From Deltaproteobacteria bacterium (GTDB taxonomy: Bacteria; SAR324; XYD2-FULL-50-16): a DNA stretch of 64,000 nucleotides. A program made the translations under genes and the position numbers. A model generated the notes under the pieces. It was not told the origin of the DNA, made no database searches, and saw only the letters and a list, made by a program, of their open reading frames with translations. Shown piece by piece: positions 1-64,000 of this stretch; position 1 is the first letter of the stretch, and each line of letters begins with the position of its first letter. The stretch lies in contig JABGPJ010000066.1 of NCBI GenBank assembly GCA_018645005.1, forward strand, positions 41,808 to 105,807. The letters are read 5' to 3'.

Positions 1-129
1 TTGAAAGAGCATCCCTGGTTTATCGCGGTACAGTATCATCCCGAATTTAAATCAAAACCCACAAAACCCCATCCGTTGTTTTACAGATTTGTTGAAGCCT
101 CCTACAATAACAAACAGAAGGCTAAGTAA
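1..129 (+). CDS. pyrG: CTP synthase, C-terminal fragment (start lies upstream of the window)
   Basis: Frame +1 from position 1 translates to ...[42 protein letters not shown]. This matches the conserved C-terminal glutamine amidotransferase end of CTP synthases (HPxFxxxQFHPEF...PHPLF). Stop codon at 127-129. Confidence 0.6.
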
Positions 130-257
130 ACGGGCAGAAATTTTACCGTTTACTGCATAAAGAGTAGCTGTTTGGGCGATCTTAAAGAGACGGATACTCA
201 CATAGCGATGTAACTAAAGGATGTTTTCCTAATTTATCATTACGATCTAAGCATTTT

Positions 258-1262
258 ATGGAAACGAATTCAGGCTATCGGCTCCTCCATATGCGGATGG
301 GCATTTTGTTGCTGATTCTAATGTCCTGGTGCTCGGTTCAGGCGGCAGAGACATATAAAATTCAGGGAACAATCCTGACCGAAAAGCAGAAACCTGCTGG
401 TGGAGCGGTTGTCCTGTTGATGAAAATCGTTATGCAGGGACAACCGACAATCAGTCCGCTGAAACAAGGGTTGTCAGATGAACAAGGTCGGTACGAGTTT
501 ATAATTGAGCCAGCGGAAGCTAACTCTTTTTTTCGAATTGAGGCCATGACTGAAAAGTCGACGACCAGTTCTGAGCCATTCAAGTTTAAGAAAGGTCAGT
601 TCGTGAAGTCGATGCGACTCATTTTACCAACAATTAAGAAGGGGGCGACATATCTTGATTTCGGCAGGGATATTCTGGTTGTTGACGCCATGGAATCTGC
701 TTTGCGAATAACCGAAATTATTAGGTTTTCAAACAAATCAAACGCCATGGTGAATACCGACAGTGAGCCGATTATAAAACGGATTCCTGCCGAAGCTGAG
801 AACTTTCAGTTATTTAAAGGGCAGAACCGTTTCAATGCGACGAGGGAATCGGATAAAATTCTGTTCAGACTGCTTGTGCCACCAGGAGATAATCAACTTT
901 ATTTCAGTTATGATCTTCCTGTGAATAAGCGGTCGGTTGTATTCTTAAATCATCTGCTACCTCAGACTGGCGAGATGGAGATCATCGCTCCGGTCAATAC
1001 GCTGGATCTCTCTTTTGACAGGCCGCCTGAGCTTGCTGCAGCCAGAATTGTCAGGCAGGTAAAACGTTTCAGTAATAAACAATATGATTCGCAAACAATT
1101 TTTCTTGAAGAAGATCAAAGAGAAATCGCCGTAGTGATCAAGAATATTCCAATTTCCCGGGAACAATTCTACTATCCGGCCATCATGCTTGCGGCACTGT
1201 TATTTTTCGGATTGTCCTTCTTTCTTATCAAAAGGTCTCAACCCGCTTCAGAAAACAGCTAA
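258..1262 (+). CDS. Hypothetical exported protein with N-terminal signal peptide and C-terminal transmembrane anchor (start may be 291)
   Basis: ORF of 334 aa. The N-terminus MRMGILLLILMSWCSVQA-AETY looks like a signal peptide. The C-terminus has a hydrophobic helix (AIMLAALLFFGLSFFLI) followed by a charged tail. No family recognised by eye. Confidence 0.45.
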   Translation: METNSGYRLLHMRMGILLLILMSWCSVQAAETYKIQGTILTEKQKPAGGAVVLLMKIVMQGQPTISPLKQGLSDEQGRYEFIIEPAEANSFFRIEAMTEKSTTSSEPFKFKKGQFVKSMRLILPTIKKGATYLDFGRDILVVDAMESALRITEIIRFSNKSNAMVNTDSEPIIKRIPAEAENFQLFKGQNRFNATRESDKILFRLLVPPGDNQLYFSYDLPVNKRSVVFLNHLLPQTGEMEIIAPVNTLDLSFDRPPELAAARIVRQVKRFSNKQYDSQTIFLEEDQREIAVVIKNIPISREQFYYPAIMLAALLFFGLSFFLIKRSQPASENS

Positions 1263-1277
1263 CTGGTAGAGCTGGCT

Positions 1278-1985
1278 TTGCCAGTCAAGATGGTCTCGAA
1301 CTATTTAAAAACCTCTTCTCACAGGTTCTACGGCGCAGTTGTGACCTTAATCATGCTGCTGTTGTATGAAATTCTGATCATCTGGGAAAACACTTCAAAT
1401 GTTGTTATTCGGAACGCTCCGGAAGCCTGGTTTCGAACACTACTCAATTTTCTGGGCATCTCCCACTATTATATCAGTTTCATCATGGTTACAGCGGCTA
1501 TTCTGGCGGTTCCTCTTTTCTACAAGCCAGGATTGGCGGTTCGTAAAAATGTTTTTCTGCTACTCATCCTTGAATCCATTGTCTGGGGAGCTATTTCCGG
1601 TCTGTTGATTCAGGCAATTATTGCCCAACTTTTTCTGGTGACCGGTAGCATATCCGGCTCCATTATTGGCGATCTTGGTCTGGCAATTGGTGCTGGATTG
1701 TTTGAAGAGCTTTTTTTTCGTGTGATCCTGACTTCGGCACTGATCTGGATCTGTCATAAGCTGATTCCGCTCAAATGGCTTTCAATCGTGGTGGCCGTTA
1801 TCCTCGCCTCATTTTTGTTTTCTCTGGCACATTACGTCGGTAGTGCGGGGGATGCATTTGAAATTTATTCTTTTTTATTTCGGTTTCTGGCCGGATTGTG
1901 GTTCACAACCCTGTATTCCGTCAGGGGGTTTGCTGTGGTGTGCCTGACACATGCTTTTTATGACATATTCATCCTCATATTTTAA
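1278..1985 (+). CDS. CPBP-family (CAAX protease / Abi) intramembrane metalloprotease
   Basis: Polytopic membrane protein of 235 aa. It carries the CPBP motifs EELFFR (motif 1, EExxxR) and FSLAHY (motif 2, FxxxH). Confidence 0.65.
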   Translation: MPVKMVSNYLKTSSHRFYGAVVTLIMLLLYEILIIWENTSNVVIRNAPEAWFRTLLNFLGISHYYISFIMVTAAILAVPLFYKPGLAVRKNVFLLLILESIVWGAISGLLIQAIIAQLFLVTGSISGSIIGDLGLAIGAGLFEELFFRVILTSALIWICHKLIPLKWLSIVVAVILASFLFSLAHYVGSAGDAFEIYSFLFRFLAGLWFTTLYSVRGFAVVCLTHAFYDIFILIF

Positions 1986-2286
1986 TTAATCGGAAATTTG
2001 TACCTGTGCGAGAAATGTCTGATCGGCAATCAGGGTTCGATCTGAAAACTCGATTCAAGCTTTGTCATACCTGACTTTTGCGAAGGACAATCGGAGATGG
2101 TTTGATCAGGTGGGCTCATTGACTATCTGACAGAAAAAAGGCAACATCTAAGGTTAGGTTGCTTCATGACCGGGCTGATTTTGCTTTTAAGACGGATGTC
2201 GATCTTGGGTGCTAATCAGTCTTATTACAGGTCCGAGGGGCCTGTGGGGTGATAGCCCTCTTTTTCTCAACAGATCGAGGCGAAAT

Positions 2287-2808
2287 ATGAAAAAAATAAT
2301 TCTGGTCACAATCTTTATCCTACTGGCAACATCCGTATTTGGGCAGGTTGCGATGAAAGTAGGATATGTCAATATGAACAAAGCGATCAATCTTTCCAAT
2401 GAGGGTAAGCGATCGAAGAAGTTTCTGGAGGTTCAGGCGCAACGCACCCAGGGGCTGTTAAAGGCTAAGGAGCAAGATCTGCTCAAGAAAGAGGCAGAGT
2501 TGAAGAATAGCATTATGCTGAATGAGACTGCCAAAAATATTAAAAGACAGGAGATCGTCAGGCTCAAAAAAGAGTTGAGGGATGACCTTGGCAAGGCAAA
2601 AAAAAGCATGCGCCAGGATGAAATGAGGCATTCAACTAAAATTTTCAAGGATCTCGTCCTGGTTATCAAGGAGATAGCAAAGGAGGAGAATTTTGATTTG
2701 ATCTTGGAATTCAATGTCAAACAGACCATTCTCTTCTCCAAGTATGAAATGATCGATATCACCGATAAAGCAACTGAACGGTATAATAAAATTCAGTCAA
2801 TAGAGTAA
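2287..2808 (+). CDS. skp: OmpH/Skp-family periplasmic chaperone
   Basis: ATG at 2287 gives MKKIILVTIFILLATSVFGQ, a signal peptide, then VAMKVGYVNMNKAI and a lysine/glutamate-rich coiled-coil. This is typical of Skp. It sits directly upstream of fabZ-lpxA, the conserved context. The ORF track start at 2209 (TTG) is probably too far upstream. Confidence 0.7.
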   Translation: MKKIILVTIFILLATSVFGQVAMKVGYVNMNKAINLSNEGKRSKKFLEVQAQRTQGLLKAKEQDLLKKEAELKNSIMLNETAKNIKRQEIVRLKKELRDDLGKAKKSMRQDEMRHSTKIFKDLVLVIKEIAKEENFDLILEFNVKQTILFSKYEMIDITDKATERYNKIQSIE

Positions 2809-2876
2809 CTGTGGCCGACTAAACCCGGAAATCACTCTCACTGGGATTACGTCTGAATTTAACGAATAAGAGGAAA

Positions 2877-3326
2877 ATGACCATGGTATTGGATATATTG
2901 CAAATTAAAGAACGACTGAAACACCGGTTTCCCTTTCTATTGATCGATCGGGTTTTAGAACTGGAAGAGGGCGTGAAGTGTACGGCTTTAAAAAATGTGA
3001 CCGTGAACGAGCCGTTTTTTCAGGGGCATTTTCCGGAAAGCCCAATTTTTCCAGGGGTCTTGATCGTTGAAGCGATGGCACAAACAGGTGGTATTGCCGG
3101 GTATACATTGTCAGAGTCAAAGGGAAAGGATCTAACCTTCTTTGCGGGATTCGATAAGGTTAAGTTCAAAAAACCGGTAGTTCCGGGAGATCAACTGATT
3201 TTGAAATCCGAATTTATTAAGCGAAAGATGAATATCTGGTTTCTAACGGGTGAGGCATTTGTGGATGACAAACTCGTTGCACGGGCTGACTTCAAACTGG
3301 CAATAATTCCATCTGCGGAAAGTTAA
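2877..3326 (+). CDS. fabZ: 3-hydroxyacyl-[ACP] dehydratase FabZ
   Basis: Hot-dog fold signature LLIDRVLELEEG...FFQGHFPESPIFPGVLIVEAMAQ. Length 149 aa. Immediately upstream of lpxA. Confidence 0.9.
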   Translation: MTMVLDILQIKERLKHRFPFLLIDRVLELEEGVKCTALKNVTVNEPFFQGHFPESPIFPGVLIVEAMAQTGGIAGYTLSESKGKDLTFFAGFDKVKFKKPVVPGDQLILKSEFIKRKMNIWFLTGEAFVDDKLVARADFKLAIIPSAES

Positions 3327-3387
3327 TCAGCAGAAAAACGCTGTTTTCAGATCACCGAAACAAAAATATTTCAGTCAGAAACTTAAG

Positions 3388-4158
3388 ATGATTCATCAAA
3401 CCGCAATCATTGATCCGGAAGCGAAGCTGCACAGCAGTGTCGAAGTGGGTGCTTATTCTGTTATTGGCCCTGGTGTTGAAATTGGAGCAGATTGCCGAAT
3501 TGCGCATCACGTTGTCATTGAAGGACCGACCAAGATAGGAGCCGGGTCCAGGATTTTCCCCTTCGCATCATTGGGCCTTGAGCCCCAGGATAAGAAGTTT
3601 CAAGGGGAACAGTCCTATCTTGAAATCGGAAGCCATAATACGATTCGAGAGTATGTGACCATCAATCGTGGGACTGAGGTTGGCGGCGGAACTACAAAAC
3701 TTGGAGATCATGGCTGGATCATGGCGTATTGCCATATCGCCCATGACTGCATTGTTGGTGATCATGTCACCATGTCTAATGGAGCCACCCTGGGTGGTCA
3801 TGTGGTTGTAAAGGATTATGCGAATATCGGCGGACTATCAGGCGTACACCAATTTTGCCGGATAGGAGAGTATGCGATTGTGGGCGGGCAGAGCATGATT
3901 ACACAGGATGTTGTGCCGTTTGCCATCGCAGCAGGAAATCGAGCCAAACTGGCCGGCGTTAACTATATTGGTTTGGATCGCAGGGGATTCACATCAGAGG
4001 AGATCGATATCATTAACCAGGCCTTCAAAATATTTTTTAAAAATGGCCTGACAAGAGATGTCGCTTTGCTAAAATTGAAAGAGGAATTTCCGGAATCAGC
4101 CCATATTGGAATGTTCGTGGATTTTATTCAATCTTCAGAACGGGGTGTTTGCCGCTGA
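3388..4158 (+). CDS. lpxA: Acyl-ACP:UDP-N-acetylglucosamine O-acyltransferase LpxA
   Basis: Left-handed beta-helix hexapeptide repeats, MIHQTAIIDPEAKL start and catalytic HIAHDC region. Global similarity to E. coli LpxA. Confidence 0.9.
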   Translation: MIHQTAIIDPEAKLHSSVEVGAYSVIGPGVEIGADCRIAHHVVIEGPTKIGAGSRIFPFASLGLEPQDKKFQGEQSYLEIGSHNTIREYVTINRGTEVGGGTTKLGDHGWIMAYCHIAHDCIVGDHVTMSNGATLGGHVVVKDYANIGGLSGVHQFCRIGEYAIVGGQSMITQDVVPFAIAAGNRAKLAGVNYIGLDRRGFTSEEIDIINQAFKIFFKNGLTRDVALLKLKEEFPESAHIGMFVDFIQSSERGVCR

Positions 4159-4345
4159 GTAAGTAAAACACATGGATGCCATTTCAAATTAGAGGATTAT
4201 TCAAAATTACCTCTTGTTCCCAAAACGCTTATAGACGGAAACTCTCATTGAGCGATAACACCCTCTCACTGTTGCCCACATCCGGGATTCAGTGGTGAAA
4301 CACGACCGACAGTTTGACAAAAAAAATACTGACCTGAATTACTAA

Positions 4346-5401
4346 TTGATCAGATATGCAGGAATCCGTGAAATGAATAAAATGAACATTGCTGTTGTCG
4401 GCTATGGATATTGGGGACCCAATTTAGTCCGTAATTTTTCCTGGTTGACTGAAACCCATGTAAAATATGTTTGTGATCTCGATGAAAACCGTCTGGAGAA
4501 GGTCCAGGCTCTTTTCCCCAATGTTGAGATCACGACGACCGACTATCAACAGATTCTCGATGATCCCCAAATTACAGCTGTGGCAATCGCCACTCCGGTG
4601 GGAACTCACTTTCCTTTGGCTAAAGCAGCTTTGGAAGCCGGGAAACATGTACTGGTCGAAAAACCGATGACTGATAAGGCCGAGGATGCGGCGGCGCTGA
4701 ACGCACTGGCCAGAAAAATGGATCGGATCATAATGGTGGACCATACCTTTCTCTACACTGGTGCTGTCAAAAAAATAAAAGAACTGGTTGATTCCGGGCA
4801 GATTGGGGATATTTACTATTTTGATTCGGTTCGAGTAAATCTGGGGCTGTTTCAGAACGATGTTAATGTCATCTGGGATCTTGCGCCCCATGATCTCTCC
4901 ATCATGAAATACATCATTGGGAAAAAGCCTGTCAGTGTGAGTGCAAACGGTGTCTCTCACGTTAAAAACAATCTGGAGAATATAGCATATTTGTCGGTGT
5001 TTTATGACGATTCAACTTTTGCCCATTTTCATATCAACTGGCTTTCTCCAATCAAGGTCCGGCAGATAATGATTGGTGGTTCGGAAAAAATGATCGTTTA
5101 CAACGACATGGAAAATACAGAGAAAATAAAAGTATACGATACCGGGGTGGAGCTGAACTCAGGTGACAAAGATCTCCTGTATCAGGCTCTGATTCAGTAT
5201 CGTACCGGAGATATGTACGCCCCAAAACTAGACCAGACGGAAGCGCTGAAAACAGAATGCCAGCATTTTGTCGATTGTATTCGACAGGGAAAGTCTCCGA
5301 TCAGCGATGGTGAATTCGGGTTGGAGATTGTGAAAATTCTGGAGGCAGCGCAGTCTTCCATCAAACAACAGGGAAAAAACATCTATCTGGAAGAGATATG
5401 A
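4346..5401 (+). CDS. gnnA: Gfo/Idh/MocA-family NAD-dependent oxidoreductase, probable UDP-GlcNAc 3-dehydrogenase GnnA (start may be 4373 or 4382)
   Basis: N-terminal Rossmann motif IAVVGYGYWGPN and the EKP motif typical of Gfo/Idh/MocA enzymes. It lies between lpxA and lpxB next to a DegT aminotransferase, the gnnA/gnnB arrangement described for Acidithiobacillus ferrooxidans. Confidence 0.6.
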   Translation: MIRYAGIREMNKMNIAVVGYGYWGPNLVRNFSWLTETHVKYVCDLDENRLEKVQALFPNVEITTTDYQQILDDPQITAVAIATPVGTHFPLAKAALEAGKHVLVEKPMTDKAEDAAALNALARKMDRIIMVDHTFLYTGAVKKIKELVDSGQIGDIYYFDSVRVNLGLFQNDVNVIWDLAPHDLSIMKYIIGKKPVSVSANGVSHVKNNLENIAYLSVFYDDSTFAHFHINWLSPIKVRQIMIGGSEKMIVYNDMENTEKIKVYDTGVELNSGDKDLLYQALIQYRTGDMYAPKLDQTEALKTECQHFVDCIRQGKSPISDGEFGLEIVKILEAAQSSIKQQGKNIYLEEI

Positions 5402-6909
5402 TAAAACTTCTTCTGTCACACGATCTACTGATTGAAGCACTACAGAACCCTGAAACGGCAGCGACGCAGCTCATAAAAAAATGCACGGATGATCCAGGAA
5501 TCCAGGCCTGGATTCTTGCTCATGCGGTTCAAATCTGCGCCAGCCAAGGCTTTTCAAGTGAAAAAATCGGACAACTAATCGACGGACTCGCACAAATTCC
5601 TAATAACGCACACCTCAACGAACAGGCCCTTGCGTCCCAGGTTGGCTTTGAAACCGGATTGCAGATCGCTGCGGCCAGGATGTTTAAGATTCCACGTGTG
5701 GTTGTTACCAAACCTCAAGAAGATGAAAAAGGGGTTGCTTTCATCGACTGTCGGGAGGCCCTGGATATTGACGTTTTGATGGATTCTCAGCGGGTTGATT
5801 TCCTTAATTTGAATCTTGCTCTTCATCCTATATTCAACCGTATGGATGGCTGGTTTATGGAGATCATCCAAAATACCGCTTTTGCTGGTGGTAATCACGT
5901 GGCCGAATTTGAAAAGGAATTTGCAGGTTTTTGTCAGATTCCCCATGCGGTTGGTGTCAGCAATGGAACAGACGCTCTGTTGTTTGCACTGCTTGCGATG
6001 GGGATTCAACAAGGGGATGAAATCATCACGGTTCCTAACACGTTTATCGCCACTACTGAAGCGATTTCACAGGCGGGTGCAGTTCCTGTTTTTGTGGATG
6101 TCTACCCTGATTCGTATAATATAAATACGGATTTAATCGAAGAGAAGATAACAGACAAAACCAGAGCCATTCTGCCGGTACACCTTTATGGGCAAGTTGC
6201 TGATATGGACGCTATCATGGCGATTGCTGCAAAGCATCATCTATTGGTTCTGGAAGACGCCTGTCAGGCACATGGGGCCTATTATAAGGGTAAACGGGCC
6301 GGTACTCTCGGACACGCCGGGGCTTTCAGCATGTATCCGGGAAAAAATCTGGGGGCATTTGGGGAAGCGGGATGCGTCATTACGCCTGATCCCAAAATAG
6401 CCGCAACCGTAAAGCGTTTGCGGGAACATGGGCAAAGCAAGAAGTACTATCATCTGGTAGAAGGTTATAATGGACGGATGGATAATTTACAGGCCGCTGC
6501 GTTAAGAGCCAAACTGCCCTTCCTGGATGAGTGGAATGAAAATAGGCAGAAGATAGCCCGGCTTTATCAAGAGGGACTCAGTGAGGTTCCCGAGGTGAAA
6601 CTGCCGGTAATAAACGATTATGCAAGTCATGTTTTCCATCTGTTTGTCATACTGGTTCAGGATCCCCATGAGCTTTCTGCTTATTTGAAACAGCAGGAGA
6701 TTCATACAGGGTTTCATTATCCTGTACCACTACATCTGCAGGAGGCGTATGCAGGTCGGGAGGAACAGCAGGGGAGTTATCCTGTTTCCGAACAATGTGC
6801 TGATCAACTGCTTAGCCTGCCGATATTTCCTGAATTGACTGAAAGACAGGTCAGTCGTGTCTGTGATGAGATAAAGCTGTATTACCAGCGAAGCGCTTCT
6901 ACCGGCTAA
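5398..6909 (+). CDS. gnnB: DegT/DnrJ/EryC1/StrS-family PLP aminotransferase, probable UDP-3-keto-GlcNAc transaminase GnnB, with an N-terminal extension of about 130 aa of unknown function
   Basis: Residues from about 130 to the end align by eye to the DegT family (VDFLNLNLALHPI...HVAEFEKEFAGFCQIPHAVGVSNGTDAL...YNGRMDNLQAAAL). Its start overlaps the gnnA stop (ATGA). The first 130 aa have no recognisable match. Confidence 0.6.
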   Translation: MIKLLLSHDLLIEALQNPETAATQLIKKCTDDPGIQAWILAHAVQICASQGFSSEKIGQLIDGLAQIPNNAHLNEQALASQVGFETGLQIAAARMFKIPRVVVTKPQEDEKGVAFIDCREALDIDVLMDSQRVDFLNLNLALHPIFNRMDGWFMEIIQNTAFAGGNHVAEFEKEFAGFCQIPHAVGVSNGTDALLFALLAMGIQQGDEIITVPNTFIATTEAISQAGAVPVFVDVYPDSYNINTDLIEEKITDKTRAILPVHLYGQVADMDAIMAIAAKHHLLVLEDACQAHGAYYKGKRAGTLGHAGAFSMYPGKNLGAFGEAGCVITPDPKIAATVKRLREHGQSKKYYHLVEGYNGRMDNLQAAALRAKLPFLDEWNENRQKIARLYQEGLSEVPEVKLPVINDYASHVFHLFVILVQDPHELSAYLKQQEIHTGFHYPVPLHLQEAYAGREEQQGSYPVSEQCADQLLSLPIFPELTERQVSRVCDEIKLYYQRSASTG

Positions 6910-6940
6910 TTATTAGATGCAATAGATATTCAGGCAACCT

Positions 6941-8065
6941 ATGAGCAAATTGATGGTCATTTCAGGAGAAGCGTCCGGGGATCTGCATGGTGGCAATGTC
7001 GTCCAGCGCCTGAAATTATTGCGTCCAGACCTCGAAATCATCGGAACTGGAGGGGACAATTTGGCGGCAGCCGGAGCTCGACTATTCTACCGGGTGGAGG
7101 ACCTCGCGGTGATTGGTTTTTCTGAAGTACTAAAGGTATACAAACATCTTAAAGCCGTTTTCGATGACCTGGTCAGAAAACTCGATGAAGAAAAACCGGA
7201 TGCAGTGCTGCTGATAGATTATCCGGCATTTAATCTGAAGTTTGCCGGGGAAGCAAAAAAAAGAGGTATTAAGGTCATTTTCTACATCGCGCCGCAAGTG
7301 TGGGCCTGGAAAAAAAACAGAATTCACAAAATTAAAGCGTTGGTTGACGAGCTGATCGTTCTTTTCCCCTTTGAAGTAGATTTTTTCAAAAAGGAGGGGA
7401 TGAAGACCCATTGCTTTGGGCACCCTTTACTCGATATTGCTGAGCCGACACTGGATCGCAAAGATTTCATTCAGAAATGGCAATTGAGCCCGACGAAGAA
7501 AACGATCAGTCTCCTGCCTGGAAGCCGAAAAAACGAAATTGCCAAGCACCTGCCGTTGTTATGCGAAACAGCCAAACAGATCGCGCGGGAACGGGATGAC
7601 ATCCAGTTTATCTACCCTCTGGCACCGACGGTCAGCAAGGCATCTGTTGCGTCTGATCTCAACCAGAAAAACCCCTCTATCACACTGATTGAAGCAGACA
7701 CTTACAATACGATTGCGCACTCCGATCTGGCTCTGGTCACGTCTGGCACAGCGACACTGGAAACGGCAATTCTGAAAACGCCCCTGATTATCATTTACAA
7801 ATCATCGCTGGTCACCTACTTGATTGGCAAGTACATGCTGAGGATCAAAGCGATAGGGTTGCCCAATATCATCGCAGACAGGGAGATTGTACCGGAAGAC
7901 CCACACTTTGTTTCTCCAGGTAAAATAGCAAACTGGGTTAATTACTATCTCACGAACGGTGAAGCCTACCTGAAGATTAAGCAAAATCTGATTGAGCTGA
8001 GGAGTCAACTGGGAGAAAAAGGGGCTTATCAGAAAACGGCTGCATTTATTAATACACTATTTTAA
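6941..8065 (+). CDS. lpxB: Lipid-A-disaccharide synthase LpxB
   Basis: MSKLMVISGEASGDLHGG N-terminus and GT19 family similarity throughout. Length 374 aa. Confidence 0.9.
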   Translation: MSKLMVISGEASGDLHGGNVVQRLKLLRPDLEIIGTGGDNLAAAGARLFYRVEDLAVIGFSEVLKVYKHLKAVFDDLVRKLDEEKPDAVLLIDYPAFNLKFAGEAKKRGIKVIFYIAPQVWAWKKNRIHKIKALVDELIVLFPFEVDFFKKEGMKTHCFGHPLLDIAEPTLDRKDFIQKWQLSPTKKTISLLPGSRKNEIAKHLPLLCETAKQIARERDDIQFIYPLAPTVSKASVASDLNQKNPSITLIEADTYNTIAHSDLALVTSGTATLETAILKTPLIIIYKSSLVTYLIGKYMLRIKAIGLPNIIADREIVPEDPHFVSPGKIANWVNYYLTNGEAYLKIKQNLIELRSQLGEKGAYQKTAAFINTLF

Positions 8066-8178
8066 ACCACTGAATTATCCGTTGACAGGATAAGAGCAAC
8101 CCCGGATTCAACGTACTGTTGAAGGGTGTTGCTCATCGAAAGTAAGCCAAGAATCGGACAGGAAAATAAACCCATCGC

Positions 8179-9324
8179 ATGAAAAAAGAGATTACGTTAG
8201 CAGGTAAAAATTATATCTTGATTGGAACTGCCCATATTTCCAAAGACAGTATTGAAGAAGTATCAGAGGTTATTAGCGATATTCGGCCGGATGCCGTTTG
8301 TGTAGAGTTGTGTGCAGGCCGGTATGAGTCTATCCGGAATGCAGACCATTGGAAAAGTATGGATATTGTCAAAGTGGTCAAAGAAGGAAAAGCCCCGATG
8401 TTGATGATGAATCTGATTCTATCGGCGTTTCAAAAGAAAATGGGTGATAAACTGGGAGTCAAACCCGGGGCAGAAATGGTCAAGGCAATTCAGATTGCAG
8501 AAGAGACCGGCAGTGAAATTGTGCTGGCTGATCGGGATATCACGATCACATTTAAAAGGGCCTGGGGCATTCTATCATTCTGGGAAAAGATCAAACTCTT
8601 TGGTCAGATTTTTGTCAGTGTCTTTGAAACGCCGGATATTTCAGAAGATGAAGTTGAAAGTCTGAAAGAAGGTGATATGTTGACGGAAGCGATTGATATG
8701 ATGGCAAAGGAACTGCCTGGGATAAAATCTGTCCTCATTGATGAAAGAGACCGGTTTCAGGCAGCGAAGATCCTGGAAGCAAAAGGAGAATCAATTGTTG
8801 CGGTTGTTGGCGCCGGACATATTCCAGGAATTATTCATCACATGGAAAATCCAGGGGACATTTCCGAATTGGAAACCACGCCTCCACCCGGGAAAACGGG
8901 GAAAATTCTGAAGTGGGGAATTCCTTTGGGAATACTTGCAATTATTGCCTATGGCTTTTTTGGAATGAATACGGATGTCAGCCTGGAAATGCTAAAGCGC
9001 TGGGTCCTGGCAAACGGGATTCTGTCAGCGTTAGGAGCGTTATTGGCCGGCGGCCATCTCTTGACAGTTTTGGTGGCCTTTGTCGCCGCGCCGATCACCT
9101 CGCTCAATCCAACCATTGCCGCGGGATGGGTCTCAGGTTTGACGGAAGCCTGGATTCGAAAACCAAAAGTTGAAGACTTCGAAAACCTGCCGGTGGACAT
9201 TACCTCAGTTCGCGGATTTCGGAAAAATGAAATCACCAGAATTTTACTGGTGGTCGTTTTGAGCAATCTGGGCAGCACAATCGGGACTTTTATCGGGATC
9301 CCCTTGATTACGTCTTTACTGTGA
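8179..9324 (+). CDS. TraB/GumN-family protein with C-terminal transmembrane segments
   Basis: ITLAGKNYILIGTAHISKDS...AVCVELC motif of the TraB/PrgY/GumN family. Hydrophobic C-terminal third. Confidence 0.65.
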   Translation: MKKEITLAGKNYILIGTAHISKDSIEEVSEVISDIRPDAVCVELCAGRYESIRNADHWKSMDIVKVVKEGKAPMLMMNLILSAFQKKMGDKLGVKPGAEMVKAIQIAEETGSEIVLADRDITITFKRAWGILSFWEKIKLFGQIFVSVFETPDISEDEVESLKEGDMLTEAIDMMAKELPGIKSVLIDERDRFQAAKILEAKGESIVAVVGAGHIPGIIHHMENPGDISELETTPPPGKTGKILKWGIPLGILAIIAYGFFGMNTDVSLEMLKRWVLANGILSALGALLAGGHLLTVLVAFVAAPITSLNPTIAAGWVSGLTEAWIRKPKVEDFENLPVDITSVRGFRKNEITRILLVVVLSNLGSTIGTFIGIPLITSLL

Positions 9325-9403
9325 TGTGTATCCGGACCCGTCGGGAATTTTTGTAAACCGGTTTTATAAAGACATACCGTGCTTATTGGATATATAGAAG
9401 GTA

Positions 9404-9510
9404 TTAAGGGTTGGCTCAAGAATTACTTGGCATTCTGCCTGCAAAATGTCCTGTCTTTACGAGACTTTTACGGACAGATTATGCCAAGTTATTTTTGTAC
9501 GATCCCTAAG
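9404..9510. repeat. 107-bp intergenic repeat, copy 1 of 3
   Basis: Near-identical 107-bp sequences at 9404-9510, 21122-21228 and 24735-24841, all in the same orientation. They run from TTAAGGG to CCCTAAG, with an internal imperfect inverted repeat AATTACTTGGCAT...ATGCCAAGTTATT. Confidence 0.85.
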
Positions 9511-9535
9511 TGCAAAAAAATGACAGAAATGGGTT

Positions 9536-9773
9536 CAGCAATGTCCGGTTAGGTTTTTGCAGTTCAAAAGCTGAATGATAAAACCCGTCTCTACACATAA
9601 GGATTTAAAGATTTTCTAAGTTTGCTTCACGAAAAACCGCCAAACTCGCTCGTGCTTTGCTCAAACATGGCTCATTTTCGCTACGCTAAACTAAGAAAAT
9701 CTAATAAATCCTTATCAGCGCGATCCAGGCTTCATCATTCAGCTTTTTGCAAAAACCTAACCGGACATTGCTG
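9536..9773. mobile_element. MITE-like non-autonomous element, long form, with 9-bp target-site duplication
   Basis: Terminal inverted repeats CAGCAATGTCCGGTTAGGTTTTTGCA (9536-9561) and their reverse complement (9748-9773). Flanked by direct repeats AAATGGGTT at 9527-9535 and 9774-9782. The internal region of about 185 bp is non-coding. Confidence 0.7.
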
Positions 9774-9840
9774 AAATGGGTTAGATTGAAGATGACAGTA
9801 CGATATTTTAAAAACAACAAACCTGTTTATTCTCTCAGGA

Positions 9841-10209
9841 GTGACGATGGATAGTGAAAAGACGATCTTAAACAATTTTCTACCGCAACTGAAAAGTTTT
9901 GTTAAATCGGAAACGGTTTTTGGAGAACCATACAACATCGGCGAAGTGACGATGATCCCGGTTAATTCTGTGAAAGTCGGATTCGGTTTTGGTTCGGGGG
10001 ATACAAAGACAATTGACAGTTCCGCTGGTGGCGGTGGTGTTTTGCTGACACCGGTCGCATTTATTGTTGTTAAGGGCGAAGACGTTTCCATTCACAATTT
10101 AAGCGCCGGTACGATTGAAAATGTACTGGAAAAAGTTCCTGAAGCTCTGGATAAGTTTATTTCTATATTTCAAAAATTGCAGAAAAAGAATAAAAAGACG
10201 GACGAATGA
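9841..10209 (+). CDS. GerW/YtfJ-family protein (sporulation protein YtfJ-like)
   Basis: VTMIPVNSVKVGFGFGSGD...SSAGGGGVLLTPVAFIVVKGEDVSIHNL matches the remembered YtfJ/GerW core (VSKVGFGFxxGG...GGGxxxTPxAFLxV). Its stop overlaps the next start (ATGA). Confidence 0.55.
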   Translation: MTMDSEKTILNNFLPQLKSFVKSETVFGEPYNIGEVTMIPVNSVKVGFGFGSGDTKTIDSSAGGGGVLLTPVAFIVVKGEDVSIHNLSAGTIENVLEKVPEALDKFISIFQKLQKKNKKTDE

Positions 10210-10817
10210 TTTTTTTATACGGTTTTCTCTTGGCAATCGGGGTTCTGCTGATTGTTATTCTGAGCATCCCTGTTAAAGTTCGTTTGGAATCGAATCTCGT
10301 ATTTCTGGTTCAGTGGGTTTTTCTGACTGTCAGGATTATCGTTGAGCAAAATAACGTCCGAACAGAACTGCAACTATTCAACAAAACAATAGAGAGCCGG
10401 AAAAAAGCCAAACAGAAACCGGTCACTAAACAAAAAAAGGCCAAAAAGAAAAAACCGAAAAAAAAGGTTCCATTCTCATTTTTAAAAGATACCCTGCAGG
10501 ATGCTGCTATTAAAAAAGTTATATACCAGTCTCTTCATTTAGTCCTGCGCTGTCTTTTCGCAATTAAGATCCGATTTTTGAAATGGAATATCGGTTTAGC
10601 AGACTACTACTGGCAGGGAATTATCTATGGTGTTGTCAGCGGATTACCCAATACCAAACGATGGCAAATCCACGGAAATTTTGATGAGGTCAACGATTTT
10701 CTACTGATTATACAAATATCGATCTGGCGAGTTCTATCTGCAATCGCCATTTTTCTATTCTTCTTTCCTTATTTCAGGACATTACGAATTTACATGCGGT
10801 TCCGAGCGGCAACTTGA
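10206..10817 (+). CDS. Small membrane protein with a lysine-rich linker (possibly DUF2953/YtfI-like)
   Basis: N-terminal transmembrane helix (FLYGFLLAIGVLLIVILSI), a KKAKQKPVTKQKKAKKKKPKKK stretch and a hydrophobic C-terminus. In Bacillus, ytfJ is paired with ytfI (DUF2953). The assignment is tentative. Confidence 0.4.
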   Translation: MIFLYGFLLAIGVLLIVILSIPVKVRLESNLVFLVQWVFLTVRIIVEQNNVRTELQLFNKTIESRKKAKQKPVTKQKKAKKKKPKKKVPFSFLKDTLQDAAIKKVIYQSLHLVLRCLFAIKIRFLKWNIGLADYYWQGIIYGVVSGLPNTKRWQIHGNFDEVNDFLLIIQISIWRVLSAIAIFLFFFPYFRTLRIYMRFRAAT

Positions 10818-13800
10818 ATCGGGAAACAGTGAAAAATCCGAAAAGAATCAGCTTTAAAAGCAAAGGACTTGAACTGATACAGGTCTGCGGGCCTTACGCA
10901 GAACTCTATTTCGACTGGAAGCAGATACCGCCTCTTGACCTGAGCAAAAGTTATTACCTGGTCGAAATCTCACCTGACTCGTTGATTCTGCCCCTTGAAT
11001 ATGCCAGACCCAACTCGGACGGGCCGCTTCATTTCTGCCTGAAAACGGGGGTCGAATATCAGCTGAGGCTCCTTGCGGTCCCACTCCCCGCATTTTCGAT
11101 TGAATCTGATCTCGATCCACCTCCTCAATTGGAATTCATTCCCCAACATGAAAATTTGCATAAACTGATCTGGGGAAATGTCGATGTGGAGGCACTAAGT
11201 CAGTCTTGCAACAGCCATCATGTTGAAATTTACCAGGAGGGAATCTTATCCCAGCAATGGGCTCTACAACCGCTTATCTCTTGTGAACTGGTTGGAAGAC
11301 CGGCGGTCATTGAAATTCGCTGCGGCTCTGGTGAGCGGTTGTTACTGATTAACACCAATCTGCAGCAAATGACCTGTGCCGGATCCCTTCCCTTTACCCT
11401 CAAGAAGCAACCGGTTCGACTGAGTCTTTCAACTGCTATCCATCCGGTTCCGGGTTGGCGTGTCAGGGTGGATTTGCCTGGGTCTTTTCAGATGCGGAAA
11501 ATATGGCAGGAATCATTTCTAACTGAGTTTAGCACGTCAGACCCGGCTCATATTATTGGCTGCTTCAGATTTTATGAAAACGGAAAACAGGTTCTCGACA
11601 TCAGGCAGTGGGGATTTTCGACACATATTCAAAACCATCTGATTGACCAGATCCAATTACAGGAGTGGAAGCTCAAAAAGAAAAAGCGGGTTCATCATCT
11701 GAAACTTCAACTTCAGGTCACTTCGGCCCATCGAGAGCTCTATAAATTTGTCCTGCTCGAAAAACAGCTTGCAGGAAATATAAATGTCGAAACGGTTGGG
11801 TTCTCCGAAGATGAGATTGAATCTGCTGAACAGAATTTGTTTAAAAACCAGCGGCATGTCGTCTGGGAGCAAGCCTTTTTTGAGCTGGTACTTTGGTTCA
11901 AGGTGGATGGTCATGACTGGCAGGAATTTCAAAGGGATATCGCCCATTCTCTCCGCTGGGACTATGTCCCCTCAGAATCAGCAACTGAATGCTTTTGCGA
12001 GTGGGTACTCTTCGATCTGAACCAGCCGGATCGATTGGTGACGGTGCTATCTTCAGGTCTGGAGAAACGAATACAATGGCCTGACCGGGTCTATCTGAGA
12101 CCGTTCAATACAGAACGACTGTTTGCCTGTTGGGACCTGGAAAAACGCAACATTGAAAACAGGATCCGGTCAGACTGGGGCGTCGTTCTTTCCCAAGTTG
12201 GATTTTACCTTAAAGTGCATGAGGAGCATCTTGGTACGAGAATCCGGCGTGCAGACCTGGATTGTCACTTGATTGATGTTTTCTCTGCTCAAAAAAATCT
12301 CTATTTCGATGTTGAACCCAATAAGTGTTTTTCGGTTGAGATCGTCGCGCGTTTTGAACAGCAAGAGATTTCACTGACACCGGTATCCACATCTGTCGTT
12401 ACCCCCAGAAAACCGGATCAGTCATCTCTCAGCTACCCCCACTACAGCAAATCAGAAAGCCAGGGGTATCATTGCACCCAGCGGCAAGTCCGTCATCTGC
12501 AGGGAACAGATGCTCAAAACAGAGCCAACGTTATGCTGCACCTGCATATGCACTCCCCAAACCTCTATCGGGCTGATCCTTTTCGGGAGAGCTTTCTGAG
12601 AGACGGCACCTGGCCGATTGTCACCAACGAAGGGGCTGAAGTTCATAATCCGCCAGGGGAATGGGTTTTGAGGAACTGTCTAGATTCTTGGCTACCGATT
12701 CTGAGAGTTTTGCGTAGTCTGGCTGCGGAATCGGTCGATTATCAGCTCAGTCTCGATATATCACCTCCCGTGGCCTATATGATAAGTAGTCCCTGGTTCA
12801 AGGACTACATGTCCCGTTATTTATTGCGGATGAAAGCATATGTGAGCGGACAGATTGCCTTGATGAAATTCCGCAACGATTCACCTGATTTTATTTATGC
12901 AGCGGAGCGCTGTCTGATCGATTTGGATGCGATTGAATCTTTTTACATTTCTGATCTGGATAAAAACATCATCGGTGCTTTCCGTGAACTTGAACTGCAA
13001 GGGTTCGTTGAAATATCAACCTGTACAGCAACGCATGGAATGCCTGCCGAGCTGGAGAGTCTTCCGGATGCACTTGACAGTCAGATTACACTGGCTGCCA
13101 GAAGCCATCATCGAATTTTTGGAGATCGGCCCAAAGGGATCTGGCTTGCTGAAAACTCTTTTTTCCCTGGCGTTGAACAGTTGCTTTCCAGAGAAGCGTT
13201 GGGATTTTTCTTTGTTGAAGCAGAAGCTATTTTATGTGGGTCGCACAAACTCTCCGAAGAGGAGTTCAGTCCGGTTATCCTCCCTCTGAATCAGGTAGTC
13301 GCATTTGGCCGCAGCCGTTTGGGCAGAGCCCAGGTCTGGGATGCTGACATTGGCTATGCCGGTCATCCGGATTTTCGAGAATATCATTTTCGGCACTTAG
13401 GGTTGCCGGTCAAGCGGATCACTTCGAAAACAACGGATGACAAACAGCCGTATCACCCGGACCAGGCAGAAAAGACGGCTCGGAAGCTGGCACAGGATTT
13501 TCATCACAAACTGAGTGAGAAAGCCTTCGAATTAAGCAGCCGCAGCTTTAAATCGATTCCCCTGATCAGCTGTACCTATGACGCCGAGCTATTCGGTCAT
13601 CATTGGTGGGAAGGACCTGTTTTTCTGGAAGAGCTTTTAAGAGAGTTTTATCGCAAAGCGGGTGCAATCGGATTGACGACACCATCGCATTATCTCGCAG
13701 GGAATCCCACTCTACCCGAGGTGGTGCCAAATCCATCCACCTGGGGGCATGAAGCGGTGCATGTAAAGTGGACGGATCCGAAAGTTGCCTGGACGTTCAG

Positions 13801-14131
13801 AGAATTAGAAAGAGCGGATCAGATTTTGAAAACCTATTTAGCACTGGGTCAGGAAAACAGGCTGACAGATTTTCAAATACGGATTGTTGAGCAGATGGAG
13901 GCGGAATTCATCCGTGCGCAAAGCTCGGATTTGACTTTTGTCATCATGGCCGGAGATTTTGAGGAGGATATGCAGAGAGAAATTTTGAAGTACCTGGACT
14001 ACTTTTATCGTCTCAAATCCCTGATTGACAATAATGTTGAGGACGAACAATTTCTGTTGTTCCGGCAGTACGAAAATAATATGTTTCCTGAAATTGCCGG
14101 ATGCTATGCCATCCGTCTGCAACCCACTTAA
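10814..14131 (+). CDS. 1105-aa fusion protein: uncharacterised N-terminal region of about 560 aa plus a C-terminal GH57 alpha-glucan-active domain
   Basis: The C-terminal half carries GH57 hallmarks: HLHMHSPNLY (like LHAHLPY), GIWLAENSFFPG (nucleophile Glu region) and CTYDAELFGHHWWEG (acid/base Asp region). The TTG start overlaps the upstream stop (TTGA). No recognisable family for residues 1-560. Confidence 0.65.
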   Translation: MNRETVKNPKRISFKSKGLELIQVCGPYAELYFDWKQIPPLDLSKSYYLVEISPDSLILPLEYARPNSDGPLHFCLKTGVEYQLRLLAVPLPAFSIESDLDPPPQLEFIPQHENLHKLIWGNVDVEALSQSCNSHHVEIYQEGILSQQWALQPLISCELVGRPAVIEIRCGSGERLLLINTNLQQMTCAGSLPFTLKKQPVRLSLSTAIHPVPGWRVRVDLPGSFQMRKIWQESFLTEFSTSDPAHIIGCFRFYENGKQVLDIRQWGFSTHIQNHLIDQIQLQEWKLKKKKRVHHLKLQLQVTSAHRELYKFVLLEKQLAGNINVETVGFSEDEIESAEQNLFKNQRHVVWEQAFFELVLWFKVDGHDWQEFQRDIAHSLRWDYVPSESATECFCEWVLFDLNQPDRLVTVLSSGLEKRIQWPDRVYLRPFNTERLFACWDLEKRNIENRIRSDWGVVLSQVGFYLKVHEEHLGTRIRRADLDCHLIDVFSAQKNLYFDVEPNKCFSVEIVARFEQQEISLTPVSTSVVTPRKPDQSSLSYPHYSKSESQGYHCTQRQVRHLQGTDAQNRANVMLHLHMHSPNLYRADPFRESFLRDGTWPIVTNEGAEVHNPPGEWVLRNCLDSWLPILRVLRSLAAESVDYQLSLDISPPVAYMISSPWFKDYMSRYLLRMKAYVSGQIALMKFRNDSPDFIYAAERCLIDLDAIESFYISDLDKNIIGAFRELELQGFVEISTCTATHGMPAELESLPDALDSQITLAARSHHRIFGDRPKGIWLAENSFFPGVEQLLSREALGFFFVEAEAILCGSHKLSEEEFSPVILPLNQVVAFGRSRLGRAQVWDADIGYAGHPDFREYHFRHLGLPVKRITSKTTDDKQPYHPDQAEKTARKLAQDFHHKLSEKAFELSSRSFKSIPLISCTYDAELFGHHWWEGPVFLEELLREFYRKAGAIGLTTPSHYLAGNPTLPEVVPNPSTWGHEAVHVKWTDPKVAWTFRELERADQILKTYLALGQENRLTDFQIRIVEQMEAEFIRAQSSDLTFVIMAGDFEEDMQREILKYLDYFYRLKSLIDNNVEDEQFLLFRQYENNMFPEIAGCYAIRLQPT

Positions 14132-14157
14132 TCCACCTGACATAATCCAGATTTATT

Positions 14158-14210
14158 CAGCAATGTCCGGTTTGGTTTTTGTTTTGCAAAAACCTAACCG
14201 GTCATTGCTG
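14158..14210. mobile_element. MITE-like element, minimal 53-bp form (terminal inverted repeats only), with 9-bp target-site duplication
   Basis: CAGCAATGTCCGGTTTGGTTTTTG-TTT-GCAAAAACCTAACCGGTCATTGCTG, the same termini as the 9536-9773 element. Flanked by direct repeats AGATTTATT at 14149-14157 and 14211-14219. Begins 27 bp after the stop of the GH57 fusion gene. Confidence 0.7.
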
Positions 14211-14289
14211 AGATTTATTCAAAGATAGACCTTAAAAGGAGGCTACAACATCAGTAGTCTTTTACGTACTCAAATAGACAAGGAGTTTC

Positions 14290-14844
14290 ATGATGACAGA
14301 AGAGATCACTAAAATCGGTATCGTGACTGTGAGCGATAGGGCTTTTCGCGGTGAGTATGAAGATAAAGGCGGACCCGCCATCCGGGACTGGCTGCAAAGC
14401 GCCTTGAAAAGTGAGTGGGAAGGGATCGGAAAAATTGTTCCGGACGAACAGGATAGTATCGAAACGGCACTGCGGAGCCTGGTTGACCAGGAAAAATGTC
14501 ATCTGATTCTAACGACCGGTGGGACCGGTCCGGCAAAAAGGGATGTGACGCCAGATGCGACTCTTTGCATTGCGGATAAGGTGATGGATGGATTTGGAGA
14601 ACGAATGCGTTCTATCAGTTTGAAATATGTTCCCACGGCCATTCTCTCCCGGCAGGTGGGTGTTATTCGCAAGCAGTCTCTGATTGTAAATCTACCTGGT
14701 CAACCCAAAGCCATTAAGGAGACTCTGGATGAACTTTTCGAAGCGATTCCTTACTGCATTGAGTTGTTAGAGGGGCCTGTGCTGGAAACAAACGAAGAAA
14801 TCGTCACGGCTTTCAGACCCAAATCTGCAAAAAACAAAAAGTAA
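14290..14844 (+). CDS. mogA: Molybdenum cofactor biosynthesis protein MogA/MoaB family
   Basis: IGIVTVSDRAFRGEYEDKGGPAI...LILTTGGTGPAKRDVTPDAT is a MoCF_biosynth domain signature. Length 184 aa. Confidence 0.8.
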   Translation: MMTEEITKIGIVTVSDRAFRGEYEDKGGPAIRDWLQSALKSEWEGIGKIVPDEQDSIETALRSLVDQEKCHLILTTGGTGPAKRDVTPDATLCIADKVMDGFGERMRSISLKYVPTAILSRQVGVIRKQSLIVNLPGQPKAIKETLDELFEAIPYCIELLEGPVLETNEEIVTAFRPKSAKNKK

Positions 14845-15160
14845 GATCTACCCTTCTTCTGAAGAAATATTCATATTTATCTGAAATCATATCATATTGA
14901 TTTCGGGATGAAAGCCCTTATTAAATGATAAGGATCAAACTTTATATGATTAGAATATACAAAATGAACCTTGCCGTTATAAAATTAAAGGATATTTTGT
15001 AAATGGAGAAGATCTGTTTTGATGGGGTTCCCGCAAAGCGATAATGACTTGGTATAAATGGGAGTTGGGTTATTGAAATTAATGATGACCCATTTCCAAT
15101 GACAAGTCGAGATACCTTTTCTGTTATTTTGTACGATTAACCACAAGACAAAGAAAAATT

Positions 15161-16240
15161 ATGGATTCTATTGAACAGAAAATAAGGGAAACACTGCAAC
15201 AGATCCCTTTCAGTAACAACGGCGGGAATATTTTGGACAGCGGCGTTGTCTATTCGCTAGAACTTAAAGGTGAAACCGCCAATGTTGTGCTTGTCATCGG
15301 TGAAGAAAATCAGTCAATCAAGGACGAAACAGCTGCGAAGGTAGAGCAGGGGTTGAAATCCGTTGAGGGCATCAGTGAAGTGGGAGTTAAAGTGGTGAGC
15401 TCCCAGGCAGAGATCGAGGCGCAACAACAGCCGGCTTCTGGAGAAAATCCGGCACCACCGGAGCAGGCAAACTATCTTCAGGAATATGCAAACGTTATTC
15501 TGGTCGCCAGTGGCAAAGGCGGAGTTGGAAAATCTACGGTGGCAATCAATCTGGCCCTGGCCCTCAAAGCACTGGGGAAAACCGTTTCTGTGTTGGACGC
15601 CGATGTCTATGGCCCCTCCATTCCTATCATGCTTGGAAAGCGGGACGAACCATTGCAGGTGGAAGGAGAGAAGGTTAAGCCGTTGAATCAGTTTGGTATT
15701 GATTTCATGTCTGTGGGCAATATGGTCAAAGAAGATCAGGCACTAATCTGGAGAGGGCCCATGGCTCATCAGGTGATCCAGCAAATGCTCCGTGATGCAG
15801 CCTGGCCGGGGGGAGATTATATGATTGTTGATCTACCACCGGGAACAGGGGACGTTCAACTCTCTCTCTCCCAGATGGTAGCAGCCACAGGTGCCGTTGT
15901 TGTTTGTACGCCACAAGATGTAGCGCTGCTGGATGCGAGGAAAGCGATTGCCATGTTTACCAAGGTCAATATCCCTGTTCTGGGTATGATTGAAAACATG
16001 AGTGCTTTTGTCTGTCCTAAATGTGGTGCAGAGACCCCGATTTTTGCAAAAGGCGGCACCGAGCGTGAGAGCTCCGCTCAGGAAGTAGCCTATATCGGTG
16101 GTGTTCCAATTGAAATGGATATCCGACTGGGATCCGACAATGGTGACCCCATCGTACACGCCAGTCCAAATTCAGGCAGTGCAAAAATTTTCATGGAAAT
16201 GGCAGCTAAACTGGACCAGATAGTGACGGAGGCGGGTTAA
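15161..16240 (+). CDS. apbC: Mrp/NBP35/ApbC-family iron-sulfur cluster carrier ATPase
   Basis: N-terminal DUF59-like region. Deviant Walker A ILVASGKGGVGKST. CxxC motif (CPKC) in the C-terminal half. Confidence 0.85.
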   Translation: MDSIEQKIRETLQQIPFSNNGGNILDSGVVYSLELKGETANVVLVIGEENQSIKDETAAKVEQGLKSVEGISEVGVKVVSSQAEIEAQQQPASGENPAPPEQANYLQEYANVILVASGKGGVGKSTVAINLALALKALGKTVSVLDADVYGPSIPIMLGKRDEPLQVEGEKVKPLNQFGIDFMSVGNMVKEDQALIWRGPMAHQVIQQMLRDAAWPGGDYMIVDLPPGTGDVQLSLSQMVAATGAVVVCTPQDVALLDARKAIAMFTKVNIPVLGMIENMSAFVCPKCGAETPIFAKGGTERESSAQEVAYIGGVPIEMDIRLGSDNGDPIVHASPNSGSAKIFMEMAAKLDQIVTEAG

Positions 16241-16560
16241 TGGCAGGCAGCAAATTAAGCACCAGACCCAAGGAGATTACCTTTGACGGCAGAATGCACA
16301 TTATCTGGCATGATGGTGCGCACACAATTTATAACTATTGGGATCTGCGAACTGCATGTCCCTGTGCGTCCTGTGTGGATGAACTCACCGGCGAAAAAGT
16401 GTTGGATGACAACAGCGTGCCCAAAGAGATTCATCCGGTGAAGAGTGCCTATATTGGTAATTATGCGCTGGAAATTCTCTGGAGTGATGATCATAACACA
16501 GGGATCTATACATTCCAGAAATTACGTGACGAATATCCTCATTCAACCGCAGCGATTTGA
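16240..16560 (+). CDS. DUF971-family protein (gamma-butyrobetaine hydroxylase-like N-terminal domain)
   Basis: ITFDGRMHIIWHDGAHTIYNYWDLRTACPCASC is characteristic of DUF971. Its start overlaps the mrp stop (TAATG). Confidence 0.7.
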   Translation: MAGSKLSTRPKEITFDGRMHIIWHDGAHTIYNYWDLRTACPCASCVDELTGEKVLDDNSVPKEIHPVKSAYIGNYALEILWSDDHNTGIYTFQKLRDEYPHSTAAI

Positions 16561-16576
16561 TTCAGCGCCTTTTTGA

Positions 16577-17752
<1,176 letters not shown>

Positions 17753-17786
17753 CCGGGTTTGAGGGACCTGTTTTTGGAAGATATTG

Positions 17787-19079
17787 TCAGGTTTTCTCCA
17801 TTTGGTTTTCTATCGTCAGGCGTTGCTCATAACATTTTCTTGAGCCTTCGTCGTCACCCTGGTCGTATAGCAGCTTTCCCAAATGATCGAGTATATCCAA
17901 CTGTCCTGTAAAATCTTTGATCGTCTTTTTAATGGCTAGGTGATTCTGGTAGGTTTGCGTGAGTCTGGGCCAGTCTTCCAACTGATGATAGGCTGTTTCG
18001 ATCTCTGTATAGATCTCGTCCATTTTATCAAATTTATGCAATTGCCTGAATTCATTTAGCGTAGTAAACAGAAAATGAACCGCGTATTGCTGCTGATCTG
18101 CTTCGACATATCTCTTTACAATCTGCTCCAGTAATTCCAAATGCTGGGGATGCTGTTTATCCACATAGTTTGTAAAAAGCTCCTGCTGGGTTTTTGACGC
18201 TTTTTCATGCTGGTCAAGATCGAACTCACAATCTCCCTTCAACAGTGTCAGCTTCACTATCATGTCAGCGGGGACCTCCATCTCGACAGGCGAGTCGAAA
18301 AACTGACTTAATGCGGACAGGCTCTTATCATATTCCTTTTTCTGATAATAACTCTGCGCCATTGATAGCGTTATTTCAGCTGCATCTTTGGTTCCCGATT
18401 CATCTGCTTCAAAATCGCTGCTGGTGAGAGCCTCTTGAGATGTCAATGGCGGCGCCATCTTCGGACCTTCCGTCTCCCGAGTTTGTTCATTTGAATTCGA
18501 CGGCAGAGAGAGGTTAGTCAGTTTTTTTGGGGGCAGTTTGACAGGGTCCACTTTACCCGAAGAAACTTCGGGTGTCTCTTTAATATCGTCGAACATTGTC
18601 CCTATTGATGCTACCGATATTTTTTCTTTTATGTTCCTTTCAGGTTTTCCGGGGCTTTTCTTTCTGGCTGCTGGCAGCCCTGGTTTACTCTTTTGGGGTG
18701 GTGCTTTTGGTGTTTCGGTTCTCTTTTCCTGGAGTTTCGTTTTGCTTTTACTGGACAGTGAGAGAATGACATCATTCTCACCTTCAGATTTTCTCAGCCC
18801 CGATTTACTGGATTGCGTCAAGTTTTTTTGAAACCGAGAAAAGACGCTCGGATCAATGGCTTGGTCTGGGGAACCGGATTGATCCGATACAAGGGACTCC
18901 TTTTTAGCGGCGGCTGACTTCTTTCCGGTTGTCAGATTCTGAGATCTACCACCTTTTTTATGGGTCCGGGAGATGATAAACTGTAGCTGAACCATCAGCA
19001 GAAAAACCAGCCCTATGATGGCGAGCTTGGTTTCTATATCCAAATCGATATAAGAAACGGCTATACCGGATGCAGCCAC
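17787..19079 (-). CDS. Hypothetical membrane-anchored protein with a low-complexity lysine/serine/proline-rich region and a C-terminal helical (TPR-like) domain
   Basis: N-terminal transmembrane helix (LAIIGLVFLLMVQLQFII), then about 200 aa of disordered K/S/P-rich sequence, then a helical C-terminus. No family assigned. Confidence 0.45.
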   Translation of the reverse strand: MAASGIAVSYIDLDIETKLAIIGLVFLLMVQLQFIISRTHKKGGRSQNLTTGKKSAAAKKESLVSDQSGSPDQAIDPSVFSRFQKNLTQSSKSGLRKSEGENDVILSLSSKSKTKLQEKRTETPKAPPQKSKPGLPAARKKSPGKPERNIKEKISVASIGTMFDDIKETPEVSSGKVDPVKLPPKKLTNLSLPSNSNEQTRETEGPKMAPPLTSQEALTSSDFEADESGTKDAAEITLSMAQSYYQKKEYDKSLSALSQFFDSPVEMEVPADMIVKLTLLKGDCEFDLDQHEKASKTQQELFTNYVDKQHPQHLELLEQIVKRYVEADQQQYAVHFLFTTLNEFRQLHKFDKMDEIYTEIETAYHQLEDWPRLTQTYQNHLAIKKTIKDFTGQLDILDHLGKLLYDQGDDEGSRKCYEQRLTIENQMEKT

Positions 19080-19316
19080 AATCGTCAGAACTTGAATAAG
19101 TGGTTTAATGATTTTTCACTCCGTTTAAGATCGTGAATAAAACTACCCAGCTAACCAATTTTTAATGCGGTGGGGATGACGTTCAAGTTCGGGCAAATCA
19201 TTAGTTTGATAGGCTTGACTCCGGACGCGACTATCCTTTCTGTTCAAGAGACGCTTTCAGGCTGATAACAAGATCGCCACATTTGAGGACTTCGCCTTAA
19301 ATCCAGTATTTTCGGG

Positions 19317-19826
19317 CTATGTCCACCTACTATCTCGATATTTTGATTCAAGGTCAACGACTTTAAGGTTTGAATCTCTCAGGCGAATTGCCAGCATTTT
19401 CGCAAAATTTCGATAAAGCTTGTATGCAATAGCAAAATATTTTCGTGTTCCGGAAATCTGTGTCAACATTTCATCATTGATCGAAAAAAGCAGTGAGTTG
19501 CCTCTGGCTGTGGCTTTTGCCGACCTTCTGCGCTGATCCAGCAGTCCCATCTCTCCAAAACACTCTCCAGGATTCAAGACTGCCAGCTCTGTCTCTTTAT
19601 CTATACCGTCTTTCTTTCCAATTGTTTTGCTGATAACGACATTTCCATTAATTAAAATGTACATTTTGGAGCCGAATACGTTTTCTTCAAATATCGTATC
19701 ACCATCTTTATAACGTTCCGGGTTCATAAACTTTAAAAACGTATAGAGCTCTGCATCTGTAAAACCTTTAAAAAATTCGACAGATACTTGAAGTCTTTCA
19801 AAAATGCTTCTGTTTATCTTTATCAT
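19317..19826 (-). CDS. Stand-alone cyclic-nucleotide-binding domain protein with no DNA-binding domain
   Basis: cNMP-binding signature GECFGEMGLL...RSAKATA within a 169-aa protein. No helix-turn-helix. Confidence 0.7.
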   Translation of the reverse strand: MIKINRSIFERLQVSVEFFKGFTDAELYTFLKFMNPERYKDGDTIFEENVFGSKMYILINGNVVISKTIGKKDGIDKETELAVLNPGECFGEMGLLDQRRRSAKATARGNSLLFSINDEMLTQISGTRKYFAIAYKLYRNFAKMLAIRLRDSNLKVVDLESKYRDSRWT

Positions 19827-19979
19827 GTCTTTAGATTGAGTAGACCATGCTTTTCAAACAGCCTGCTCGGCAATAGTTTACCCGGAAAGTTAATAAAATG
19901 TGGTGTACGTTGCTTTCCCCGTAGCAGTCTTTATAAATTTGTAACCTGTTTCTCAAATTCAGGCAAATAATTTATGTGA

Positions 19980-20951
19980 TCAGGCGATTAATGAATAGGT
20001 TGTCTGTGGGACACTTTCATTTCTCAATATTTGATGGGTTTCCTCAAGGTATCTTAAATGCGCGATTGCTTCCCCTGTCGCAAACCATTTTTGAGGAACT
20101 GGAAACTGCTCCCAGGAATCGCATTTGATATCCCAATGCATCTTTGACGCGACTCCGTACGCGTGTCTGGATCCTTGGTCCAGTATGGAGAGTATTTCGT
20201 CCAGCCTCGCCATATGATGATGTTTGAGCTCATCAATCCGCTCTCTGAAATTTGTAAACATACTCCGATGCCCAGGCAGGACCAAATCGACTACCAGAGG
20301 GTATACTTTATCCAGACTATTGAGGTAAAATTTCAGCATATCCTGCTGGTCAGACCAGCCTTGTATGTTTGGGGTAATGTCACCTAAAATGTGATCACCT
20401 GAAATAAGCAGCCTTTTATCCGCTTCATAAAGGCAGGTATGGCCAAGCGAATGTCCCGGAGTTTCGATGCAGGTCAGTTTATAGTCGCCAACTTCAAGCA
20501 AATCACCATCCTGCAGAATCTTAAGCTCAGGAACCCATTGCGTTCCGAACTTCTTTCCAGGGTGTTGCTTAAACGCATTTCGGAGTTCAGTTTCTGGGAA
20601 ACCGTTTTCGGCAGCATAGGTAAACATGTGCTCAAAACCGTCCCATCCATCGAGAATCTCCGCATCGGGTCGATTAAAATATATGGTGCTTGTAGGCGTT
20701 TTAAGTTTTTCTACCAGACCAAAATGATCAGCATGTAAATGGGTAATAAAAAAATCGGTACAAGTCAGGTCAATATTCAGAGAGCGTAAGCCTTTTTGCA
20801 TCGCTGCAAGACACTCTTCCCGATTAAACCCCGTATCGATGATCAGGTTGCGAGTAGAGCCCGTGATGATATAAGAATTCAGTGATTTTAGAGGACTATC
20901 AGGTAGCGGAATTTCAAGGCGGTAAAATCCAGGTAAAATTTCTTCGGGCAT
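19980..20951 (-). CDS. MBL-fold metallo-hydrolase
   Basis: THLHADHFG metal-binding motif plus downstream His/Asp ligands. Start moved to the internal ATG at 20951 (MPEEILPGFY), because the upstream 62 codons overlap the 107-bp repeat and look non-coding. Confidence 0.65.
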   Translation of the reverse strand: MPEEILPGFYRLEIPLPDSPLKSLNSYIITGSTRNLIIDTGFNREECLAAMQKGLRSLNIDLTCTDFFITHLHADHFGLVEKLKTPTSTIYFNRPDAEILDGWDGFEHMFTYAAENGFPETELRNAFKQHPGKKFGTQWVPELKILQDGDLLEVGDYKLTCIETPGHSLGHTCLYEADKRLLISGDHILGDITPNIQGWSDQQDMLKFYLNSLDKVYPLVVDLVLPGHRSMFTNFRERIDELKHHHMARLDEILSILDQGSRHAYGVASKMHWDIKCDSWEQFPVPQKWFATGEAIAHLRYLEETHQILRNESVPQTTYSLIA

Positions 20952-21121
20952 AAGTTTGTCCTTTGATTCTGAAAATGGGATCGGCAAATTTCGTAAGACC
21001 TTTTGTTTATTGTATTTCCAAATGTGTTGATAAGAAAATATAACATTTTTTCGGGAAAACTCGCAAGTAGCCGGAGTACTGAAAAAATGTAATGACTGGT
21101 TATCTGTTAATAAATTAATTA

Positions 21122-21228
21122 TTAAGGGTCGGCTCAAAAATTACTTGGCATTCTGTCAGCAAAATGTCTGGTCTTTATGGGACTTTTGCGGACAGTTTAT
21201 GCCAAGTTATTTTTGTACGATCCCTAAG
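21122..21228. repeat. 107-bp intergenic repeat, copy 2 of 3
   Basis: Same element as 9404-9510. Ends 18 bp before the priA start codon. Confidence 0.85.
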
Positions 21229-21246
21229 ATCCATTTAGGGTACCAA

Positions 21247-23652
21247 ATGATAGTAAAAGTAGCTTTAAATATTCCCTTCACTGAACCTTATGATTATCAG
21301 ATCCCTGAAGAATTGAATCTACAGATCAATGTCGGTATCCGAGTTCTCGTTTCTGTCGGCTCCAGAAGAATGATCGGAGTGGTTGTTGAGATTCTGTCAG
21401 CGTCAAAGCATGACAAGCTCAAACCGGTGTTAGCGCTGATTGAAAATGAGCCTGTTTTCGATCCTAGAATGCTTTTTTTCACAAAATGGATTTCCAATTA
21501 CTATCTCTGCAGTTGGGGAGAGGTTCTGGACGCTGCTTTACCGACAGGTTTGAAACCAAAAGTGATTAAGAAGATTCAGGTAGATACCACCAGCATCAGC
21601 CAATTATCGCTGGATCCTCAAGAAGAGGAGTGGTTGAGATCGATTGTGGACAAAAAAGAGTCCGATATCTTGAAGAACAAAAAAGGAGAAGATTACAGCC
21701 ATCTTTATTCGAAATTGAAAAAGAAGAAGATCATTTATCATATCTATACACACACGACCGGTAATTCAGGTCTTTCCTATACAGAGTGGTTGAGTTACCA
21801 ACCCGAATATGGAGATCAGGTCACAGTCAGAAAGGGGAGCCTGACAAGCCAGATACTGCAGTGGTTTAAATCAGAAAATGAACTCATACGGCAAACCGTA
21901 TTGGACCGGTTTCCAAACGCCTCGCCCCAGTTAAACAGTTTGATCAAAAAAAAGGCGCTGCTGAAATCAAAAAAACCAATACCAGTCGGATCTTGTCCCT
22001 CGACAATCAACACGGATCTGTTTATTCAGCCCAATGTTGAACAGCGTGTGGCGATAGACACCATTTTAACGGCAATCAAGCAAAAAACGTATCAAACCTT
22101 TCTGTTACATGGCGTCACCGGTAGCGGAAAAACAGAGGTGTATCTTTATGCCGTCAAAGAAGCCATTCAACAAGGGCAAACGGTTCTGATATTAATTCCG
22201 GAAATCTCATTGACTCCTCAGGCTGTTAGTCGCTTCAGAGAACGATTCGGAGATCGCATTGCTGTCCTGCACAGCGGAATGGCTGAAAAAGAGCGTGCTT
22301 TGGAGTGGTGGAAAATAAAAAGAAAGCTCTGTGATATTGTTATCGGGGCGCGTTCAGCCATTTTTGCCCCCTTAGAGGATATCGGATTGATCGTTGTGGA
22401 CGAGGAACATGACACGTCATACAAACAGCAGGAGGGCCCTTTTTATAATGCCAGAGACGCTGCGGTGAAAATCGCTAGTGAACGGGGCTGTGTAGCTCTG
22501 CTGGGATCTGCGACGCCATCTGTCGAATCATATTTCAATTTATCCAGCGGGAAATATACCCATCTCAGACTTAAAAACAGGGTGAATCGACAGTCGCTTC
22601 CAAGTTTTGAATTGATAGATCTAAAAAAGGAAGAGCGACAGAAAGGCGCCTTTTATCTCTCTAAACACTTTATCACCCGGTTGAAGGGGGTTCTGCAACG
22701 TCAGAAGCAAGCACTGATCTTTTTAAATCGTCGAGGATATGCGGCATTTTTATCCTGCGCGTCCTGTGAACTTCCAGTCCTCTGCCAGAACTGTTCAATT
22801 GCACTAACCTGGCATCGAACCCGGCAGCGTTTAATCTGCCACCATTGCGGATTCAGTCAGAACTATCCCCAAACCTGCCCTCACTGTCACGAAACTGTTT
22901 TTAATCTTGAGGGCATCGGGACCCAACGAGTTGAAAGGGACCTTAAGCTACTTTTTCCTAACGCAAGATTTTTGAGAATGGACCGGGATACGGTTCGTAA
23001 GAGGGGAGCTCTGGAGCGAAATATCGACAAAATAAATGACAGGCAGGTCGATTTTGTGATTGGGACCCAGTTGATCAGCAAAGGGCACGATTTTAAGCAT
23101 ATCGGGATTGTCTGCATCATATTTGCTGATATGAGCCTCAATATCCCGGATTTTCGGTCTTCTGAACGAAGTTTTCAACTGATATCCCAGGTATCCGGCA
23201 GAGCTGGCCGGGACGAGAAAAGTGTTGGTCTGGCTTTGATCCAGTCATATAACCCCGGGCATTATGCATTTCAGACTGCTATACAGAATGATTTCACTGG
23301 ATTTTTCAACCAGGAAATGATGTTGCGCAGGGATTTGGATAATCCGCCGTACATCCGACAGATTCTGATAAAAGTCAGCGATAAAAATCCGGGCAACGTT
23401 GAGATATCTGCTGTTAAACTAGGAAGTATCCTTAAGGATTCAGCAGTACGATCGAATTTCCAGGTTCTCGGCCCGGTCGAATCTCCGTTACAAAAAATAA
23501 ATAATCGTTACTACTGGCAAATCTTGATCAAGAGCGGGGAAATTGGAAAGGCTAAACGCTTTATCAGAGATCTTCTTTTTAACCGCAAAGGCTGGCGGGT
23601 GAAAGCGGGGACACGGATTTCTATTGATGTTGACCCCATGACAATGCTGTAA
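21247..23652 (+). CDS. priA: Primosomal protein N' (replication restart helicase PriA)
   Basis: DEAD-like helicase motifs (GVTGSGKTEVY, DEEHD). Cys-rich zinc-binding insert (CASCELPVLCQNC...CHHCGFS...CPHC). Start placed at ATG 21247 (MIVKVALNIPF), because the longer ORF from 21145 runs into the repeat. Confidence 0.9.
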   Translation: MIVKVALNIPFTEPYDYQIPEELNLQINVGIRVLVSVGSRRMIGVVVEILSASKHDKLKPVLALIENEPVFDPRMLFFTKWISNYYLCSWGEVLDAALPTGLKPKVIKKIQVDTTSISQLSLDPQEEEWLRSIVDKKESDILKNKKGEDYSHLYSKLKKKKIIYHIYTHTTGNSGLSYTEWLSYQPEYGDQVTVRKGSLTSQILQWFKSENELIRQTVLDRFPNASPQLNSLIKKKALLKSKKPIPVGSCPSTINTDLFIQPNVEQRVAIDTILTAIKQKTYQTFLLHGVTGSGKTEVYLYAVKEAIQQGQTVLILIPEISLTPQAVSRFRERFGDRIAVLHSGMAEKERALEWWKIKRKLCDIVIGARSAIFAPLEDIGLIVVDEEHDTSYKQQEGPFYNARDAAVKIASERGCVALLGSATPSVESYFNLSSGKYTHLRLKNRVNRQSLPSFELIDLKKEERQKGAFYLSKHFITRLKGVLQRQKQALIFLNRRGYAAFLSCASCELPVLCQNCSIALTWHRTRQRLICHHCGFSQNYPQTCPHCHETVFNLEGIGTQRVERDLKLLFPNARFLRMDRDTVRKRGALERNIDKINDRQVDFVIGTQLISKGHDFKHIGIVCIIFADMSLNIPDFRSSERSFQLISQVSGRAGRDEKSVGLALIQSYNPGHYAFQTAIQNDFTGFFNQEMMLRRDLDNPPYIRQILIKVSDKNPGNVEISAVKLGSILKDSAVRSNFQVLGPVESPLQKINNRYYWQILIKSGEIGKAKRFIRDLLFNRKGWRVKAGTRISIDVDPMTML

Positions 23653-23693
23653 TTTGCTAACCATGGGATCTATTATCAAGGCTGGGAAACAGC

Positions 23694-24692
23694 CTAATTT
23701 ATTTTGTCTGAATTTACATCGATCTTCAGAGTTTTTGCTTTCTTTCCTGTCTGCACAAATATCAATCGGGTATGACCGGCATCGACATCCAAAAATTCTT
23801 CTCCATCCATAATCACTGTGATATCGATGGTTTTTCGGACACTGTTTTCTCCCTTGAACGGTTTAACGATGGCCTTGATTCTGGCATAGCCACGCTCGTT
23901 CAAATGGATGTCTGTGCCAAATCGAATATTGTCGAATACATGGCTGATATATATGGGCCCCGCACGAAAGGCATTCTGGTTGGAATTTTTTTGAACCATC
24001 TGTAATGTTAAATAGACCCCTACCTCTTCTCTGGTTTCAGGAACCTTAATTTCAGTCTTATCAGCTTTGATAACCAGATGGAAAGGCAGGTTTTTGATCT
24101 TGTCGCTGATTGAGCCCCGACGGGTAATTCCAGAGAGGATTTGTCCGGGCTGCAAATCAACTGCGTCATCATCGTTTTTCACCGTGACTGCCCCTGAAGA
24201 CAGACTGACAGTCAATTTATCATCACGCTCGACCATTGAGACAACGGTCCCCTTGATACCTGCCGTTGCGGTTGGGGTCCGAATAGTAGTGCTCTGGTAC
24301 TTCTTGGTAAATTTGCCCCAGAAAGAGCCAATTTCTAAGAAAAGGTGATGCAAAAAACGCCTTGATCCTTTTTTTGATTCCACCGATTTTTCTAGCAAGA
24401 AGCGCGTATTTGTGAACAAACGTAATAAGGACCCATCTCGAAAGGCAATTGTGACTTTTCCAGTTTTACCGGTGACAACCATATCCTGATCATAAAGAAT
24501 CAAACCGGTTCTGCCTGCAAGCCGGGCGGAACCCCTCTCGATTTCGATTTGACCCCGAAGATCTTTGATGCTGGCTACCGCGTTTATGGCGAAGCTGTTC
24601 GGTACCCACAGGGTTAGTATCAAAGTCAAACTGATCACGGCTGACAAAAAAGCGTTTTTGAGCATGGATTTTCTCTCACCCCCTTTATACAT
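23694..24692 (-). CDS. FecR-domain protein with N-terminal signal peptide or anchor
   Basis: A hydrophobic N-terminus followed by a FecR-like beta-rich domain (GQIEIERGSARLAGRTGLILYDQDMVVTGKTGKVTIAFRDGSLLRLFTNTRF). No adjacent ECF sigma factor gene. Confidence 0.55.
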   Translation of the reverse strand: MYKGGERKSMLKNAFLSAVISLTLILTLWVPNSFAINAVASIKDLRGQIEIERGSARLAGRTGLILYDQDMVVTGKTGKVTIAFRDGSLLRLFTNTRFLLEKSVESKKGSRRFLHHLFLEIGSFWGKFTKKYQSTTIRTPTATAGIKGTVVSMVERDDKLTVSLSSGAVTVKNDDDAVDLQPGQILSGITRRGSISDKIKNLPFHLVIKADKTEIKVPETREEVGVYLTLQMVQKNSNQNAFRAGPIYISHVFDNIRFGTDIHLNERGYARIKAIVKPFKGENSVRKTIDITVIMDGEEFLDVDAGHTRLIFVQTGKKAKTLKIDVNSDKIN

Positions 24693-24734
24693 TTTTCAAT
24701 ATGTTCTAACGAAATTTCACTTTTGATTTGTAGC

Positions 24735-24841
24735 TTAAGGGCTGGCTCGAAAATTACTTGGCATTTTGTCTGCAAAATGTCCAGTCTTTTCAGAACTTTT
24801 GCGGACAGATTATGCCAAGTTATTTTTGTACGATCCCTAAG
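24735..24841. repeat. 107-bp intergenic repeat, copy 3 of 3
   Basis: Same element as 9404-9510 and 21122-21228. Confidence 0.85.
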
Positions 24842-25450
24842 GGAAATACGGGTTTTGTGTTTAGCCAATAGTAGTGCAAATACCGTACAATTAGGTCAGG
24901 TGGTAATTATTGCCTTCATAACCTGATTCGCTTTTTGCCTCTTATTATATTATATTGTCTCGTAAAAGGAATGACAATTAATTGTGTTGTGAAATCACAA
25001 GCTTGTCGGAGCTGGAATTGGGGTTTTGGTATAATACAGCCACGGTACGCAGCCACGGTACGGTTCCAAAGCCATTTTTCCGCTTACTCTTTTGTTTGAA
25101 TGGGACAATAGGAGGTGAGTCATTAAAGAAACGGTCTGGACAAAATGGTGTTGTCTCTAAATAGTCCGAAAACTCAACTATTTAGGGTTTGGTCCCGGAT
25201 TGAATGATTCCGAATAATCTACTGCAAAAATTCTTTCTGAATAAAATATTGCAGCCGGAGGGACCAAAAAGGTTTGGGATTTTTTGACTGAAATGCATCT
25301 TTATTGCAAGTATTTTCTATCGAGTTAAAAAAATGGTATTCTGAGGGGGCAAAAGAAATCCCAAAGAGACCAATTTTGATTATTTGCGACATTTTTGTCG
25401 AGATAATGGCTCTCAGAGACAGGTCGATTCTTTGAAAAATTTAAACCTTT

Positions 25451-26368
25451 ATGAAAAAAATCTATCTACTGCTCCTGGTGACTATTTTTTCGGTTAATGT
25501 TTCTGCCCAGGTCGTGACGCCATCTCTGGATGGGGCTTTTCCGGTTGAAATGGCATCGGCTGCGGGATGGCGTTTTGGCAGTACCTTGGGTGGGCAGACA
25601 TCCTTTGGCAAGGTCGATGGAGAGACAGAAAAAGCGGATTATCACAACATTGATTCTTCTTTTTTGCTTGCGTATCAACCGAGCAACATTGTCGCCGAGT
25701 TTTATTGGGCATCTCCCGGGACGTTTTATCAGTGGGAAACTGAAACAGATACTCTGAATGAGACCAACAATGGCGATGGCAGATTCAGCCTGACTCTGCG
25801 GGGGGAAAAAAATGTCACCATTGGTATCGGTTATCGTATAGCCGATCAGGACACCACTTCTGATACGATTAATAAAAGTTTATACGAAGGAAGTTTTTCG
25901 CTGCGAATGCTGGATGGACTCTATCTGGCAGCCGGGATGCAGCGAGTGACGGAAAAGTTTCACACCGGTGATTCCAGAAAGTGGAATCGTATCCTGACCG
26001 GGGTGTCTTTGCAGGTGGGAGACCCACTTAAAAATTTGTTTCGCACCGAAGTCTCTTTCCAGACGTCACCAGAAAGCTCTGTTGATGATCCAGCAATAAA
26101 GCCTCACAGAGAGACGAGCCGTATTCAGGCTGCGGCTGAACTTCTCTGGGGTGCTTTTTTGTTCTCATATCAGTACCGGAACACAACTCTGGGTGCTGTC
26201 GGCACAGAAATAGATGATCAAATTGTCGCCAGGCATCGTTACGGCATTGGGCTTAAAATAGGCAGCGCCACTCTCGGATTTTACGCTGGGGGTGGGACAC
26301 GCACTGCAGGTGACAAAGTACTAAAAACCCAATTATATCAGGGGACTTTGAGTTTAAACTTTATTTAA
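25451..26368 (+). CDS. Secreted protein, possible outer-membrane beta-barrel (paralog A)
   Basis: Signal peptide MKKIYLLLLVTIFSVNVSA-QVV. Alternating hydrophobic pattern rich in Gly, Tyr and Thr. N-terminal mature motif QVVTPSLD...SAAGWRFG is shared with the next gene. Confidence 0.5.
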   Translation: MKKIYLLLLVTIFSVNVSAQVVTPSLDGAFPVEMASAAGWRFGSTLGGQTSFGKVDGETEKADYHNIDSSFLLAYQPSNIVAEFYWASPGTFYQWETETDTLNETNNGDGRFSLTLRGEKNVTIGIGYRIADQDTTSDTINKSLYEGSFSLRMLDGLYLAAGMQRVTEKFHTGDSRKWNRILTGVSLQVGDPLKNLFRTEVSFQTSPESSVDDPAIKPHRETSRIQAAAELLWGAFLFSYQYRNTTLGAVGTEIDDQIVARHRYGIGLKIGSATLGFYAGGGTRTAGDKVLKTQLYQGTLSLNFI

Positions 26369-26449
26369 TTTCTTGATCTGAACAGTCCAACCCTTCATAT
26401 TTACAGCATGGATGCGCAGGTAAATTTAGATCAAACCAAGGACCCAACG

Positions 26450-27433
26450 ATGAAAATCGCGATGATAGGATCAAAAGCACTATTATTCCTGGGGGTGCTG
26501 CTTTTATGGGCGAACTGCGGGTTTGGCCAGGTCGTTACCTCCTCTATGGATCCAACCCAGTCAATTCTGATGCCCTCCGCTGCAGGTTGGCGTGAGAAAC
26601 CGGCTGCGGGTATAGGTTATCATGAGGGTAGCGGGACGCGGGATCTGAATAACCAGGAGATCTATCAGTTCGATATATCCGGCTTGGACGGCAACCTGGC
26701 ATTTACAGTGGGTAATGCATTCATAGAGATGTATGGGTCTCAGAGCACTACGAATGTCCAACTGGACCAATTCTATGAAGGACAGTTCAACCTTAAATTC
26801 AATGATGCCAGGCTGAACATTGCTCTAGCCGGGAACGATTTTCTTACCATCGGTTTGGGAGTACGCTCTACCGAGTCTACTGACCATATTGATGCCAACT
26901 ACGATTCGGAAACAACCGATGCCATGCGAGCAATCGGTTCTATCTCGATCAAAGCCCTGGATATGTTTTATTTCGGCCTTGGTTTCGAGCGCGTCAAAGA
27001 AGAAAACACTTATGCTGTCGGTTTGACTTGGAACAATGTTATCAGCGGTGTGGCTATGCATCTGGGTCAACCCGGTGGAACGCAATTCAAGGTTGAATAC
27101 TCTCTCGCCTATTCAGAATCCCAGGTAAATACGCTCTCCGGAGATTTGGTGGAAAATAACCATCCACAAACAGCGATCTCCCGTATGTCCGGGGAATTGA
27201 TGTTCAGCGGTTTGTTGTTTGCGTTCAAGTCCGAAGAGAAAAAAATTGATGTGGATATTGTAGAGAATGGACAAACTGTTAAAGAGATCAAGATGGTCAA
27301 CAATCAGGGCGGGGTGCTCTGGATTCCAGAAAACGGTCTTAGTATGGGCTTTTATTTTCTAACCGGAACCAATACAGCGAGTTATGACGATTCAATCAGC
27401 TCGTTCAAGGTGAAATTAGCTTATGTTTTTTAG
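26450..27433 (+). CDS. Secreted protein, possible outer-membrane beta-barrel (paralog B)
   Basis: Start placed at ATG 26450 (MKIAMIGSKALLFLGVLLLWANCGFG-QVV). Mature N-terminus QVVTSSMD...SAAGWREK parallels paralog A. Ends with an aromatic C-terminal residue (F), like paralog A (I). Confidence 0.5.
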   Translation: MKIAMIGSKALLFLGVLLLWANCGFGQVVTSSMDPTQSILMPSAAGWREKPAAGIGYHEGSGTRDLNNQEIYQFDISGLDGNLAFTVGNAFIEMYGSQSTTNVQLDQFYEGQFNLKFNDARLNIALAGNDFLTIGLGVRSTESTDHIDANYDSETTDAMRAIGSISIKALDMFYFGLGFERVKEENTYAVGLTWNNVISGVAMHLGQPGGTQFKVEYSLAYSESQVNTLSGDLVENNHPQTAISRMSGELMFSGLLFAFKSEEKKIDVDIVENGQTVKEIKMVNNQGGVLWIPENGLSMGFYFLTGTNTASYDDSISSFKVKLAYVF

Positions 27434-27505
27434 ACAACGGATTGGACTTTTGTACTGATACCGGGAAGTTCTCCTTATCTGAAATCACTATTCTGACAAT
27501 TCAAT

Positions 27506-29518
27506 ATGATGAAACAGATAGCTAACCGCATTTTCATAAGCTGCCTGACCCTGGCAGCCTTGGCTGGGTTTGTTTTTGTCGCTTGTAAATCCGACAGTGG
27601 CAAGGTGCAGTCTTTTGATGAGGATTCTCCTCATGTGATGGCTGTTTCGCCGGCAGACAGCACTACAGATGTTTCTGTGAACACATCAATTACCGTGAGT
27701 TTTGATGAGTCTATGTACCCCTCCACCATCAGTTTTAATAGTGATGATGAGGAGTGTTCTGGTGGTGTGCAGCTATCCCGGGATGGATTTATCAGTTGTG
27801 TGCCGTTGTCTTCTGCGAGCTTGTCTTATGATTCAGATAAAAAGGTGTTTACCCTTTCTCCCCAATCCCCACTTGATGGTAAGGTCAACTACAAAATTAA
27901 GATTACAACGGATGCCAAAGATCTTTCTTTAAATCCTCTGGAGACTGATTTTTTAACCTCATCTGGATTTACGACTAAAACGAGTGGACCCGTCCCGGTC
28001 AATAGTGCGCAGGCGATCTATTTTGGTGATCAGAATACCAAAGAATCTGAACTAACTGGAACTATTAAGATTGATCGTGCGATAGACGAAAGCGATATTG
28101 CCGGTTACAACATTTATTGGGGATCCAGCGAAACTGAACGGCTCGCCGACACACCATTGATTGGATCTTTGCTGGTGAGTGCTGATAAGCTTCAGTACAA
28201 TCTGGATAATACTGCCATTCCTGGGGGTGCCACGCATTTTCTTGCCTATTCTTCGAATGAGAATGGGGACTCCCTGACACCAGTAGCTCTGGATATTCCT
28301 GATACAGTTTTGAAAATGGTGGCTGATATAAACGGATCCGGTCCATCGAATCCACACAGTTACAAGGTTTGGAACAGCAAACTGTATTTTAGTGCCAATG
28401 ACGGATCAACAGGGGCGGAACTGTGGGAATTTGATGGGGTTTCAGCGCCTAAGTTGGCTGCTGATATCACAGGCGATCCAGCTTCATCAATGACTGTCCC
28501 GCAGAAAATGGTGGAATTTAATAGTAAGTTGTATTTTACGGCTTGTGACAGTACTGTTGGATGTGAATTACGGGGCTATGACGGCACCTCGGTATCTCTG
28601 GTCGAAGATATATATGCGGGCACTTTCAGTTCTGACCCAACGGAGCTAACTGCCTTTGGTGGTAAATTATACTTTTCTGCTTGTGATGTAGCCAATGGAT
28701 GTGAGTTGTGGTTTTGGGACGGAACGCCCAGTCCCAGTGGCTTAAATATTGGAATGGTAGCAGATATTGCTTATCTTCCAACCCCAGATAGTTCTTCTGA
28801 TGTTAAAGATATTACTGAATTAAATGGGAAGTTGTATTTTAGTGCTAGTGATGGCCCTAGTGATTTCTTTGGCAGGGAAATTTGGTGGTATGATGGAACA
28901 ACTCCGCCGGCATCTGTTTCCCTAGGCACAAATTACAATGGCATAAATATTCGAACAACGACTGCTTCCTCGGATCCGGAAGGAATTACGGTTTATGGTG
29001 AAAGACTGATTTTTGGTGCAGACGACGGAATTGGTGCGGGAAAAGAACCCTGGATTTCTGACGGAACAATCTCCCCAACAACCGTTGGCAATTATTCCAT
29101 CTTATCCAATATCACTGGCGATGGCTCAAGCTCTTCACCCAAAGGATTTACTGAATTTAACGGCAAGCTCTATTTTTCTGCTACAACAGCCGCAAATGGA
29201 GATGAACTGTGGGTCTACGATGGAAACAACTCTCCAACTCTTGTGGCTGATATTAATCCATCAGGAAGTTCCTCCCCCTCCCATCTGTTTGCTTTCAATG
29301 GCATGCTGATTTTCAGTGCTTTCACAACTGAAAATGGCAATGAACTTTATGGATACAATGATTACGATCCCTCCGGAACGCCTTTTATGATCGCAGATAT
29401 CAATAATGGGTCCGGACCTTCCATGCCTGAATTCTTCACAGTGTTCAACAGTCGGCTCTATTTTACTGCGAATGATGGTACAAACGGGAACGAGCTGTGG
29501 GTGTTTTACACTGAATAA
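27506..29518 (+). CDS. Lipoprotein with N-terminal Ig-like domain and multiple ELWxxDG repeats
   Basis: Lipobox FVAC. Seven repeats of the ELWxxDG type (GAELWEFDG, GCELRGYDG, GCELWFWDG, GREIWWYDG, GDELWVYDG, GNELYGYND, GNELWVFY), each preceded by KLYFSA-type strands. Confidence 0.6.
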   Translation: MMKQIANRIFISCLTLAALAGFVFVACKSDSGKVQSFDEDSPHVMAVSPADSTTDVSVNTSITVSFDESMYPSTISFNSDDEECSGGVQLSRDGFISCVPLSSASLSYDSDKKVFTLSPQSPLDGKVNYKIKITTDAKDLSLNPLETDFLTSSGFTTKTSGPVPVNSAQAIYFGDQNTKESELTGTIKIDRAIDESDIAGYNIYWGSSETERLADTPLIGSLLVSADKLQYNLDNTAIPGGATHFLAYSSNENGDSLTPVALDIPDTVLKMVADINGSGPSNPHSYKVWNSKLYFSANDGSTGAELWEFDGVSAPKLAADITGDPASSMTVPQKMVEFNSKLYFTACDSTVGCELRGYDGTSVSLVEDIYAGTFSSDPTELTAFGGKLYFSACDVANGCELWFWDGTPSPSGLNIGMVADIAYLPTPDSSSDVKDITELNGKLYFSASDGPSDFFGREIWWYDGTTPPASVSLGTNYNGINIRTTTASSDPEGITVYGERLIFGADDGIGAGKEPWISDGTISPTTVGNYSILSNITGDGSSSSPKGFTEFNGKLYFSATTAANGDELWVYDGNNSPTLVADINPSGSSSPSHLFAFNGMLIFSAFTTENGNELYGYNDYDPSGTPFMIADINNGSGPSMPEFFTVFNSRLYFTANDGTNGNELWVFYTE

Positions 29519-29540
29519 ACTTTGTTGAAAAACCGGATTT

Positions 29541-30572
29541 TTAAATCCGCCGTTTCGTCTCACTGGTAACTCTTTCCATCTGTATCATCACTTTCTCCAA
29601 AACAGACTCAACCCTCACCTGACGGATACATTCCAGTTGGCATTTTGGATAGTGACACTGCTCCTTGCAGCCGGGGTCAAACTCGACGGCCAGATGCTGC
29701 TCCTGGTTTGGCGGGGTCCAATTCCGCTGCAGCGGTCGTCCAAAAATAGCAACCGTTGGGACGCTGGCAGAAATCGCAAAATGCATGGGACCATTGTCGT
29801 TGCCAATATGGAGATCCACTCTTTTCAGCAGGGCGACCGTCTCACTGATGCTGGGGATGTCATAATCTGGTAGTGATGGATGTTGCATTTTCTCCCGCAC
29901 AGCCTGGACAAAGTTGTACTCTCCGGGACCCCAGAGAAAGAGAATTTGCGCATTATATTCCTCAATCAGAAAATCGCAGATTTCAGCAAAACAGGCTGGT
30001 GGCCAGACCTTATAGTCCCGTCGGGAGACAGGCGAGACGGAAACCAGCAGTTTTTGCCGATCATAATTAATCTGCGTCAAGACCTTATTTACAGCTGTTT
30101 CATCCTCTGGGCCGGTAAAAAAATCCAGCTTGGATTCGATTTTTTGTATGCCAAGAGCTGTCAGCAGATGTGCCTGTTTGAGAGCTGAATATGAAGTTCC
30201 AACAGATGGTTCAAGGGCATGTGAAAAAAAAATGGATCGGCCAGGACTTTTAAAACCGATACGGATGGGGGCTCCGGAAAGCCAGGAGAGCAGAGCAGTT
30301 TTTGGCAATCCATAAAAATCGATCACAATAGAGTACTGCTCTTTGCGAATGTGTCGGATCACTGAAAGCACATCCCTGAAAGTCTCCACACTCGGATAAA
30401 GCATGGTTTTGGATATATAGGGGCTACGCTTGAAAATCTGGTCCGATGGTGCCTGGGTGAGAACATGGATTTCAAACCCGGGATCTGATTCAGCCAGGGA
30501 TCGAACGGCCGGAGTGGTCATCAGCACATCCCCGATCTGTTTGAGTTGAATAAAAAGAATCTTTTCTTTCAT
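29541..30572 (-). CDS. Glycosyltransferase family 9 (LPS heptosyltransferase-like)
   Basis: MKEKILFIQLKQIGDVLMTTPAVRSL N-terminus and GT9 fold pattern through the C-terminal half. Length 343 aa. Confidence 0.75.
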   Translation of the reverse strand: MKEKILFIQLKQIGDVLMTTPAVRSLAESDPGFEIHVLTQAPSDQIFKRSPYISKTMLYPSVETFRDVLSVIRHIRKEQYSIVIDFYGLPKTALLSWLSGAPIRIGFKSPGRSIFFSHALEPSVGTSYSALKQAHLLTALGIQKIESKLDFFTGPEDETAVNKVLTQINYDRQKLLVSVSPVSRRDYKVWPPACFAEICDFLIEEYNAQILFLWGPGEYNFVQAVREKMQHPSLPDYDIPSISETVALLKRVDLHIGNDNGPMHFAISASVPTVAIFGRPLQRNWTPPNQEQHLAVEFDPGCKEQCHYPKCQLECIRQVRVESVLEKVMIQMERVTSETKRRI

Positions 30573-30619
30573 GGGGATTTTTTTGCGGCAACTCTCTGAG
30601 AGGATCTGATTTATTTAGA

Positions 30620-31312
30620 TCAAGCAGGCGTATCAGATTCCGGATGGGAGATTTCGACTCCCTGGTGAAACTGGAATAACTCTTTGGCAAATTCAGCCGT
30701 TTCCCGGCAGGACATATAATCGAGGACGCCCCCCACAGCACCACCTAAAATTGGGATTGCCTTACTGACTCTGGAAAACCCTTTTGTGGTGGCAACCTGC
30801 ATCAATCTCGCTGCAACTGCCTGATTAATCAATTGTATGGTCTGCTTAGGCAGCTGCGATAAGGCATTTTTTCGCAGTAATTTCGATATTTCCTGCACGT
30901 CTCTGTTCAGGAGCCTTTTCCCCTTTTTCCCAAGCAGGCACAGGGCAATCGTCATTTTGACCGGAGGATCGTCGATGTCGAAGCCGCCGATATAAGCCAT
31001 CGCTGCGACCATACGGGTTTGCAGTACCCAGTTAATACCCAGTGAGGCAGGAATGGCGATTGGCAGGGAAATAATACCGCCCAGACTGGTCAAAAACCCG
31101 GATGTGAAATTTTTTCTCTCTTCCCATTTGACAAGGGCATCAATCCGCTCAATTTTTGTTTTATAGGCTGGATTCTGCAGGTACTGATCCCCCAGTTCTC
31201 TGGCACTGGATAAACCACCGCCGCCGTTTATGCCCAGGTGAATGACTTTCTTTAAGAAAATTCCAGCCTTGTCAGACGATGTTCCGTTTTCCGTTGAGTT
31301 GTTTGTTTCCAT
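30620..31312 (-). CDS. EcsC-family protein
   Basis: ISLPIAIPASLGINWVLQTRMVAAMAYIGGFDIDDPPVKMTIALCLLG resembles the EcsC family core. Length 230 aa. Confidence 0.5.
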   Translation of the reverse strand: METNNSTENGTSSDKAGIFLKKVIHLGINGGGGLSSARELGDQYLQNPAYKTKIERIDALVKWEERKNFTSGFLTSLGGIISLPIAIPASLGINWVLQTRMVAAMAYIGGFDIDDPPVKMTIALCLLGKKGKRLLNRDVQEISKLLRKNALSQLPKQTIQLINQAVAARLMQVATTKGFSRVSKAIPILGGAVGGVLDYMSCRETAEFAKELFQFHQGVEISHPESDTPA

Positions 31313-31651
31313 CTAAGCCCTGTTTAATGCAGTGGGAGTCCCGACGTCACCGACTAAATTTAATTGCTGCGTATCACGTTTTTTTTTCAATCCGGTTGTA
31401 GATGCATCAGATTACAAGATCTACAGCATAAGGGAAAGTGTAATTCGATTTTACAGTTAGAATTGACTTTTTAGGTTCTCCAAATTAAAAAGGGAGTACA
31501 ATGAGAAATTAAGCAGACAATTTCTAAGGAGTGTATTGAATTGGAATAAGCCGTTTCTAAATGATACATTTGGACTATCAATGGGTCTTTCCAACCGGAT
31601 CGGTTTGATAGACGTATGATAATGTGTGGGTAAATAATTGGCATAAAAGCA

Positions 31652-33478
31652 ATGAAACTTGAGAAAAAGAAAAAGCCCTATTTCGGAGCACATAGCTATT
31701 CACAGCGTAAACTGATTCGAGAACTCAGCGAGCATCCAAGTATTCTGGATGTACTTGAAAAGTACCCCCCGGAAAAATCAAAAATCAGTCTGACCCGAAA
31801 TTCAGTTCAGGAATATCTGAAGGAAATAGTGGCAACGCCTTCTAAAACGGTTGTTGATGGATTGCGGCGCAGCCTCGGATTACTCTGGTACCGGATTTTC
31901 AATGGATTGGACGTTCAGGGACTTTCCAGTCTGAAAGAACAGGTAGAAGGGAAGCAGGTGATCTATCTCCCTTGCCACCGTAGCCATCTTGATTACCTGG
32001 TACTCTCTTATGTGTTGGATCAGGAGTATATGGAACTTCCCCATATTCTGGCGGGGAGCAATCTAAACCTCGCCGGTGTTGGCCGGATGCTGAAAGGAGG
32101 CGGGGCTGTTTTTATGCGTCGTTCCTTTAAAAACAACCCGCTCTATGCAACAGCCTTTGTTACCTATTTATACTATCTACTGGATCATAAAATTCCCCTT
32201 GAAGTCTTCATTGAGGGGGGGCGCTCCCGAACCGGGAAAAACCTGCCGCCACGAATCGGGATTCTCTCTATTCTGATTGAGTATCTAATGCAAAACAGTG
32301 ACAAGGATCTTCAGCTGGTTCCGATCTCTTTCACGTATGAGCGCATCCCGGAGGAAACGGCCTATATTAAGGAGCTGGATGGTGCAGTCAAACAGCAGGA
32401 AAACCTGTTGGAACTCCTGAATGCTTATAAGGTGCTGAAGAAAAATTTTGGAAAGGTTTTTGTCTCTTTTGCTCCGCCCATGTCGCTTCGAAGTATGATG
32501 GATGGATATCTCCAGATCAATGAGCTTGAAGCGACGCCCGAACCAGATACAAAAGACTTTAATGAGATGGCCTATTGTTTTGGTATGGATGTCATGGATC
32601 AGATAAATATCCATACCAGGATATCGGCACTACCAGTCGTTGCCACCGCCTTGTTGTCGGAAAAACATCAGGGATTCCACCGGAACGATCTCCTGTACAA
32701 AAGCCAATTCCTGGTCGATGTTTATCAAGCCGTCCATCCACGGGCACAAGATACGTTGGTGGAAAGCGAGGGGGGCTTAAGCGGGATAATTGAATTTCTG
32801 ATACAAGGGGGAACAGTTCAGCGTATTCGAGATCCGGATGAGGATATTTTTTATTTCAAATCCAAAGAAAAAATCAGGCTGAATCTGTATAAGAACATAT
32901 TTGTTCACCACTTTGTTATCCCATCCATCATTGCCTTGAAACTGAAACAGGGAGTGAAAACGAGAGAGAAACTCCTGGAAGATATCCTCTTTTTTGATAA
33001 TCTGTATCGCTACGAGTTCATGTTCCCGCGTTCGTATGATTTTACAGAGGCTATTAACACGATGATCTCATTTTCCCTGGACAATGGACTGATTTCGGAA
33101 ACGGAGGGTGAACTCCTGCCAAATCCTGCAAAAGACAAAGAGCTCAATCTGCTGGCAAATATTTTGCAGCCTTTTCTTGAAACGTTTTATGTCGCAATTA
33201 AAGTTCTGACGTCAAAAAAAGTCTCTTTTCCCCAGGATGCAGACAAGCTGGTTGCGCTTTTCCGTGAAAATCATCACAAATACCTGCTCCTAGGCAAAGT
33301 GAATTCACTGGAAGGGAATTTGACGGTTTCCTATAAGAATATTATCCGCTTTTTTACTGAAGAAAAAATCATTCAATCAGGTAAGGGAAGATCAAAAAAA
33401 ACGATGATCCGCAAGAATGAGGAGTTTGACAAAATTCATATCCTTTATGACAAACTGTTTCCCAAAGTGATGCTCTAG
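31652..33478 (+). CDS. plsB: Glycerol-3-phosphate acyltransferase, PlsB family (short form)
   Basis: Acyltransferase HX4D motif LPCHRSHLDYLVLSYVL almost identical to the E. coli PlsB catalytic motif, then FIEGGRSRTG (motif III). Length 608 aa. Confidence 0.7.
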   Translation: MKLEKKKKPYFGAHSYSQRKLIRELSEHPSILDVLEKYPPEKSKISLTRNSVQEYLKEIVATPSKTVVDGLRRSLGLLWYRIFNGLDVQGLSSLKEQVEGKQVIYLPCHRSHLDYLVLSYVLDQEYMELPHILAGSNLNLAGVGRMLKGGGAVFMRRSFKNNPLYATAFVTYLYYLLDHKIPLEVFIEGGRSRTGKNLPPRIGILSILIEYLMQNSDKDLQLVPISFTYERIPEETAYIKELDGAVKQQENLLELLNAYKVLKKNFGKVFVSFAPPMSLRSMMDGYLQINELEATPEPDTKDFNEMAYCFGMDVMDQINIHTRISALPVVATALLSEKHQGFHRNDLLYKSQFLVDVYQAVHPRAQDTLVESEGGLSGIIEFLIQGGTVQRIRDPDEDIFYFKSKEKIRLNLYKNIFVHHFVIPSIIALKLKQGVKTREKLLEDILFFDNLYRYEFMFPRSYDFTEAINTMISFSLDNGLISETEGELLPNPAKDKELNLLANILQPFLETFYVAIKVLTSKKVSFPQDADKLVALFRENHHKYLLLGKVNSLEGNLTVSYKNIIRFFTEEKIIQSGKGRSKKTMIRKNEEFDKIHILYDKLFPKVML

Positions 33479-33541
33479 CACTTCCAGACTAGAGCTATAG
33501 CGGAATTGGCTTTCGATGTGTTGAACCGGTCGTGGCATGTT

Positions 33542-34528
33542 CTACTTCCGGTTGAAAGGGTGTTGATAAACCTGCCAGGTTGTCTTGACGAGTGATTCCA
33601 GGTCACTGAATTCAGGTTCCCATCCCAGTGTCTCCCGCGCTACTTTTAAACCGGTATAAAGCTCTGCTGGATCACCTTCACGACGTTTTGTGACCGTATA
33701 ATTGAGTTTTCTCCCCGTGATCCTTTCTGCCATAGAGATGATTTCCAAAACGGAATGCCCCTTTCCGGTTCCGAGATTCAGAATTAGAGATTGTGCTGTA
33801 TTTTGGATTTTCTGGTAGGCCAGCAGATGCGCCCTGGCCAGGTCGCTGACATGGATGTAGTCACGGATACCAGTGCCGTCGGGTGTTGGATAATCGTCTC
33901 CAAATACCGACATCTCGGCTCTGATTCCTGCCGCTGTTTCCATCACAACAGGGATCAGATTGGCTGGCGCAATTTCCAGTCCAAGAATTTCACCTCCCGG
34001 GTCGTAACCGGCAGCGTTAAAATAGCGAAGGCTGGCGAATTTAATTCCCTTCAGGCGGTCATACCAGCCCAGAAACCGCTCAACTTCATATTTTGTAAAA
34101 CCATAAAAATTAATGGGATCCACCGGATGGTTTTCGTCAAGGGGCAGGTAATTGGGCATGCCGTAGACGGCGGCAGAAGAGGAAAAGACAACGATACGGG
34201 TTTGAGAAAGAGAAACGGCTTCCAGGAGATTCATGGTGCCGTTTATATTCTGATAGGCGTACTGCTCCGGGATTTCCATCGATTCTCCGGCTGCCTTTAA
34301 AGCAGCGAGATGAATGACAGCATCGAATTTTTCCGTGAACAGTTCTTTCAATTGTTCACGATTTTGTATATCCCCGGGTATGAACCGGGCCTGTTTAAAC
34401 AGGTTAATCTCCTGCCCGGAACTTAAGTTGTCAAAAACGGTTACGCGGTAGTTGGCCTTCAGAAAAGTCTGAACAACATGACTGCCGATATATCCGGCTC
34501 CGCCAATGACAAGAATGGAATCTGACAT
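33542..34528 (-). CDS. galE: UDP-glucose 4-epimerase
   Basis: ILVIGGAGYIGSHVV Rossmann motif, a YxxxK catalytic dyad context and SDR-extended family similarity. Length 328 aa. Confidence 0.85.
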   Translation of the reverse strand: MSDSILVIGGAGYIGSHVVQTFLKANYRVTVFDNLSSGQEINLFKQARFIPGDIQNREQLKELFTEKFDAVIHLAALKAAGESMEIPEQYAYQNINGTMNLLEAVSLSQTRIVVFSSSAAVYGMPNYLPLDENHPVDPINFYGFTKYEVERFLGWYDRLKGIKFASLRYFNAAGYDPGGEILGLEIAPANLIPVVMETAAGIRAEMSVFGDDYPTPDGTGIRDYIHVSDLARAHLLAYQKIQNTAQSLILNLGTGKGHSVLEIISMAERITGRKLNYTVTKRREGDPAELYTGLKVARETLGWEPEFSDLESLVKTTWQVYQHPFNRK

Positions 34529-34538
34529 TGTGCTCCTA

Positions 34539-35987
34539 TTATTTTTGCCAGGTTTTTGGAAAAAAGAGAATTAATATTGTCAGGATTTCCAGCCTTCCCA
34601 TTACCATGTCTAGTGATAATATCCATTTAGTAAAAATTCCCAGATGGGCATAGTTTTCGGTTGGTCCCACAGATCCAAATCCAGGACCAATGTTGCTCAG
34701 GCTTGCCACCACACTACCGATGGCTGTGACCATGTCATTGATCTCAAGGGAGACCAGCAGAATCGAGACAACCATGACGGCTGTATAAATAAAAATAAAG
34801 CCCAGGATATTTGCCAGTACATTCCGGTCCAAGACGGAATTTCTCATTTTAACAGTACGAATCAGATTTGGATGCAGAAGCTTCAAAGCCTCGGTATACA
34901 TGTATTTTAAGACCAGCATCAAGCGGACCGATTTTATTCCACCTGCAGTACTTCCGGCACAGCCCCCCATTATCATGATAAACAGGAGAATGAACTGTCC
35001 ATAAATGGGCCACAACTCATAATCGACTGTACCGTACCCGGTTGTTGTCAAGATGGACGTGACCGAAAAACAGACATCCCGCACGACTTTAATCGCATTA
35101 CCACCTTGTTGGAATAGTATGGTTGCCACAATGGTAACAATACTAAACAGAATAATTAGAAAATAGAAATTGAGTTCGGGGTCGCGGGTATAGGTCTTCA
35201 GCGTAAACCCTTTGAAGAGAAATCGGTAATGTAACGCAAAATTGATGCCGGCGATAATCATGAAGATAATCAGAACCCATTCGATAAAGGGGGAGTTGAA
35301 TCCTGCGACACTGTTGTTTTTTGTGCTGAAACCGCCAGTTGACATGGCTGTAAAGGAGTGGCAAATAGCGTCGAAAAAAGTCATCCCACCCATCCAAAGA
35401 AGTAAGGTCAGCATCACGGTAAAAATCAAATATACCATCCAAAGCACTTTCGCTGTGTCCTGGATGCGGGGTGTTAGTTTCTCAGCGGTGGGGCCAGGAA
35501 CTTCAGCCTGAAAGATGCCCATGCCACCGATATTCAGATAAGGGATAATTGCCAGGGCGAAAACGATAATCCCCATGCCGCCCAGCCATTGGGTCAGGCT
35601 ACGCCAAAACAGTGTTGCGGGATGCAAGGCTTCAATCTTGGTGAGGACAGACGAGCCAGTTGTCGTAAAGCCGCTGATAGACTCAAAATAAGCATCTGTA
35701 AAACCCGGAATTGCGTTTGAGAAGAAATATGGCAGACATCCAATAAGACCGGCACTCAACCAACCAAAAGTGACCAGTGCATAGCTGTCACGATATTTCA
35801 GACTATGCTTCGATTTGGGAATCATGGCCAGCAGGCCACCTGTGACGGAGGCGATGATGAGAGTGTATAAAAAACCATGGAAATCGTCAGTTCCCAAAAT
35901 AAAGGCGTAAACGGTCGGGATTAAAAGAAAAATAGCTAAAACGCTTGTAATTAGTCCCAGCATTTTAAATATCGATGCGTATTGCAT
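34539..35987 (-). CDS. trkH: TrkH/KtrB-family potassium transporter membrane subunit
   Basis: Polytopic 482-aa protein with repeated pore-loop GFxTxGxS motifs typical of TrkH. Confidence 0.85.
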   Translation of the reverse strand: MQYASIFKMLGLITSVLAIFLLIPTVYAFILGTDDFHGFLYTLIIASVTGGLLAMIPKSKHSLKYRDSYALVTFGWLSAGLIGCLPYFFSNAIPGFTDAYFESISGFTTTGSSVLTKIEALHPATLFWRSLTQWLGGMGIIVFALAIIPYLNIGGMGIFQAEVPGPTAEKLTPRIQDTAKVLWMVYLIFTVMLTLLLWMGGMTFFDAICHSFTAMSTGGFSTKNNSVAGFNSPFIEWVLIIFMIIAGINFALHYRFLFKGFTLKTYTRDPELNFYFLIILFSIVTIVATILFQQGGNAIKVVRDVCFSVTSILTTTGYGTVDYELWPIYGQFILLFIMIMGGCAGSTAGGIKSVRLMLVLKYMYTEALKLLHPNLIRTVKMRNSVLDRNVLANILGFIFIYTAVMVVSILLVSLEINDMVTAIGSVVASLSNIGPGFGSVGPTENYAHLGIFTKWILSLDMVMGRLEILTILILFFPKTWQK

Positions 35988-35993
35988 AAAACC

Positions 35994-37373
35994 TTAGTGG
36001 ATGGTGCTTTTTGATGGTTGCTGCTTGAAAAACGTCATGACCTTTTTCCGGTCAAGGCGGTGAAGAATTATGAGGATGGTATCATCTGGAGATAAAACAG
36101 AATCTCCGCTTGGAACCAGAAACTGGTTCTCTCGATGAATCACAGCAATGAGAACATTCTCCGGCAGGTCCAACTTTTTTAGGGGTTGATCAAGGCAGGG
36201 TGTGGTTTCATCCACATGAACTTCCAGGATCTCAATCTGGCTGTTGATCAGAGAGAAATAAGTAAAGATGTTTGTGTCCTGTATAAATCGGATGAGATGA
36301 CGAGCAGTCAATGTGCGTGGGCTAATGCCAAGCGTAATCGGCGTGTTCTGGTCGATAATGGGTATCAGTTCGGGTTGTTTAACAAGGCAGATGGTCCGTT
36401 CGACACCTTGCTGGCTTGCCAGGAGGCAGGATGTCAGGTTAACCTGTTCATTTTCTGTAACCGAAATAAAATAGTCAGCGGTTTCAATTCCTTCTGCAAT
36501 CAATTGCTTGAGATCTGTGCCATCGAAATTCAGAACTAACGTTTTTTGCAGTTTTTCGCAAATGTGATAGCTACGGGCCAGATCCTTTTCAATCAACTTG
36601 ACATTCTGATTCGCGCGTTCCAGGCGCTGAGCTACTCTTAAGCCCATATGACCGCCACCATTGACAAATACCTGTCGGGATTTTGACTGAAGATGATCAT
36701 ATCCCAATATCTTACGTAGTAACTGATAATATTTGGTGCGGTAAAAGAAATAGACAATATCGTCTTGCTGAATAGTTTCATTCTTATCAGGGATAATAGA
36801 CATGTCCTTGCGTTGAATGATTCCTATGTGAAACTTTCCCCCCAAATAATTCTCATCAAGCTGCCGGATTGAATGAGCGAGAATTTTTGAATAATGGGTC
36901 ATCTTGTATCCAGTCAGAGTAATCTCGCCCGCCACAAATTCATGACTATCGACAATATTTGGTGTTAAAACCAGATTGAAAAGCTCCTCTGCGACAAGGG
37001 AGACCGGATTGATAACCCAATCGATACCAAGGGATTTCAGCGAGAACTGTCTTTTTTCACTGTTCAGATCGATTTGCCTGATGCGGCAGATGGTTTTTTT
37101 GGCCCCCGCTTCAGATGCGGTTTTACAGGCGATCATATTGGTTTCATCTGAATTGGTGATGGCCATGAAGAGGTCGGTCTTCTCCAGATGTGTTTTGTGC
37201 AGGAATTTACTGTTGATGATACTTTCATTATCCGTCTGGATTTCAAAATCTATTTTCAATTTCTCCAGAACTTCTTTGTTGGTATCAATCACATAAATTT
37301 CATGATCCTCCCTACACAATTTTTCAATAAGATGAAATCCGACTTCACCTGCACCGGCAATTACTATCTTCAA
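35994..37373 (-). CDS. trkA: Trk system potassium uptake protein TrkA (tandem NAD-binding and TrkA-C domains)
   Basis: MKIVIAGAGEVGFHL and a second GGGHMG Rossmann motif. Length 459 aa. Adjacent to and co-oriented with trkH. Confidence 0.85.
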   Translation of the reverse strand: MKIVIAGAGEVGFHLIEKLCREDHEIYVIDTNKEVLEKLKIDFEIQTDNESIINSKFLHKTHLEKTDLFMAITNSDETNMIACKTASEAGAKKTICRIRQIDLNSEKRQFSLKSLGIDWVINPVSLVAEELFNLVLTPNIVDSHEFVAGEITLTGYKMTHYSKILAHSIRQLDENYLGGKFHIGIIQRKDMSIIPDKNETIQQDDIVYFFYRTKYYQLLRKILGYDHLQSKSRQVFVNGGGHMGLRVAQRLERANQNVKLIEKDLARSYHICEKLQKTLVLNFDGTDLKQLIAEGIETADYFISVTENEQVNLTSCLLASQQGVERTICLVKQPELIPIIDQNTPITLGISPRTLTARHLIRFIQDTNIFTYFSLINSQIEILEVHVDETTPCLDQPLKKLDLPENVLIAVIHRENQFLVPSGDSVLSPDDTILIILHRLDRKKVMTFFKQQPSKSTIH

Positions 37374-37472
37374 TAGATCTCCGTTCGCTATATTCTGATG
37401 TTTGTCTTGATCTTAAAGGAGTCTTGAGAAATTCGTCAAAGCATAATACCTCTTCACCAGAGGGATAGCGGG

Positions 37473-38246
37473 TTACACGAGATCTACAGCATCAATGTGA
37501 TTGGGTCCTGGTTTGAGCAGGTGAATCAGGTACTCCTGATTTCCGCTTTTTTTACCTTGGATGGGAGATGGCTTGATTTGACGAACCACATATCCCAATG
37601 ATTCGGCATGCTGTTTGATGGAATCGATAACCCACGATCTGATCCGGGGATCGCTGACAATACCGCCCTTGCGGATGTTCTCTTTGCCCGCCTCAAATTG
37701 AGGTTTGATCAATGCGATCAGATTCCCCCCAGATTTCAAAAAATTGAGACAGTTTTGAAGGATTTTGGTCAAGGAGATAAAACTAACATCAATTACAATA
37801 ATATCGACAAACGAACCGATATCGGCCAGGGTCAGGTATCTGAAATTTGTTTTTTCCATGTTCTTGACCCGTTCATCTGTCACCAGCTTCCAGTCCAATT
37901 GCCCGTACCCGACGTCTATTGCGAAAATATAGGTAGCACCATGTTGTAACAGACAATCGGTAAAACCACCGGTGGAGGAGCCGACGTCCATTGCAATCTG
38001 GTTTCGAACATCGATATTGAAATCGGCGAGGGCTTTCTCAAGTTTCAAGCCGCCCCGGCTCACATATGGATGATCCATCCCTTTGAGGCGTATGTTTACA
38101 TCATTTACCAACATGCAACCCGGTTTTTCGATTTTCTGTTCGTCAACAAGCACATTCCCTGCAATGATATAAGCTTGGGCCCTTTCCCGGCTTGGTGCCA
38201 GACCCCGTGCAACCAACAACTTGTCAAGCCTTGACTTCTGTTTCAT
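37473..38246 (-). CDS. tlyA: TlyA-family rRNA 2'-O-methyltransferase (hemolysin A-like)
   Basis: N-terminal S4 domain (RLDKLLVARGLAPSRERAQ) followed by an FtsJ-type methyltransferase fold (VGSSTGGFTDCLL). Confidence 0.85.
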   Translation of the reverse strand: MKQKSRLDKLLVARGLAPSRERAQAYIIAGNVLVDEQKIEKPGCMLVNDVNIRLKGMDHPYVSRGGLKLEKALADFNIDVRNQIAMDVGSSTGGFTDCLLQHGATYIFAIDVGYGQLDWKLVTDERVKNMEKTNFRYLTLADIGSFVDIIVIDVSFISLTKILQNCLNFLKSGGNLIALIKPQFEAGKENIRKGGIVSDPRIRSWVIDSIKQHAESLGYVVRQIKPSPIQGKKSGNQEYLIHLLKPGPNHIDAVDLV

Positions 38247-38544
38247 TCTGTCTGTCTGTTCTTTTGATTTTTAGTCCCTTGCGGAACGATGAAATAACCA
38301 CCAAGCTCACCAGGGAAAGCCAATTGACTCTTTCTTATTCAAAATAGCCCTGGTCCATGGATAATCTTGAAATATTAGCCTATGATAAAACCATTGGATT
38401 TGATTGAGCAAGCCGGTGATCCTGTCAGGATCAGAATTCTGTCTGTATTCATTTTATTTTGCAGCAGGGTGATAAATAACAGCCGCCGTAAAAAACTTTT
38501 TTTACTAATTTGAAACCGACAAGTTGACTTATCTGCACCCATAA

Positions 38545-39780
38545 ATGAGTATTCTTCAGGAACGATTTTCAACCCTTCCCCAAAAGGTTCGGGATACTAT
38601 CTGGAAATTTACGGAAATCTATAAAAGAGAAGGCTTCGAGTGTTTTCTGGTTGGTGGCAGTTGTCGGGATCTGCTGCTTGGCGAAATGCCTTATGATTTT
38701 GACTATGCAACCAATTGCCCACTCCACGTCTCCAGAAAGCTGTTTAAAAAAGTCATCTCCATTGGTGCTTCCCATGGAACCCTTATTATCTCTTTTTATG
38801 GGTTTCATTTTGAAATCACCCGTTTTCGCAAAGATGTCAGCACAGACGGCCGCAAAGCGGTGATTGCATTTTCAGACTCCATTGAAGAGGATCAGAAAAG
38901 GAGAGATTTACGTCTCAATGCCCTGGCTTATGACGTTGTTGAGGATCGACTTGTGGACAGCCAGAACGCTCTCGACGATTTCAAGGAGAAAAAGATCCGT
39001 TTCGTTGGAAATGCCGAAGACCGGATCAAAGAGGATCATTTGCGTGCACTGAGGTATGGCCGTCTGATATCTAAGCTGCTTCCTCTGGGCTTTTCCTATG
39101 ATCCTGATGAGATGCAGGCGGTGATCAGGATTTTTGACAGCCGCTTTCTCTCGATTGAACGTATTTATGATGAGTTTGGCAAAATACTCGCTCCCGGTTT
39201 AAAAGACAACCAATTTTTAAATGATTATCTGCCTAAATTGAATATCTTCAAACAATTTTTTCCGGACCCTGAAACGGCCGGAAAAGTGATGGAAAGAATT
39301 GTTGAAACCGGAAGCCATCTGCCGCTGGCCTTTCAATACCATAAAACTCATACTATCGCCGAAACCAGTACTGTTTTGAAATTAAGTAGGGAAAATAAGC
39401 GTCTGATTCTGCTACTCAAAGAATTTTCAGAACAGGATTTGTCCGACAATACTATTTTGAAAAGCCTGCTCAGCAAAGCAGAATTTATTGATATTAATGC
39501 TTTATTAATTGCTATTAATGATTTAATCGGGGTGGATGTTACCCGGCATGTCCTGGATATCATAAAAAAAGGACAGCCGTACCGCGTAAAAGATCTGGCG
39601 TTGCAGGGAAATGATTTGCAGGAACTGGGTATCAAAGGCAGGGGCATCGGGCTAATGATAAACCTCCTGCTGAACGCAGTCTGGGCCCAACCTCAACTCA
39701 ACTCAAAAGAACAGTTGCTTCGGTTGGCGGCAGATCTAAAAGAAAAGATGAGAGATTCAAATCCTGATGCAGGTGACTGA
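38545..39780 (+). CDS. cca: CCA-adding tRNA nucleotidyltransferase / poly(A) polymerase family
   Basis: Polymerase-beta superfamily head motif FLVGGSCRDLLLG...DFDYAT. Length 411 aa. Confidence 0.8.
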   Translation: MSILQERFSTLPQKVRDTIWKFTEIYKREGFECFLVGGSCRDLLLGEMPYDFDYATNCPLHVSRKLFKKVISIGASHGTLIISFYGFHFEITRFRKDVSTDGRKAVIAFSDSIEEDQKRRDLRLNALAYDVVEDRLVDSQNALDDFKEKKIRFVGNAEDRIKEDHLRALRYGRLISKLLPLGFSYDPDEMQAVIRIFDSRFLSIERIYDEFGKILAPGLKDNQFLNDYLPKLNIFKQFFPDPETAGKVMERIVETGSHLPLAFQYHKTHTIAETSTVLKLSRENKRLILLLKEFSEQDLSDNTILKSLLSKAEFIDINALLIAINDLIGVDVTRHVLDIIKKGQPYRVKDLALQGNDLQELGIKGRGIGLMINLLLNAVWAQPQLNSKEQLLRLAADLKEKMRDSNPDAGD

Positions 39781-39786
39781 TACTTT

Positions 39787-40518
39787 CTATAAATGATCTG
39801 TTTCGTCTACCAGTGACTCAAGGTAGTTTAAATCTTGTAAGATGATGTGATGTTTATTCATCTGAATCACATCTGTTTTTTCAAGACGCCCCAGAACCCT
39901 GACAACCGTCTCAGTTGTTGTACCGGCCATGGCCGCAATCTCTTTCCGGGTCAAAGGCATTTCCAACTGGTAAAGGTCATTTTCTCTGTAACCAATTTTC
40001 CTGGTTAGATTTAATAGGATTTTTGCTACACGGGATTCAATTCTAGTCAGGGCCATCTCTGGAACTTTGCGCATCAGCTGTTGACTGTTCTGACTGCTGT
40101 ATTTTAAGAATTTTCGGTAGATCTCGGGATGTTTCTCCAGAAATTTGAAAAATGGTTCAGTAGGGATTTCTACCAGTGTTACTTCACCTTCGGTCACCGC
40201 TCTGACTGCGTATGTCTGCTCGCTGAATATGGCAAAAATACCAAAGAATTCACCCTCGGTGGCGATTCTTAAAATCATCTCCTGACCTGGTTTCAAACTC
40301 CGGATGACTTTCACCAGACCCTTGTTAACAAAGGTGAATTTTGTAGCGACATCACCTTGCTCGAAAATGACTTCATTTTTCTTAAGGGTTCGAATGGTCG
40401 TCAATTTTGATAGTTCCAGCAGTAAATCGTGGCTCAGATCCTTAAACAACTCTAGTGTTTTTAGTGTGGCAACTCTAATCTCGTGATCAAATTTCTTGTT
40501 GGCCGGTGAAATTTTCAT
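39787..40518 (-). CDS. Crp/Fnr-family transcriptional regulator
   Basis: N-terminal cNMP-binding domain and C-terminal helix-turn-helix (RKEIAAMAGTTTETVVRVLGRLE). Confidence 0.8.
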   Translation of the reverse strand: MKISPANKKFDHEIRVATLKTLELFKDLSHDLLLELSKLTTIRTLKKNEVIFEQGDVATKFTFVNKGLVKVIRSLKPGQEMILRIATEGEFFGIFAIFSEQTYAVRAVTEGEVTLVEIPTEPFFKFLEKHPEIYRKFLKYSSQNSQQLMRKVPEMALTRIESRVAKILLNLTRKIGYRENDLYQLEMPLTRKEIAAMAGTTTETVVRVLGRLEKTDVIQMNKHHIILQDLNYLESLVDETDHL

Positions 40519-40856
40519 AGGGAAATACGTTTTGAGTTTTTACGGTTACCGTCTTGAAATCTTAAAAATAAATTTAGGCCTATTTGCCAGGAGAGATCTC
40601 ACCTAAGAATAAAGCCCGCACCGTCTTTATATTATTCCGATCGCTTTGCAGTCCTCAAAAACAGTGATGTCTGTATTTTTCAAAACTTATATGATCTCAG
40701 ACAATAAATCAATGAATTAAAATTAAATTGACGGAATTCCGGGGCCAAAATAGTAAAAATAAGTTAATTCAGCTATTTACGCAGGGACAATTTTTGGTGA
40801 ATCCCAGCTATGGAATTTTAAATTACAAAGGAATTTTGAATTACCAAATTGTGAGT

Positions 40857-40901
40857 AAACAATTCCGACTCGGATATTTAAACAATTCCGACTCGGATAT
40901 T
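40857..40901. repeat. Tandem 22-bp direct repeat with palindromic core
   Basis: AAACAATTCCGACTCGGATATT twice (40857-40878 and 40880-40901). The core CCGACTCGG is dyad-symmetric. A second tandem pair, GGAATTTTAAATTAC and GGAATTTTGAATTAC, lies at 40812-40844. Confidence 0.8.
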
Positions 40902-41316
40902 ATAGATACGGGAATGAGGTTAGTTCGGGATTAAAATCAAAATATAACAGTTGCCTAAAAAATATCAAAGTCTTTTTGAAAAATTAAATGATTTTCCGCT
41001 ACGCAAACATCCCAAATTGAAATTGAATTTCTCGGTTTCTGGAAATTTGCAAAAAAAGTGAACGCTCGTTCTAGGTCGCCGAAAAAGGAACTTTAGTTTT
41101 TTCCCGGTTATTGATGAATACTTGGATTTTGAATGTTTAACTCTGGACCGTTTGGTCGAAAACAAGGGATATTTATTGGGTAGGTTGCAGCTGTCGATAG
41201 GGTTGATGAGTGGACAGTCAAAAAAGTAAAAACGGTTCAGAATTATTACCGGTTTTTATTTTAAAGGAGTGCTGCAAACTGACTGAGTATAATGGAAAAT
41301 TGCGGAGCAAAACGGC

Positions 41317-42204
41317 GTGATCGAAAAACATTCCCAACCTCGGATAAATTGGTTTCCGGGGCATATGGCCAAAGCCTTGAAAGATGTCAGGCAAAAGATA
41401 AGCAAGGTTGATCTGGTACTGGAGGTCAGAGATGCCAGAATACCCCTGGCATCAGGCAATATTTCCCTGGAAAAAGCCTTGAACCAGAAGCCACGGTTGA
41501 TTGTTTTTAATAAGGCGAATTTGGCAGAAAAAGCAAATATCAAGCTATGGCGAAACTGGTTTGCCGAGCGGGATGACCGAATTCTCTTTCTTGATGCCTT
41601 TGATGCGAGATCACTGAAAATGTTATCGAAAATGGCCCGAGCGGTTATGCAACAAAAGTGGCAAAAATTTATTAAGAAAGGAATTCAGCCCCCCCCATTG
41701 CGGATGATGTTGCTGGGAATTCCAAATACCGGGAAATCCACAATCATCAACCGATTGACCAAAAGAAAAGCTGCCGGTACAGGCGACCGTCCTGGTGTGA
41801 CCCGTTCACAAGAGTGGATTGTTTTGGGCAGGGATTTAGAGTTGCTGGATACACCCGGAATAATGCCACCTAGAATTGACACCGAAGAGCAGGGTTTATG
41901 GCTCTGTGCGATTCATGCCATTAAAGATGAAATAGTTGGTAAGGAGAAGGTCGCCTCTTTTGTTGTCAAATATTTGCAGCAGATTGCGTCCCCTGATTTC
42001 ATAAATAAATATAGTTTACAAGATTCTGAAGTCATAGAGAGCGAAGAGCTGATAATGCAAATAGGATCAAAATTGAATTGCAGAAAAAAAGGGGGGGAAA
42101 TCGATTATGCAAAAACCTGTAGCCAGATATTGCATGACTTCAGGTCTGGGCTGCTGGGTGCCTGCAGTTTCGAAAAACCACCTAAGGAAAAAATTATTCC
42201 CTGA
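41317..42204 (+). CDS. rbgA: Ribosome biogenesis GTPase A (YlqF/RbgA)
   Basis: GTG start. INWFPGHMAKA start motif. Circularly permuted GTPase motifs (DARIP...NKADL, GIPNTGKST). Confidence 0.85.
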   Translation: MIEKHSQPRINWFPGHMAKALKDVRQKISKVDLVLEVRDARIPLASGNISLEKALNQKPRLIVFNKANLAEKANIKLWRNWFAERDDRILFLDAFDARSLKMLSKMARAVMQQKWQKFIKKGIQPPPLRMMLLGIPNTGKSTIINRLTKRKAAGTGDRPGVTRSQEWIVLGRDLELLDTPGIMPPRIDTEEQGLWLCAIHAIKDEIVGKEKVASFVVKYLQQIASPDFINKYSLQDSEVIESEELIMQIGSKLNCRKKGGEIDYAKTCSQILHDFRSGLLGACSFEKPPKEKIIP

Positions 42205-42205
42205 T

Positions 42206-42277
42206 TAATGTGCAGTGAATGGGTGGCCTTTCATAAAGCCGTATCTTGAATTAATGTGCAGTGAATCGGTGGCCTTT
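42206..42277. repeat. Two copies of a 27-bp direct repeat
   Basis: TTAATGTGCAGTGAAT(G/C)GGTGGCCTTT at 42206-42232 and 42251-42277. Located in the 176-bp gap upstream of the ykgJ-like gene. Confidence 0.8.
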
Positions 42278-42380
42278 GATGGCGTTCGGGGTCATATTGA
42301 AAAAACGAACACAACAGCGGTGAAAGAGCTGCGTTCATGTTGTTCCGATTATTTAAATCTTAATGTAGATAACATAGAAA

Positions 42381-43166
42381 ATGGAAAAAGATCAAAAAAA
42401 TCAAAACAAGCGCGAGCGTGGGGAATTTGATTTAAAACCCATTGCAGACGATGCGACCTTTCGCTTTTCCTGCCATCCCGGGATCTCATGTTTTAATGAA
42501 TGCTGCCATGAGATCGATGTGGTGTTGACACCTTTTGATGTATTGCGACTCAAGAAAAAACTGGGCATCCGCTCCGACGAATTTCTGGCTAAGTATACCG
42601 TACTTCAGTCTTTCGGAACCACCGAGGTCCCTTTGTTGAAACTGGCGGTGGCTGATGAAGAAACCCGTCAATGTGTTTTTCTAGGGGAAAAGGGCTGCTC
42701 GATCTATGACTCTCGGCCTACAGTCTGCCGGAACTATCCTACTGGTGTGGCCTCTCAGGATCCGACAGCCGGTCAAAGTGCTCAGCCTTATTTTATTATC
42801 GAAGAGGATATGTGCAAGGGGCATTTTGAAGGTCAGAACTGGTCCATCCCTGAGTGGAAAGCCAACCAGGGGGCTGCAGAACTGGATGAACTTAATAAAC
42901 CCTGGCTCGAAATGATCCCTAGGCTGAAGTCTTTGAGATTAAAAGATGATAAAGATCAAAAAATGAATATCTTTATCATGGTGAGTTTTGATCAGGATAC
43001 ATTTCGTAGTATGGTTTTTGAGAGTTCTTTTTTGGACCGTTTCGAAGTAAGCCAGGCTACTGCTGACCTGCTTAAAAACGATGAGGATGAGCTGTTGAAA
43101 TTCGGTTTTAAATGGTTGGAATTCATCCTCTTCGGCGAAGGCCCAATCAGGCCTAAAAAGCAGTGA
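42381..43166 (+). CDS. YkgJ/FliB-like putative zinc- or iron-chelating domain protein (CxxCxxCC)
   Basis: FSCHPGISCFNECCHEIDV cysteine cluster and a second Cys/His region (CVFLGEKGCSIYDSRPTVCRNYP) typical of the UPF0153/YkgJ family. Confidence 0.55.
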   Translation: MEKDQKNQNKRERGEFDLKPIADDATFRFSCHPGISCFNECCHEIDVVLTPFDVLRLKKKLGIRSDEFLAKYTVLQSFGTTEVPLLKLAVADEETRQCVFLGEKGCSIYDSRPTVCRNYPTGVASQDPTAGQSAQPYFIIEEDMCKGHFEGQNWSIPEWKANQGAAELDELNKPWLEMIPRLKSLRLKDDKDQKMNIFIMVSFDQDTFRSMVFESSFLDRFEVSQATADLLKNDEDELLKFGFKWLEFILFGEGPIRPKKQ

Positions 43167-43243
43167 TTAAGGGCATTCAAGAGGATTTAAGTAGATTAAC
43201 GGGATTTACATGAGAATCCTTGATTTATGTCACTCAAACCCGC

Positions 43244-43271
43244 TTGACATGTGCTTTTTCTTTAGTAAAAT
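43244..43271 (+). promoter_or_regulatory. Candidate sigma70-type promoter for the aprBA operon
   Basis: TTGACA at 43244-43249, a 16-bp spacer, then TAAAAT at 43266-43271, about 115 bp upstream of the aprB start. Confidence 0.4.
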
Positions 43272-43385
43272 GTGAATTGTTTTTTGTGGATCTAATGTTG
43301 GGTCCTTAAAAAAAGCAACATAATAATTTAGAAACGTTTTTATTAACCATATTTTGCAAAACGAGAACTCTTCTAGGAGACATAA

Positions 43386-43829
43386 ATGCCAAGTTTTGTG
43401 ATTACTGAGAAATGTGACGGTTGTAAAGGCCAGGACAAAACCGCTTGTATGTATATTTGTCCTCATGACCTGATGAAACTGGACATGGATTCAATGAAAG
43501 CATGGAACCAAGAACCGGTTCAGTGCTGGGAGTGCTATAACTGTGTAAAAATCTGCCCTCAACAGGCAATTGAAGTTAGATGTTATGCTGACTTTGCTCC
43601 ACTCGGGGCCGCATGTATCCCCATGAGAGGAACGGATACAATTATGTGGACCGTCAAGTTTCGCGATGGAATGATTAAAAGATTCAAGTTCCCGATCCGA
43701 ACTATCGAAGAAGGATCACTGTCAATTACTGATGGCGTGCAAGATGTCCAGGTTGACGTTAGCAAGATTAAAGAGCAGGGACTGTACACACAACAGGCTG
43801 CAGGCGTAACGTATCCCGTTCCGGCATAA
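43386..43829 (+). CDS. aprB: Adenylylsulfate (APS) reductase beta subunit
   Basis: MPSFVITEKCDGCKGQDKTACMYICPHDLM...CWECYNCVKICPQQAI...MWTVKFRDGMIKRFKFPIRT matches Desulfovibrio AprB almost motif for motif. Confidence 0.92.
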   Translation: MPSFVITEKCDGCKGQDKTACMYICPHDLMKLDMDSMKAWNQEPVQCWECYNCVKICPQQAIEVRCYADFAPLGAACIPMRGTDTIMWTVKFRDGMIKRFKFPIRTIEEGSLSITDGVQDVQVDVSKIKEQGLYTQQAAGVTYPVPA

Positions 43830-43899
43830 CTGTTGTTTTTGAATATTTTGATTTCACCGCTTATTTTACTCATTACAACCTTTTAGGAGTGTTAGCGTA

Positions 43900-45870
43900 A
43901 TGGAACCCAAAGTTAATAATTTTGAACATATTGAAAAGCCGGAGATCGTCGTCCATGAGACCGATCTTCTGTTGATCGGTGGTGGTATGGCAGCCTGTGG
44001 TACTGCATATGAAGCAGACAAATGGGCCAGCCCCCAGGGTATTAGAGTTACTATGGTTGATAAAGCAGCAGTTGATAGAAGTGGTGCTGTGGCCATGGGA
44101 CTTTCTGCAATCAATACGTATGTTGGCGAAAACAATGCTGCTGACTTCGTTAAGTACGTTCGACAGGACTTGATGGGTATTACCCGTGAAGACCTTGTTT
44201 ATGACCTGGCTCGCTGGGTTGATGATTCTGTTCATCTCTTTGAAGACTGGGGACTGCCCGTCTGGAAGAAAGGTGATGACAATGAATCTCTGGACGGACA
44301 TCAGGCTGCTAAAGCCGGCAAGCCTTCCCTGCGTGAAGGTGGAAAGCCAGTTCGTTCTGGTAAATGGCAGATCATGATCAACGGTGAATCCTACAAAGTG
44401 ATCGTTGGTGAAGCTGGAAAAGCTGGTCTGGAAGCAAACAGAGTTGCAACAGGTGTTGAGCAGAACCTTTTTGAGCGTGTTTTCATCATCAAAGTCCTGA
44501 ATGATAAAGATGATCCTACAAAAGTAGCTGGTGCAGTCGGTTTTAGCGTCAGGGAAAACAAGCTTTATATCTTTAAGTGCAAAACAGCACTTCTTGGCTG
44601 TGGTGGCTGTGTGAACTTCTTTAGAGGTCGTGCTACAGCTGAAGGTCAAGGTCGTGCATGGTTTCCTGTCTGGAACTCTGGCTCTAACTACGCCATGGGT
44701 GCTGAGGCTGGTGCTGAACTGGTCCTGATGGAAAATCGTTTCGTCCCTGCCCGTTTCAAGGATGGTTATGGTCCTGTAGGTGCTTGGTTTCTGCTTTTTA
44801 AAGCGAAGGCTACCAACGCACTGGGCGAAGATTACTGCGTGACAAACGCTGATGAAGCCAGAAAGTATTACGGCAAATATGTTGATGCGATCGGTACCTG
44901 TATGCGGAACCACATGATGATCATCGACATGAAAGCTGGTAAAGGTCCAATCAAGATTCATACTGATGTTGCTCTGCAAACACTGGGTGAAACTCTGGAC
45001 AAAAAAGCCATGAAGCATCTGGAAGCAGAAGCTTGGGAAGATTTCCTGGATATGTCAATATCTCAGGCTGGTGTATGGGCTGCTAACAACATGGCGCCTG
45101 AAAAAGTACCGTCTGAATTGATGCCTTCTGAGCCTTATATGTTGGGTTCACACGCTGGTTGCGCTGGCCTTTGGGTTAGTGGCCCTGGCGATTTCGGTCC
45201 TGCGGATTATTTCTGGGGATACAACAGAATGACCACCGTTAAAGGTCTGTTTACAGCTGGTGACGGTGCTGGTGCTTCCGGTCACAAGTTCTCTTCCGGT
45301 TCGCATGCTGAAGGTCGTGTAGCTGGAAAATCCATGGTTGCTTACTGCATGGATAATCCTGATATGCCTGCTTTCGCTGAAACAGAAGACGAATTGGCTG
45401 CTGAAGTATTCTTGCCAATGGAAACCTATGCCAAGTTCAGTGGTTATACCACTGATCCTGACATCAACCCCGAGTACATCCGTCCGGTTATGGTGCAGCA
45501 ACGTCTGCAGAAGATCATGGACGAGTATGTGGGTGGCACAAGTACTTACTACATGACCAGTGGAACCATGCTGACTGAAGGACTGAGCTACCTGGAAATG
45601 TTGAAAGAAGATGAAGTGCATATGGCTGCTGAGGATCTTCATGAACTGCTGAGAGCTTGGGAAAATCATCACAGAATTGTTGCTGCTGAAGCTCATGCAC
45701 AGCACATTCTGTTTAGAGAAGAAACTCGTTATCCTGGCTATTACTATCGTGGCGATTTTCTGGCTATTGATGATGAAAACTGGAAGTGTTTCACAAACTC
45801 AACCTATGATAAGAACACTAGAGAATTTAAAGTTTTCAAGCGTGATTATCATCAGATCATCCCTGAGTAA
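43900..45870 (+). CDS. aprA: Adenylylsulfate (APS) reductase alpha subunit
   Basis: FAD-binding LLLIGGGMAACG. Length 656 aa. Global similarity to AprA, including the C-terminal RYPGYYYR region. Immediately follows aprB. Confidence 0.95.
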   Translation: MEPKVNNFEHIEKPEIVVHETDLLLIGGGMAACGTAYEADKWASPQGIRVTMVDKAAVDRSGAVAMGLSAINTYVGENNAADFVKYVRQDLMGITREDLVYDLARWVDDSVHLFEDWGLPVWKKGDDNESLDGHQAAKAGKPSLREGGKPVRSGKWQIMINGESYKVIVGEAGKAGLEANRVATGVEQNLFERVFIIKVLNDKDDPTKVAGAVGFSVRENKLYIFKCKTALLGCGGCVNFFRGRATAEGQGRAWFPVWNSGSNYAMGAEAGAELVLMENRFVPARFKDGYGPVGAWFLLFKAKATNALGEDYCVTNADEARKYYGKYVDAIGTCMRNHMMIIDMKAGKGPIKIHTDVALQTLGETLDKKAMKHLEAEAWEDFLDMSISQAGVWAANNMAPEKVPSELMPSEPYMLGSHAGCAGLWVSGPGDFGPADYFWGYNRMTTVKGLFTAGDGAGASGHKFSSGSHAEGRVAGKSMVAYCMDNPDMPAFAETEDELAAEVFLPMETYAKFSGYTTDPDINPEYIRPVMVQQRLQKIMDEYVGGTSTYYMTSGTMLTEGLSYLEMLKEDEVHMAAEDLHELLRAWENHHRIVAAEAHAQHILFREETRYPGYYYRGDFLAIDDENWKCFTNSTYDKNTREFKVFKRDYHQIIPE

Positions 45871-45932
45871 TCCAGAGCCATCTGGTCTGGTATCTGCTGC
45901 GTAAGCTGCAGGTACCAGTTGTGTGAAAGACG

Positions 45933-45980
45933 ACAGAGTGGTGTCTTAGGAAAAACTTCGATGCCACTCTGTTTTTTTTA
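45933..45980 (+). terminator. Rho-independent terminator-like hairpin after aprA
   Basis: Stem ACAGAGTGG...CCACTCTGT followed by TTTTTTTT at 45972-45979. Read-through into qmoABC remains possible. Confidence 0.5.
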
Positions 45981-46119
45981 ATGTATGAGACGATCACCTC
46001 ATCAGATTCAATCCGGAAGTAAATATTTTAGTTCCAAACCGGTAAGACAGGTTTTAACACACAAAGCGAAAGAATTATTCACAATATTTAACTATCCGAT
46101 CCAACTACAAGGGAATTGA

Positions 46120-47373
46120 ATGGCAGAACAAAAAGGAAAGATATTAGTAATCGGTGGTGGAATCAGTGGTGTTTCTACAGCACTGGAAGCAGCCGAGGTC
46201 GGTTATGACGTAATTCTGGTTGAAAAAAATCCTTCCCTAGGAGGTCGAGTTTCCAGGTTTTATCAATATTTCCCAAAACTATGCCCTCCCCTTTGCGGAC
46301 TGGAAATCAACTACAAAAGACTGAAGCCGAACCCATATATACAAACACTCACAAACTCAGAAGTCGAGTCGATTTCCGGAGAACCTGGGAAATATCAGGT
46401 TAAAATCACGACAAATCCAACTTTCGTGAATGAGAAATGCGTCATTTGCGATAAATGTACGGAAGTTTGTCCATCGGAAAGAGAAAGTGAGCACAATTAC
46501 GGTTTGGATAAAACCAAAGCGATTTTTATACCGCATAAGATGGCCTATCCAGCTCGATTTACTATCGATAGGGACGCCTGCGATCCGTCATGCTCAAAAT
46601 GTGTTGAAGCATGCGAATACGATGCAATTGATCTGCAGATGCAACCCAAAACAACCGATATCGAAGTGGCAGCTATCGTTTATGCAACTGGATGGAAACC
46701 TTACGATGCCAATAAAATTGACAATCTTGGATTCGGGAAAGTTGAAAATGTGATCAACAACGTGATGATGGAGCGGATCGCTCATGGTCAAGGCCCCACT
46801 CAAGGCCAACTCCTGCGTCCGTCGGATCAGAAAAAAGCGGATTCGATCGCTTTCGTACAGTGTGCCGGGTCCAGGGATGAAAATCACCTGCCCTATTGTT
46901 CCGCTGTTTGCTGCCTGGCCTCATTGAAACAGGCCCGCTACGCAAGACTGGCGAATCCGGATGCAAAAATTTATATTTTCTACATTGATATTCGCTCACC
47001 TGGTAAATACGAAGATTTTGCGACTGAAATTCAAAAGGATGAGAACATCATCATGGTCAAAGGGAAAGTTGCCAAAGTGACCCAGGGCCAGGGCGGGAAT
47101 GTTGTTGTAGAAGCGGAAGATATCCTGAACGGCGGAAAAGTCAGCCTGGAAGTGGATATGGTTGTTTTGGCAACTGGAATGGAGTCCAGCATGAAGGGGG
47201 CAAATTTGCCGGATGTGGTTCAACTGGATGAAAACGGTTTTGTTGCACCAAATTTACAAAATCACGGGATCCTGTCCGCAGGAGTGGCAAAATTCCCAGG
47301 CGATGTTAACAGTTCTATTCAAGATTCAACCGGAGCAGCTTTAAAAGCGATTCAAACTGTAGTGGGGAATTAA
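46120..47373 (+). CDS. qmoA: Quinone-interacting membrane-bound oxidoreductase subunit A (HdrA-like flavoprotein)
   Basis: ILVIGGGISGVSTALEAAEVGYDVILVEK FAD motif and HdrA-like Cys clusters. Directly downstream of aprBA. Confidence 0.9.
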   Translation: MAEQKGKILVIGGGISGVSTALEAAEVGYDVILVEKNPSLGGRVSRFYQYFPKLCPPLCGLEINYKRLKPNPYIQTLTNSEVESISGEPGKYQVKITTNPTFVNEKCVICDKCTEVCPSERESEHNYGLDKTKAIFIPHKMAYPARFTIDRDACDPSCSKCVEACEYDAIDLQMQPKTTDIEVAAIVYATGWKPYDANKIDNLGFGKVENVINNVMMERIAHGQGPTQGQLLRPSDQKKADSIAFVQCAGSRDENHLPYCSAVCCLASLKQARYARLANPDAKIYIFYIDIRSPGKYEDFATEIQKDENIIMVKGKVAKVTQGQGGNVVVEAEDILNGGKVSLEVDMVVLATGMESSMKGANLPDVVQLDENGFVAPNLQNHGILSAGVAKFPGDVNSSIQDSTGAALKAIQTVVGN

Positions 47374-47377
47374 AAAT

Positions 47378-49534
47378 ATGGAAAAAAAGATAGGAGTTTA
47401 TATTTGTTCTGGATGCGATATTGATAAAGCGGTAGAGACAGAAGGACTGGAAAAAGTGGCGGCCAATGAATACAAGGTCCCGGTTTGTAAAACCCATCCT
47501 TTTCTGTGCAGCCAAGAAGGAATTCAGCTTTTAAAAGACGACCAGAAAAACGAAGGTGTTAATTGTTTTGTGATTGCTGCCTGCTCATCCCGATATCATC
47601 AGAACGATTTTGATATGGGCAAGGAATCTATAATAGTCAGAACCCCCATTCGTGAACAGGTTGCCTGGATTCTGGAGCCGCGGGATGCGGAAGGCAAAGT
47701 TAACGAAGATACACAGATGGCCGCGGAAGATTACATACGCATGTACACTTCCAGAGTCCGTTTGACCAATATCCCGGAACCGTATCAGCAGGAAGAAACA
47801 GATAAGAGTCTGATCGTTATCGGCGGAGGGGTTGCCGGGATGACTGCCTCTATCGAAGCGGCTAAAGCCGGGTATAAAATTAACCTGATTGAGAAGTCCA
47901 ACCAACTGGGTGGATTTGCTTTAAATGACAAAAGCATTATTCCGACACAGATGCCTTTTGAAGATCTGATGCCGAATAATGTGAGCGAATTGATTGCTGA
48001 AACAGAAGCTATCAAAAATATCACTGTGCACAAGTCCAGCACAGTTGCATCTATTGCGGGGGAACCCGGTGCGTTTCAAGTAAAACTGGAAAATGCTGCA
48101 GCAACTGAGTTTAAAGCGGGCGCTGTTGTGATGGCTTCTGGAGCAACACCCTATGATGCGAGTAAATTAACAGATCTGGGTATTGCTTTTGACAATGTTG
48201 TCAGCAGCATCGAATTTGAGGAGATGGCAAAATCGGGTGCCTTGAAAAGAGCGGATGGACAGCCGGTGAAAAGTGTGGCTTTTATCCAATGCGCTGGGTC
48301 CAGGGATGAAGACCATCTGCCTTACTGTTCTTCTACCTGCTGCATGACATCCTTGAAACAGGCGGCCTATGTCAGGGAACTGGATAGTGAAGCCAAAGCA
48401 TATATTATATATAAGGACATGCGTACGCCAGGTCAGTATGAGGCTTTCTATCGTAAACAGCAGGACGACCCTGGTGTTTTCATGACGAAGGGAAAGGTTG
48501 TGGCAGTCAATGAACTGTCTGACAAAAAAGTAGGCATTGATGTCGATGAGTCACTATTGGGCGAAAATATTCAGCTGCAGGCTGATCTGGTGGTGCTCGC
48601 TATCGGCCAGGTGCCTTCTACTCTGGAAGAGGGTTCAATCCTGAACCTGCAGTATCGACAGGGACCGGATATGCCGGACTTGAAGTATGGATATCCAGAC
48701 TCCCATTTTGTCTGTTTTCCGTATGAAACTAGAAGAACTGGAATTTATGCTGCAGGAACGGTCCGACAACCAATGGATAATAATTTCGCTGTCAGGGATG
48801 CTACAGGTGCGGCTCTAAAGGCGATACAGGCGGTTGAAATGGCCGATCTCGGTCAACGGATGCACCCCAGATCAGGCGATTTGACTTTTATGTCACCGGA
48901 TCTTTCTCGCTGTACAGACTGTAAGCGATGTACAGAAGAGTGCCCTTTCGGGGCCATTGATGAAAATGAAAAAGGGACCCCTCTGCCAAACTCGGCTCGT
49001 TGTCGAAGTTGTGGTATTTGTATGGGAGCCTGTCCTGAGAGAGTGATCTCATTTGCAGACTATAGTGTTTCGATTCTGTCTGAAATGATCAAAAATATCG
49101 AAATTCCCGATGAAGATGACGAAAAACCAAGAGTGGTTGTTTTCATCTGTGAAAATGATGCGATGCCGGCACTTGAGCAAATGGCCATGGATCGACAAAA
49201 AATCAGTCCGTTTGTTCGGTTTATTCCATTGAGATGTCTGGGTGGTAATAACCTGGTCTTCGTATCGGATGCCCTGTCTGTTGGCGTTGACGGTATGATG
49301 TATATGGGCTGCAAGCATGGTGATGATTATCAGTGCCACTTCATCAAGGGTAGTGAATTGTGTGACGAGCGGCTGGGCAAGGTTCAAGAAACCATCGGTA
49401 GACTCGCGCTGGAATCGGAAAGGATTCAGCAGTTCGAAATCAGCTTGAATGATGCACCAAAGCTGCCTCAAATAATCGCTGATTTTATGGAAGAGCTGGA
49501 AGATTACGGCCCCAATCCGTTTAAGGGTATGTAA
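47378..49534 (+). CDS. qmoB: Quinone-interacting membrane-bound oxidoreductase subunit B (HdrA-like with MvhD-like C-terminus)
   Basis: 718-aa protein. Second FAD motif VIGGGVAGMTASIEAAKAGY. Ferredoxin-type CxxCxxCxxxCP motifs. C-terminal Cys-rich MvhD-like region. Confidence 0.9.
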   Translation: MEKKIGVYICSGCDIDKAVETEGLEKVAANEYKVPVCKTHPFLCSQEGIQLLKDDQKNEGVNCFVIAACSSRYHQNDFDMGKESIIVRTPIREQVAWILEPRDAEGKVNEDTQMAAEDYIRMYTSRVRLTNIPEPYQQEETDKSLIVIGGGVAGMTASIEAAKAGYKINLIEKSNQLGGFALNDKSIIPTQMPFEDLMPNNVSELIAETEAIKNITVHKSSTVASIAGEPGAFQVKLENAAATEFKAGAVVMASGATPYDASKLTDLGIAFDNVVSSIEFEEMAKSGALKRADGQPVKSVAFIQCAGSRDEDHLPYCSSTCCMTSLKQAAYVRELDSEAKAYIIYKDMRTPGQYEAFYRKQQDDPGVFMTKGKVVAVNELSDKKVGIDVDESLLGENIQLQADLVVLAIGQVPSTLEEGSILNLQYRQGPDMPDLKYGYPDSHFVCFPYETRRTGIYAAGTVRQPMDNNFAVRDATGAALKAIQAVEMADLGQRMHPRSGDLTFMSPDLSRCTDCKRCTEECPFGAIDENEKGTPLPNSARCRSCGICMGACPERVISFADYSVSILSEMIKNIEIPDEDDEKPRVVVFICENDAMPALEQMAMDRQKISPFVRFIPLRCLGGNNLVFVSDALSVGVDGMMYMGCKHGDDYQCHFIKGSELCDERLGKVQETIGRLALESERIQQFEISLNDAPKLPQIIADFMEELEDYGPNPFKGM

Positions 49535-49705
49535 CCCGTGAACATTTTGAATTTTTGATTGAACATTCACTGTCATTTTGACCAATTCCAGTTTGTGTCA
49601 AAATGACATCTGTTATCTGACAATCTGTGGAACGTTAGTGATTTATTGGATAGTGTCTATATCCTGAGAAGATTGTCGAATACCAAATAATTGGAGGTTT
49701 TTCGA

Positions 49706-50914
49706 ATGTCAGACCGAGTATTAATCAATGCGGATTTGAAGTTTGTAGAGGGAGTAATGAAAGCAGGTGGGGAAGACCTGAATAAATGCTATCAATGCTC
49801 AACCTGCACGGTCGTTTGCCCACTTACTCCTGAAGGGGCTCCGTTCCCCAGAAAAGAGATGATAGCCGCACAGTGGGGTATCAAAGACAAACTGATCAAA
49901 AGTATGGACCCCTGGCTGTGCTTCCACTGTAATGACTGTTCAGAGCAGTGTCCGAGAGGAGCTAAACCAGGTGACGTGATGGCTGCGATTCGCAACATGA
50001 TTATTGCAAATGTAGCGGTTCCGTCCTTTCTGGGCAAATTAACCCAATCTGCCGGTGGCGCACTGGGACTGTTACTGTTCCCGATCATCCTGATTGCCGC
50101 TGTGATTTTTATGGTTAATGGTGGGGAAATGGCGTTTTTGGATAATCCGGTAATCGATTTTCACAAAAATATGATTTCTCAACTGGCCATTGAAATGATT
50201 TATATTCCGGCACTATTCTTTGGAATAATTACGGGTCTGTTAGGGGTCAAAAATTTGATAGCGGGCTTAAGCGAAACCTATCCTAAGACTGATAAAGGGG
50301 AAGCCCTGGTACCTGCCATCATCGGAACGGTGAAAGATATTCTGAGCCATAAAAAATTCAGGGAATGTGGGGTGAACCAGAGTCGGAATATTGCGCATAT
50401 GTTTCTGTTTTATGCTTTTATCGGCCTGGCGATCACGACCGCAGGTGTAACCGGGATTTATTATATCAACCTGTTTGCCGGCTCCAATGTTGTGACGCCG
50501 ACGCCACTGCCGTTCTTTCATCCCATCAAAATCATTGGTAACGTCAGTGCTCTGGCAGCTTCAATTGGTATCCTGTTGATTGTTTACAGAAGATTGACCG
50601 CCGAAAACGTCGGGAATACGGTTGCGTTTGACTGGATTTTCATCGTGAACATTCTGCTAATTGTAGCAACGGGTATCTTGGCACAAACAGTTCGGGTGGC
50701 TGGAAGTCAGGCTTCATACTTCATCTATTATTGCCATCTGGTTTTAGTTTTCTATCTCTTCATGTATATGCCACACTCGAAGTTCGGTCATATGTTTTAT
50801 CGAACTGCCGCTTTGGTCTATTCACGCTACTCAGGTCGTGAGAAAAGTATCGGGATGACTTTTCTGGAAGGGAAACAACAAGAACAACTTGAAGAATCAG
50901 ACAAAGTTGCATAA
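49706..50914 (+). CDS. qmoC: Quinone-interacting membrane-bound oxidoreductase subunit C (ferredoxin domain plus membrane heme b domain)
   Basis: N-terminal CYQCSTCTVVCP and CFHCNDCSEQCP iron-sulfur motifs, then six predicted transmembrane helices. Start set to ATG 49706 because a GGAGG site sits 8 bp upstream; the ORF track TTG at 49691 overlaps that site. Confidence 0.85.
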   Translation: MSDRVLINADLKFVEGVMKAGGEDLNKCYQCSTCTVVCPLTPEGAPFPRKEMIAAQWGIKDKLIKSMDPWLCFHCNDCSEQCPRGAKPGDVMAAIRNMIIANVAVPSFLGKLTQSAGGALGLLLFPIILIAAVIFMVNGGEMAFLDNPVIDFHKNMISQLAIEMIYIPALFFGIITGLLGVKNLIAGLSETYPKTDKGEALVPAIIGTVKDILSHKKFRECGVNQSRNIAHMFLFYAFIGLAITTAGVTGIYYINLFAGSNVVTPTPLPFFHPIKIIGNVSALAASIGILLIVYRRLTAENVGNTVAFDWIFIVNILLIVATGILAQTVRVAGSQASYFIYYCHLVLVFYLFMYMPHSKFGHMFYRTAALVYSRYSGREKSIGMTFLEGKQQEQLEESDKVA

Positions 50915-51014
50915 CAGTTTGCAGGTTTTGTAGTCTTTGTTGATCAATCTGTCACATCTGCCGCGATTCCTTTCGCGATAGATTTTTTTGAATAAAAACT
51001 GGGAGATACAGAAT

Positions 51015-52280
51015 ATGTCAAATTTAATAGCTCCGCATGGCGGAAAAGGTTTGGTTTGTGCGTTGCTGGAAGGCGCTGCACTGGAAGCGGAAAAGCAAAA
51101 AGCTGCAGGTTTGAAGCAACTTTCAATTTCAGGTCGTGAAAATGGTGACCTGATCATGATGGGTATCGGTGGATTCAGCCCTCTGAACGGTTTTATGGGA
51201 AAAGCTTCCTGGAAGCGCGTTTGTGAAGAATACTTGCTTGAAGATGGCACATTCTGGCCGATTCCGGTGACGCTGTCAGCCGATAAGGCAGATGCCGATG
51301 CGATCAATATTGGTGATGAAATCGCTCTGGTCAACCCTGATGGCGAAACAATGGCCACTATGAAGGTTGAAGAGAAGTTTGAAATGAGCGAAGCCGATAA
51401 GAAATGGGAATGTGAAAAATGCTATAAAGGCAAAGGTGAAGAAAGTGCAGACGATAAATTCTGGGAAATAGCCATGGAAGATCATCCTGGCGTTCAGATG
51501 GTAATGGGACAAAAAGACGTTAACCTGGCTGGCCCTGTTAAGGTACTTGGCGAAGGCGATTTCCGCGAAAGATTCCCTGGTGTATATATGTCACCGGCCG
51601 AAAGCCGCGCGATTTTTGAGAAAAAAGGCTGGTCAACTATTGCCGCTCTGCAACTCAGAAACCCGATGCACAGATCTCATGAGCATCTGGCCAAAATTGC
51701 GGCTGACGTATGTGATGGTGTTTTTATTCATTCACTGGTGGGCGCTTTGAAGCCTGGTGATATCCCGGCTGAAGTACGTATCGAGTGTATCGATACGTTG
51801 ATTGACGGCTATTTTGTCAAGGAAAACGTTGTTCAGGGTGGTTACCCCCTCGACATGCGCTATGCAGGACCGAGAGAAGGTCTGCTGCATGCCACTTTCA
51901 GACAAAACTATGGTGTCTCCAAAATGATTATTGGTCGTGACCATGCAGGCGTTGGTGATTTCTACGGTCTGTTTGATGCTCAGACCATTTTTGATGAAAT
52001 TCCAAAGCCTGAGGATGATGGTAAACGCCTGCTTTGTGAGCCACTGAAAATCGACTGGACCTTTTACTGCAAAACTTGTGATGGAATGGCGTCTCTCCGA
52101 ACATGTCCTCATGACGACTCAGTCCGTGTTAAACTTAGTGGAACCAAGCTGAGAAAAGCGTTGTCAGAAGGAACCGAGGTTGTAGATCATTTTGGTCGGG
52201 AAGAAGTCCTGGTTATTCTGAGAAAATACTATGCTGGCTTGAAGGACAAAGTTGAAATTAAGATGCATAACAAAGTCTAG
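51015..52280 (+). CDS. sat: Sulfate adenylyltransferase (ATP sulfurylase)
   Basis: [20 protein letters not shown] start as in Desulfovibrio Sat. [13 protein letters not shown] (QTRN/HxxH) active-site motifs. Start placed at the internal ATG at 51015. Confidence 0.9.
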
Positions 52281-52317
52281 TGATTGATTGATCACTGGAA
52301 AGTGTCTTTTAGCTTTA

Positions 52318-52352
52318 GGTGCGCCAATAGGCGCACCGTCAGAAGTTGTTTT
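52318..52352 (+). terminator. GC-rich hairpin after sat, a possible attenuating terminator
   Basis: GGTGCGCC-AATA-GGCGCACC at 52318-52337, followed by a T-rich tract (GTTGTTTTCT). Confidence 0.35.
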
Positions 52353-52408
52353 CTACCCTGACACGCAATTTTTAAGACGAATTATCAGAAATTAAGGAGA
52401 ATCTAATC

Positions 52409-53329
52409 ATGACAGTTTATGTAGTAGGGCATAAAAGCCCGGATACCGATTCTGTAACTGCTGCAATCGCCTATGCCGGATTGAAAAAAGCGCAGGGAGT
52501 AGACGCAGTTGCGGCTTGTCAGGGAGAACTTAACCCTGAAACACAGATGGTATTGGATAAGTTCGGCTTTTCCGCTCCTGAGATCGTAACAGACGCTGCT
52601 GGCAAACAGGTAATCCTGGTTGACCACGGTGACCTGGCGCAAGCCCCGGATAACCTGGCCGATGGTGAATTACTGGAAGTTGTTGACCACCATAAAGTGG
52701 GTGACATCACCACAAACGGCCCCATATTTTTCTATACCAAGCCTGTGGGCTGTACTGGTACAATCCTGAAAGAACTATATGATACAAACAGCGTGGAAAT
52801 TCCAGCCAATGTTGCTGGGATTCTGCTTTGCGCCATCTTGAGTGATACAGTGCTGTTTAAATCACCGACCTGTACTGAAGAAGATAAAAAGGCGTGTGAT
52901 GAACTGGCAAAGATCGCAGGCGTGGACAATATGGAAGCGCTGGCCATGGAAATGTTCAAAGCGAAATCAGCGGTTGCAGGTGTTCCAGCAAGAGATCTGG
53001 TATTCCGCGATTATAAAGATTTCGATATGGGCGGCAAGAAAGTGGGTATTGGTCAATTAGAACTGGTCGACCTTTCTCTGATCGATGATGTTCGCGACGA
53101 TCTGCTGAAGGCGGTTCAAGAAGTTAAGGCCGAAGGACGACATTCCGTTTTCCTGATGCTGACCGATATTATGAAAGAGGGATCTGACCTGATGGTTGTT
53201 TCGGATGATCCTTCTGTTGTGGAAAAAGCTTTTGGCAAAAAACTGGAAGGGACAACAGTTTGGGTTGATGGAATGATGAGCCGCAAGAAGCAGGCTGTTC
53301 CGCCTCTGCAGGAAGCTTTTGGTGCATAG
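52409..53329 (+). CDS. ppaC: Manganese-dependent inorganic pyrophosphatase (family II, DHH-DHHA2)
   Basis: MTVYVVGHKSPDTDSVTAAIAYA DHH motif, the downstream DHH and the DHHA2 GGH region. Length 306 aa. Confidence 0.9.
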   Translation: MTVYVVGHKSPDTDSVTAAIAYAGLKKAQGVDAVAACQGELNPETQMVLDKFGFSAPEIVTDAAGKQVILVDHGDLAQAPDNLADGELLEVVDHHKVGDITTNGPIFFYTKPVGCTGTILKELYDTNSVEIPANVAGILLCAILSDTVLFKSPTCTEEDKKACDELAKIAGVDNMEALAMEMFKAKSAVAGVPARDLVFRDYKDFDMGGKKVGIGQLELVDLSLIDDVRDDLLKAVQEVKAEGRHSVFLMLTDIMKEGSDLMVVSDDPSVVEKAFGKKLEGTTVWVDGMMSRKKQAVPPLQEAFGA

Positions 53330-53741
53330 CAACTAGTGGGTTGCTTGAAGTTGTTTCTTTTATCGCCCGCCACGGCATAAATAATCGCTTGTCGGGTGAT
53401 AAAAACCGGAAAGTAAAACGAAAATTCCGGGTCTGGATCCGATTCGGTGAAATCTGAAGTTCACTTCTGATGATTGGAACCGAACACCGAGTTACAGATT
53501 TCAAGCGGTTGACTGACACTTGTGCCGTATTTCAACAGGTTACCGAAATTGTCAGTCTGACCGCTTACGAATCGTTACTTTTTCTTTAAATTTTGTGTTA
53601 CTTCTACTATATGTATATCTCCATCTTTCGACTATTTAAAATCAGTGGAAGTTGTACAAAACGGAAAAGAGAATATTTGTTCACGCCTCAGGCGTAAGAT
53701 GATTTTTTCATAAGATTAACGAGAATAATCTGGGAGGAAAA

Positions 53742-54971
53742 ATGCAACTAACTGGATTGAAGTACGGAAAGCTTTTAATGGACATGGTCGAATTCCCCGT
53801 AGCCAAAATGCTGACAGAAGATGCTACGAAAGAGGAAATTGAAGGAATGTTAAAAGAGTCCGGGAAAGTGGTGGTCAAACCGTCTTTTATGGGAAGTGCG
53901 GGTAAGAAGGGAAAGGCCGGATTGGTAAAAATCGCTAGTAGTTATGCGGAAGCAGATGCTGCTAGAAAAGAAATGTTTTTCGCCAAATACAGCCAGGGGC
54001 CGGTTGAGCATAAGGCTAAAGGGGTGACTTTCGAAGAGTTTGTTGAATCGGATGCGGAACTGTATTTCAGTTTGACAACATCGACCATTACACGGAAGCC
54101 GGTCATGCTTTTGATCGTTGAAGGTGGTGTCGAAGTTGAAGATCTGCCCGCGGAAAAGAAAGCCATCGTTTCATTTGATCCATTGGTCGGATTGAAAGGG
54201 TATCATGTTAACGATGCGTTAATTAAATTGGGTTGCCCCAAGGCTTTCATCAGCCCTCTCGTGCAGCAACTGCCAAAATTATGGGATTTATATAACAATT
54301 ATGGACTAACCATGATTGAGCTTAATCCGATCAGGATGAAGAAAGGAAAAAGGCCATTGCCTGTGGCATGCGACGTCAAGGCTGCTTTCGACCAGGATGA
54401 TCCGGCACATACACGTATTAAGTTACCACCCGAAGTCTTCGCAACTGAACTCACCGATTTTGAATTGGAAATCAACCAGTTGAGAACCTATCAGGGACAA
54501 AGTGATGTGGTTGAAATCAATCCAAGTGGAACCATTCTACCTTTCATGTTTGGTGGTGGTGCCAACAGTGCAGCCACAGAAGTTCTAGGAGACAGAGCAA
54601 TCTTTTCATCTGACTTTGGCGGGAACCCCCCGTACCAGAAGATGAAGGAGATAGCCGATATCTCTTACCGACATTTCCTGGCACGTGCCAACATTGTGTC
54701 GATTATCGGTGGTAAGGCAAACAATACCGATATCTTCGTGACTTTTAAAGCGATGCTGGACGCGCTGAGAGAGAATATCAAACTGAATCCGAATATTCAC
54801 GTAGTGATTGGCCGTGGTGGCCCCCAGGTTGTTCAGGGTATGATCTACGCTCGTGACCTTCTCGACAGTCTGAAGATCCCTTACAAAATGTTCGGATTTG
54901 ACAGCAGTATGATCGGAGTATTGAATTATACGTTGGAACTGGATGCCTGGCTTGAGTCTAAGAAAAAATAA
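53742..54971 (+). CDS. ATP-grasp subunit of an ATP-citrate lyase / citryl-CoA synthetase-like enzyme (AclB/CcsB/SucC-like)
   Basis: 409-aa protein with a SucC-like ATP-grasp N-terminus (VVVKPSFMGSAGKKGKAGLVKI). It is paired with the downstream CoA-ligase and citrate-synthase-like fusion. Confidence 0.55.
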   Translation: MQLTGLKYGKLLMDMVEFPVAKMLTEDATKEEIEGMLKESGKVVVKPSFMGSAGKKGKAGLVKIASSYAEADAARKEMFFAKYSQGPVEHKAKGVTFEEFVESDAELYFSLTTSTITRKPVMLLIVEGGVEVEDLPAEKKAIVSFDPLVGLKGYHVNDALIKLGCPKAFISPLVQQLPKLWDLYNNYGLTMIELNPIRMKKGKRPLPVACDVKAAFDQDDPAHTRIKLPPEVFATELTDFELEINQLRTYQGQSDVVEINPSGTILPFMFGGGANSAATEVLGDRAIFSSDFGGNPPYQKMKEIADISYRHFLARANIVSIIGGKANNTDIFVTFKAMLDALRENIKLNPNIHVVIGRGGPQVVQGMIYARDLLDSLKIPYKMFGFDSSMIGVLNYTLELDAWLESKKK

Positions 54972-55081
54972 GGCTGATCCAAAAATGACCAAATGAATCT
55001 TAAAGATTGATTCATTCAGACTTGAATCGAATATTTTGAATATGCTAATCAGAAAATATATCACTTTTTATTGGAGAAGCT

Positions 55082-57796
55082 ATGAGCCAAACTAATCCGT
55101 TCCCCTACTATGTGGGAATAAATAGTCTAGAAGAGATAGCGAATAAACAGACACGCTGTGTTGTGATGAATATTCTTGGTGGTGAGAGTAAAGGTGTTAC
55201 CCCTACATCACACGAGTTCAGCGGTGGAAACATTGTTGCGGGTGTCCAGTATGGACGAGCCGGCAAAATGGAAACAAAAATCGGTGATATTCCGGTTTTT
55301 GGAAGTATCAAAGAGATCGTTGATGCAGGCATCGAGTTTGACACGGGTGTGATTTATCTTCCACCAACTGCTGTTGCTGCCGCTGCTGACGAATTGATCG
55401 CGCACAATCCGAAACTGACCAAGATCGTTGTCCTGACTGAAAAAGTCAGCGTGAAGGACTCCCAGTTTATCCGTGCAATAGCCCAGAGCAATCAGATTGA
55501 CGTTTTTGGTGGGAACTGCCTGGGTATCGGGAATTCCTGGGAACAGGTTCGTGTGGGTGGCGCTTTGGGTGGAAAATCACCCGGTGAGAGTCTGGTGAAA
55601 GGAAGTGTGGCTGTTTACAGTAACTCTGGGAACTTCAGTACAACCATTCCGGAATATTTAAAAACAGGTGGTTGGGGAACATCAACGGTGCTGAGCAGTG
55701 GAAAAGACCTCTATATCCAGTTCGCTCTGGCAGAATTCCTGAACGCAGCTGAAAATGATGCACGCACCAAGGGTATCATGATGTATATCGAGCCGGGCGG
55801 ATATTATGAAAAACAAGCCCTGGACTGGATTGAAGAAGGTCTGTACAAGTTTACCAAGCCTATCGTTTGTTGTGTCACCGGACGCTGGAAAGCCAACCTG
55901 TCACGTGCGGTCGGCCATGCTGGCGCAATCGCTGGTGGTGGTGATGATGCGCTGGCCAAAGAGGGGTGGTTTGATACCTATTTTGGAGTGGGTGAGTTTG
56001 ATCCAGCCAACCCCAAAGTCTCAAAAAAGGGTGTTCGCATCGCTTCTATCCAGGATGCTCCGACAGCCATGACAGCGATCATGAAAGAGATCGGTGTTGA
56101 GCCGGATTTTGTATCATCAGGTGACCTAAGCCTGAAGCCCTGGTTTGTGAATGACCAGGATGCCGGAATCCCGGAAAAACTGCAAATGCAGAAAGTTGAA
56201 GCCATGGCGCCTTACAATGATGCCATCAAAAAACTGGGAAACCAGGTGGGTGCGCAACTGTCACGGGAATCCATGCGGAATAAATCAGGTGCCAGTATGA
56301 TGAACCCCAAATCTCAGATTACCGAAGTTCATGGGGTTTCTGTGCTGGATTTGGTCAAGGAAAGCTTTGCTGCGACAAACGTCTTTGCTCTGATAAAAGA
56401 GCTGCCCGCTGCTGCAGATATGCCGATGGTTAACGCGATCATGAACTACTACACGGCCATTGGTGCTGAGAACATGGATGTGGCTGTAAAAGCCCGTGCC
56501 AACGATTCATTGCCCAACGCTTATCTGGGTGCTGCTGTGATGATGAATGGTGACAGACAACTGTTCAAAGATTACCGAGCCATGACCAACACCATGATCG
56601 ACCTGTTCTATACCCAGGTCTGGAATGACAAGTCTGTCAATGAGGCTGCCATTGCTAAAGCGCTTGAGCAAAAAGGTGCCATGCCGGAAGGGGAAGCCAG
56701 TGCACAGGACGCCAAAGTGGCTGATTTCTTTGTTGACGTGATTGAGAAAAACAACCTCCAGAGTGTGTTTACTGAATACGCCATTAAATACGCAGCAGAA
56801 AACAAGGTGAATAAGCTGGACTTGCTGATGGCTGCCATGCTGCTGACACTTTCCTGGAAGGCCCTGACAGACAGGCAGATCCCACAGGAAACAGCGGCTG
56901 ATCTCGGTAACTACCTGTTCCTCAATGGTGTGATTGTGGGTTGTTCAGCTCCGGCTTATCCAAATAACGATTTCTGGAACAAGCTGACCTCACTGGAGGA
57001 CCTCAGTCTGTTGAATATGGATTTCTCTGATTCGATTTTCAGGATTCTCTTTAACAGGGAACCGGCAGAGAAAGAACTGTTTGCACTGAACGCCATGTTG
57101 AATCTGACGATCTCCAACGGACCAGGTACGGTTAGTGCCAAGGGATCCAAGGAATCTGTCAGTGGTGGTAACCCCATCGCTTCCTGCTATGTCGGTTGGA
57201 TGGAAAACACCGGTCGTGATCACGGTGGAAACGGATTTGAGGCCATCAAGTATGTGAATGACAACATGGGCGCTTTTGATCCGTACAAGGCGACATCTGA
57301 AGAGATGAATGCAGCCATGGAAGAAATTGCACAGAAAGCTGCAGAAGAATATGGCTCATTGAAGAAAAAAGCCAAGGAAGAAGGTGACATGAAGTACTTC
57401 AAGGTGCCTTGTGTGAATCATCCTGTCTTCAAAGGCAAGCCGATTAACTACGATCCTCGAGAGACTCACATTCGAGAACTGTTCAAGGAAAGAAATGAAA
57501 TAAATCCCTTCCAGGAATTTTATCATGTTCTTGTCCAGAAACTTTACGATGTGGGTGCAACCAAAAACGTGTTCTGCGTCAACATCGATGCAGTTATTGC
57601 CACCATCTCACTGGATCTGATTTGGAAAGATATCAAGAGTGGGGCCATGCCTGAAAAAGATATGCAGGACATCGCTTTTACACTCTTCCAGTTTGCACGG
57701 ATGGTGGGTTGTTCAGCTGAAATCGCCGATCATAAGAGCCGTGGAAACCCGATCGATTGTAGAACTCCTGCCAGCCAATGTTTCTGGGTTGGTTAG
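55082..57796 (+). CDS. 904-aa fusion of a succinyl-CoA-synthetase-alpha-like CoA-binding/ligase domain, a phospho-histidine loop and a citrate-synthase-like domain (ATP-citrate lyase alpha / citryl-CoA lyase-like)
   Basis: SucD-like CoA-binding N-terminus. A GHAGA histidine loop near residue 279, as in ATP-citrate lyase. The C-terminal region carries citrate synthase catalytic signatures: NHPVFKGKPINYDPRE (like GHAVLRKTDPR) and CVNIDAV (like PNVDAH). Confidence 0.55.
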   Translation: MSQTNPFPYYVGINSLEEIANKQTRCVVMNILGGESKGVTPTSHEFSGGNIVAGVQYGRAGKMETKIGDIPVFGSIKEIVDAGIEFDTGVIYLPPTAVAAAADELIAHNPKLTKIVVLTEKVSVKDSQFIRAIAQSNQIDVFGGNCLGIGNSWEQVRVGGALGGKSPGESLVKGSVAVYSNSGNFSTTIPEYLKTGGWGTSTVLSSGKDLYIQFALAEFLNAAENDARTKGIMMYIEPGGYYEKQALDWIEEGLYKFTKPIVCCVTGRWKANLSRAVGHAGAIAGGGDDALAKEGWFDTYFGVGEFDPANPKVSKKGVRIASIQDAPTAMTAIMKEIGVEPDFVSSGDLSLKPWFVNDQDAGIPEKLQMQKVEAMAPYNDAIKKLGNQVGAQLSRESMRNKSGASMMNPKSQITEVHGVSVLDLVKESFAATNVFALIKELPAAADMPMVNAIMNYYTAIGAENMDVAVKARANDSLPNAYLGAAVMMNGDRQLFKDYRAMTNTMIDLFYTQVWNDKSVNEAAIAKALEQKGAMPEGEASAQDAKVADFFVDVIEKNNLQSVFTEYAIKYAAENKVNKLDLLMAAMLLTLSWKALTDRQIPQETAADLGNYLFLNGVIVGCSAPAYPNNDFWNKLTSLEDLSLLNMDFSDSIFRILFNREPAEKELFALNAMLNLTISNGPGTVSAKGSKESVSGGNPIASCYVGWMENTGRDHGGNGFEAIKYVNDNMGAFDPYKATSEEMNAAMEEIAQKAAEEYGSLKKKAKEEGDMKYFKVPCVNHPVFKGKPINYDPRETHIRELFKERNEINPFQEFYHVLVQKLYDVGATKNVFCVNIDAVIATISLDLIWKDIKSGAMPEKDMQDIAFTLFQFARMVGCSAEIADHKSRGNPIDCRTPASQCFWVG

Positions 57797-58040
57797 TGTT
57801 TGACGGTCAAAACTGTTTTGGGCAGCTGCGAAATGGGTATAAACACGCTTTCAAGGCTGCCAATCAGTGACCTGGATCAATCAATAATTTGAGACGTTAT
57901 TGTAGAGTGGGTCAACAGAAGAGAAAGAGTACGATAACCGCCCATCGGTGCTGAAAAAAGAGCTTAGATGGGAGGTTCATTTGGGGGAAACACAAATCTG
58001 TGTTTCAAACGATTTAAAAACAGATATTACGGAGAATAAT

Positions 58041-58379
58041 ATGGGTTTTGAACTGAATGGCACAACTTATGAGACTGACGAAGATGGATACTTGATCAAC
58101 ATCGGTGGATGGAACGAAGATGTGGCCCATCACCTGGCTGAAGAAGAAGAGATTCCAGAACTGACCGAAAAACACTGGCAGATTATTAATTTTCTGAGAG
58201 GCTACTACGAAGAATACCAGATCGCGCCGATGATCAAGATTTTGATCAAAGCCATCATGAAAGATATGGATCTTTCCAAGCGTGATGCTTCAAAGATGCT
58301 GTATGAACTGTATCCTGCAGGACCTGCAAAGCAAGCCTGTAAAATTGCCGGACTGCCTAAGCCGACCGGTTGCGTCTAG
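58041..58379 (+). CDS. dsrC: Dissimilatory sulfite reductase subunit DsrC
   Basis: Ends with the diagnostic ...CKIAGLPKPTGCV C-terminal arm carrying both conserved cysteines. Start set at ATG 58041, which has a GGAG site upstream and gives the typical 112-aa size. Confidence 0.9.
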   Translation: MGFELNGTTYETDEDGYLINIGGWNEDVAHHLAEEEEIPELTEKHWQIINFLRGYYEEYQIAPMIKILIKAIMKDMDLSKRDASKMLYELYPAGPAKQACKIAGLPKPTGCV

Positions 58380-58512
58380 CCCATTTCGCATGATAAATGC
58401 CCCGGGATCATTGAATTTGATGATCGTCTAGGGGAAGTTTTTTCAATAATCGCCAACAAAGGGTGATACAAATTTACTAATTTGAGATTGCCCAGCTATT
58501 TGGAGAGGATTA

Positions 58513-59727
58513 ATGTCAGATACACCAATGATGGACGAACTGGAAAAAGGTCCATGGCCAAGTTTCGTCAGAGAAATTAGAAGAGCCGGTAAGCAAAGTG
58601 CTACCGCAAGAGATTTAATTAATATTCTTGAACTGTCTTACAAAGATAAAAAAACCCACTGGAAACATGGTGGTGTTGTCGGTGTCAGGGGATACGGTGC
58701 CGGTGTTATCGGCCGCTATGTCGATGATCCCGTCCAGTTTCCCGGCGTTGCCCATTTCCATACGGTTCGTGTGAACCAGACCTCCGGTTTTGTGTACAAT
58801 ACCAAAGGACTGGGCGAGATCATGGATATCTGGGACAAACGTGGTTCCGGTATGACCAACATGCACGGTTCTACGGGTGACCTGGTTCTTCTAGGAACAA
58901 CCTCAGAACAACTGGATCCGATTTTTACTGACATCTCCCAGAAAGGTTGGGACTTGGGTGGTTCCGGATCGGATTTGAGAACACCAAGCTGCTGCCTGGG
59001 TCCTGCACGCTGTGAATACGCCTGTATCGACACACTGGCAATTACACGGGAGTGTACAAACTATTACCAGGATGAATTGCATCGCCCGGCGTTTCCATAC
59101 AAGTTTAAGATTAAAGTCGCCGGTTGTTCAAACGACTGTGTGGCATCGATTGCCCGTTCCGACCTCTCAATTATCGGAACCTGGAAAGATGATATCCGCA
59201 TTGATCAGGACGAAATTGCAAATTACGTCAAGGGTGGCGGAATTGATATCATGAAGGAAGTGGTCATGATGTGCCCAACCCAATGTATCGATTTTGATGG
59301 CACCAAAATGGAGATCGACAACAGCAACTGTGTTCACTGTATGCACTGCATCAACAAATTGACTAAGGCACTGCGTGTTGGAACAGATCAAGGTGCAACA
59401 ATTCTGCTGGGTGCTAAGGCGCCGATTGTTGAAGGAGCGATGCTTGCTTCCGTGATTGTACCCTTTATGAAACTGGAAGAACCATTTGAAAATCTGAAAG
59501 AATTGATCGAAGCTCTCTGGGAAGTCTGGGATGAAGATGGAAAGAACAAGGAGCGGATTGGTGAATTCATGGAAAGAATGGGGAAAGGTGAATTTGTTGA
59601 AGCTGTCGGAGAACAACTCGCTGACGGTGAATGCGGAATCGAAATGACCTCTCAAATTGATATGATTAACCATCCGAGAGAGAACCCATACATTTTCTAC
59701 GATGAGTATCTTGAAGAAGAAGGCTAG
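58513..59727 (+). CDS. dsrA: Dissimilatory sulfite reductase alpha subunit
   Basis: LEKGPWPSFV...HWKHGGVVGV...GVAHFHTVRV...LTNMHGSTGD...DELHRPAFPYKFKIKVAGCSNDCVASIARSD matches Desulfovibrio DsrA over nearly the full length. Confidence 0.95.
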   Translation: MSDTPMMDELEKGPWPSFVREIRRAGKQSATARDLINILELSYKDKKTHWKHGGVVGVRGYGAGVIGRYVDDPVQFPGVAHFHTVRVNQTSGFVYNTKGLGEIMDIWDKRGSGMTNMHGSTGDLVLLGTTSEQLDPIFTDISQKGWDLGGSGSDLRTPSCCLGPARCEYACIDTLAITRECTNYYQDELHRPAFPYKFKIKVAGCSNDCVASIARSDLSIIGTWKDDIRIDQDEIANYVKGGGIDIMKEVVMMCPTQCIDFDGTKMEIDNSNCVHCMHCINKLTKALRVGTDQGATILLGAKAPIVEGAMLASVIVPFMKLEEPFENLKELIEALWEVWDEDGKNKERIGEFMERMGKGEFVEAVGEQLADGECGIEMTSQIDMINHPRENPYIFYDEYLEEEG

Positions 59728-59832
59728 GGGTCCTTTCACTGGGAATTTGGTTAATTATCATACAAATGGTGAATTTCCAAATAGACCTTAACGATTTTGT
59801 TTTAAACAACATGTAATTTCTAAAGGGAAAAT

Positions 59833-60906
59833 ATGGCAGAAGAAAGAATTACTGACCAGGGTGCGAAGGACTATAAAGAGTTCCTGCATCCGGTTATGGT
59901 AAAAAATTACGGACAGTGGAAATACCACGAAATTCTCAAGCCTGGTGTTCTGGTCCATGTCGCTGATTCCGGAGATAAGATTTACAGTGTCCGGGTCGCT
60001 TCACCCAGGCTGTTGAGCACGGTGAGTATTCGGTTTTTCATGTCTGTTGCGGATAAGTATTGTGACGGTTTCCTGAGATGGACAACCCGAAACAACGTTG
60101 AGTTCCTGACTGATAAGGAAGAAAATGTTGAACTGATCATCAAGGCTGTGAACGACGATGGCTGGCCGGTCGGTGGAACAGGAAGAACTGCTTCCAACGT
60201 TGTGCATACACAGGGTTGGGTTCATTGTCATACATCGGCAACTGATGCTTCCGGTATCGTAAAATCACTGATGGATGAGGTTTTCGAGGATTTTACATCA
60301 GAGAATCTTCCCGGAAAACTGAAACTGGCTCTGGCCTGTTGTCTGAATATGTGTGGTGCGGTCCACGCATCTGACATCTCCATTCTCGGTATTCACCGTC
60401 GACCCCCCAAGGTAGATTATCACTTGCTGGGTCAGATCTGTGAAATTCCGACAACTATCGCAGCTTGTCCGACTGGAGCGATCCGTCAGGATATCGTCGA
60501 TGGTGTGAAAGCGATGAAAATAATTGAAGATCAGTGTATGTTCTGCGGTGCCTGCTACACAGCTTGCCCCAACATGCCTCTGGCAGATGCCCTGAATGAC
60601 GGTGTCTCTATCTGGGTCGGTGGGAAGATTGCAAACGCCAGATCCAAACCCGGCTTCACCAAGCTGGTTGTCCCTTTTCTTCCGAATAATCCGCCGCGAT
60701 GGCCGGAAGTTATTGATGCCGTGAAGAAAATTATTCAGGTATACAAAGATAACGGAAGAAAATGGGAACGCCTTGGCGAGATGATCGATCGGATTGGTTG
60801 GGCGAAGTTTTTTAAGCTGACAGGTTTTGCGTTTACCAAATATCATATTGATGATTATAAATTGGCGACCAAATCCTATAATATGTCGGCTCATGTAAGA
60901 TTTTAG
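59833..60906 (+). CDS. dsrB: Dissimilatory sulfite reductase beta subunit
   Basis: [59 protein letters not shown]...[11 protein letters not shown] matches DsrB. Siroheme/iron-sulfur Cys clusters are present. Confidence 0.95.
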
Positions 60907-60915
60907 GAGTTAAAA

Positions 60916-61188
60916 ATGGCAGTAGATTTAAATGTAGTAGCTGAAGATATGTTTGAAATGGTTAAAGAAGTTGCCGGCATCAAAAAATTAAAACCGGGTG
61001 ACGTTTTGAAAGCCATGGTCAAGAAGTATGGGGATCAGGGATTCACGAAGAAAGATGCGAAAGCAGCTATCCGCATTCTGATTGATGGTGAAAGGCTGGT
61101 ATATACCTATATCAACGGCTCTTTTGTTGAACTGCCCCATGAAGACGGCGCCGCTATGGCCGCTAATGAGGCTGCAAGGAATAAATAA
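60916..61188 (+). CDS. dsrD: DsrD-like small winged-helix protein
   Basis: 90-aa ORF starting 10 bp after dsrB, the canonical dsrD position. LVYTYINGSFVEL resembles the DsrD wing region. The sequence match is weaker than for dsrAB. Confidence 0.65.
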   Translation: MAVDLNVVAEDMFEMVKEVAGIKKLKPGDVLKAMVKKYGDQGFTKKDAKAAIRILIDGERLVYTYINGSFVELPHEDGAAMAANEAARNK

Positions 61189-61264
61189 AGTTTGAAGTCC
61201 CGGCTTTTCTTCGATCGTTTGGAAAAGCCGGAACCTCATCCAATGATATATTGACCGGAAAAGC

Positions 61265-61627
61265 ATGTTTGTAATAACTGAACGCGCGGCAGAGCAGTTT
61301 AAAAACTCTGCTGATGCAGTGGGTGATGATACCGTTTCATTGCGGATCTCCGCTAGAATATCCGTTCCCGGCGGTATGAAGTATAATATGGGCTTTGACC
61401 ATCAAAAAGAGGATGACACAGCCTGTGAGATATCCGGGATAAAGTTTCTACTGGATCCGGAATCGGTTAAAAATACAAAGGATATGTTGGTTGACTTTCG
61501 AGACTTTGAGGGCGCTGAACAATTTGTATTTCTGAACCCCAATGATAAAAAAGAAAACTGTGAAACATCACCCGATGGGTGTGATCCCGATGGTAACCCA
61601 ACCTGTAAAACCTGTACAGGGGATTAG
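61265..61627 (+). CDS. HesB/IscA-family (A-type carrier) protein with atypical Cys-rich C-terminal tail
   Basis: IscA-like core (SLRISARISVPGGMKYNMGFD...FVFLNPN) but the canonical CGCG tail is replaced by NCETSPDGCDPDGNPTCKTCTGD, which has 5 Cys. Confidence 0.55.
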   Translation: MFVITERAAEQFKNSADAVGDDTVSLRISARISVPGGMKYNMGFDHQKEDDTACEISGIKFLLDPESVKNTKDMLVDFRDFEGAEQFVFLNPNDKKENCETSPDGCDPDGNPTCKTCTGD

Positions 61628-61937
61628 GGCTGGCCACCAGGAGAACAGCACTTCCCGGACGGAGAGGTAAAGTACGACCGCCGTTGGAATCCGGTTTTCA
61701 AGAAAACCAGTGTAAGGTCCGAAGACTTCTTGCCCGGTTGGGCCTGAGCTCATCTGACAAACAGGCAATTCAGATTAGCTGCCTGTATTTAACTAGAGGC
61801 TGACCCCGCTGGGAATCGCTACAAACATTCTCCGGTGAACGTTAATTAATTCATGGTCGGTGGATATGGTAATTTCAAATTGCCTGGAAACTGCCTATTT
61901 TCTTTGATTGTGAAAAATTTTTTAAACAGGAAGAAAT

Positions 61938-63614
61938 ATGGCCATCGTTGTTAGAAAGATAAAAAGACCAGTTAGAGCCCATATCGGCGGCGGGAAAAAA
62001 TCCCAGAGTACGAAGCTGCCACGATATGTCGCCAAGCGGCCGCCATGTACTGATACATGTCCAAGCAGCGAGGATATCCGTGGGTATCTGACATATATTG
62101 CTCAGTCTGAAGAGTATGGACGGACTTTCGAAGAGTCCATGGAGCAAGCATGGCATATGCTGACAGACAAAAACCCGATGCCGGCTGTCATGGGAAGGGT
62201 TTGTCCTCACCCATGTGAAACAGCATGTAATCGTAAAGATAAAGACGGCGCTGTCAGTATTAATAAAGTAGAACTGTCGATTGGACAATTCGGGCTGGAA
62301 AACAAACTGGCTCTGAAAGCATTAACGGAAGAGAAGACGGGCAAGAAGATTGCTGTTATCGGTAGTGGACCGTCCGGTATCTCATGCGCTTACCAACTCG
62401 TCAGAAAAGGTCACTCTGTGACTGTTTTTGAATCCAAGTCAGAACCAGGTGGAATGATTCGCTGGGGTATTCCCGCATATCGACTGCCAAGAGATATTAT
62501 TGCAGCAGAATATCAAAGAATTTTTGATCTGGGCGTTGAATTCAAACCGAATACCAAGGTTGGAAAAGATATCAGTCTGGATCAACTGAAAAGTGATTAT
62601 GATGCGATTTATCAAGCAATTGGTGCTCAGGTTGGTTGGTCTCTCGGATTAGACGGAGAAGATTCAGCTAATGTTTATACGGGTGTTGAATTCCTGTACA
62701 AGCATAATATGCAGGAACAGATGAATATTGGTGATAAGGTGATCGTCGTGGGTGGTGGTGACACTGCTATGGACGTTGCCAGAAGCTGCAAACGGATGGG
62801 AGCTGATGTGACGGTTGTTTATCGCCGGAGCAGAAACGAAATGCCCGCTATTGAAGAAGATATCGTCGGTGCTGAAGAAGAAGGGATTAACTTCAATTTC
62901 CTATGTACACCAATTAAACTACAGGTTGCAGACGGAAACGTTACCGGGATGACATGTGTACGCATGGAACTGGGTGAGCCGGATGAAAGTGGTCGGGCCA
63001 GCTTTTCTGTGATTGATGGGTCCGAGTTTGATATCGCAGCCACCTCTTTAATTCCTTCCATCAGCCAGGAAGCTGATTTTGAGGGTATGGAAGAGATGAA
63101 AAATGAGAAAAACTGGACGTCTATTGCCACAGATTTCGGTCGTTTGAGTGAAGATGGCAAAATCTGGTCTGGTGGGGATGTGACCAGAGGCTTGGGGTTA
63201 GTGACTGAGGCTGTTGGTGACGGACGGATTGCTGCTGAAGATATTGATCGCTTTGTGATGGGCGCTGAATATGAGAAGCCGGAAGTCATGCCGGTGATCA
63301 ATTCTGCGACGATGCACATGCAACATTATGCAGATGCAGCTCGCAATTCCATTGGTGAAAAACCCGGTGCTGAAAGGATCTCTGACTTTAATGAGTATAT
63401 TATTCCTTTCACCATTGAAGCGATCAAAGCAGAAACAGCTCGCTGTATGAGTTGTGGTTCCTGTTTTGATTGTGAAAACTGCTGGAAGTTCTGTGGTGAT
63501 GGTGCTGTCAATAAGCTCGCCAAGGGGCAGCACTTTGAATTCAATCTGGATAAATGTATTGGTTGTAGTAAATGTATGGAAGAGTGCCCATGCGGACTGA
63601 TTGACATGATCTAA
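61938..63614 (+). CDS. GltD-family NAD(P)H-dependent iron-sulfur flavoprotein with C-terminal 2x[4Fe-4S] ferredoxin domain (DsrL-like architecture)
   Basis: GltD N-terminal Cys pattern (CTDTCP...RVCPHPCETAC). FAD motif IAVIGSGPSG. Second dinucleotide motif VIVVGGGDTAMD. A C-terminal extension carries CMSCGSCFDCENC and CIGCSKCMEECP. Confidence 0.6.
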   Translation: MAIVVRKIKRPVRAHIGGGKKSQSTKLPRYVAKRPPCTDTCPSSEDIRGYLTYIAQSEEYGRTFEESMEQAWHMLTDKNPMPAVMGRVCPHPCETACNRKDKDGAVSINKVELSIGQFGLENKLALKALTEEKTGKKIAVIGSGPSGISCAYQLVRKGHSVTVFESKSEPGGMIRWGIPAYRLPRDIIAAEYQRIFDLGVEFKPNTKVGKDISLDQLKSDYDAIYQAIGAQVGWSLGLDGEDSANVYTGVEFLYKHNMQEQMNIGDKVIVVGGGDTAMDVARSCKRMGADVTVVYRRSRNEMPAIEEDIVGAEEEGINFNFLCTPIKLQVADGNVTGMTCVRMELGEPDESGRASFSVIDGSEFDIAATSLIPSISQEADFEGMEEMKNEKNWTSIATDFGRLSEDGKIWSGGDVTRGLGLVTEAVGDGRIAAEDIDRFVMGAEYEKPEVMPVINSATMHMQHYADAARNSIGEKPGAERISDFNEYIIPFTIEAIKAETARCMSCGSCFDCENCWKFCGDGAVNKLAKGQHFEFNLDKCIGCSKCMEECPCGLIDMI

Positions 63615-63625
63615 TCGTTAATAAA

Positions 63626-63662
63626 AAGTCTCTGCTGATTCTTCACAGAGACTTTTTTTTTG
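63626..63662 (+). terminator. Rho-independent terminator
   Basis: AGTCTCTG-ctgattcttca-CAGAGACT followed by a T run (TTTTTTTTT), 12 bp after the stop of the DsrL-like gene. Confidence 0.75.
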
Positions 63663-63672
63663 CCTAAAAATT

Positions 63673-64000
63673 ATGGAATTAGTAAATAAGTTATCAGAAA
63701 AGAAACAGGAGATTGTGCGGGAGTGGATTCGTAAAACGATGGAGGCTTATCCCGCAGAGTCTCTCGCTGTTTTGAACCGGAATAAAAACCAGTTTGCTAA
63801 TCCATTATCTCATACTATTTCCGAAAATATTGACCTTCTCTTTGAAGAACTGCTGAGCGAGATAAATCCTGAAAAAGTGGCCCCGATTCTTGATAAAGTT
63901 ATACGTATCAGGGCTGTGCAGGATATGGCGCCAGCAAAGGCAATCTCTTTTGTCTTTGATCTGAAAGGGGTGATTCGAGATGCGCTGAAAGATGAGATTC
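63673..64000 (+). CDS. Partial ORF running off the window end, possibly an RsbRD N-terminal-like regulatory domain
   Basis: ATG at 63673. MELVNKLSEKKQEIVREWIRKTMEAYP...QFANPLSHTISENIDLLFEEL resembles the W...YP...FxNPxG pattern remembered for the RsbRD_N domain. Absent from the ORF track because no stop lies inside the window. Confidence 0.3.
   Translation, partial: MELVNKLSEKKQEIVREWIRKTMEAYPAESLAVLNRNKNQFANPLSHTISENIDLLFEELLSEINPEKVAPILDKVIRIRAVQDMAPAKAISFVFDLKGVIRDALKDEI

Follow-up and report, generated by a model that had tools for sequence, protein, structure and literature searches.

Similar clusters of sulfate-respiration genes have been interpreted as units transferred together (Mussmann et al. 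2005, as cited in PMC6018805). In the SAR324 genomes that encode DsrD, DsrAB fall between the reductive and oxidative types, many of these genomes carry DsrEFH on other scaffolds, and DiSCo types SAR324 DsrC as oxidative (Klier et al. 2024, PMC11406059). Among sulfur oxidisers with oxidative-type rDsrAB, dsrD is missing (PMC8794893). Our own survey covered 35 species-representative loci from outside the clade described here, each with the full 10 kb on either side of sat. The sat gene stood alone in 20 of the 35, with apr/qmo in 10, with dsrMKJOP in 4 and with dsrAB in 1; within 10 kb on each side, none of the 35 brought apr and dsr together near sat, and none held ppaC or ATP-citrate-lyase (ACL) genes.

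Because no outside sat locus shows these combinations, the consolidation found in our window (the whole 64,000-nucleotide stretch analysed here) is uncommon as well as real. A sequence-only reading of this DNA had called it atypical, and it is so relative both to Desulfobacterota and to the 35 outside loci. The features are as follows.

42381-43166, +, CxxCxxCC (YkgJ-type) zinc/iron-chelating domain protein, 261 aa (PF03692, E 1.7e-11)
43244-43271, +, promoter-like element, TTGACA-16 nt-TAAAAT, ~115 nt 5' of aprB
43386-43829, +, aprB, APS reductase beta subunit (TIGR02060, 191.4 bits; cut-off 135.65)
43900-45870, +, aprA, APS reductase alpha subunit (TIGR02061, 894.8 bits; cut-off 641.75)
45932-45979, +, hairpin then T-run after aprA (dG -23.9 kcal/mol; ViennaRNA fold of intergenic sequence)
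46120-47373, +, qmoA, HdrA-like flavoprotein (top NCBIfam matches HdrA/HdrA2, below cut-offs)
47378-49534, +, qmoB, HdrA-like with C-terminal MvhD/FlpD-like domain (HdrA2 residues 242-712; VhuD-like 584-716)
49691-50914, +, qmoC, membrane subunit (NF038018 equivalog, 401.8 bits; cut-off 300)
51015-52280, +, sat, sulfate adenylyltransferase, Desulfobacterota type (NF003166, 458.5 bits; cut-off 387)
52310-52352, +, hairpin then TTTT after sat, putatively terminator-like (dG -19.6 kcal/mol)
52409-53329, +, ppaC, family II (Mn-dependent) inorganic pyrophosphatase (NF003877, 427.5 bits; cut-off 283)
53742-54971, +, ACL-like small subunit, ATP-grasp plus citrate-binding (PF08442, PF24948, PF16114)
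55082-57796, +, ACL-like large subunit, 904 aa (PF02629, PF13607, PF00285)
58041-58379, +, dsrC, 112 aa, CysB-X10-CysA at C-terminus (PF04358, E 7e-42; TIGR03342)
58400-58443, +, hairpin then TTTTTT after dsrC, putative function as above (dG -14.6 kcal/mol)
58513-59727, +, dsrA (TIGR02064, 531 bits; cut-off 392.85)
59833-60906, +, dsrB (TIGR02066, 479.4 bits; cut-off 341.5)
60916-61188, +, divergent DsrD homologue, 90 aa, winged helix, Lys-rich, without Cys
61265-61627, +, IscA/HesB-like protein, 120 aa (TIGR00049, 50.7 bits, below the 58.8 cut-off; PF01521 weak)
61938-63614, +, dsrL, type 2 (Fer4_20 33-118, Pyr_redox_2 137-429, Fer4_21 508-557)
63623-63661, +, intrinsic-terminator-like hairpin plus U-run between dsrL and dsrT (dG -18.6 kcal/mol)
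63673-64000, +, dsrT, 5' part (RsbRD_N domain; PF14361, E 1e-16), cut at the window end

The co-oriented locus reported earlier is borne out: aprBA, qmoABC, sat, ppaC, dsrC, dsrAB, a dsrD-like gene and a DsrL-2 gene all lie on the + strand at 43386-63614, as judged from NCBIfam/Pfam matches, architecture and position. The gene list nevertheless left out ~4.3 kb of the locus taken up by non-sulfur genes, namely the ACL-like pair (53742-57796) and the IscA-like gene. Nor does this interval hold the entire pathway, as had been claimed. It is only part of it, since dsrT begins at 63673 and is truncated by the window end, and dsrM-K-J-O-P follow downstream of dsrT on contigs of identical sequence (gene tables of L001-L004; 100% identical proteins). 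The pathway is complete only if dsrTMKJOP beyond the window edge is included; a cluster of ~27 kb on the chromosome of the source organism (window plus sequence-identical contigs) then encodes the dissimilatory sulfur pathway in full, Sat-AprBA-QmoABC-DsrAB/C-DsrMKJOP, along with accessory genes. Its setting among core chromosomal genes holds, with rbgA, cca, tlyA, trkA, trkH, galE, plsB, priA, tgt, lpxA and lpxB as housekeeping flanks. The clade is uncultivated, and submitters labelled its MAGs 'Deltaproteobacteria bacterium' or 'SAR324 cluster bacterium'; the SAR324 affiliation follows these labels. In the public collection, 79 blocks index the window's DsrL protein.

Several gene calls can be refined. 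The closest solved structures to AprA and DsrA are D. gigas AprA (3GYX, 852 bits) and A. fulgidus DsrA (3MM5, 508 bits). We assigned qmoA and qmoB, which are separated by 4 nt, solely from architecture and position; the qmoA product is 73-79% identical to its orthologues in the relatives' loci L006-L010. The sat reading frame opens at TTG 50988, and the real start is ATG 51015, giving 421 aa. For dsrC, 58041 is the probable start and the C-terminal residues are CKIAGLPKPTGCV. The gene called dsrD encodes a homologue by profile-profile comparison, fold and context, but a divergent, non-canonical one: the 90-aa protein has no match in Pfam or NCBIfam. In the IscA-like protein the first cysteine of IscA is absent, and four cysteines form a C-terminal tail (Cys 99, 106, 114, 117) that is conserved across seven aligned orthologues; the gene also lies 3' of the dsrD-like gene in a distant relative (L086). 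The DsrL-like call was sound, as the protein has the DsrL domain order and an NADP(H)-type YRR motif (residues 295-297), a motif linked to NADPH-dependent DsrL-2 (PMC7596348, from which our typing criteria were taken). The role and position of dsrT follow PMC6018805. At the other end, the CxxCxxCC gene directly adjoins aprB in L006-L010 too, and in the Desulfoluna/Desulfobacteraceae loci L011-L015 and L082 it lies divergent beside aprB at 32-37% identity.

The pair between ppaC and dsrC looks like an ATP-citrate lyase. The closest solved structure to its small subunit is the large subunit of Hydrogenobacter citryl-CoA synthetase (6HXQ_B, E 1.5e-31). The large subunit joins a CoA-ligase alpha module, with GHAGA at residue 278, to a citryl-CoA-lyase/citrate-synthase-like module, with HGG at residue 714; it is nearer to 6HXQ_A (E 8e-34) than to Chlorobium AclA (6HXJ_B, E 5e-13), and its C-terminal part matches citryl-CoA lyase (6HXP, E 6e-4). 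Outside the clade, AclL is 72% identical to that of Desulfosarcina and 70% to that of Desulfobacter, where the pair stands alone, versus 56% to a Lambdaproteobacteria/SAR324 MAG and 55% to the genome carrying locus L090. By these similarities the nearest relatives of the pair are those of Desulfobacter and Desulfosarcina.

Strong hairpins with trailing U-runs lie 3' of aprA, sat, dsrC and dsrL and suggest that the cluster is read as several units, probably aprBA, qmoABC(-sat), ppaC, aclSL, dsrC, dsrAB-D-iscA-like, dsrL and dsrTMKJOP. The hairpin after aprA may act as a terminator or attenuator. That between dsrL and dsrT has a z of -5.5, and 0 of 200 shuffles fold equally well. Upstream of aprB, both hexamers of the promoter-like element fall in invariant blocks of the CxxCxxCC-aprB spacer aligned across five species, which is consistent with promoter function. 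A generic promoter/terminator scan gave no excess over chance.

We infer that the pathway runs in the direction of reduction, because ppaC sits in tight linkage with sat, the cluster encodes a DsrD homologue, DsrL carries the YRR motif and dsrT is present (PMC6018805). The position of ppaC directly after sat, pointed out earlier, recurs in every clade member. The alternative that survives best is an oxidative or disproportionating pathway, in which sulfide or sulfur would be converted to sulfite via Dsr and to sulfate via AprBA and Sat, with ACL serving to fix CO2 through the reductive TCA cycle, in the manner of a chemolithoautotroph. We regard it as unlikely, though it has substance. A pyrophosphatase right after sat would squander the PPi that Sat requires to form ATP, and Sat itself is of the sulfate-reducer type. 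DsrL is present, as an oxidative pathway would favour, but it is the NADP(H)-type DsrL-2. The DsrAB of SAR324 are 'transitional' and the DsrC oxidative by DiSCo (Klier et al. 2024, PMC11406059), and Desulfurivibrio-type organisms oxidise sulfide using a reductive-type gene set (PMC8794893); yet here a DsrD homologue lies 3' of dsrB, and no dsrEFH occurs within the cluster (window plus continuing identical contigs). A CCS/CCL-like 'type II' ACL is known in sulfur-oxidising tubeworm symbionts (PMC3522073), but the nearest relatives of this ACL are in the sulfate reducers Desulfobacter and Desulfosarcina. The named AprA neighbours outside the clade, at 68-72% identity, are Nitrospinota, Ca. Magnetoovum, Chlorobaculum and Thermodesulfovibrionales, and the presence of Chlorobaculum, magnetotactic Nitrospirota and Nitrospinota among the nearest fits oxidation. 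Chlorobaculum and other sulfur oxidisers among the AprBA relatives count against a reductive direction.

Reductive or not, the clade keeps one fixed gene arrangement, passed on vertically. The order and strand of the genes recur in no fewer than six other species-level MAGs (L006-L010, L094), and five of these six share the rbgA-CxxCxxCC upstream flank. Across the cluster, protein identity in these MAGs has dropped to 58-98%; Sat of L006-L010 is 83-92% identical to the window's, and in L094, where AclL is 75% identical, the locus extends through dsrO. These relatives largely refute the idea that the locus is a recently acquired, transferable sulfate-respiration 'metabolic island', as proposed for environmental fosmids, and the sequence-only reading, which raised that idea, had itself named an identical arrangement in close relatives, with vertical phylogenies, as an argument against it. 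The Desulfobacterales-like, foreign affinities of Sat and the ACL genes would suit an island, as would a codon-usage distance to the flanks that is elevated for aprA, sat, ppaC and dsrC. This codon bias, however, falls on genes for which high expression is expected, and no GC shift accompanies it: the cluster has 46.1% GC versus 45.0% in flanking genes, and 45.5% versus 47.2% at GC3. There are no tRNA genes or integrases near the cluster, and no integrase, transposase or tRNA at the upstream border or downstream of dsrP in L001. A recent island therefore keeps only a slight probability.

Neighbour-joining trees of Sat, AprA and QmoB (18-22 taxa, bootstrapped) indicate what preceded this vertical phase. 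Sat nests inside Desulfobacterota (100/100), and AprA and QmoB group with aprBA-qmoABC-sat clusters of the Nitrospinota type (100/100). AprA and QmoB thus agree with each other and conflict with Sat, the opposite bipartitions each having 100/100 support. Sat of the Nitrospinota-type clusters is just 41-56% identical to the window's: L090 has AprA 79%, AprB 77%, QmoB 64% and Sat 41%, and L092 has AprA 72% and Sat 56%, both loci being linked to the window's clade by the apr locus only. The Desulfobacterota loci show the reverse (AprA 55-58%, Sat 68-81%). By these affinities the aprBA-qmoABC backbone is shown to be of the Nitrospinota/Nitrospirota/Chlorobi type, the dsr block of the SAR324 type, and the sat gene, in the conserved position after qmoC, a putative in-place replacement by a Desulfobacterota-type gene, since Sat nests in Desulfobacterota while AprA/QmoB group with the Nitrospinota-type clusters. 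The polarity of that replacement is read mainly from the nesting of the window's Sat within a broad Desulfobacterota radiation. The conflict of Sat with AprA/QmoB and the Desulfobacteraceae affinities of ACL therefore argue that the cluster is an old mosaic from at least two bacterial lineages, vertically inherited since.

A purely ancestral consolidation, in which all genes form one co-evolving block that predates the clade with zero lateral input, we hold to be very improbable. The three trees are broadly alike inside the clade, all pairing the window with GMC6, and the aprBA-qmoABC-sat order recurs in L090, L092 and L011. The contradictory bipartitions and the gap between Sat and AprA identity to L090 stand against it, as do the higher identity of AclL to Desulfobacteraceae (70-72%) than to the L090 genome and the SAR324/Lambdaproteobacteria MAG (55-56%) and the position of the ACL pair in the L090 genome, unlinked and ~650 kb away from apr. 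Between island and ancestry, the question as first posed, the data support neither a recent island nor simple ancestral co-inheritance. That an assembly or binning artefact fused fragments of different organisms has next to no probability, for although all data come from metagenome assemblies and the cluster genes have mixed affinities, identical junctions occur in independent ENA, JGI, NCBI and Logan assemblies (contigs up to 150 kb) and again in six more species, and composition is uniform across the junctions.

We thus consider it probable that the locus is a mosaic, vertically kept, multi-operon cluster for a reductive pathway. Sat would convert sulfate to APS, with the neighbouring PpaC clearing pyrophosphate, and AprBA would reduce APS to sulfite with electrons supplied by QmoABC. 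DsrAB, probably activated by the divergent DsrD and receiving electrons from NADPH-linked DsrL-2, would then reduce sulfite onto DsrC, which DsrMKJOP, encoded just beyond the window, would regenerate. The embedded ACL-like enzyme would interconvert citrate, CoA and ATP with acetyl-CoA and oxaloacetate, and so would tie the TCA cycle and the cellular ATP balance to the sulfur locus.

All substantial genes from 42.4 kb to the end of the window lie on the + strand, and those of the cluster were assigned as follows.

Genes of the sulfate-reduction cluster in the window
42381-43166, + strand, CxxCxxCC-domain gene (PF03692), adjoining aprB
43386-43829, + strand, aprB (NCBIfam 191 bits, cut-off 136)
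43900-45870, + strand, aprA (NCBIfam 895 bits, cut-off 642)
46120-47373, + strand, qmoA, HdrA-like flavoprotein between aprA and qmoC (HdrA/HdrA2 matches)
47378-49534, + strand, qmoB, HdrA-like with an MvhD-like C-terminal domain (VhuD-like match, residues 584-716)
49691-50914, + strand, qmoC (NCBIfam 402 bits, cut-off 300)
50988-52280 (open reading frame), + strand, sat, real start at ATG 51015 giving 421 aa (NCBIfam 458 bits, cut-off 387)
52409-53329, + strand, ppaC (NCBIfam 427 bits, cut-off 283)
53742-54971, + strand, ACL-like small subunit (AclS), 409 aa, ATP-grasp and citrate-binding (PF08442, PF24948, PF16114)
55082-57796, + strand, ACL-like large subunit (AclL), 904 aa (PF02629, PF13607, PF00285)
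58041 (probable start), + strand, dsrC (PF04358, E 7e-42)
58513-59727, + strand, dsrA (NCBIfam 531 bits, cut-off 393)
59833-60906, + strand, dsrB (NCBIfam 479 bits, cut-off 342)
60916-61188, + strand, dsrD-like gene, 90-aa open reading frame starting 9 nt after dsrB
61265-61627, + strand, IscA/HesB-like gene, 120 aa, between the dsrD-like gene and dsrL
61938-63614, + strand, dsrL, with the DsrL domain order
63673 (start), + strand, dsrT, cut by the window end

Sat, AprA, AprB, QmoC, DsrA and DsrB reach the scores of curated equivalog or subfamily models; qmoA and qmoB were called from architecture and position, as the libraries used hold no dedicated curated model for them. Two C-terminal cysteines (CysB-X10-CysA) separate DsrC from TusE/RspA-type relatives, and the window protein, which ends in ...CKIAGLPKPTGCV, has both of these redox cysteines. 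The sequence-only reading had described a complete sulfate reduction pathway in one co-oriented 20-kb locus. Its gene list is correct as far as it goes, as judged from curated scores and domain order, but it overlooked the ACL-like pair, the IscA-like gene, the CxxCxxCC gene and dsrT. Completeness holds in a modified form: the terminal membrane complex is absent from the part that had been read, yet three contigs (L001, L002 and L004), with cluster proteins 100% identical to those of the window, continue after dsrL with dsrT-M-K-J-O-P, of which dsrMKJOP lies beyond the window. From the CxxCxxCC gene through dsrP, the whole cluster spans about 27 kb.

The CxxCxxCC gene is a conserved neighbor of aprB across phyla, on the same strand in the clade formed by the window and the metagenome-assembled genomes (MAGs) that share its cluster, and divergent from aprB in Desulfoluna and Desulfobacteraceae, with 32-37% identity. 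It may be an unrecognized accessory gene of the APS reductase module.

The earlier reading had also raised the question of whether the locus is a transferable island and had named an identical arrangement in close relatives, with vertical phylogenies, as the outcome that would speak against an island. We performed a Sat scan with one genome per species and mapped the resulting 80 loci with all cluster proteins. Five species-level MAGs (L006-L010; Sat 83-92% identical) carry exactly the one-strand order rbgA-CxxCxxCC-aprBA-qmoABC-sat-ppaC-aclS-aclL-dsrC-dsrAB-dsrD-iscA-like, and a sixth, more distant MAG (L094; AclL 75%) has the same order from aprA through dsrO. The arrangement is therefore identical in 6/6 further species-level MAGs, with the same upstream junction in the 5 in which it is visible. 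Among the 35 full-flank loci outside the clade, sat stands alone in 20, with apr/qmo in 10, with dsrMKJOP in 4 and with dsrAB in 1; both apr and dsr near sat were found in 0/35, as was ppaC or ACL.

Composition likewise gives the cluster a native appearance. GC content is 46.1% in the cluster versus 45.0% in flanking genes, GC3 is 45.5% versus 47.2%, and the sliding composition profile shows no step at the cluster. Codon-usage distance is raised only in some genes (aprA, sat, ppaC and dsrC), which, with no accompanying GC shift, is what high expression would give. A search for tRNA genes found none in the window, in L001 or L002 (contigs with cluster proteins identical to those of the window), or in L094, and nothing anywhere in the window reached an Rfam gathering score. 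The borders carry no integrase or transposase; the neighbors are rbgA and the CxxCxxCC gene upstream and ABC-transporter genes downstream. Conserved order in relatives, native GC and GC3, and the lack of tRNA genes, integrases and transposases thus all argue against the cluster as a recently acquired, transferable island.

Phylogeny nevertheless retains a lateral component, as the cargo disagrees with its neighbors for sat and probably for aclSL, though not for the block as a whole. Homologs of AprA grade in similarity; the nearest named ones outside the clade come from Nitrospinota (72%), "Ca. Magnetoovum" (69%), Chlorobaculum (68%) and Thermodesulfovibrionales (68%). Desulfobacterota proteins are 55-58% identical to the window AprA and 68-81% identical to its Sat. 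The pattern is reversed in two AprA/QmoB relatives outside the clade: the 2.46-Mb contig L090 has AprA 79%, AprB 77% and QmoB 64% identical to the window's but Sat only 41%, and L092, which is labelled Nitrospinota, has AprA at 72% and Sat at 56%. Both have the order aprBA-qmoABC-sat, and there the cluster ends.

Neighbor-joining trees (Kimura distances, 100 bootstraps) gave conflicting bipartitions. The Sat tree separates L090 and L092 from the window clade plus all Desulfobacterota (100/100), with the clade nesting next to Desulfobacteraceae and Desulfoluna, whereas the AprA and QmoB trees each separate the window clade plus L090, L091 (a further AprA/QmoB relative) and L092 from Desulfobacterota (100/100). 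The AprA and Sat phylogenies therefore do not co-vary, and their conflict is most simply explained if a sat of Desulfobacterales type took over the position of the resident gene. A similar history appears to apply to the ACL pair, with its Desulfosarcina/Desulfobacter affinity and its lack of linkage in L090. Because phylogenetic conflict is seen for sat, and probably for aclSL, but not for the block as a whole, the transfers were gene-scale and old. Since the Sat, AprA and QmoB trees all pair the window with GMC6, descent within the clade after assembly is consistent with vertical inheritance. The earlier alternative of ancestral or lateral origin is thus answered in part on each side: old, gene-scale transfers were laid onto an inherited backbone, and vertical inheritance followed.

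The ACL-like pair occupies 3.9 kb between ppaC and dsrC. The N-terminal third of AclL is a CoA-ligase alpha module with the phosphohistidine loop GHAGA at residue 278, and the C-terminal part is citrate-synthase/citryl-CoA-lyase-like (PF00285 on residues 552-885, E 3.7e-8), with HGG at residue 714. Citryl-CoA lyase 6HXP matches AclL at E 6e-4, aligning GRDHGGN to GSAHGGA; the Asp equivalent to AclA D543, the reference for the catalytic Asp (PMC13147460), was not located. Some 350 mid residues of AclL (roughly 290-640) are without Pfam coverage. Hydrogenobacter citryl-CoA synthetase 6HXQ matches at E 8e-34 (AclL, 6HXQ_A) and 1.5e-31 (AclS, 6HXQ_B), and matches to Chlorobium AclAB are weaker (E 5e-13 for AclL; ACL chains down to 7e-13 for AclS), so that among solved structures both subunits are nearer by sequence to the Hydrogenobacter enzyme. 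Proteins of Desulfosarcina and Desulfobacter share 70-72% identity with AclL, and those of a SAR324/Lambdaproteobacteria MAG and the L090 genome 55-56%. In L090, some 650 kb separate the pair from apr.

The pair looks like an ATP-citrate lyase, with citrate cleavage or synthesis as its putative activity. It shares with the Desulfobacter enzyme a two-gene layout, in which a subunit of about 400 aa (ATP-grasp/citrate-binding) precedes a CoA-ligase/citrate-synthase-like fusion of about 905 aa; the Desulfobacter pair, however, stands alone among housekeeping genes (locus L093), and in the window ppaC and dsrC flank it on either side. The classical example of a sulfate reducer with ACL activity is Desulfobacter. 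In D. postgatei, the enzyme reportedly yields ATP while acetate is oxidized, and in D. hydrogenophilus it reportedly works in the reductive TCA cycle (Moller et al. 1987; Schauder et al. 1987; both as cited in PMC9768450, PMC12137691). The window enzyme could either cleave citrate for a reductive TCA cycle or synthesize citrate with a gain of ATP, as reported for D. postgatei. The name "type II ACL" denotes the unusual ACL of sulfur-oxidizing symbionts (PMC3522073); we compare it for its two-gene architecture, which does not imply that the window enzyme belongs to the symbiont clade.

The dsrD call required the most sensitive comparisons. The 90-aa product has no match to PF08679 or any other Pfam family even at E <= 10, and none in NCBIfam. 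A word-indexed search returned only 46 close homologs, none with a Pfam domain, and a profile built from close homologs aligned with the canonical DsrD of a Desulfurivibrio locus (L067) at 0.3% probability and did not find the DsrD structure 1UCR among PDB sequences. Foldseek against the PDB matched the model of the protein to generic winged helices only (E > 1e-3). A full-sensitivity profile search, by comparison, returned 138 representative proteins. Among 60 full-length relatives, the commonest Pfam family is PF08679 DsrD (9 members, best E 4.4e-6), and the 60-sequence profile aligns with Desulfurivibrio DsrD at 80% probability (hhalign, E 1.4e-5, 63 columns), placing the wing GRxVYTYxGGSYIE of the dsrD-like family over GKMVFWSSGSTTMY of canonical DsrD. 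The YWSSGSTT wing motif of Desulfobacterota DsrD is not kept: the window wing is LVYTYINGSFVEL, aligned with ...VFWSSGSTTMY. Within the family, Y63, T64, Y65, N67 and G68 do not vary; its members are about 70-90 aa long, with the consensus ...GKKxLKPxDLxK...K.AIRxLIDSGRxVYTYFGGSYIELPHxEGAA.

DsrD has been described as a winged-helix protein of some 80 aa, rich in Lys and free of Cys, whose gene immediately follows dsrB (PMC8794893). The size of the window protein, its composition (14 K+R, 0 Cys), its position after dsrB and its predicted fold (AF2 model, a winged helix at pLDDT 87.6) all fit this description. From the full-sensitivity profile search, its Pfam members and the profile alignment to canonical DsrD, we therefore assign the protein to DsrD at the sequence level, as a genuine though divergent member of a wide branch for which the Pfam model has poor coverage. 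The original dsrD call thus survives through deep-profile homology, without the canonical family model PF08679 or the wing motif. By analogy with DsrD as an activator of DsrAB (Ferreira et al. 2022, PMC8794893), the divergent protein would presumably also activate DsrAB. PF08679 recognizes only about 1 in 7 members of the family, and surveys that score dsrD by this model would under-count the divergent branch. Genome-based predictions of the direction of sulfur metabolism commonly rely on whether dsrD is found, so the missed branch matters.

A second, stand-alone dsrD-like copy (P0040, 71% identical to the window's) lies at 10001-10276 of L089 (JAHJTV010000018.1), in the same MAG as L010. It is far from dsrAB, beside genes for a TauE-family exporter, a PLP-dependent decarboxylase and a glutamate symporter, and adjoins cobalamin biosynthesis genes; this neighborhood hints at a role tied to sulfite or organosulfonates.

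The dsrL gene is complete and is situated 1 kb beyond dsrB, flanked by the IscA-like gene and dsrT rather than by genes for pyruvate or ketoisovalerate:ferredoxin oxidoreductases. In DsrL proteins (Loffler et al. 2020, PMC7596348), an N-terminal di-cluster ferredoxin domain precedes an FAD Rossmann domain into which an NAD(P) Rossmann domain is inserted, and a linker then leads to a 2x[4Fe-4S] ferredoxin domain at the C-terminus. The window protein has Fer4_20 at residues 33-118, Pyr_redox_2 at 137-429 with an embedded Pyr_redox at 267-338, and Fer4_21 at 508-557, where Cys clusters at 503-519 and 540-552 make up the C-terminal di-cluster ferredoxin domain; its linker is about 70 aa, versus roughly 100 aa in PMC7596348. 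NADP(H)-dependent DsrL-2 is told apart from DsrL-1 by a YRR motif within the NAD(P)-binding domain (Loffler et al. 2020, PMC7596348), and the window protein has YRR at residues 295-297 (VVYRRSRNE). By domain order and this motif, its sequence is that of a type 2 DsrL (DsrL-2).

The IscA-like gene after dsrD is kept in all clade members and in a distant dsr relative (L086). In its product, the first IscA cysteine is replaced by Met or Ile, and an added C-terminal tail carries conserved cysteines 99, 106, 114 and 117 (window numbering). The protein may resemble the IscA-like DsrR of sulfur oxidizers. At positions 1-3650 of L086 (DsrA 59%, DsrB 69%), the order is dsrC-dsrAB-dsrD-like-iscA-like and then dsrT directly, without dsrL between. 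As this block passes from the iscA-like gene to dsrT, dsrL may be a later insertion.

Energy-based folding of the intergenic regions placed a hairpin followed by a U-run after aprA (-23.9 kcal/mol), sat (-19.6), dsrC (-14.6) and dsrL (-18.6), with z -5.5 for the hairpin between dsrL and dsrT. Upstream of aprB, a TTGACA-16-TAAAAT element is invariant in five species. These sites and the conserved promoter-like element suggest several operons rather than one. A generic scan of 44-64 kb did not rise above shuffled sequence (30 promoter-like matches versus 32 in shuffles; 19 terminator-like versus 17). In the 310-nt spacer before dsrL (61628-61937), TCATGGTCGGTGGATA and CCTGGAAACTGCCTATTTTCTT blocks are invariant across six species, and neither a sigma-70 nor a sigma-54 promoter could be recognized in them. 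A gene for a CRP/FNR-family regulator lies at 39787-40518 on the - strand, 2.9 kb upstream of aprB and between cca and rbgA. We rejected a Rex/CRP-type operator, TTGTGAA-N6-TTCACAA with up to 3 mismatches, which gave 3 matches versus 6.7 expected by chance, with no shared Rex site; CRP/Rex-like operators are not enriched in the intergenic regions of the cluster.

In the predicted pathway, Sat would activate sulfate, and PpaC would hydrolyze the pyrophosphate, pulling the reaction forward. AprBA would then reduce APS with electrons from QmoABC, and DsrAB, activated by DsrD and supplied by DsrL-2 with electrons from NADPH, would reduce sulfite onto DsrC; DsrMKJOP would regenerate DsrC. We infer that the pathway runs from sulfate to sulfide, as ppaC adjoins sat, an arrangement that would be counter-productive if Sat ran towards ATP, and because Sat is of the sulfate-reducer type, DsrD and DsrT are present and DsrL is of the YRR type. 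The genomic markers are mixed, however, and the relatives of AprBA include sulfur oxidizers, which makes the direction uncertain. In Klier et al. 2024 (PMC11406059), the DsrAB proteins of DsrD-encoding SAR324 are placed between the reductive and oxidative types, and such genomes have an oxidative-type DsrC and, in many cases, dsrEFH elsewhere. Within the cluster studied here, there is no dsrEFH.

Mussmann et al. 2005 (J Bacteriol 187:7126, as cited in PMC6018805) reportedly described clustered sulfate-respiration genes on environmental fosmids. Those fosmids, the reference case of the sequence-only reading, resemble the window in placing dsr beside sulfate-activation and APS-reduction genes in uncultivated prokaryotes. 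The window cluster differs in standing in a housekeeping context that is kept across species, with no sign of mobility, and it also carries ppaC, the ACL-like pair, the IscA-like gene and DsrL-2.

Candidate phyla have single-region dsr clusters, and the sulfate-reduction locus of "Ca. Rokubacteria" is of mosaic origin (Anantharaman et al. 2018, PMC6018805). The window cluster shares with these systems a dsrT directly before dsrMKJOP and a mosaic evolutionary origin within one system. In the same study, "Ca. Lambdaproteobacteria" (now in the SAR324 phylum) are without sat, apr and qmo and have dsrEFH, whereas the window physically joins sat, apr and qmo to dsr without dsrEFH; ACL and ppaC lie outside the clusters described there.

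The window also resembles the SAR324 dsr sets of Klier et al. 2024 (PMC11406059) and Diao et al. 2023 (PMC10591310), which have dsrAB-dsrD-...-dsrL with DsrL-2 and come from genomes treated there as reductive or mixed type. In both studies, the analysis concerns dsr genes only, and neither linkage to aprBA-qmoABC-sat-ppaC-ACL nor a sat replacement is described. For the two reductive MAGs of SAR324 order XYD2-FULL-50-16 in Table S1 of Diao et al. (PMC10591310), the first six gene columns, ahead of those for dsr, contain zeros and presumably stand for sat, apr and qmo. Linkage of aprBA to qmoABC is a textbook feature (PMC3333476), and L090, L092 and the Desulfobacterota locus L011 all share the order aprB-aprA-qmoA-qmoB-qmoC-sat with the window. 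In those three loci the module ends after sat, whereas the window continues on the same strand into ppaC, ACL and the whole dsr set; unlike the plain module, the window also has a sat of a different lineage from its apr/qmo neighbors. In the literature searched, whose coverage is incomplete, neither an ACL within a sulfate-reduction cluster nor a sat replacement turned up.

The window proteins are identical to the consecutive NCBI entries MBT3225318-360 ("Deltaproteobacteria bacterium" MAGs). The 90%-identity clusters of the window DsrL and AclS include members labelled "SAR324 cluster bacterium", as is one closest relative, and the SAR324 affiliation of the clade rests on these submitters' labels. 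A Nitrospirota origin resembling "Ca. Magnetobacterium", at first suggested by the combination of ACL with dsr and apr, was rejected on account of the SAR324 or Deltaproteobacteria labels of the relatives and of the identical proteins. The rest of the window encodes Gram-negative housekeeping functions (lpxA, lpxB, tgt, priA, plsB, galE, trkAH, tlyA, cca and rbgA). At 10814-14131, it encodes a 1105-aa protein in which GH57 and a branching-enzyme C-terminal domain are confined to the last 430 residues, and no Pfam family matches the N-terminal ~670.

How the sulfate-reduction pathway is assembled and spread is a long-running question for which the evidence has come mostly from separate gene trees, and lineages between reductive and oxidative Dsr metabolism pose another. 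Three features meet in this locus: a complete pathway in SAR324, a phylum mostly discussed as sulfur-oxidizing or sulfite-reducing; a sat gene replaced in place while its neighbors kept another history; and sulfur respiration physically linked to a pyrophosphatase and an ATP-dependent citrate enzyme. One scenario, which we consider rather unlikely in its full form, is that a SAR324-type lineage with an inherited aprBA-qmoABC and a "transitional", possibly at first oxidative, dsr backbone converted it into a self-contained sulfate-respiration module through three Desulfobacterales-type uptakes at a single site: a Sat replacing the resident one, a pyrophosphatase, and a Desulfobacter-type ACL run towards citrate. 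If true, the citrate-forming ACL would act like that of Desulfobacter postgatei and recover, through substrate-level phosphorylation, some of the ATP invested in activating sulfate. The locus offers a concrete and testable case for assembly piece by piece with later fixation by vertical descent, rather than transfer of an island as a whole.

Follow-up and report, generated by a model that had tools for sequence, protein, structure and literature searches.

A predicted type II ATP-citrate lyase with a duplicated lyase domain in a dissimilatory sulfur locus

Two adjoining genes in the 64-kb window (the whole stretch of DNA analysed here) probably encode a heteromeric ATP-citrate lyase (ACL) of type II, as predicted from their sequences. 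The large subunit ends in two tandem copies of a lyase domain, one of them degenerate. An initial annotation had placed ORFs of 409 and 904 aa between sat-ppaC and dsrCAB, and we recovered both with exact coordinates. Pfam and NCBIfam annotation of the window gives the order aprB, aprA, qmoABC, sat, ppaC, the pair, dsrC, dsrA, dsrB. The sulfur locus is thus larger than first listed, with aprB, aprA and qmoABC also present. The features are as follows.

50988-52280, + strand: sat, ATP sulfurylase (Pfam ATP-sulfurylase with PUA_2)
52409-53329, + strand: ppaC, family II pyrophosphatase (Pfam DHH with DHHA2)
53330-53741, + strand: upstream spacer, 412 bp, AT-rich; a hairpin (53359-53403) follows ppaC
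53742-54971, + strand: small-subunit ORF, ATG start, 409 aa; AclB/CcsA-like, with ATP-grasp and citrate-binding domains (Pfam)
54972-55081, + strand: spacer between the paired genes, 110 nt
55082-57796, + strand: large-subunit ORF, ATG start, 904 aa
55082-56086, + strand: residues 1-335, CcsB/SCS-alpha-like CoA-binding and ligase domains (Pfam CoA_binding, Succ_CoA_lig)
55913-55927, + strand: GHAGA phosphohistidine loop, residues 278-282, with His279 (motif position)
56087-56260, + strand: linker, residues 336-393, partly conserved (GDLSLKPWF)
56261-56998, + strand: lyase-like repeat 1, residues 394-639, degenerate, all-helical, without catalytic residues
56999-57778, + strand: lyase-like repeat 2, residues 640-899, catalytic citryl-CoA-lyase/citrate-synthase-like domain
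57797-58040, + strand: downstream spacer, 244 bp, with a hairpin at 57805-57872 before dsrC
58041-58379, + strand: dsrC (NCBIfam TIGR03342, above cut-off)
58041-60906, + strand: dsrC-dsrB block, with dsrA and dsrB 3' of dsrC (NCBIfam TIGR02064 and TIGR02066, above cut-off)

Both domains of the small subunit score above the Pfam cut-off (ATP-grasp_2, 3e-19; Citrate_bind, 1e-12). Its best solved relative is Hydrogenobacter CcsA (6hxq_B, 1.5e-31), followed by the archaeal ACL of Methanothrix (4e-23) and human ACLY (5e-15); Chlorobium AclB (7e-13) and the beta subunit of succinyl-CoA synthetase (SCS; 5e-11) are both weaker matches than CcsA. Residues G294, N327, T329 and R358 align to the citrate-binding positions G309, N346, T348 and R379 of ACLY. 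All 83 small subunits compared (83 of 83) keep these residues unchanged, and the protein also contains an ANxT motif.

The initial annotation had named Ligase_CoA, CoA_binding and Citrate_synt as the Pfam families to look for in the 904-aa protein, and CoA_binding (1e-9), Succ_CoA_lig (9e-12) and Citrate_synt (4e-8) are all above cut-off. The motifs that it had quoted, GHAGA (278-282), NHPVF (779), DPRE (791) and NIDAV (834), are all present. The best solved match of residues 1-335 is CcsB (6hxq_A, 8e-34, versus 5e-13 for Chlorobium AclA), and the predicted model of this part, mostly above pLDDT 88, has a Foldseek TM of 0.85 to CcsB. The GHAGA loop aligns with that of CcsB and SCS-alpha, and G278, H279, A280, G281 and A282 are invariant across 95 sequences. 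The linker is modelled at low confidence (pLDDT 56-80). For the whole chain (pLDDT 87.7), Foldseek placed Chlorobium AclA at the top, with CcsB, human ACLY and Methanothrix ACL also among the best matches.

The initial annotation had given about 620 residues after the histidine loop, roughly 280 more than in canonical AclA. We counted 625 residues C-terminal of His279, against a total of 617 aa in the solved chain of Chlorobium AclA; the excess of about 280-290 residues is therefore real. Rather than an undefined insertion, the extra 250-280 residues are a second, degenerate and catalytically dead copy of the lyase domain, repeated in tandem. Aligned by hhalign, repeat 1 matches residues 640-899 with a probability of 97.4% and an E-value of 1.5e-11 over 195 columns, compared to 0.14 or worse in controls. 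Repeat 1 has no Pfam match, is modelled at pLDDT 93-98, and found only 141 matches in a search of 1.84 billion representative proteins. Matches with a recorded position or name belong to its own family, and the remainder are mostly short fragments.

Repeat 2 carries the Citrate_synt match, while NCBIfam citryl-CoA lyase models match it below cut-off, and its family profile found a single solved chain in the PDB, the citryl-CoA lyase 6hxp_A (4e-4). Alignment to citrate synthase by hhalign pairs HGGNG with LHGLAN, NHPVF with GHAVL, DPRE with DPRY, NIDAV with NVDAQ and GRMVG with GRAIG. In alignments to both citryl-CoA lyase and citrate synthase, the His, His, Arg, Asp and Arg of the C-terminus fall on matching positions, and His714, His780, Arg793, Asp836, Arg873 and Arg894 are invariant in the 95 sequences. 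The initial annotation would have given up the ACL reading if a non-citrate family had fitted better or the His and Asp had been missing; this test does not refute it. Together, the two lyase copies resemble a complete citrate synthase. Full-length citrate synthases are the best structural match of the C-terminal 530 residues (about 500 alignment columns), although detectable sequence similarity is limited to the last ~260 residues. The two halves of the window module are recognisably homologous to each other, whereas those of the citrate synthases tested are not (in a shallow alignment). Its fusion to a CoA ligase also sets the module apart from citrate synthase and from 2-methylcitrate synthase.

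The initial reading, a type II ACL or a fusion of citryl-CoA synthetase and lyase, is supported by the CcsA/CcsB matches, the in-register residues and a comparison with published primers. Both type II ACL primers (PMC3522073) match exactly inside one 905-aa ORF on a metagenome contig, which is 44% identical to the window large subunit and collinear with it end to end; the counterparts of the primer peptides VAKEEWF and NGFEAIA in the window protein are AKEGWF (292) and NGFEAI (717). An ATP-grasp/Citrate_bind gene precedes this ORF and idh, acn, pntAB and mdh follow, the same layout as in the rTCA cluster of tubeworm symbionts (PMC6315080). The window pair likewise consists of two adjoining genes with a large subunit of ~905 aa and the parts in the same order. 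It differs from the symbiont type in lying inside a dissimilatory sulfur locus rather than a TCA-cycle cluster and in belonging to another subclade. Hugler and Sievert reportedly postulated the type II enzyme in 2011 for Magnetococcus (Mmc1_3638/3639), Candidatus Endoriftia and Thioflavicoccus mobilis (aclAB); our link to Magnetococcus comes from the literature.

Among characterized systems, CcsA/CcsB of Hydrogenobacter thermophilus (6hxq) is the best sequence and structure match for both ligase parts. That organism performs the same chemistry in two steps with CCS and Ccl (6hxp), using three separate proteins and one 268-aa lyase, whereas the window protein fuses CcsB and lyase in one chain and contains the lyase fold twice, with one copy degenerate. 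Type I ACLs (Chlorobium AclBA, 6hxj; human ACLY) share the ATP-grasp/citrate-binding, CoA-binding plus GHAGA and citrate-synthase-homology parts, as well as the residues at the ACLY citrate-binding positions. Their sequence similarity, however, is far below that of CCS (5e-13 and 7e-13), and Chlorobium AclA has 617 aa and one lyase-like domain compared to 904 aa and two.

We found ~2,200 homologues of the large subunit, and the gene pairing is kept in nearly all of 85 loci examined, so the pair is conserved far beyond chance. Desulfobacter and Desulfosarcina carry proteins that share 70-72% identity with the large subunit, including 70-71% in cultured Desulfobacter latus and D. vibrioformis and in D. 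postgatei genomes from metagenomes. In the family tree the window clade is sister to these two genera, and the symbiont-type sequence groups with Burkholderiales. Placement in a sulfur locus is kept only in the eight nearest of the 85 loci, one small clade of uncultured genomes and metagenome contigs, two of them labelled SAR324. Elsewhere the pair stands among TCA-cycle genes or alone. Desulfosarcina variabilis has the order mdh, frdAB, pair, acn, idh, korDABG, carboxylase; Geobacter and Leptospirales loci have an FrdA/B-like gene 3' of the pair; and in Geothrix and Holophagaceae a citrate synthase gene adjoins it. Gene context in the relatives indicates a role at the citrate node.

By analogy with ACLY and CCS, ATP would bind in the ATP-grasp domain and citrate in the ACL-type citrate-binding domain of the small subunit. 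His279 would be phosphorylated and pass its phosphate on to give citryl-phosphate, which would become citryl-CoA on the CcsB-like CoA-binding domains. The C-terminal lyase (His714, His780 and Asp836, with Arg793, Arg873 and Arg894) would then split citryl-CoA into acetyl-CoA and oxaloacetate. The reaction lies near equilibrium, and its reverse makes citrate and conserves one ATP, which biochemical work has demonstrated in Desulfobacter. Our data show the domain make-up, the family membership, the conserved catalytic and citrate-binding residues, the duplication and the synteny; we infer this reaction, its direction in the host and any coupling to sulfate activation.

Citrate is also the inferred substrate, and a ligase-lyase that would cleave or form the CoA ester of a different hydroxy acid (2-methylcitrate, citramalate or malate, for example) seems improbable. 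2-Methylcitrate synthases are among the top structural matches of the C-terminal part, the pair scores low against curated ACL models (48.6 for Pfam Citrate_synth_N, whose cut-off is 83, and NCBIfam citryl-CoA lyase matches below cut-off), and the searched literature yielded no purified, assayed or otherwise biochemically characterized member of the family. Moreover, a paralogue clade (40% identical) in aerobic Burkholderiales adjoins an aldolase and an MFS transporter, a context that does not look like a TCA-cycle role. Yet the ACLY citrate-binding positions are invariant in Burkholderiales and symbiont-type small subunits as well, the pair lies within TCA-cycle clusters in Desulfosarcina and on the primer-defined contig, and ACL activity and proteomics have been published for Magnetococcus and Endoriftia, reportedly without a classical ACL (PMC6783814, PMC3522073). 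Source databases name the genes SucD2 or "succinyl-CoA synthetase alpha subunit/citrate synthase", and NCBIfam SCS models are the top matches for both proteins. An SCS paralogue is nonetheless hardly credible: the scores are far under the equivalog cut-offs (83.7 versus 370 and 127.6 versus 336), the small subunit contains an ACL-type citrate-binding domain plus the ANxT motif, and the ~570 additional residues of the large subunit include an entire lyase active site.

The initial annotation had also suggested co-regulation with sulfate respiration. Because the flanking spacers are long and contain hairpins, the pair is likely on its own transcript and a shared one with the flanking genes is unlikely; co-regulation is therefore not established, and the sulfur-locus placement is confined to one clade. 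The downstream hairpin (57805-57872) has a folding energy of -31 kcal/mol, with a z of -2.7. Ahead of the small-subunit ATG lies a strong ribosome-binding site (GGGAGG), and in the upstream spacer of eight relatives only this element, TAATCTGGGAGGAAAAATG, is invariant; a promoter scan of that spacer gave no sites above the chance number. Within the 110-nt spacer, GCUGAUCCA directly 3' of the small-subunit stop codon and UUGGAGAAGCU, a Shine-Dalgarno ahead of the large-subunit start, are kept in the window clade and as far out as Desulfobacter and Desulfosarcina. RNAalifold pairs GCU with AGC and CCA with UGG there, but all are invariant and thus give no covariation support.

Sequence does not tell whether the enzyme makes citrate with ATP yield or cleaves it for CO2 fixation. 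An oxidative direction on the Desulfobacter postgatei model, with citrate + CoA + ATP made from acetyl-CoA + oxaloacetate + ADP + Pi and with the position between sat-ppaC and dsrC reflecting coupling to sulfate activation, is a tentative reading that falls a little short of an even chance. It is favored by the sister relationship to Desulfobacter and Desulfosarcina, by aprBA, qmoABC, sat, ppaC, dsrC and dsrAB in the locus, and by DsrT-/DsrMKJO-type domains (RsbRD_N, Nitrate_red_gam, Fe-S proteins) further downstream in two relatives (L001 and L005, 83-100% identical). The arrangement also persists in eight loci despite only 80-92% identity of Sat and DsrA to those of the window, and the family is common in acetate-oxidising anaerobic respirers (Geobacter, Geothrix, Desulfuromonadales), which have a citrate synthase too. 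Desulfobacter itself provides a precedent (Moller 1987, as cited in PMC12137691). On the other hand, direction cannot be read from gene order by itself, the long, hairpin-bearing spacers make a shared transcript unlikely, the pair is unlinked to sulfur genes in the Desulfobacter and Desulfosarcina loci examined, and the 64-kb window holds no acetate-activation gene and no further TCA-cycle gene. Citrate cleavage in a reverse TCA cycle, as proposed for tubeworm symbionts and Magnetococcus, with apr, qmo, sat and dsr perhaps serving sulfur oxidation or bidirectional sulfur metabolism, is on balance unlikely. In its favor, the definition of type II ACL comes from autotrophic sulfur oxidisers (PMC3522073, PMC6783814, PMC6315080), two of the nearest genomes carry the SAR324 label, and the Dsr systems of SAR324 combine reductive with oxidative markers, with DsrL in nearly all (PMC11406059). 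In the window, the dsr genes are followed by a GltD/DsrL-like gene, and the symbionts' rTCA cluster also holds a "dsr-clustered GltD-like oxidoreductase" (PMC6315080). A 90-aa ORF at the dsrD position has no DsrD match, although it looks DsrD-like by eye. Against cleavage, the closest relatives among characterized organisms are sulfate reducers, and dsrEFH is not visible in the window or downstream in L001 and L005.

Because the nearest relatives include genomes labelled SAR324, a phylum whose Dsr systems are of ambiguous direction (PMC11406059), both the label "sulfate-reduction locus" and a Desulfobacter-like oxidative direction are plausible but unproven. In Desulfobacter, ACL activity is recorded in both directions (Moller 1987 and Schauder 1987, as cited in PMC12137691 and PMC9768450), and we lean towards a similar, direction-switchable use in a sulfur-respiring anaerobe. 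If the oxidative direction holds, substrate-level phosphorylation by this enzyme would regain some of the ATP that Sat and PpaC use up in activating sulfate.

The two genes studied here lie within a complete dissimilatory sulfur cluster, apr-qmo-sat-ppaC-dsr. The initial annotation had described them as a two-gene ATP-citrate lyase (ACL) module amid sulfur genes, and both ORFs and their domains were confirmed by ORF calls and Pfam searches:

43386-43829: aprB, sulfur cluster
43900-45870: aprA, sulfur cluster
46120-50914: qmoABC, sulfur cluster
50988-52280: sat, upstream of the pair
52409-53329: ppaC, between sat and the pair
53742-54971, + strand: small-subunit ORF, 409 aa; Pfam ATP-grasp_2 and ACL citrate-binding domain, both above cut-offs
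55082-57796, + strand: large-subunit ORF, 904 aa; Pfam CoA_binding, Succ_CoA_lig and Citrate_synt, all above cut-offs
58041-58379: dsrC, downstream of the pair
58513-59727: dsrA, downstream of dsrC
59833-60906: dsrB, downstream of dsrA
60916-61188: 90-aa ORF in the dsrD position, directly after dsrB
within 61265-63614: IscA-like gene, 120 aa, after the dsr genes
61938-63614: GltD/DsrL-like gene for a 558-aa NAD(P)-binding iron-sulfur flavoprotein (NCBIfam PRK12771, 6e-183)

The motifs picked out in the large subunit were located at residues 278 (GHAGA), 779 (NHPVF), 791 (DPRE) and 834 (NIDAV). In type II ACL, as here, the gene for a small ATP-grasp/citrate-binding subunit adjoins one for a large subunit with CoA-binding, His-loop and citrate-synthase-like parts. 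This form, postulated in 2011 and serving as a marker gene, has been proposed for Magnetococcus, for the symbionts of tubeworms and for Thioflavicoccus (PMC3522073, PMC6783814, PMC6315080). The size also agrees: at 904 aa, compared with 617 aa for the 6hxj_B chain, the large subunit has the type II length of about 900 aa, roughly 290 more than type I AclA. Our literature search turned up neither biochemical nor structural work on any type II member.

Searches against solved structures placed the ligase parts of the pair near the two-enzyme system of Hydrogenobacter, which consists of citryl-CoA synthetase (CCS; CcsA/CcsB) and citryl-CoA lyase (CCL; Ccl). The first 290 residues of the large subunit best matched 6hxq_A, the small subunit of Hydrogenobacter citryl-CoA synthetase (8e-34), followed by succinyl-CoA synthetase (SCS) alpha chains (1e-26 and weaker) and Chlorobium AclA (5e-13). 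The small subunit matched CcsA (1.5e-31) ahead of archaeal ACL (4e-23) and human ACLY (5e-15), with weaker matches to Chlorobium AclB (7e-13) and SCS-beta (5e-11). The large subunit, modelled as a whole with AlphaFold from a 95-sequence alignment (mean pLDDT 87.7), most resembled Chlorobium AclA, CcsB, human ACLY and Methanothrix ACL. These sequence and whole-chain matches indicate an ACL layout whose ligase parts are nearest to the two-enzyme CCS system.

Several other identities were weighed against this one. Public databases name family members 'CoA-binding protein' or 'succinyl-CoA synthetase', and SCS chains are among the matches of both subunits; the NCBIfam SucC and SucD equivalog cut-offs were nevertheless widely missed (83.7 vs 370 and 127.6 vs 336, respectively), which argues against an SCS. 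A type I ACL would share the layout of the whole-chain model. Against it, PF24948, the curated model of the ACL ATP-grasp part, scored 48.6 vs a cut-off of 83, the large subunit carries two lyase-like repeats instead of a single citrate-synthase-homology domain of ~260 aa, and the pair is nearer to CCS than to AclA/AclB. The Hydrogenobacter system itself is made of separate CcsA, CcsB and Ccl polypeptides, whereas the window joins CcsB-like and Ccl-like parts in one 904-aa ORF. Finally, intact ORFs and conserved residues speak against reading the pair as pseudogenes.

To check membership of the type II family, we translated the type II ACL primers of PMC3522073 and searched for them in metagenome contigs. 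The translations, VAKEEWF and NGFEAIA, correspond to AKEGWF (292) and NGFEAI (717) in the large subunit. One metagenome contig (L087) matched the forward primer, and the reverse primer was found 1.3 kb downstream on the same contig; both matches are exact and lie inside a 905-aa ORF (L087:1921-4638). A 423-aa ATP-grasp/Citrate_bind ORF comes before it, and after it come monomeric idh, acn, pntAB and mdh, the gene layout published for tubeworm symbionts. By BLASTP the 905-aa ORF is 44% identical to the large subunit of the window over residues 7-903, with collinear matching stretches. Because the primer-bearing ORF is homologous over the full length, the window pair belongs to the type II ACL family. 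The type II assignment made in the initial annotation was thus borne out by the domains, by this homology and by the intact catalytic residues, and we conclude that the pair is, judged by its sequence, a real, intact and ordinary member of a known family.

About 2,200 homologues of the large subunit were found, nearly all 900-915 aa long; the lengths of family members compared with type I AclA span 894-914 aa. A scan restricted to one genome per species returned 274 relatives. The closest (82-91% identical) come from uncultured genomes, two of them labelled SAR324, followed at 70-72% by Desulfosarcina variabilis, Desulfobacter latus, D. vibrioformis and D. postgatei MAGs. Leptospirales/Spirochaetia, one Lambdaproteobacteria MAG, Geobacter and Desulfuromonadales are 50-58% identical, and Ignavibacteria, Melioribacteraceae, Geothrix/Holophagaceae, Nitrospinota and KSB1 46-50%. 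In a neighbour-joining tree the window protein is sister to the Desulfobacter/Desulfosarcina group, and the symbiont-type sequence falls with a large Burkholderiales clade. A homologue search with a Variovorax member returned Burkholderiales only and did not reach Magnetococcus or Endoriftia by name. The aerobic Burkholderiales (Variovorax, Cupriavidus necator, Polaromonas, Comamonas, Acidovorax and Ralstonia) hold a clade of 907-aa paralogues (L086, Variovorax sp., 6689-10724; P0125, P0261-P0379) that are 40% identical to the window protein, keep all catalytic motifs and adjoin a class II aldolase and an MFS transporter. These paralogues are unlikely to act in a reverse TCA cycle.

Across 95 family members, H279 (of GHAGA), H714, H780, R793, D836, R873 and R894 of the large subunit are invariant. 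A family profile of the C-terminal half, compared with PDB sequences, found only CCL (4e-4), with LAHGGNGFEA aligned to SAHGGALEDA and NIDAVIA to NVDGAIA. Compared with a profile of the nine citrate synthases encoded in the fetched loci, it aligned HGGNG with LHGLAN, NHPVF with GHAVL, DPRE with DPRY, NIDAV with NVDAQ and GRMVG with GRAIG. By motif, these correspond to E. coli H264, H305, R314, D362 and R387 (residue list from PMC13147460). The phosphohistidine loop and the His, His and Asp of the lyase are therefore intact in alignment with both CCL and citrate synthase. A better fit to a non-citrate family, or loss of the catalytic His and Asp, had been named as grounds for abandoning the citrate interpretation; neither was seen, so that interpretation stands. 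In the small subunit, G294, N327, T329 and R358 are invariant in 83/83 family members and align to G309, N346, T348 and R379 of human ACLY, the citrate-binding residues of the ACLY-citrate structure.

Residues 300-640 of the large subunit, searched alone, had no Pfam match, and a phmmer search of 1.84 billion representative proteins with the extra region gave only 141 matches. Those with a recorded position or name all belong to the type II ACL family, most others are short fragments, and no other architecture was found. The model of the large subunit is of high confidence and entirely helical over residues 420-900. When residues 375-904 were modelled separately (pLDDT 85.5, pTM 0.88), the top 50 Foldseek matches were all citrate or 2-methylcitrate synthases, aligned full-length over ~500 columns with target-normalised TM of 0.5-0.66; the shorter lyase module of CCL or ACLY was no better match. 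Consistent with this fold, Pfam Citrate_synt scored 33.2 bits on the large subunit vs a gathering cut-off of 27. In a profile-profile comparison, residues 394-639 matched residues 640-899, the catalytic lyase-like domain, with 97.4% probability (E 1.5e-11, 195 columns); reversed, column-shuffled and unrelated-domain controls gave E 0.14 or worse. This match identifies the extra region as a tandem copy of the lyase domain.

The first repeat has no counterparts of H714, D836 and R873 and lacks the entire NHPVF...DPRE segment, and for these reasons it should be catalytically inactive. Compared with citrate synthase by hhalign, it gave no signal, and the nine citrate synthases, in a shallow alignment, have no such similarity between their halves. 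Verschueren and colleagues reportedly proposed in 2019 that citrate synthase descends from an ancestral tetrameric citryl-CoA lyase module. If that proposal holds, the lyase module described here would be a candidate intermediate between a single-domain citryl-CoA lyase and citrate synthase. Its assembly may also differ from that of the classical enzyme: if the duplication reading is true, two large subunits instead of four could provide four lyase folds, for which ACLY needs four chains. This duplicated, half-dead lyase module goes beyond what we found in the literature.

In nearly all 85 loci, the gene for the small subunit comes immediately before that for the large one. The order sat-ppaC-pair-dsrC-dsrAB, by contrast, is confined to the eight nearest loci (L001, L005-L012; some are short fragments, in which the order is partly visible), where the large subunits are 82-100% and Sat and DsrA 80-100% identical to those of the window. 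GC content is flat across the locus, so the pair is not a recent foreign insertion. TCA-cycle genes (acn, idh, mdh, kor, frd) are absent beside the window pair and present in Desulfosarcina (mdh-frdAB-pair-acn-idh-korDABG-carboxylase) and in L087; in an uncultured Desulfobacter locus the pair sits amid unrelated genes, and in Geobacter and Leptospirales an FrdA/B-like gene follows it. Such clustering is typical of the family, not defining. In 9/9 Geothrix/Holophagaceae/Acidobacteriota loci (L056, L060, L062, L064, L069, L075, L076, L079 and L083), a eukaryote-type citrate synthase gene (motif GYGHAVLRKTDPR) lies near the pair; in L069 it is directly downstream and convergent (12785-14131, minus strand). 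These organisms thus keep two citrate-step enzymes side by side. We likewise found no published account of the pair sitting, in one clade, inside a complete cluster for sulfur respiration. Elsewhere in the window, a 261-aa protein with a CxxCxxCC putative metal-chelating domain (42381-43166) lies directly upstream of aprB, and a 670-aa protein with five ELWxxDGT repeats (27506-29518; TIGR04534, 7e-69) is flanked by ORFs with no family match.

Spacers of 412 bp upstream and 244 bp downstream, with one hairpin each, bound the pair. The upstream hairpin (53359-53403) closely follows ppaC and recurs in two relatives (L007 ~8296-8332; L008 ~8274-8316), where base changes affect both arms (UAUCGCCCG/CGGGUGAUA, GAUCGCCCG/CGGGCGAUU, UUGCCCAU/AUGGGUGA). 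No U-tract follows the hairpin, which may mark the 3' end of the ppaC transcript or stabilise that transcript. The downstream hairpin spans 57805-57872 (z -2.7). Among the eight relatives, only the ribosome-binding region of the upstream spacer is conserved. A consensus promoter and terminator scan gave chance-level counts, with a terminator-like site at sat only, and so could not settle the transcription units; an Rfam scan of 52200-58600 found no RNA family. The most economical reading is that the pair forms a transcription unit of its own and is strongly translated. Co-regulation of the pair with sat or dsrC, along the lines suggested in the initial annotation, is neither favoured nor contradicted by these results. 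The subunit genes are separated by 110 nt (54972-55081); compared in the window, L001, L007-L014, L027 and L043 (~9890-10000), this spacer shows partial conservation that extends to Desulfobacter and Desulfosarcina. Immediately behind the stop codon of the small-subunit gene, GCUGAUCCA is able to pair with UGGAGAAGC in the Shine-Dalgarno region of the large-subunit gene. This pairing may be a translational coupling device; every pair is invariant, so covariation lends it no support.

In which direction would the enzyme run? According to the passages of PMC12137691 and PMC9768450 that cite Moller 1987 and Schauder 1987, ACL acts oxidatively in Desulfobacter, with a gain of ATP, and also reductively in D. 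hydrogenophilus. The type II enzymes of the symbionts and Magnetococcus are assigned to CO2 fixation. SAR324 DsrAB falls between the reductive and oxidative types and DsrL occurs in nearly all genomes; where SAR324 genomes mix reductive with oxidative markers, DsrL is reported to lie typically beside dsrAB (PMC11406059). The window locus has a DsrL-like gene. The 90-aa ORF in the dsrD position has no Pfam or NCBIfam match; on visual inspection, its C-terminal half looks like the winged helix of DsrD, which bears on whether the locus is reductive. Given these mixed signs, we leave the direction undecided and lean towards a Desulfobacter-like, switchable use.

Whether the TCA cycle is able to run in reverse, fixing CO2, or forwards with extra ATP is decided by ATP-citrate lyase. 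Since type II members are mislabelled in public databases, automated pathway calls miss the family. The absence of ACL and CCL genes has been reported for a Desulfosarcinaceae culture (PMC12137691), and our literature search for the gene behind the ACL of Desulfobacter or Desulfosarcina found none; with the family present in Desulfobacter species, an activity on record since 1987 gains a candidate gene. If, in one SAR324-like lineage, the fixed position of the pair between sat-ppaC and dsrC reflects true coupling, ATP-yielding citrate synthesis would be tied to ATP-consuming sulfate activation. We consider it improbable, at perhaps one chance in a few, that this coupling is real and that a tandem-duplicated CCL fold with still-related halves is also a living intermediate between CCL and citrate synthase with an altered assembly. 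The placement inside the apr-qmo-sat-ppaC-dsr cluster marks this lineage for joint study of carbon and sulfur energy metabolism, and the duplication of the lyase domain is a concrete feature, open to testing, that bears on citrate synthase evolution and enzyme assembly.

Follow-up and report, generated by a model that had tools for sequence, protein, structure and literature searches.

The NAD(P)H:acceptor activity of DsrL and its electron exchange with the sulfite reductase DsrAB have been shown only for the enzymes of Allochromatium vinosum, C. tepidum and Desulfurella amilsii (PMC7596348). As modelled in the literature, the electron exchange of DsrL is with DsrAB, while DsrC serves as co-substrate (PMC7596348, PMC8794893). 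DsrL-2 of D. amilsii uses NADP(H) only, a specificity tied to its YRR motif (Löffler 2020, PMC7596348). Proteins of this type accompany reductive DsrAB (PMC7596348) and occur with oxidative DsrAB as well (PMC7596348, PMC10591310). According to Löffler 2020, DsrL sequences have Ser or Thr in place of NfnB Cys39 and conserve Cys47, 51, 90, 96, 100 and Glu117. An Arg at the NfnB-Cys42 position typifies DsrL-2 from organisms with reductive DsrAB, with the exception of two Lambdaproteobacteria that share a Leu (Löffler 2020, PMC7596348).

SAR324 bacteria are abundant in the deep ocean and in the subsurface, and the direction in which their Dsr pathway runs is debated. The combination of dsrAB-dsrD with dsrL-2 is already described for this phylum (Diao 2023, PMC10591310; Klier 2024, PMC11406059), and MAGs carrying dsrD and dsrL-2 have been interpreted as reductive (PMC10591310; PMC11406059). 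DsrAB of the DsrD-encoding SAR324 takes a position intermediate to the reductive and the oxidative clade, and reversibility is considered possible (Klier 2024, PMC11406059). Here we analyse a contiguous stretch of 64,000 nucleotides from a SAR324-phylum bacterium, henceforth the window, in which one gene very probably encodes a DsrL-2-type iron-sulfur flavoprotein inside a single dissimilatory sulfur cluster.

Architecture and family assignment of the flavoprotein

The dsrL gene occupies 61938..63614 on the forward strand, exactly as given in the initial annotation, and is a complete ORF with an ATG start for a putative type 2 NAD(P)H:acceptor iron-sulfur flavoprotein of 558 aa. Pfam models assign Fer4_20 to residues 33-118 and Pyr_redox_2 to 137-429, with a Pyr_redox NAD(P) fold embedded at 267-338, in agreement with the FAD and NAD(P)H folds annotated earlier; 4Fe-4S di-cluster models match the C-terminus at 508-557. 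AlphaFold2 predicted the structure with high confidence (pLDDT 91.4, pTM 0.89), and structure comparison revealed an NfnB-like fold plus a C-terminal Fe-S domain.

The N-terminal domain contains five Cys (37, 41, 89, 93, 97) and Glu112, all invariant in 81 aligned relatives. To this extent the GltD/NfnB-type Cys cluster that had been proposed is present, but the full NfnB set is not, as the equivalents of NfnB Cys39 and Cys42 are Ser24 and Leu27 in the local sequence S-T-K-L-P-R-Y. A Ser at the Cys39 position with the other N-terminal ligands kept is the pattern reported for DsrL. Leu27, however, departs from the Arg of DsrL-2: among the retrieved DsrLs whose genes lie downstream of dsrAB-dsrD, all 30 that do not belong to the SAR324/Lambdaproteobacteria clade carry this Arg. 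With Leu27 in place of the Cys/Arg ligand and Ser24 in place of Cys39, the distal N-terminal cluster may be missing or unusual, a point also made for Lambdaproteobacteria (Löffler 2020, PMC7596348).

At the other end of the protein, a linker of about 60 aa (about 442-502 by our own boundaries, compared with the '~100 aa' of Löffler 2020, PMC7596348) leads to the ferredoxin domain. Its two CxxCxxCxxxC motifs lie at 509-519 and 540-550, and their eight Cys are invariant across 80 relatives; both had been described as ending in CP, whereas the first is followed by G instead of P. Two extra invariant residues, Cys503 and Cys506, stand ahead of the first motif. The YRR motif corresponds to Y295-R296-R297, within ...DVTVVYRRSRNEMPA..., and an alignment contains neither the NAD(P)-domain insertion of about 32 aa nor the roughly 30 aa of additional linker that mark DsrL-1A-type proteins. 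On the basis of YRR and of an NAD(P) domain and linker that are both short, we assign the protein to DsrL-2, with a predicted dependence on NADPH. As YRR is common to NfnB too, the motif can tell the type of a DsrL but is not diagnostic of DsrL as such.

The protein shares 90% identity with proteins from SAR324 MAGs and 55% over its full length with OGG97050 (P0040), which is listed as DsrL in Suppl. Table 1 and in the tree of Löffler 2020 (PMC7596348) and counted as dsrL-2 in Diao 2023 (PMC10591310). In neighbour-joining trees the two sequences group with 100% bootstrap support, and an 81% clade joins this group to every retrieved DsrL homologue that is encoded downstream of dsrAB-dsrD. DsrL-1A (Chromatium) forms a separate, neighbouring clade, the NfnB/SudA sequences form their own (99-100%), and E. 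coli GltD is the outgroup. These trees, computed by neighbour joining only and without the D. amilsii, A. vinosum and C. tepidum sequences, have weak deep nodes (24-49%). Together with the C-terminal ferredoxin domain and the dsrMKJOP context described below, the trees bear out the DsrL identity that the initial annotation had proposed.

Gene neighbourhood in the window and in relatives

The gene order is aprBA-qmoABC-sat-PPase-aclBA-dsrC-dsrA-dsrB-(dsrD-like)-(IscA/DsrR-like)-dsrL-dsrT, and dsrMKJOP comes next in relatives. An upstream sulfate-activation module on the forward strand (43386..53329) comprises aprB, aprA, qmoA, qmoB, a qmoC-like gene, sat and a gene for a DHH-family pyrophosphatase, with Pfam matches to APS-reductase_C, FAD_binding_2/Succ_DH_flav_C, Pyr_redox_2, FlpD, Fer4, ATP-sulfurylase and DHH/DHHA2. 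Between the pyrophosphatase gene and dsrC, two-subunit ATP-citrate-lyase-like genes follow on the same strand (53742..57796; ATP-grasp_2/Citrate_bind and CoA_binding/Succ_CoA_lig/Citrate_synt), in the same order as in the relative L090. The dsrC gene (58041..58379, + strand) encodes 112 aa when read from an internal ATG, the ORF being listed from a GTG at 57948; its product matches Pfam DsrC with 142.6 bits, shares 91% identity with DsrC of the close relative L007 (also 112 aa) and ends in CKIAGLPKPTGCV, with both conserved Cys present.

The sulfite reductase genes lie 2.2-3.4 kb upstream of dsrL on the same strand, so that a complete dsrL occurs in an organism with dsrAB, as Löffler 2020 (PMC7596348) requires of a DsrL. 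DsrA (58513..59727, +) scores 531 bits with TIGR02064 (cutoff 392.85) and DsrB (59833..60906, +) 479 bits with TIGR02066 (cutoff 341.5). DsrA is 53-66% identical to 82 DsrA sequences of the reductive lineage but only 42-43% to Chromatium rDsrA; we class it as reductive, bacterial type, in line with the reductive type given earlier. For the DsrL-2C subcluster, Diao 2023 (PMC10591310) asks for reductive-type dsrAB and dsrD close by and for a genome free of oxidative dsrAB; within the window, a reductive-type dsrA and a DsrD-like gene lie nearby.

Directly after dsrB, an ORF of 90 aa (60916..61188, +) encodes a DsrD-like protein, for which the initial annotation gave plain dsrD. Its homologues are 33-60% identical to it (74% for L007, a close relative within SAR324) and sit directly after dsrB in at least 59 loci, Thermodesulfovibrio and Desulfobacterales MAGs among them. 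In fold, its AF2 model (pLDDT 88) is most similar to winged-helix proteins, Z-alpha domains included. On the other hand, the protein gave no match to Pfam DsrD (PF08679) even at E <= 10, DsrD of the PDB was found by neither phmmer nor profile hmmsearch, and hhalign against a D. vulgaris DsrD sequence gave a probability of 1.8%; a Desulfobacterales positional orthologue reached only 17.9 bits with the DsrD model (cutoff 24.2). The protein is thus DsrD-like only by position, homology to other post-dsrB genes and a predicted winged-helix fold, in keeping with DsrD as a small (~80 aa) winged-helix protein whose gene comes right after dsrB where DsrAB is reductive.

The flavoprotein gene had been placed immediately downstream of dsrD. 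In fact, a 120-aa IscA/HesB-like gene (61265..61627, +) and a spacer of 310 nt intervene. The 120-aa protein shows sub-threshold matches to Pfam Fe-S_biosyn and TIGR00049, has neither the Cys35 of IscA nor the CGC motif, and is probably DsrR-like, an identity that we infer; DsrR has been reported in SAR324 (Klier 2024, PMC11406059). The position of its gene is kept in L003, L007, L010 and L090. When a true DsrR was sought for comparison, none was found after dsrN in the Chromatium-like locus L006.

The 3′ part of the spacer (61820..61937, +) is nearly identical to that of L007, the 5′ part only about 65%, and this conserved stretch is a candidate promoter or leader. No Rfam family matched in the whole window including the spacer, and a consensus promoter scan yielded matches at chance level. 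We dismissed a sigma-54-like promoter at TGGTAATTTCAAATTGC, inside the conserved leader, because its GG and GC elements stand 2 nt too far apart. Downstream of the dsrL stop, an intrinsic-terminator-like hairpin (63623-63657) with a U9 tract covers 63623..63661 (+). Direct folding gave -18.6 kcal/mol and a z-score of -5.48, and 0 of 200 shuffles were as stable, which upholds the strong terminator noted earlier; a consensus terminator scan missed the hairpin because of a bulge. With a terminator behind it and a long spacer in front, the arrangement suggests that dsrL may be transcribed separately from dsrAB.

The gene is flanked by the IscA/HesB-like gene on one side and by a dsrT-like gene (63673..64000, +; RsbRD_N in Pfam, E = 1e-16) on the other, and no genes for pyruvate/ketoisovalerate:ferredoxin oxidoreductases are adjacent, an arrangement that Löffler 2020 (PMC7596348) excludes for DsrL. 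The dsrT-like gene is cut short by the end of the window; its counterpart in L007, 72% identical, stands ahead of dsrMKJOP. Indeed, dsrMKJOP directly follows dsrL-dsrT in the 80-90% identical SAR324 relatives L007 and L090, and relatives at 68-90% identity keep the order dsrAB-D-(R)-L-T-MKJOP. In one relative, L010, dsrL is missing from the corresponding position of an otherwise matching cluster. A scan of the genome collection with a DsrA alignment served as a survey of reductive-type dsr loci; among the matches listed, which include no SAR324 genome, a DsrL homologue lies downstream of dsrAB-D in 34 of 80 retrieved loci. The view that DsrL is only sporadic in sulfate reducers thus undersells the dsrAB-D-L arrangement outside the classical Desulfobacterota.

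Electron transfer and direction of operation

The following scheme is drawn from the family, to which the protein itself contributes its sequence features. NADPH would bind at the embedded Rossmann fold, where YRR would accommodate the 2′-phosphate, and reduce the FAD. Single electrons would leave through the proximal N-terminal [4Fe-4S] cluster (Cys41, Cys89, Cys93, Glu112) and continue to the flexible ferredoxin domain at the C-terminus with its pair of [4Fe-4S] clusters. This domain would dock on DsrAB for the reduction of sulfite with DsrC as co-substrate, while DsrD would assist as the allosteric activator of DsrAB. DsrL-2 would thereby offer sulfite reductase a soluble NADPH-linked input on top of the membrane-bound DsrMKJOP route. 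The earlier wording, that electrons reach DsrAB via DsrC, is loose with respect to the published model, in which DsrL deals with DsrAB itself.

The same DsrL-2 could work the other way round. In an oxidative or reversible Dsr system for sulfur oxidation or disproportionation, it would receive electrons from DsrAB and hand them to NADP+, and the NADPH formed could serve, for instance, autotrophy by way of the reverse TCA cycle, for which the cluster contains the ATP-citrate-lyase genes. We regard this as possible but improbable. The locus mixes reductive markers (dsrD-like, dsrT) with oxidation-linked genes (dsrL, DsrR-like), and the ATP-citrate-lyase genes are conserved inside the cluster. Moreover, soxYZ/soxB-like genes adjoin dsrAB in a 68% identical relative, and dsrEFH is part of the operon in a 54% identical one (L004; dsrMKJOP-C-EFH-AB-D-L with a separate nfnAB pair alongside). 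The intermediate position of SAR324 DsrAB, with switching regarded as possible (Klier 2024, PMC11406059), and the occurrence of DsrL-2 with oxidative DsrAB (PMC7596348, PMC10591310) point the same way. However, DsrA is clearly nearer to the reductive types, a DsrD-like gene is present although dsrD is absent from the known rDsrAB sulfur oxidisers (PMC8794893), and the 64-kb window contains no dsrEFH. The full apr-qmo-sat set fits sulfate reduction equally, and NADPH suits the reductive direction (Löffler 2020, PMC7596348).

An extended form of this idea appears unlikely to us. It holds that the cluster is reversible or oxidative with DsrL-2 as the NADP+ reductase for reverse-TCA autotrophy, that Ser24 and Leu27 removed the distal [4Fe-4S] cluster, and that the electron path was rewired through the C-terminal domain and the two extra invariant Cys.

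Could the protein be a general PRK12771-family NADPH:ferredoxin-like or NADPH:acceptor oxidoreductase that merely resides near dsr genes and is no dedicated DsrAB partner? The only curated model that it passed is the generic NCBIfam NF009410 'NAD(P)-binding protein' (609.5 bits, cutoff 516), there is a large family of about 560-aa proteins with the same architecture, many of them not dsr-linked, and dsrL has its own spacer and terminator. The curated Lambdaproteobacteria homologue OGG97050, too, is not dsr-linked and lies beside a rhodanese gene rather than dsrAB. Yet synteny with dsrAB-D is kept from 42% to 90% identity in many phyla, dsr genes stand on both sides within the lineage (dsrD/R upstream, dsrT-MKJOP downstream), and the protein falls into a clade with dsr-linked proteins, which makes such a role very unlikely.

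Although NfnB/SudA, subunits of bifurcating transhydrogenases, and GltD, the small subunit of glutamate synthase, share the fold and core with our protein (34-38% identity, TM about 0.67), and NfnB the YRR motif as well, these assignments are effectively refuted by tree and architecture: the C-terminal di-cluster ferredoxin domain is absent from NfnB and GltD, the protein has Ser24/Leu27 instead of the NfnB Cys39/Cys42 ligands and a spacing before Cys37 that is 5 residues longer, it lies outside the NfnB/SudA clade and away from GltD, no NfnA-like, GltB or gltB neighbour is found nearby, the GltD models gave 235 bits for TIGR01317 (cutoff 448) and 277 bits for TIGR01318 (cutoff 483), and L004 has a true nfnAB pair alongside its dsrL orthologue.

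Comparison with known systems

The window adds one more clean, contiguous 'DsrD-encoding' SAR324 cluster (apr-qmo-sat-acl-dsrCABD-R-L-T) and leaves the published picture unchanged (Löffler 2020, Diao 2023, Klier 2024). For uncultured organisms, the association of dsrL-2 with dsrD, dsrEFH, dsrR and dsrT allows a genome-based guess at sulfur reduction, oxidation or disproportionation. The public annotation of the protein reads only 'FAD-dependent oxidoreductase' and can be corrected to DsrL-2.

One set of comparators comprises the NfnB/SudA proteins of Thermotoga maritima (4YLF_B) and Pyrococcus furiosus (5JCA_L) and the NfnB-like modules of NfnABC/StnABC (9BOV_A, 9N5U_A, 8OH5_C). They have in common with our protein the N-terminal Fe-S domain and the FAD/NADPH core (35-38% identity; query-normalised TM 0.67-0.81), along with the YRR motif and the proximal-cluster ligands including Glu. 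However, NfnB and SudA (about 470 aa) have no ferredoxin domain at the C-terminus and depend on NfnA, with the gene for a partner NfnA/SudB next to their own; long additional domains occur in the large subunits of NfnABC and StnABC; and the window protein is devoid of both Cys of the N-terminal RCxxC. DsrL-1A, the A. vinosum type, was represented by a 654-aa Chromatium okenii-like protein from a dsrABEFHCMKLJOPN locus. Domain order, C-terminal ferredoxin domain and the Ser at the Cys39 position are the same, but identity is 33-39%, and DsrL-1A is about 95 aa longer, with an NAD-domain insertion and a longer linker. It also retains Cys where NfnB has Cys42, reads S-L-F for YRR (NAD(H)), and belongs to oxidative rDsrAB with dsrEFH and no dsrD.

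Within DsrL-2, the D. amilsii enzyme resembles the window protein in architecture (by the paper's description), YRR, short NAD(P) domain and linker, and its reductive-type DsrAB, whereas this type has, according to the paper, Arg where the window protein has Leu. The subcluster 2C (Diao 2023), with hosts among Acidobacteriota, Gemmatimonadota, Zixibacteria, Ignavibacteria, Planctomycetota and others, shares the order dsrA-dsrB-dsrD-(0-1 gene)-dsrL, 42-53% identity, YRR and the clade. Its proteins, however, read S-x-x-R-P with an Arg ligand instead of S-T-K-L-P, and dsrC usually follows dsrL, whereas in the window dsrC precedes dsrA, and dsrT and then (in relatives) dsrMKJOP follow dsrL. In gene context and the predicted NADPH-type motif, OGG97050 differs: its subclade has C-R-E where the window protein has YRR, and its gene lies next to a rhodanese gene and away from dsrAB, whereas dsrL of the window is located inside the dsr cluster. 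At the level of the protein it is nevertheless closely alike, with 559 versus 558 aa, the same domain order, all Fe-S Cys conserved, Ser and Leu at the NfnB-Cys39 and NfnB-Cys42 positions, and a place in the sister clade.

The dsrL product and its place among GltD-type flavoproteins

The open reading frame at 61938..63614 (+) starts with ATG and encodes a protein of 558 aa, as proposed in the initial annotation. According to Pfam, this protein (window DsrL) comprises an N-terminal Fe-S domain of the NfnB/DPD type (Fer4_20, residues 33-118), an FAD fold (Pyr_redox_2, residues 137-429) into which an NAD(P) Rossmann fold is inserted (residues 267-338), and 4Fe-4S di-cluster models at the C-terminal end (residues 508-557). 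This is the architecture that had been claimed for it. The sole curated full-length model passed is the generic NF009410/PRK12771 of NCBIfam (609.5 bits, cutoff 516); scores for the GltD, NfnB-fusion, AegA and YgfK models lie far under their cutoffs. An AlphaFold2 model built from an 81-sequence alignment (pLDDT 91.4, pTM 0.89) gave the large subunits of NfnABC and StnABC as best Foldseek matches (query-normalised TM 0.79-0.81), followed by NfnB/SudA (0.66-0.68) and then by GltD and dihydropyrimidine dehydrogenase; these structure searches returned no solved DsrL structure.

Cysteines 37, 41, 89, 93 and 97 of the N-terminal domain and 503, 506, 509, 512, 515, 519, 540, 543, 546, 550 and 552 of the C-terminal domain are invariant in the 81 aligned relatives. 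Both CxxCxxCxxxC motifs of the anticipated CxxCxxCxxxCP pair are present, but only the one at 540-550 is followed by proline, whereas that at 509-519 is followed by glycine. Two extra invariant cysteines, C503 and C506, precede the ferredoxin motifs within E-x2-R-C-x2-C-G (residues 499-507, about nt 63432-63458), a motif similar to the start of the NfnB N-terminal domain, and C552 (about nt 63591-63593) is invariant among close relatives. The C-terminal domain thus holds ten to eleven conserved cysteines, while eight are enough for two clusters.

In the N-terminal domain, NfnB Cys39 is replaced by Ser24, which is the DsrL-specific signature, and the other NfnB ligands align with Cys37, 41, 89, 93, 97 and Glu112. 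The NfnB-Cys42 position is occupied by Leu27, an exception reported for two Lambdaproteobacteria (Löffler 2020, PMC7596348); by contrast, DsrLs downstream of dsrAB-dsrD in other phyla have Arg and Chromatium DsrL-1A has Cys at this position. Ser24 and Leu27 leave no more than two cysteine ligands to the distal N-terminal cluster, and the number of clusters bound in this clade may accordingly be three instead of four.

The closest matches are 558-aa proteins from SAR324 MAGs (90% identity), annotated as 'FAD-dependent oxidoreductase' and nothing more. OGG97050 (A2527_03055), which appears among the DsrLs of Löffler 2020 (Suppl. Table 1 and tree) under Candidatus Lambdaproteobacteria RIFOXYD2_FULL_50_16, is 55% identical over the full length. 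We placed the protein in neighbour-joining (not maximum-likelihood) trees, with weak support at deep nodes (24-49%), together with E. coli GltD, T. maritima NfnB, P. furiosus SudA/NfnI, S. ovata StnC, a genomic NfnB from one relative locus (L004), Chromatium DsrL-1A (context dsrABEFHCMK-L-JOPN), 34 locus-derived DsrLs and 150 library representatives. Window DsrL, its SAR324 counterparts and the curated Lambdaproteobacteria DsrL group with 100% bootstrap; this group joins all dsrAB-D-linked DsrLs and a dsrAB-L-linked 603-aa protein in a clade with 81% bootstrap. The clade next to it consists of DsrL-1A-like proteins; NfnB/SudA lie in a separate one (99-100%), and GltD is the outgroup. All three features by which Löffler 2020 admits a protein as DsrL were found: dsrAB in the organism, domains complete and in order, and absence of PFOR neighbours. 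The interpretation as DsrL, for which placement apart from NfnB, SudA and GltD had been the proposed check, is therefore supported.

Organisation of the sulfur cluster

The final 21 kb of the window is a single co-directional sulfur cluster: aprB (from 43386), aprA (43900), qmoA (46120), qmoB (47378), a qmoC-like gene (49691), sat (50988), a DHH-family pyrophosphatase gene (52409), two genes for ATP-citrate-lyase-like subunits (53742-54971 and 55082-57796), dsrC (58041), dsrA (58513), dsrB (59833), a 90-aa DsrD-like ORF (60916), a 120-aa IscA/HesB-like ORF (61265-61627), a 310-nt spacer (61628-61937) and dsrL. The strong terminator predicted 3' of dsrL is indeed there, as a hairpin from 63623 (-18.6 kcal/mol, z = -5.5) followed by nine U; an RsbRD_N-domain (dsrT-type) ORF starts at 63673 and is cut by the window end. 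Searches within the window found no dsrEFH and zero Rfam matches, and the genes outside the cluster are housekeeping genes. A Crp/Fnr-type regulator (cNMP-binding and HTH_Crp_2 domains; 39787-40518, minus strand), about 3 kb upstream of aprB, and a stand-alone cNMP-binding protein farther upstream (19317-19826, minus strand) may regulate the cluster.

dsrL does not follow dsrD immediately, as had been assumed; the 120-aa ORF, which escaped the initial annotation, and the spacer stand between them. In its 3' part (61820-61937, ~120 nt, reaching to the start codon of dsrL) the spacer is nearly the same as in L007, a relative locus at 89-90% identity, while the remainder is only about 65% identical. 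This pattern suggests a promoter or 5' leader of dsrL's own; 61820-61937 contains no convincing sigma-70 or sigma-54 consensus match.

The order (sat-PPase-aclBA)-dsrC-AB-90aa-120aa-dsrL-dsrT-dsrMKJOP is shared by L007 and L090 (80%). dsrMKJOP, which follows dsrT in both, is almost certainly located just past the window end; the partial dsrT-like ORF is 72% identical to its L007 counterpart. The ACL-like genes, whose alpha subunit reaches an unusual length (904 aa), keep their position between sat/pyrophosphatase and dsrC in L090 and at the L007 edge. With these genes embedded in the sulfur cluster, autotrophy by the reverse TCA cycle may be linked genetically to Dsr metabolism.

L003 (68%) has dsrAB-83aa-124aa-dsrL, with soxYZ/soxB-like genes upstream: SoxZ, a SoxY-like protein, a SoxB-like metallophosphoesterase and a cytochrome c are encoded at 53-4132 of its 2.46-Mb contig, a few kb before dsrAB-D-R-L. 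L004 (54%) has dsrMKJOP-dsrC-dsrEFH-x-dsrAB-82aa-dsrL, then, directly 3' (11830-14688), rubrerythrin and a further nfnAB pair of canonical type; DsrL and NfnB thus coexist next to each other as distinct paralogues. L010 (9610-16105; DsrB 70%, DsrD-like 55%) has an otherwise identical dsrC-AB-D-HesB-like-dsrT-dsrMK cluster without dsrL at this position, so that dsrL represents either an insertion or a loss. In L001 (10001-12165) the curated Lambdaproteobacteria DsrL is unlinked to dsr genes, with a rhodanese-domain gene 3' and a hybrid histidine kinase 5' on the opposite strand.

DsrAB type and the two small ORFs

Between window DsrA and 82 reductive-lineage DsrAs, identity is 53-66% (Thermodesulfovibrio 64%, Desulfurivibrio 54%, Ca. 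Electronema 53%), compared with 42-43% for Chromatium rDsrA and 46% for a DsrA from a locus that has dsrAB-L but no dsrD; solved reductive DsrA structures matched with 472-508 bits. Scanning species-representative genomes with a DsrA alignment yielded, among the matches listed, 80 dsrA loci of reductive-type lineages, 34 of which have a DsrL homologue (42-53% identity) downstream of dsrAB-D.

The 'dsrD' label could be upheld only in part. The 90-aa ORF did not match the Pfam DsrD model, and every sequence comparison to Desulfovibrio DsrD was negative. However, its homologues lie directly 3' of dsrB in 59 loci (56 of the 80 listed, plus L003, L004 and L007), including MAGs of Thermodesulfovibrio, Desulfobaccales, Syntrophobacterales and Desulfobacterales; one family member matches PF08679 weakly (E = 0.004). 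The predicted winged-helix fold (pLDDT 88; matches include Z-alpha domains) agrees with the published description of DsrD, and we regard the ORF as probably DsrD-like.

The 120-aa IscA/HesB-like ORF scores under family cutoffs and lacks Cys35 and the C-G-C motif of E. coli IscA, having its own Cys-rich tail (C-x7-C-x7-C-x2-C). Its position is kept in L003, L007, L010 and L090. Many SAR324 genomes are reported to encode DsrR, which is known from A. vinosum as an IscA-like, regulator-associated protein, and also DsrT (Klier 2024, PMC11406059); the ORF most likely represents this DsrR.

Proposed electron route and relation to described DsrL-2 systems

For window DsrL, the analysis shows cofactor-binding motifs, fold, family and conserved dsrAB linkage. 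By analogy to characterised family members (PMC7596348, PMC8794893), NADPH would reduce the FAD, and electrons would then pass via the proximal N-terminal cluster and the C-terminal ferredoxin domain to DsrAB, for whose reduction of sulfite DsrC would be the co-substrate. Sequence does not fix the direction in which the system operates. Reductive markers (dsrD-like, dsrT) are mixed with oxidation-associated genes (dsrL, DsrR-like). Relatives have sox (L003) or dsrEFH (L004) genes near dsr, and ACL genes are embedded in the window cluster. DsrABs of DsrD-encoding SAR324 were given a position intermediate between reductive and oxidative clades, and switching was left possible (Klier 2024).

The YRR motif (Y295-R296-R297) is tied to NADP(H) specificity and DsrL-2 (Löffler 2020). 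As it is also found in NfnB-type proteins, it types a DsrL rather than defines one. The DsrL-1A insertions are absent (558 vs 654 aa), and by its context of reductive DsrAB and a DsrD-like gene the protein would correspond to DsrL-2C of Diao 2023 (PMC10591310). All DsrL-2 except those of Acidulodesulfobacterales were said to carry YRR (Löffler 2020); four library proteins of the Lambdaproteobacteria subclade (P0032, P0035, P0040 (=OGG97050) and P0046) have C-R-E aligned to residues 295-297. This exchange may represent an NAD(H)/NADP(H) preference switch inside one clade.

The consulted portions of Löffler 2020, Diao 2023 and Klier 2024 do not state the YRR/C-R-E difference between the subclades, the two extra invariant cysteines or the ACL genes within the sulfur cluster. 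DsrL-2 was defined with Lambdaproteobacteria included (Löffler 2020), SAR324 MAGs with dsrD and dsrL-2 were reported and both genes described as typically coming after reductive dsrAB (Diao 2023), and among 31 Dsr-encoding SAR324 genomes nearly all encode DsrL and many DsrD, DsrR and DsrT (Klier 2024). The observation is thus confirmed: dsrL was correctly identified, in an arrangement already described in the literature.
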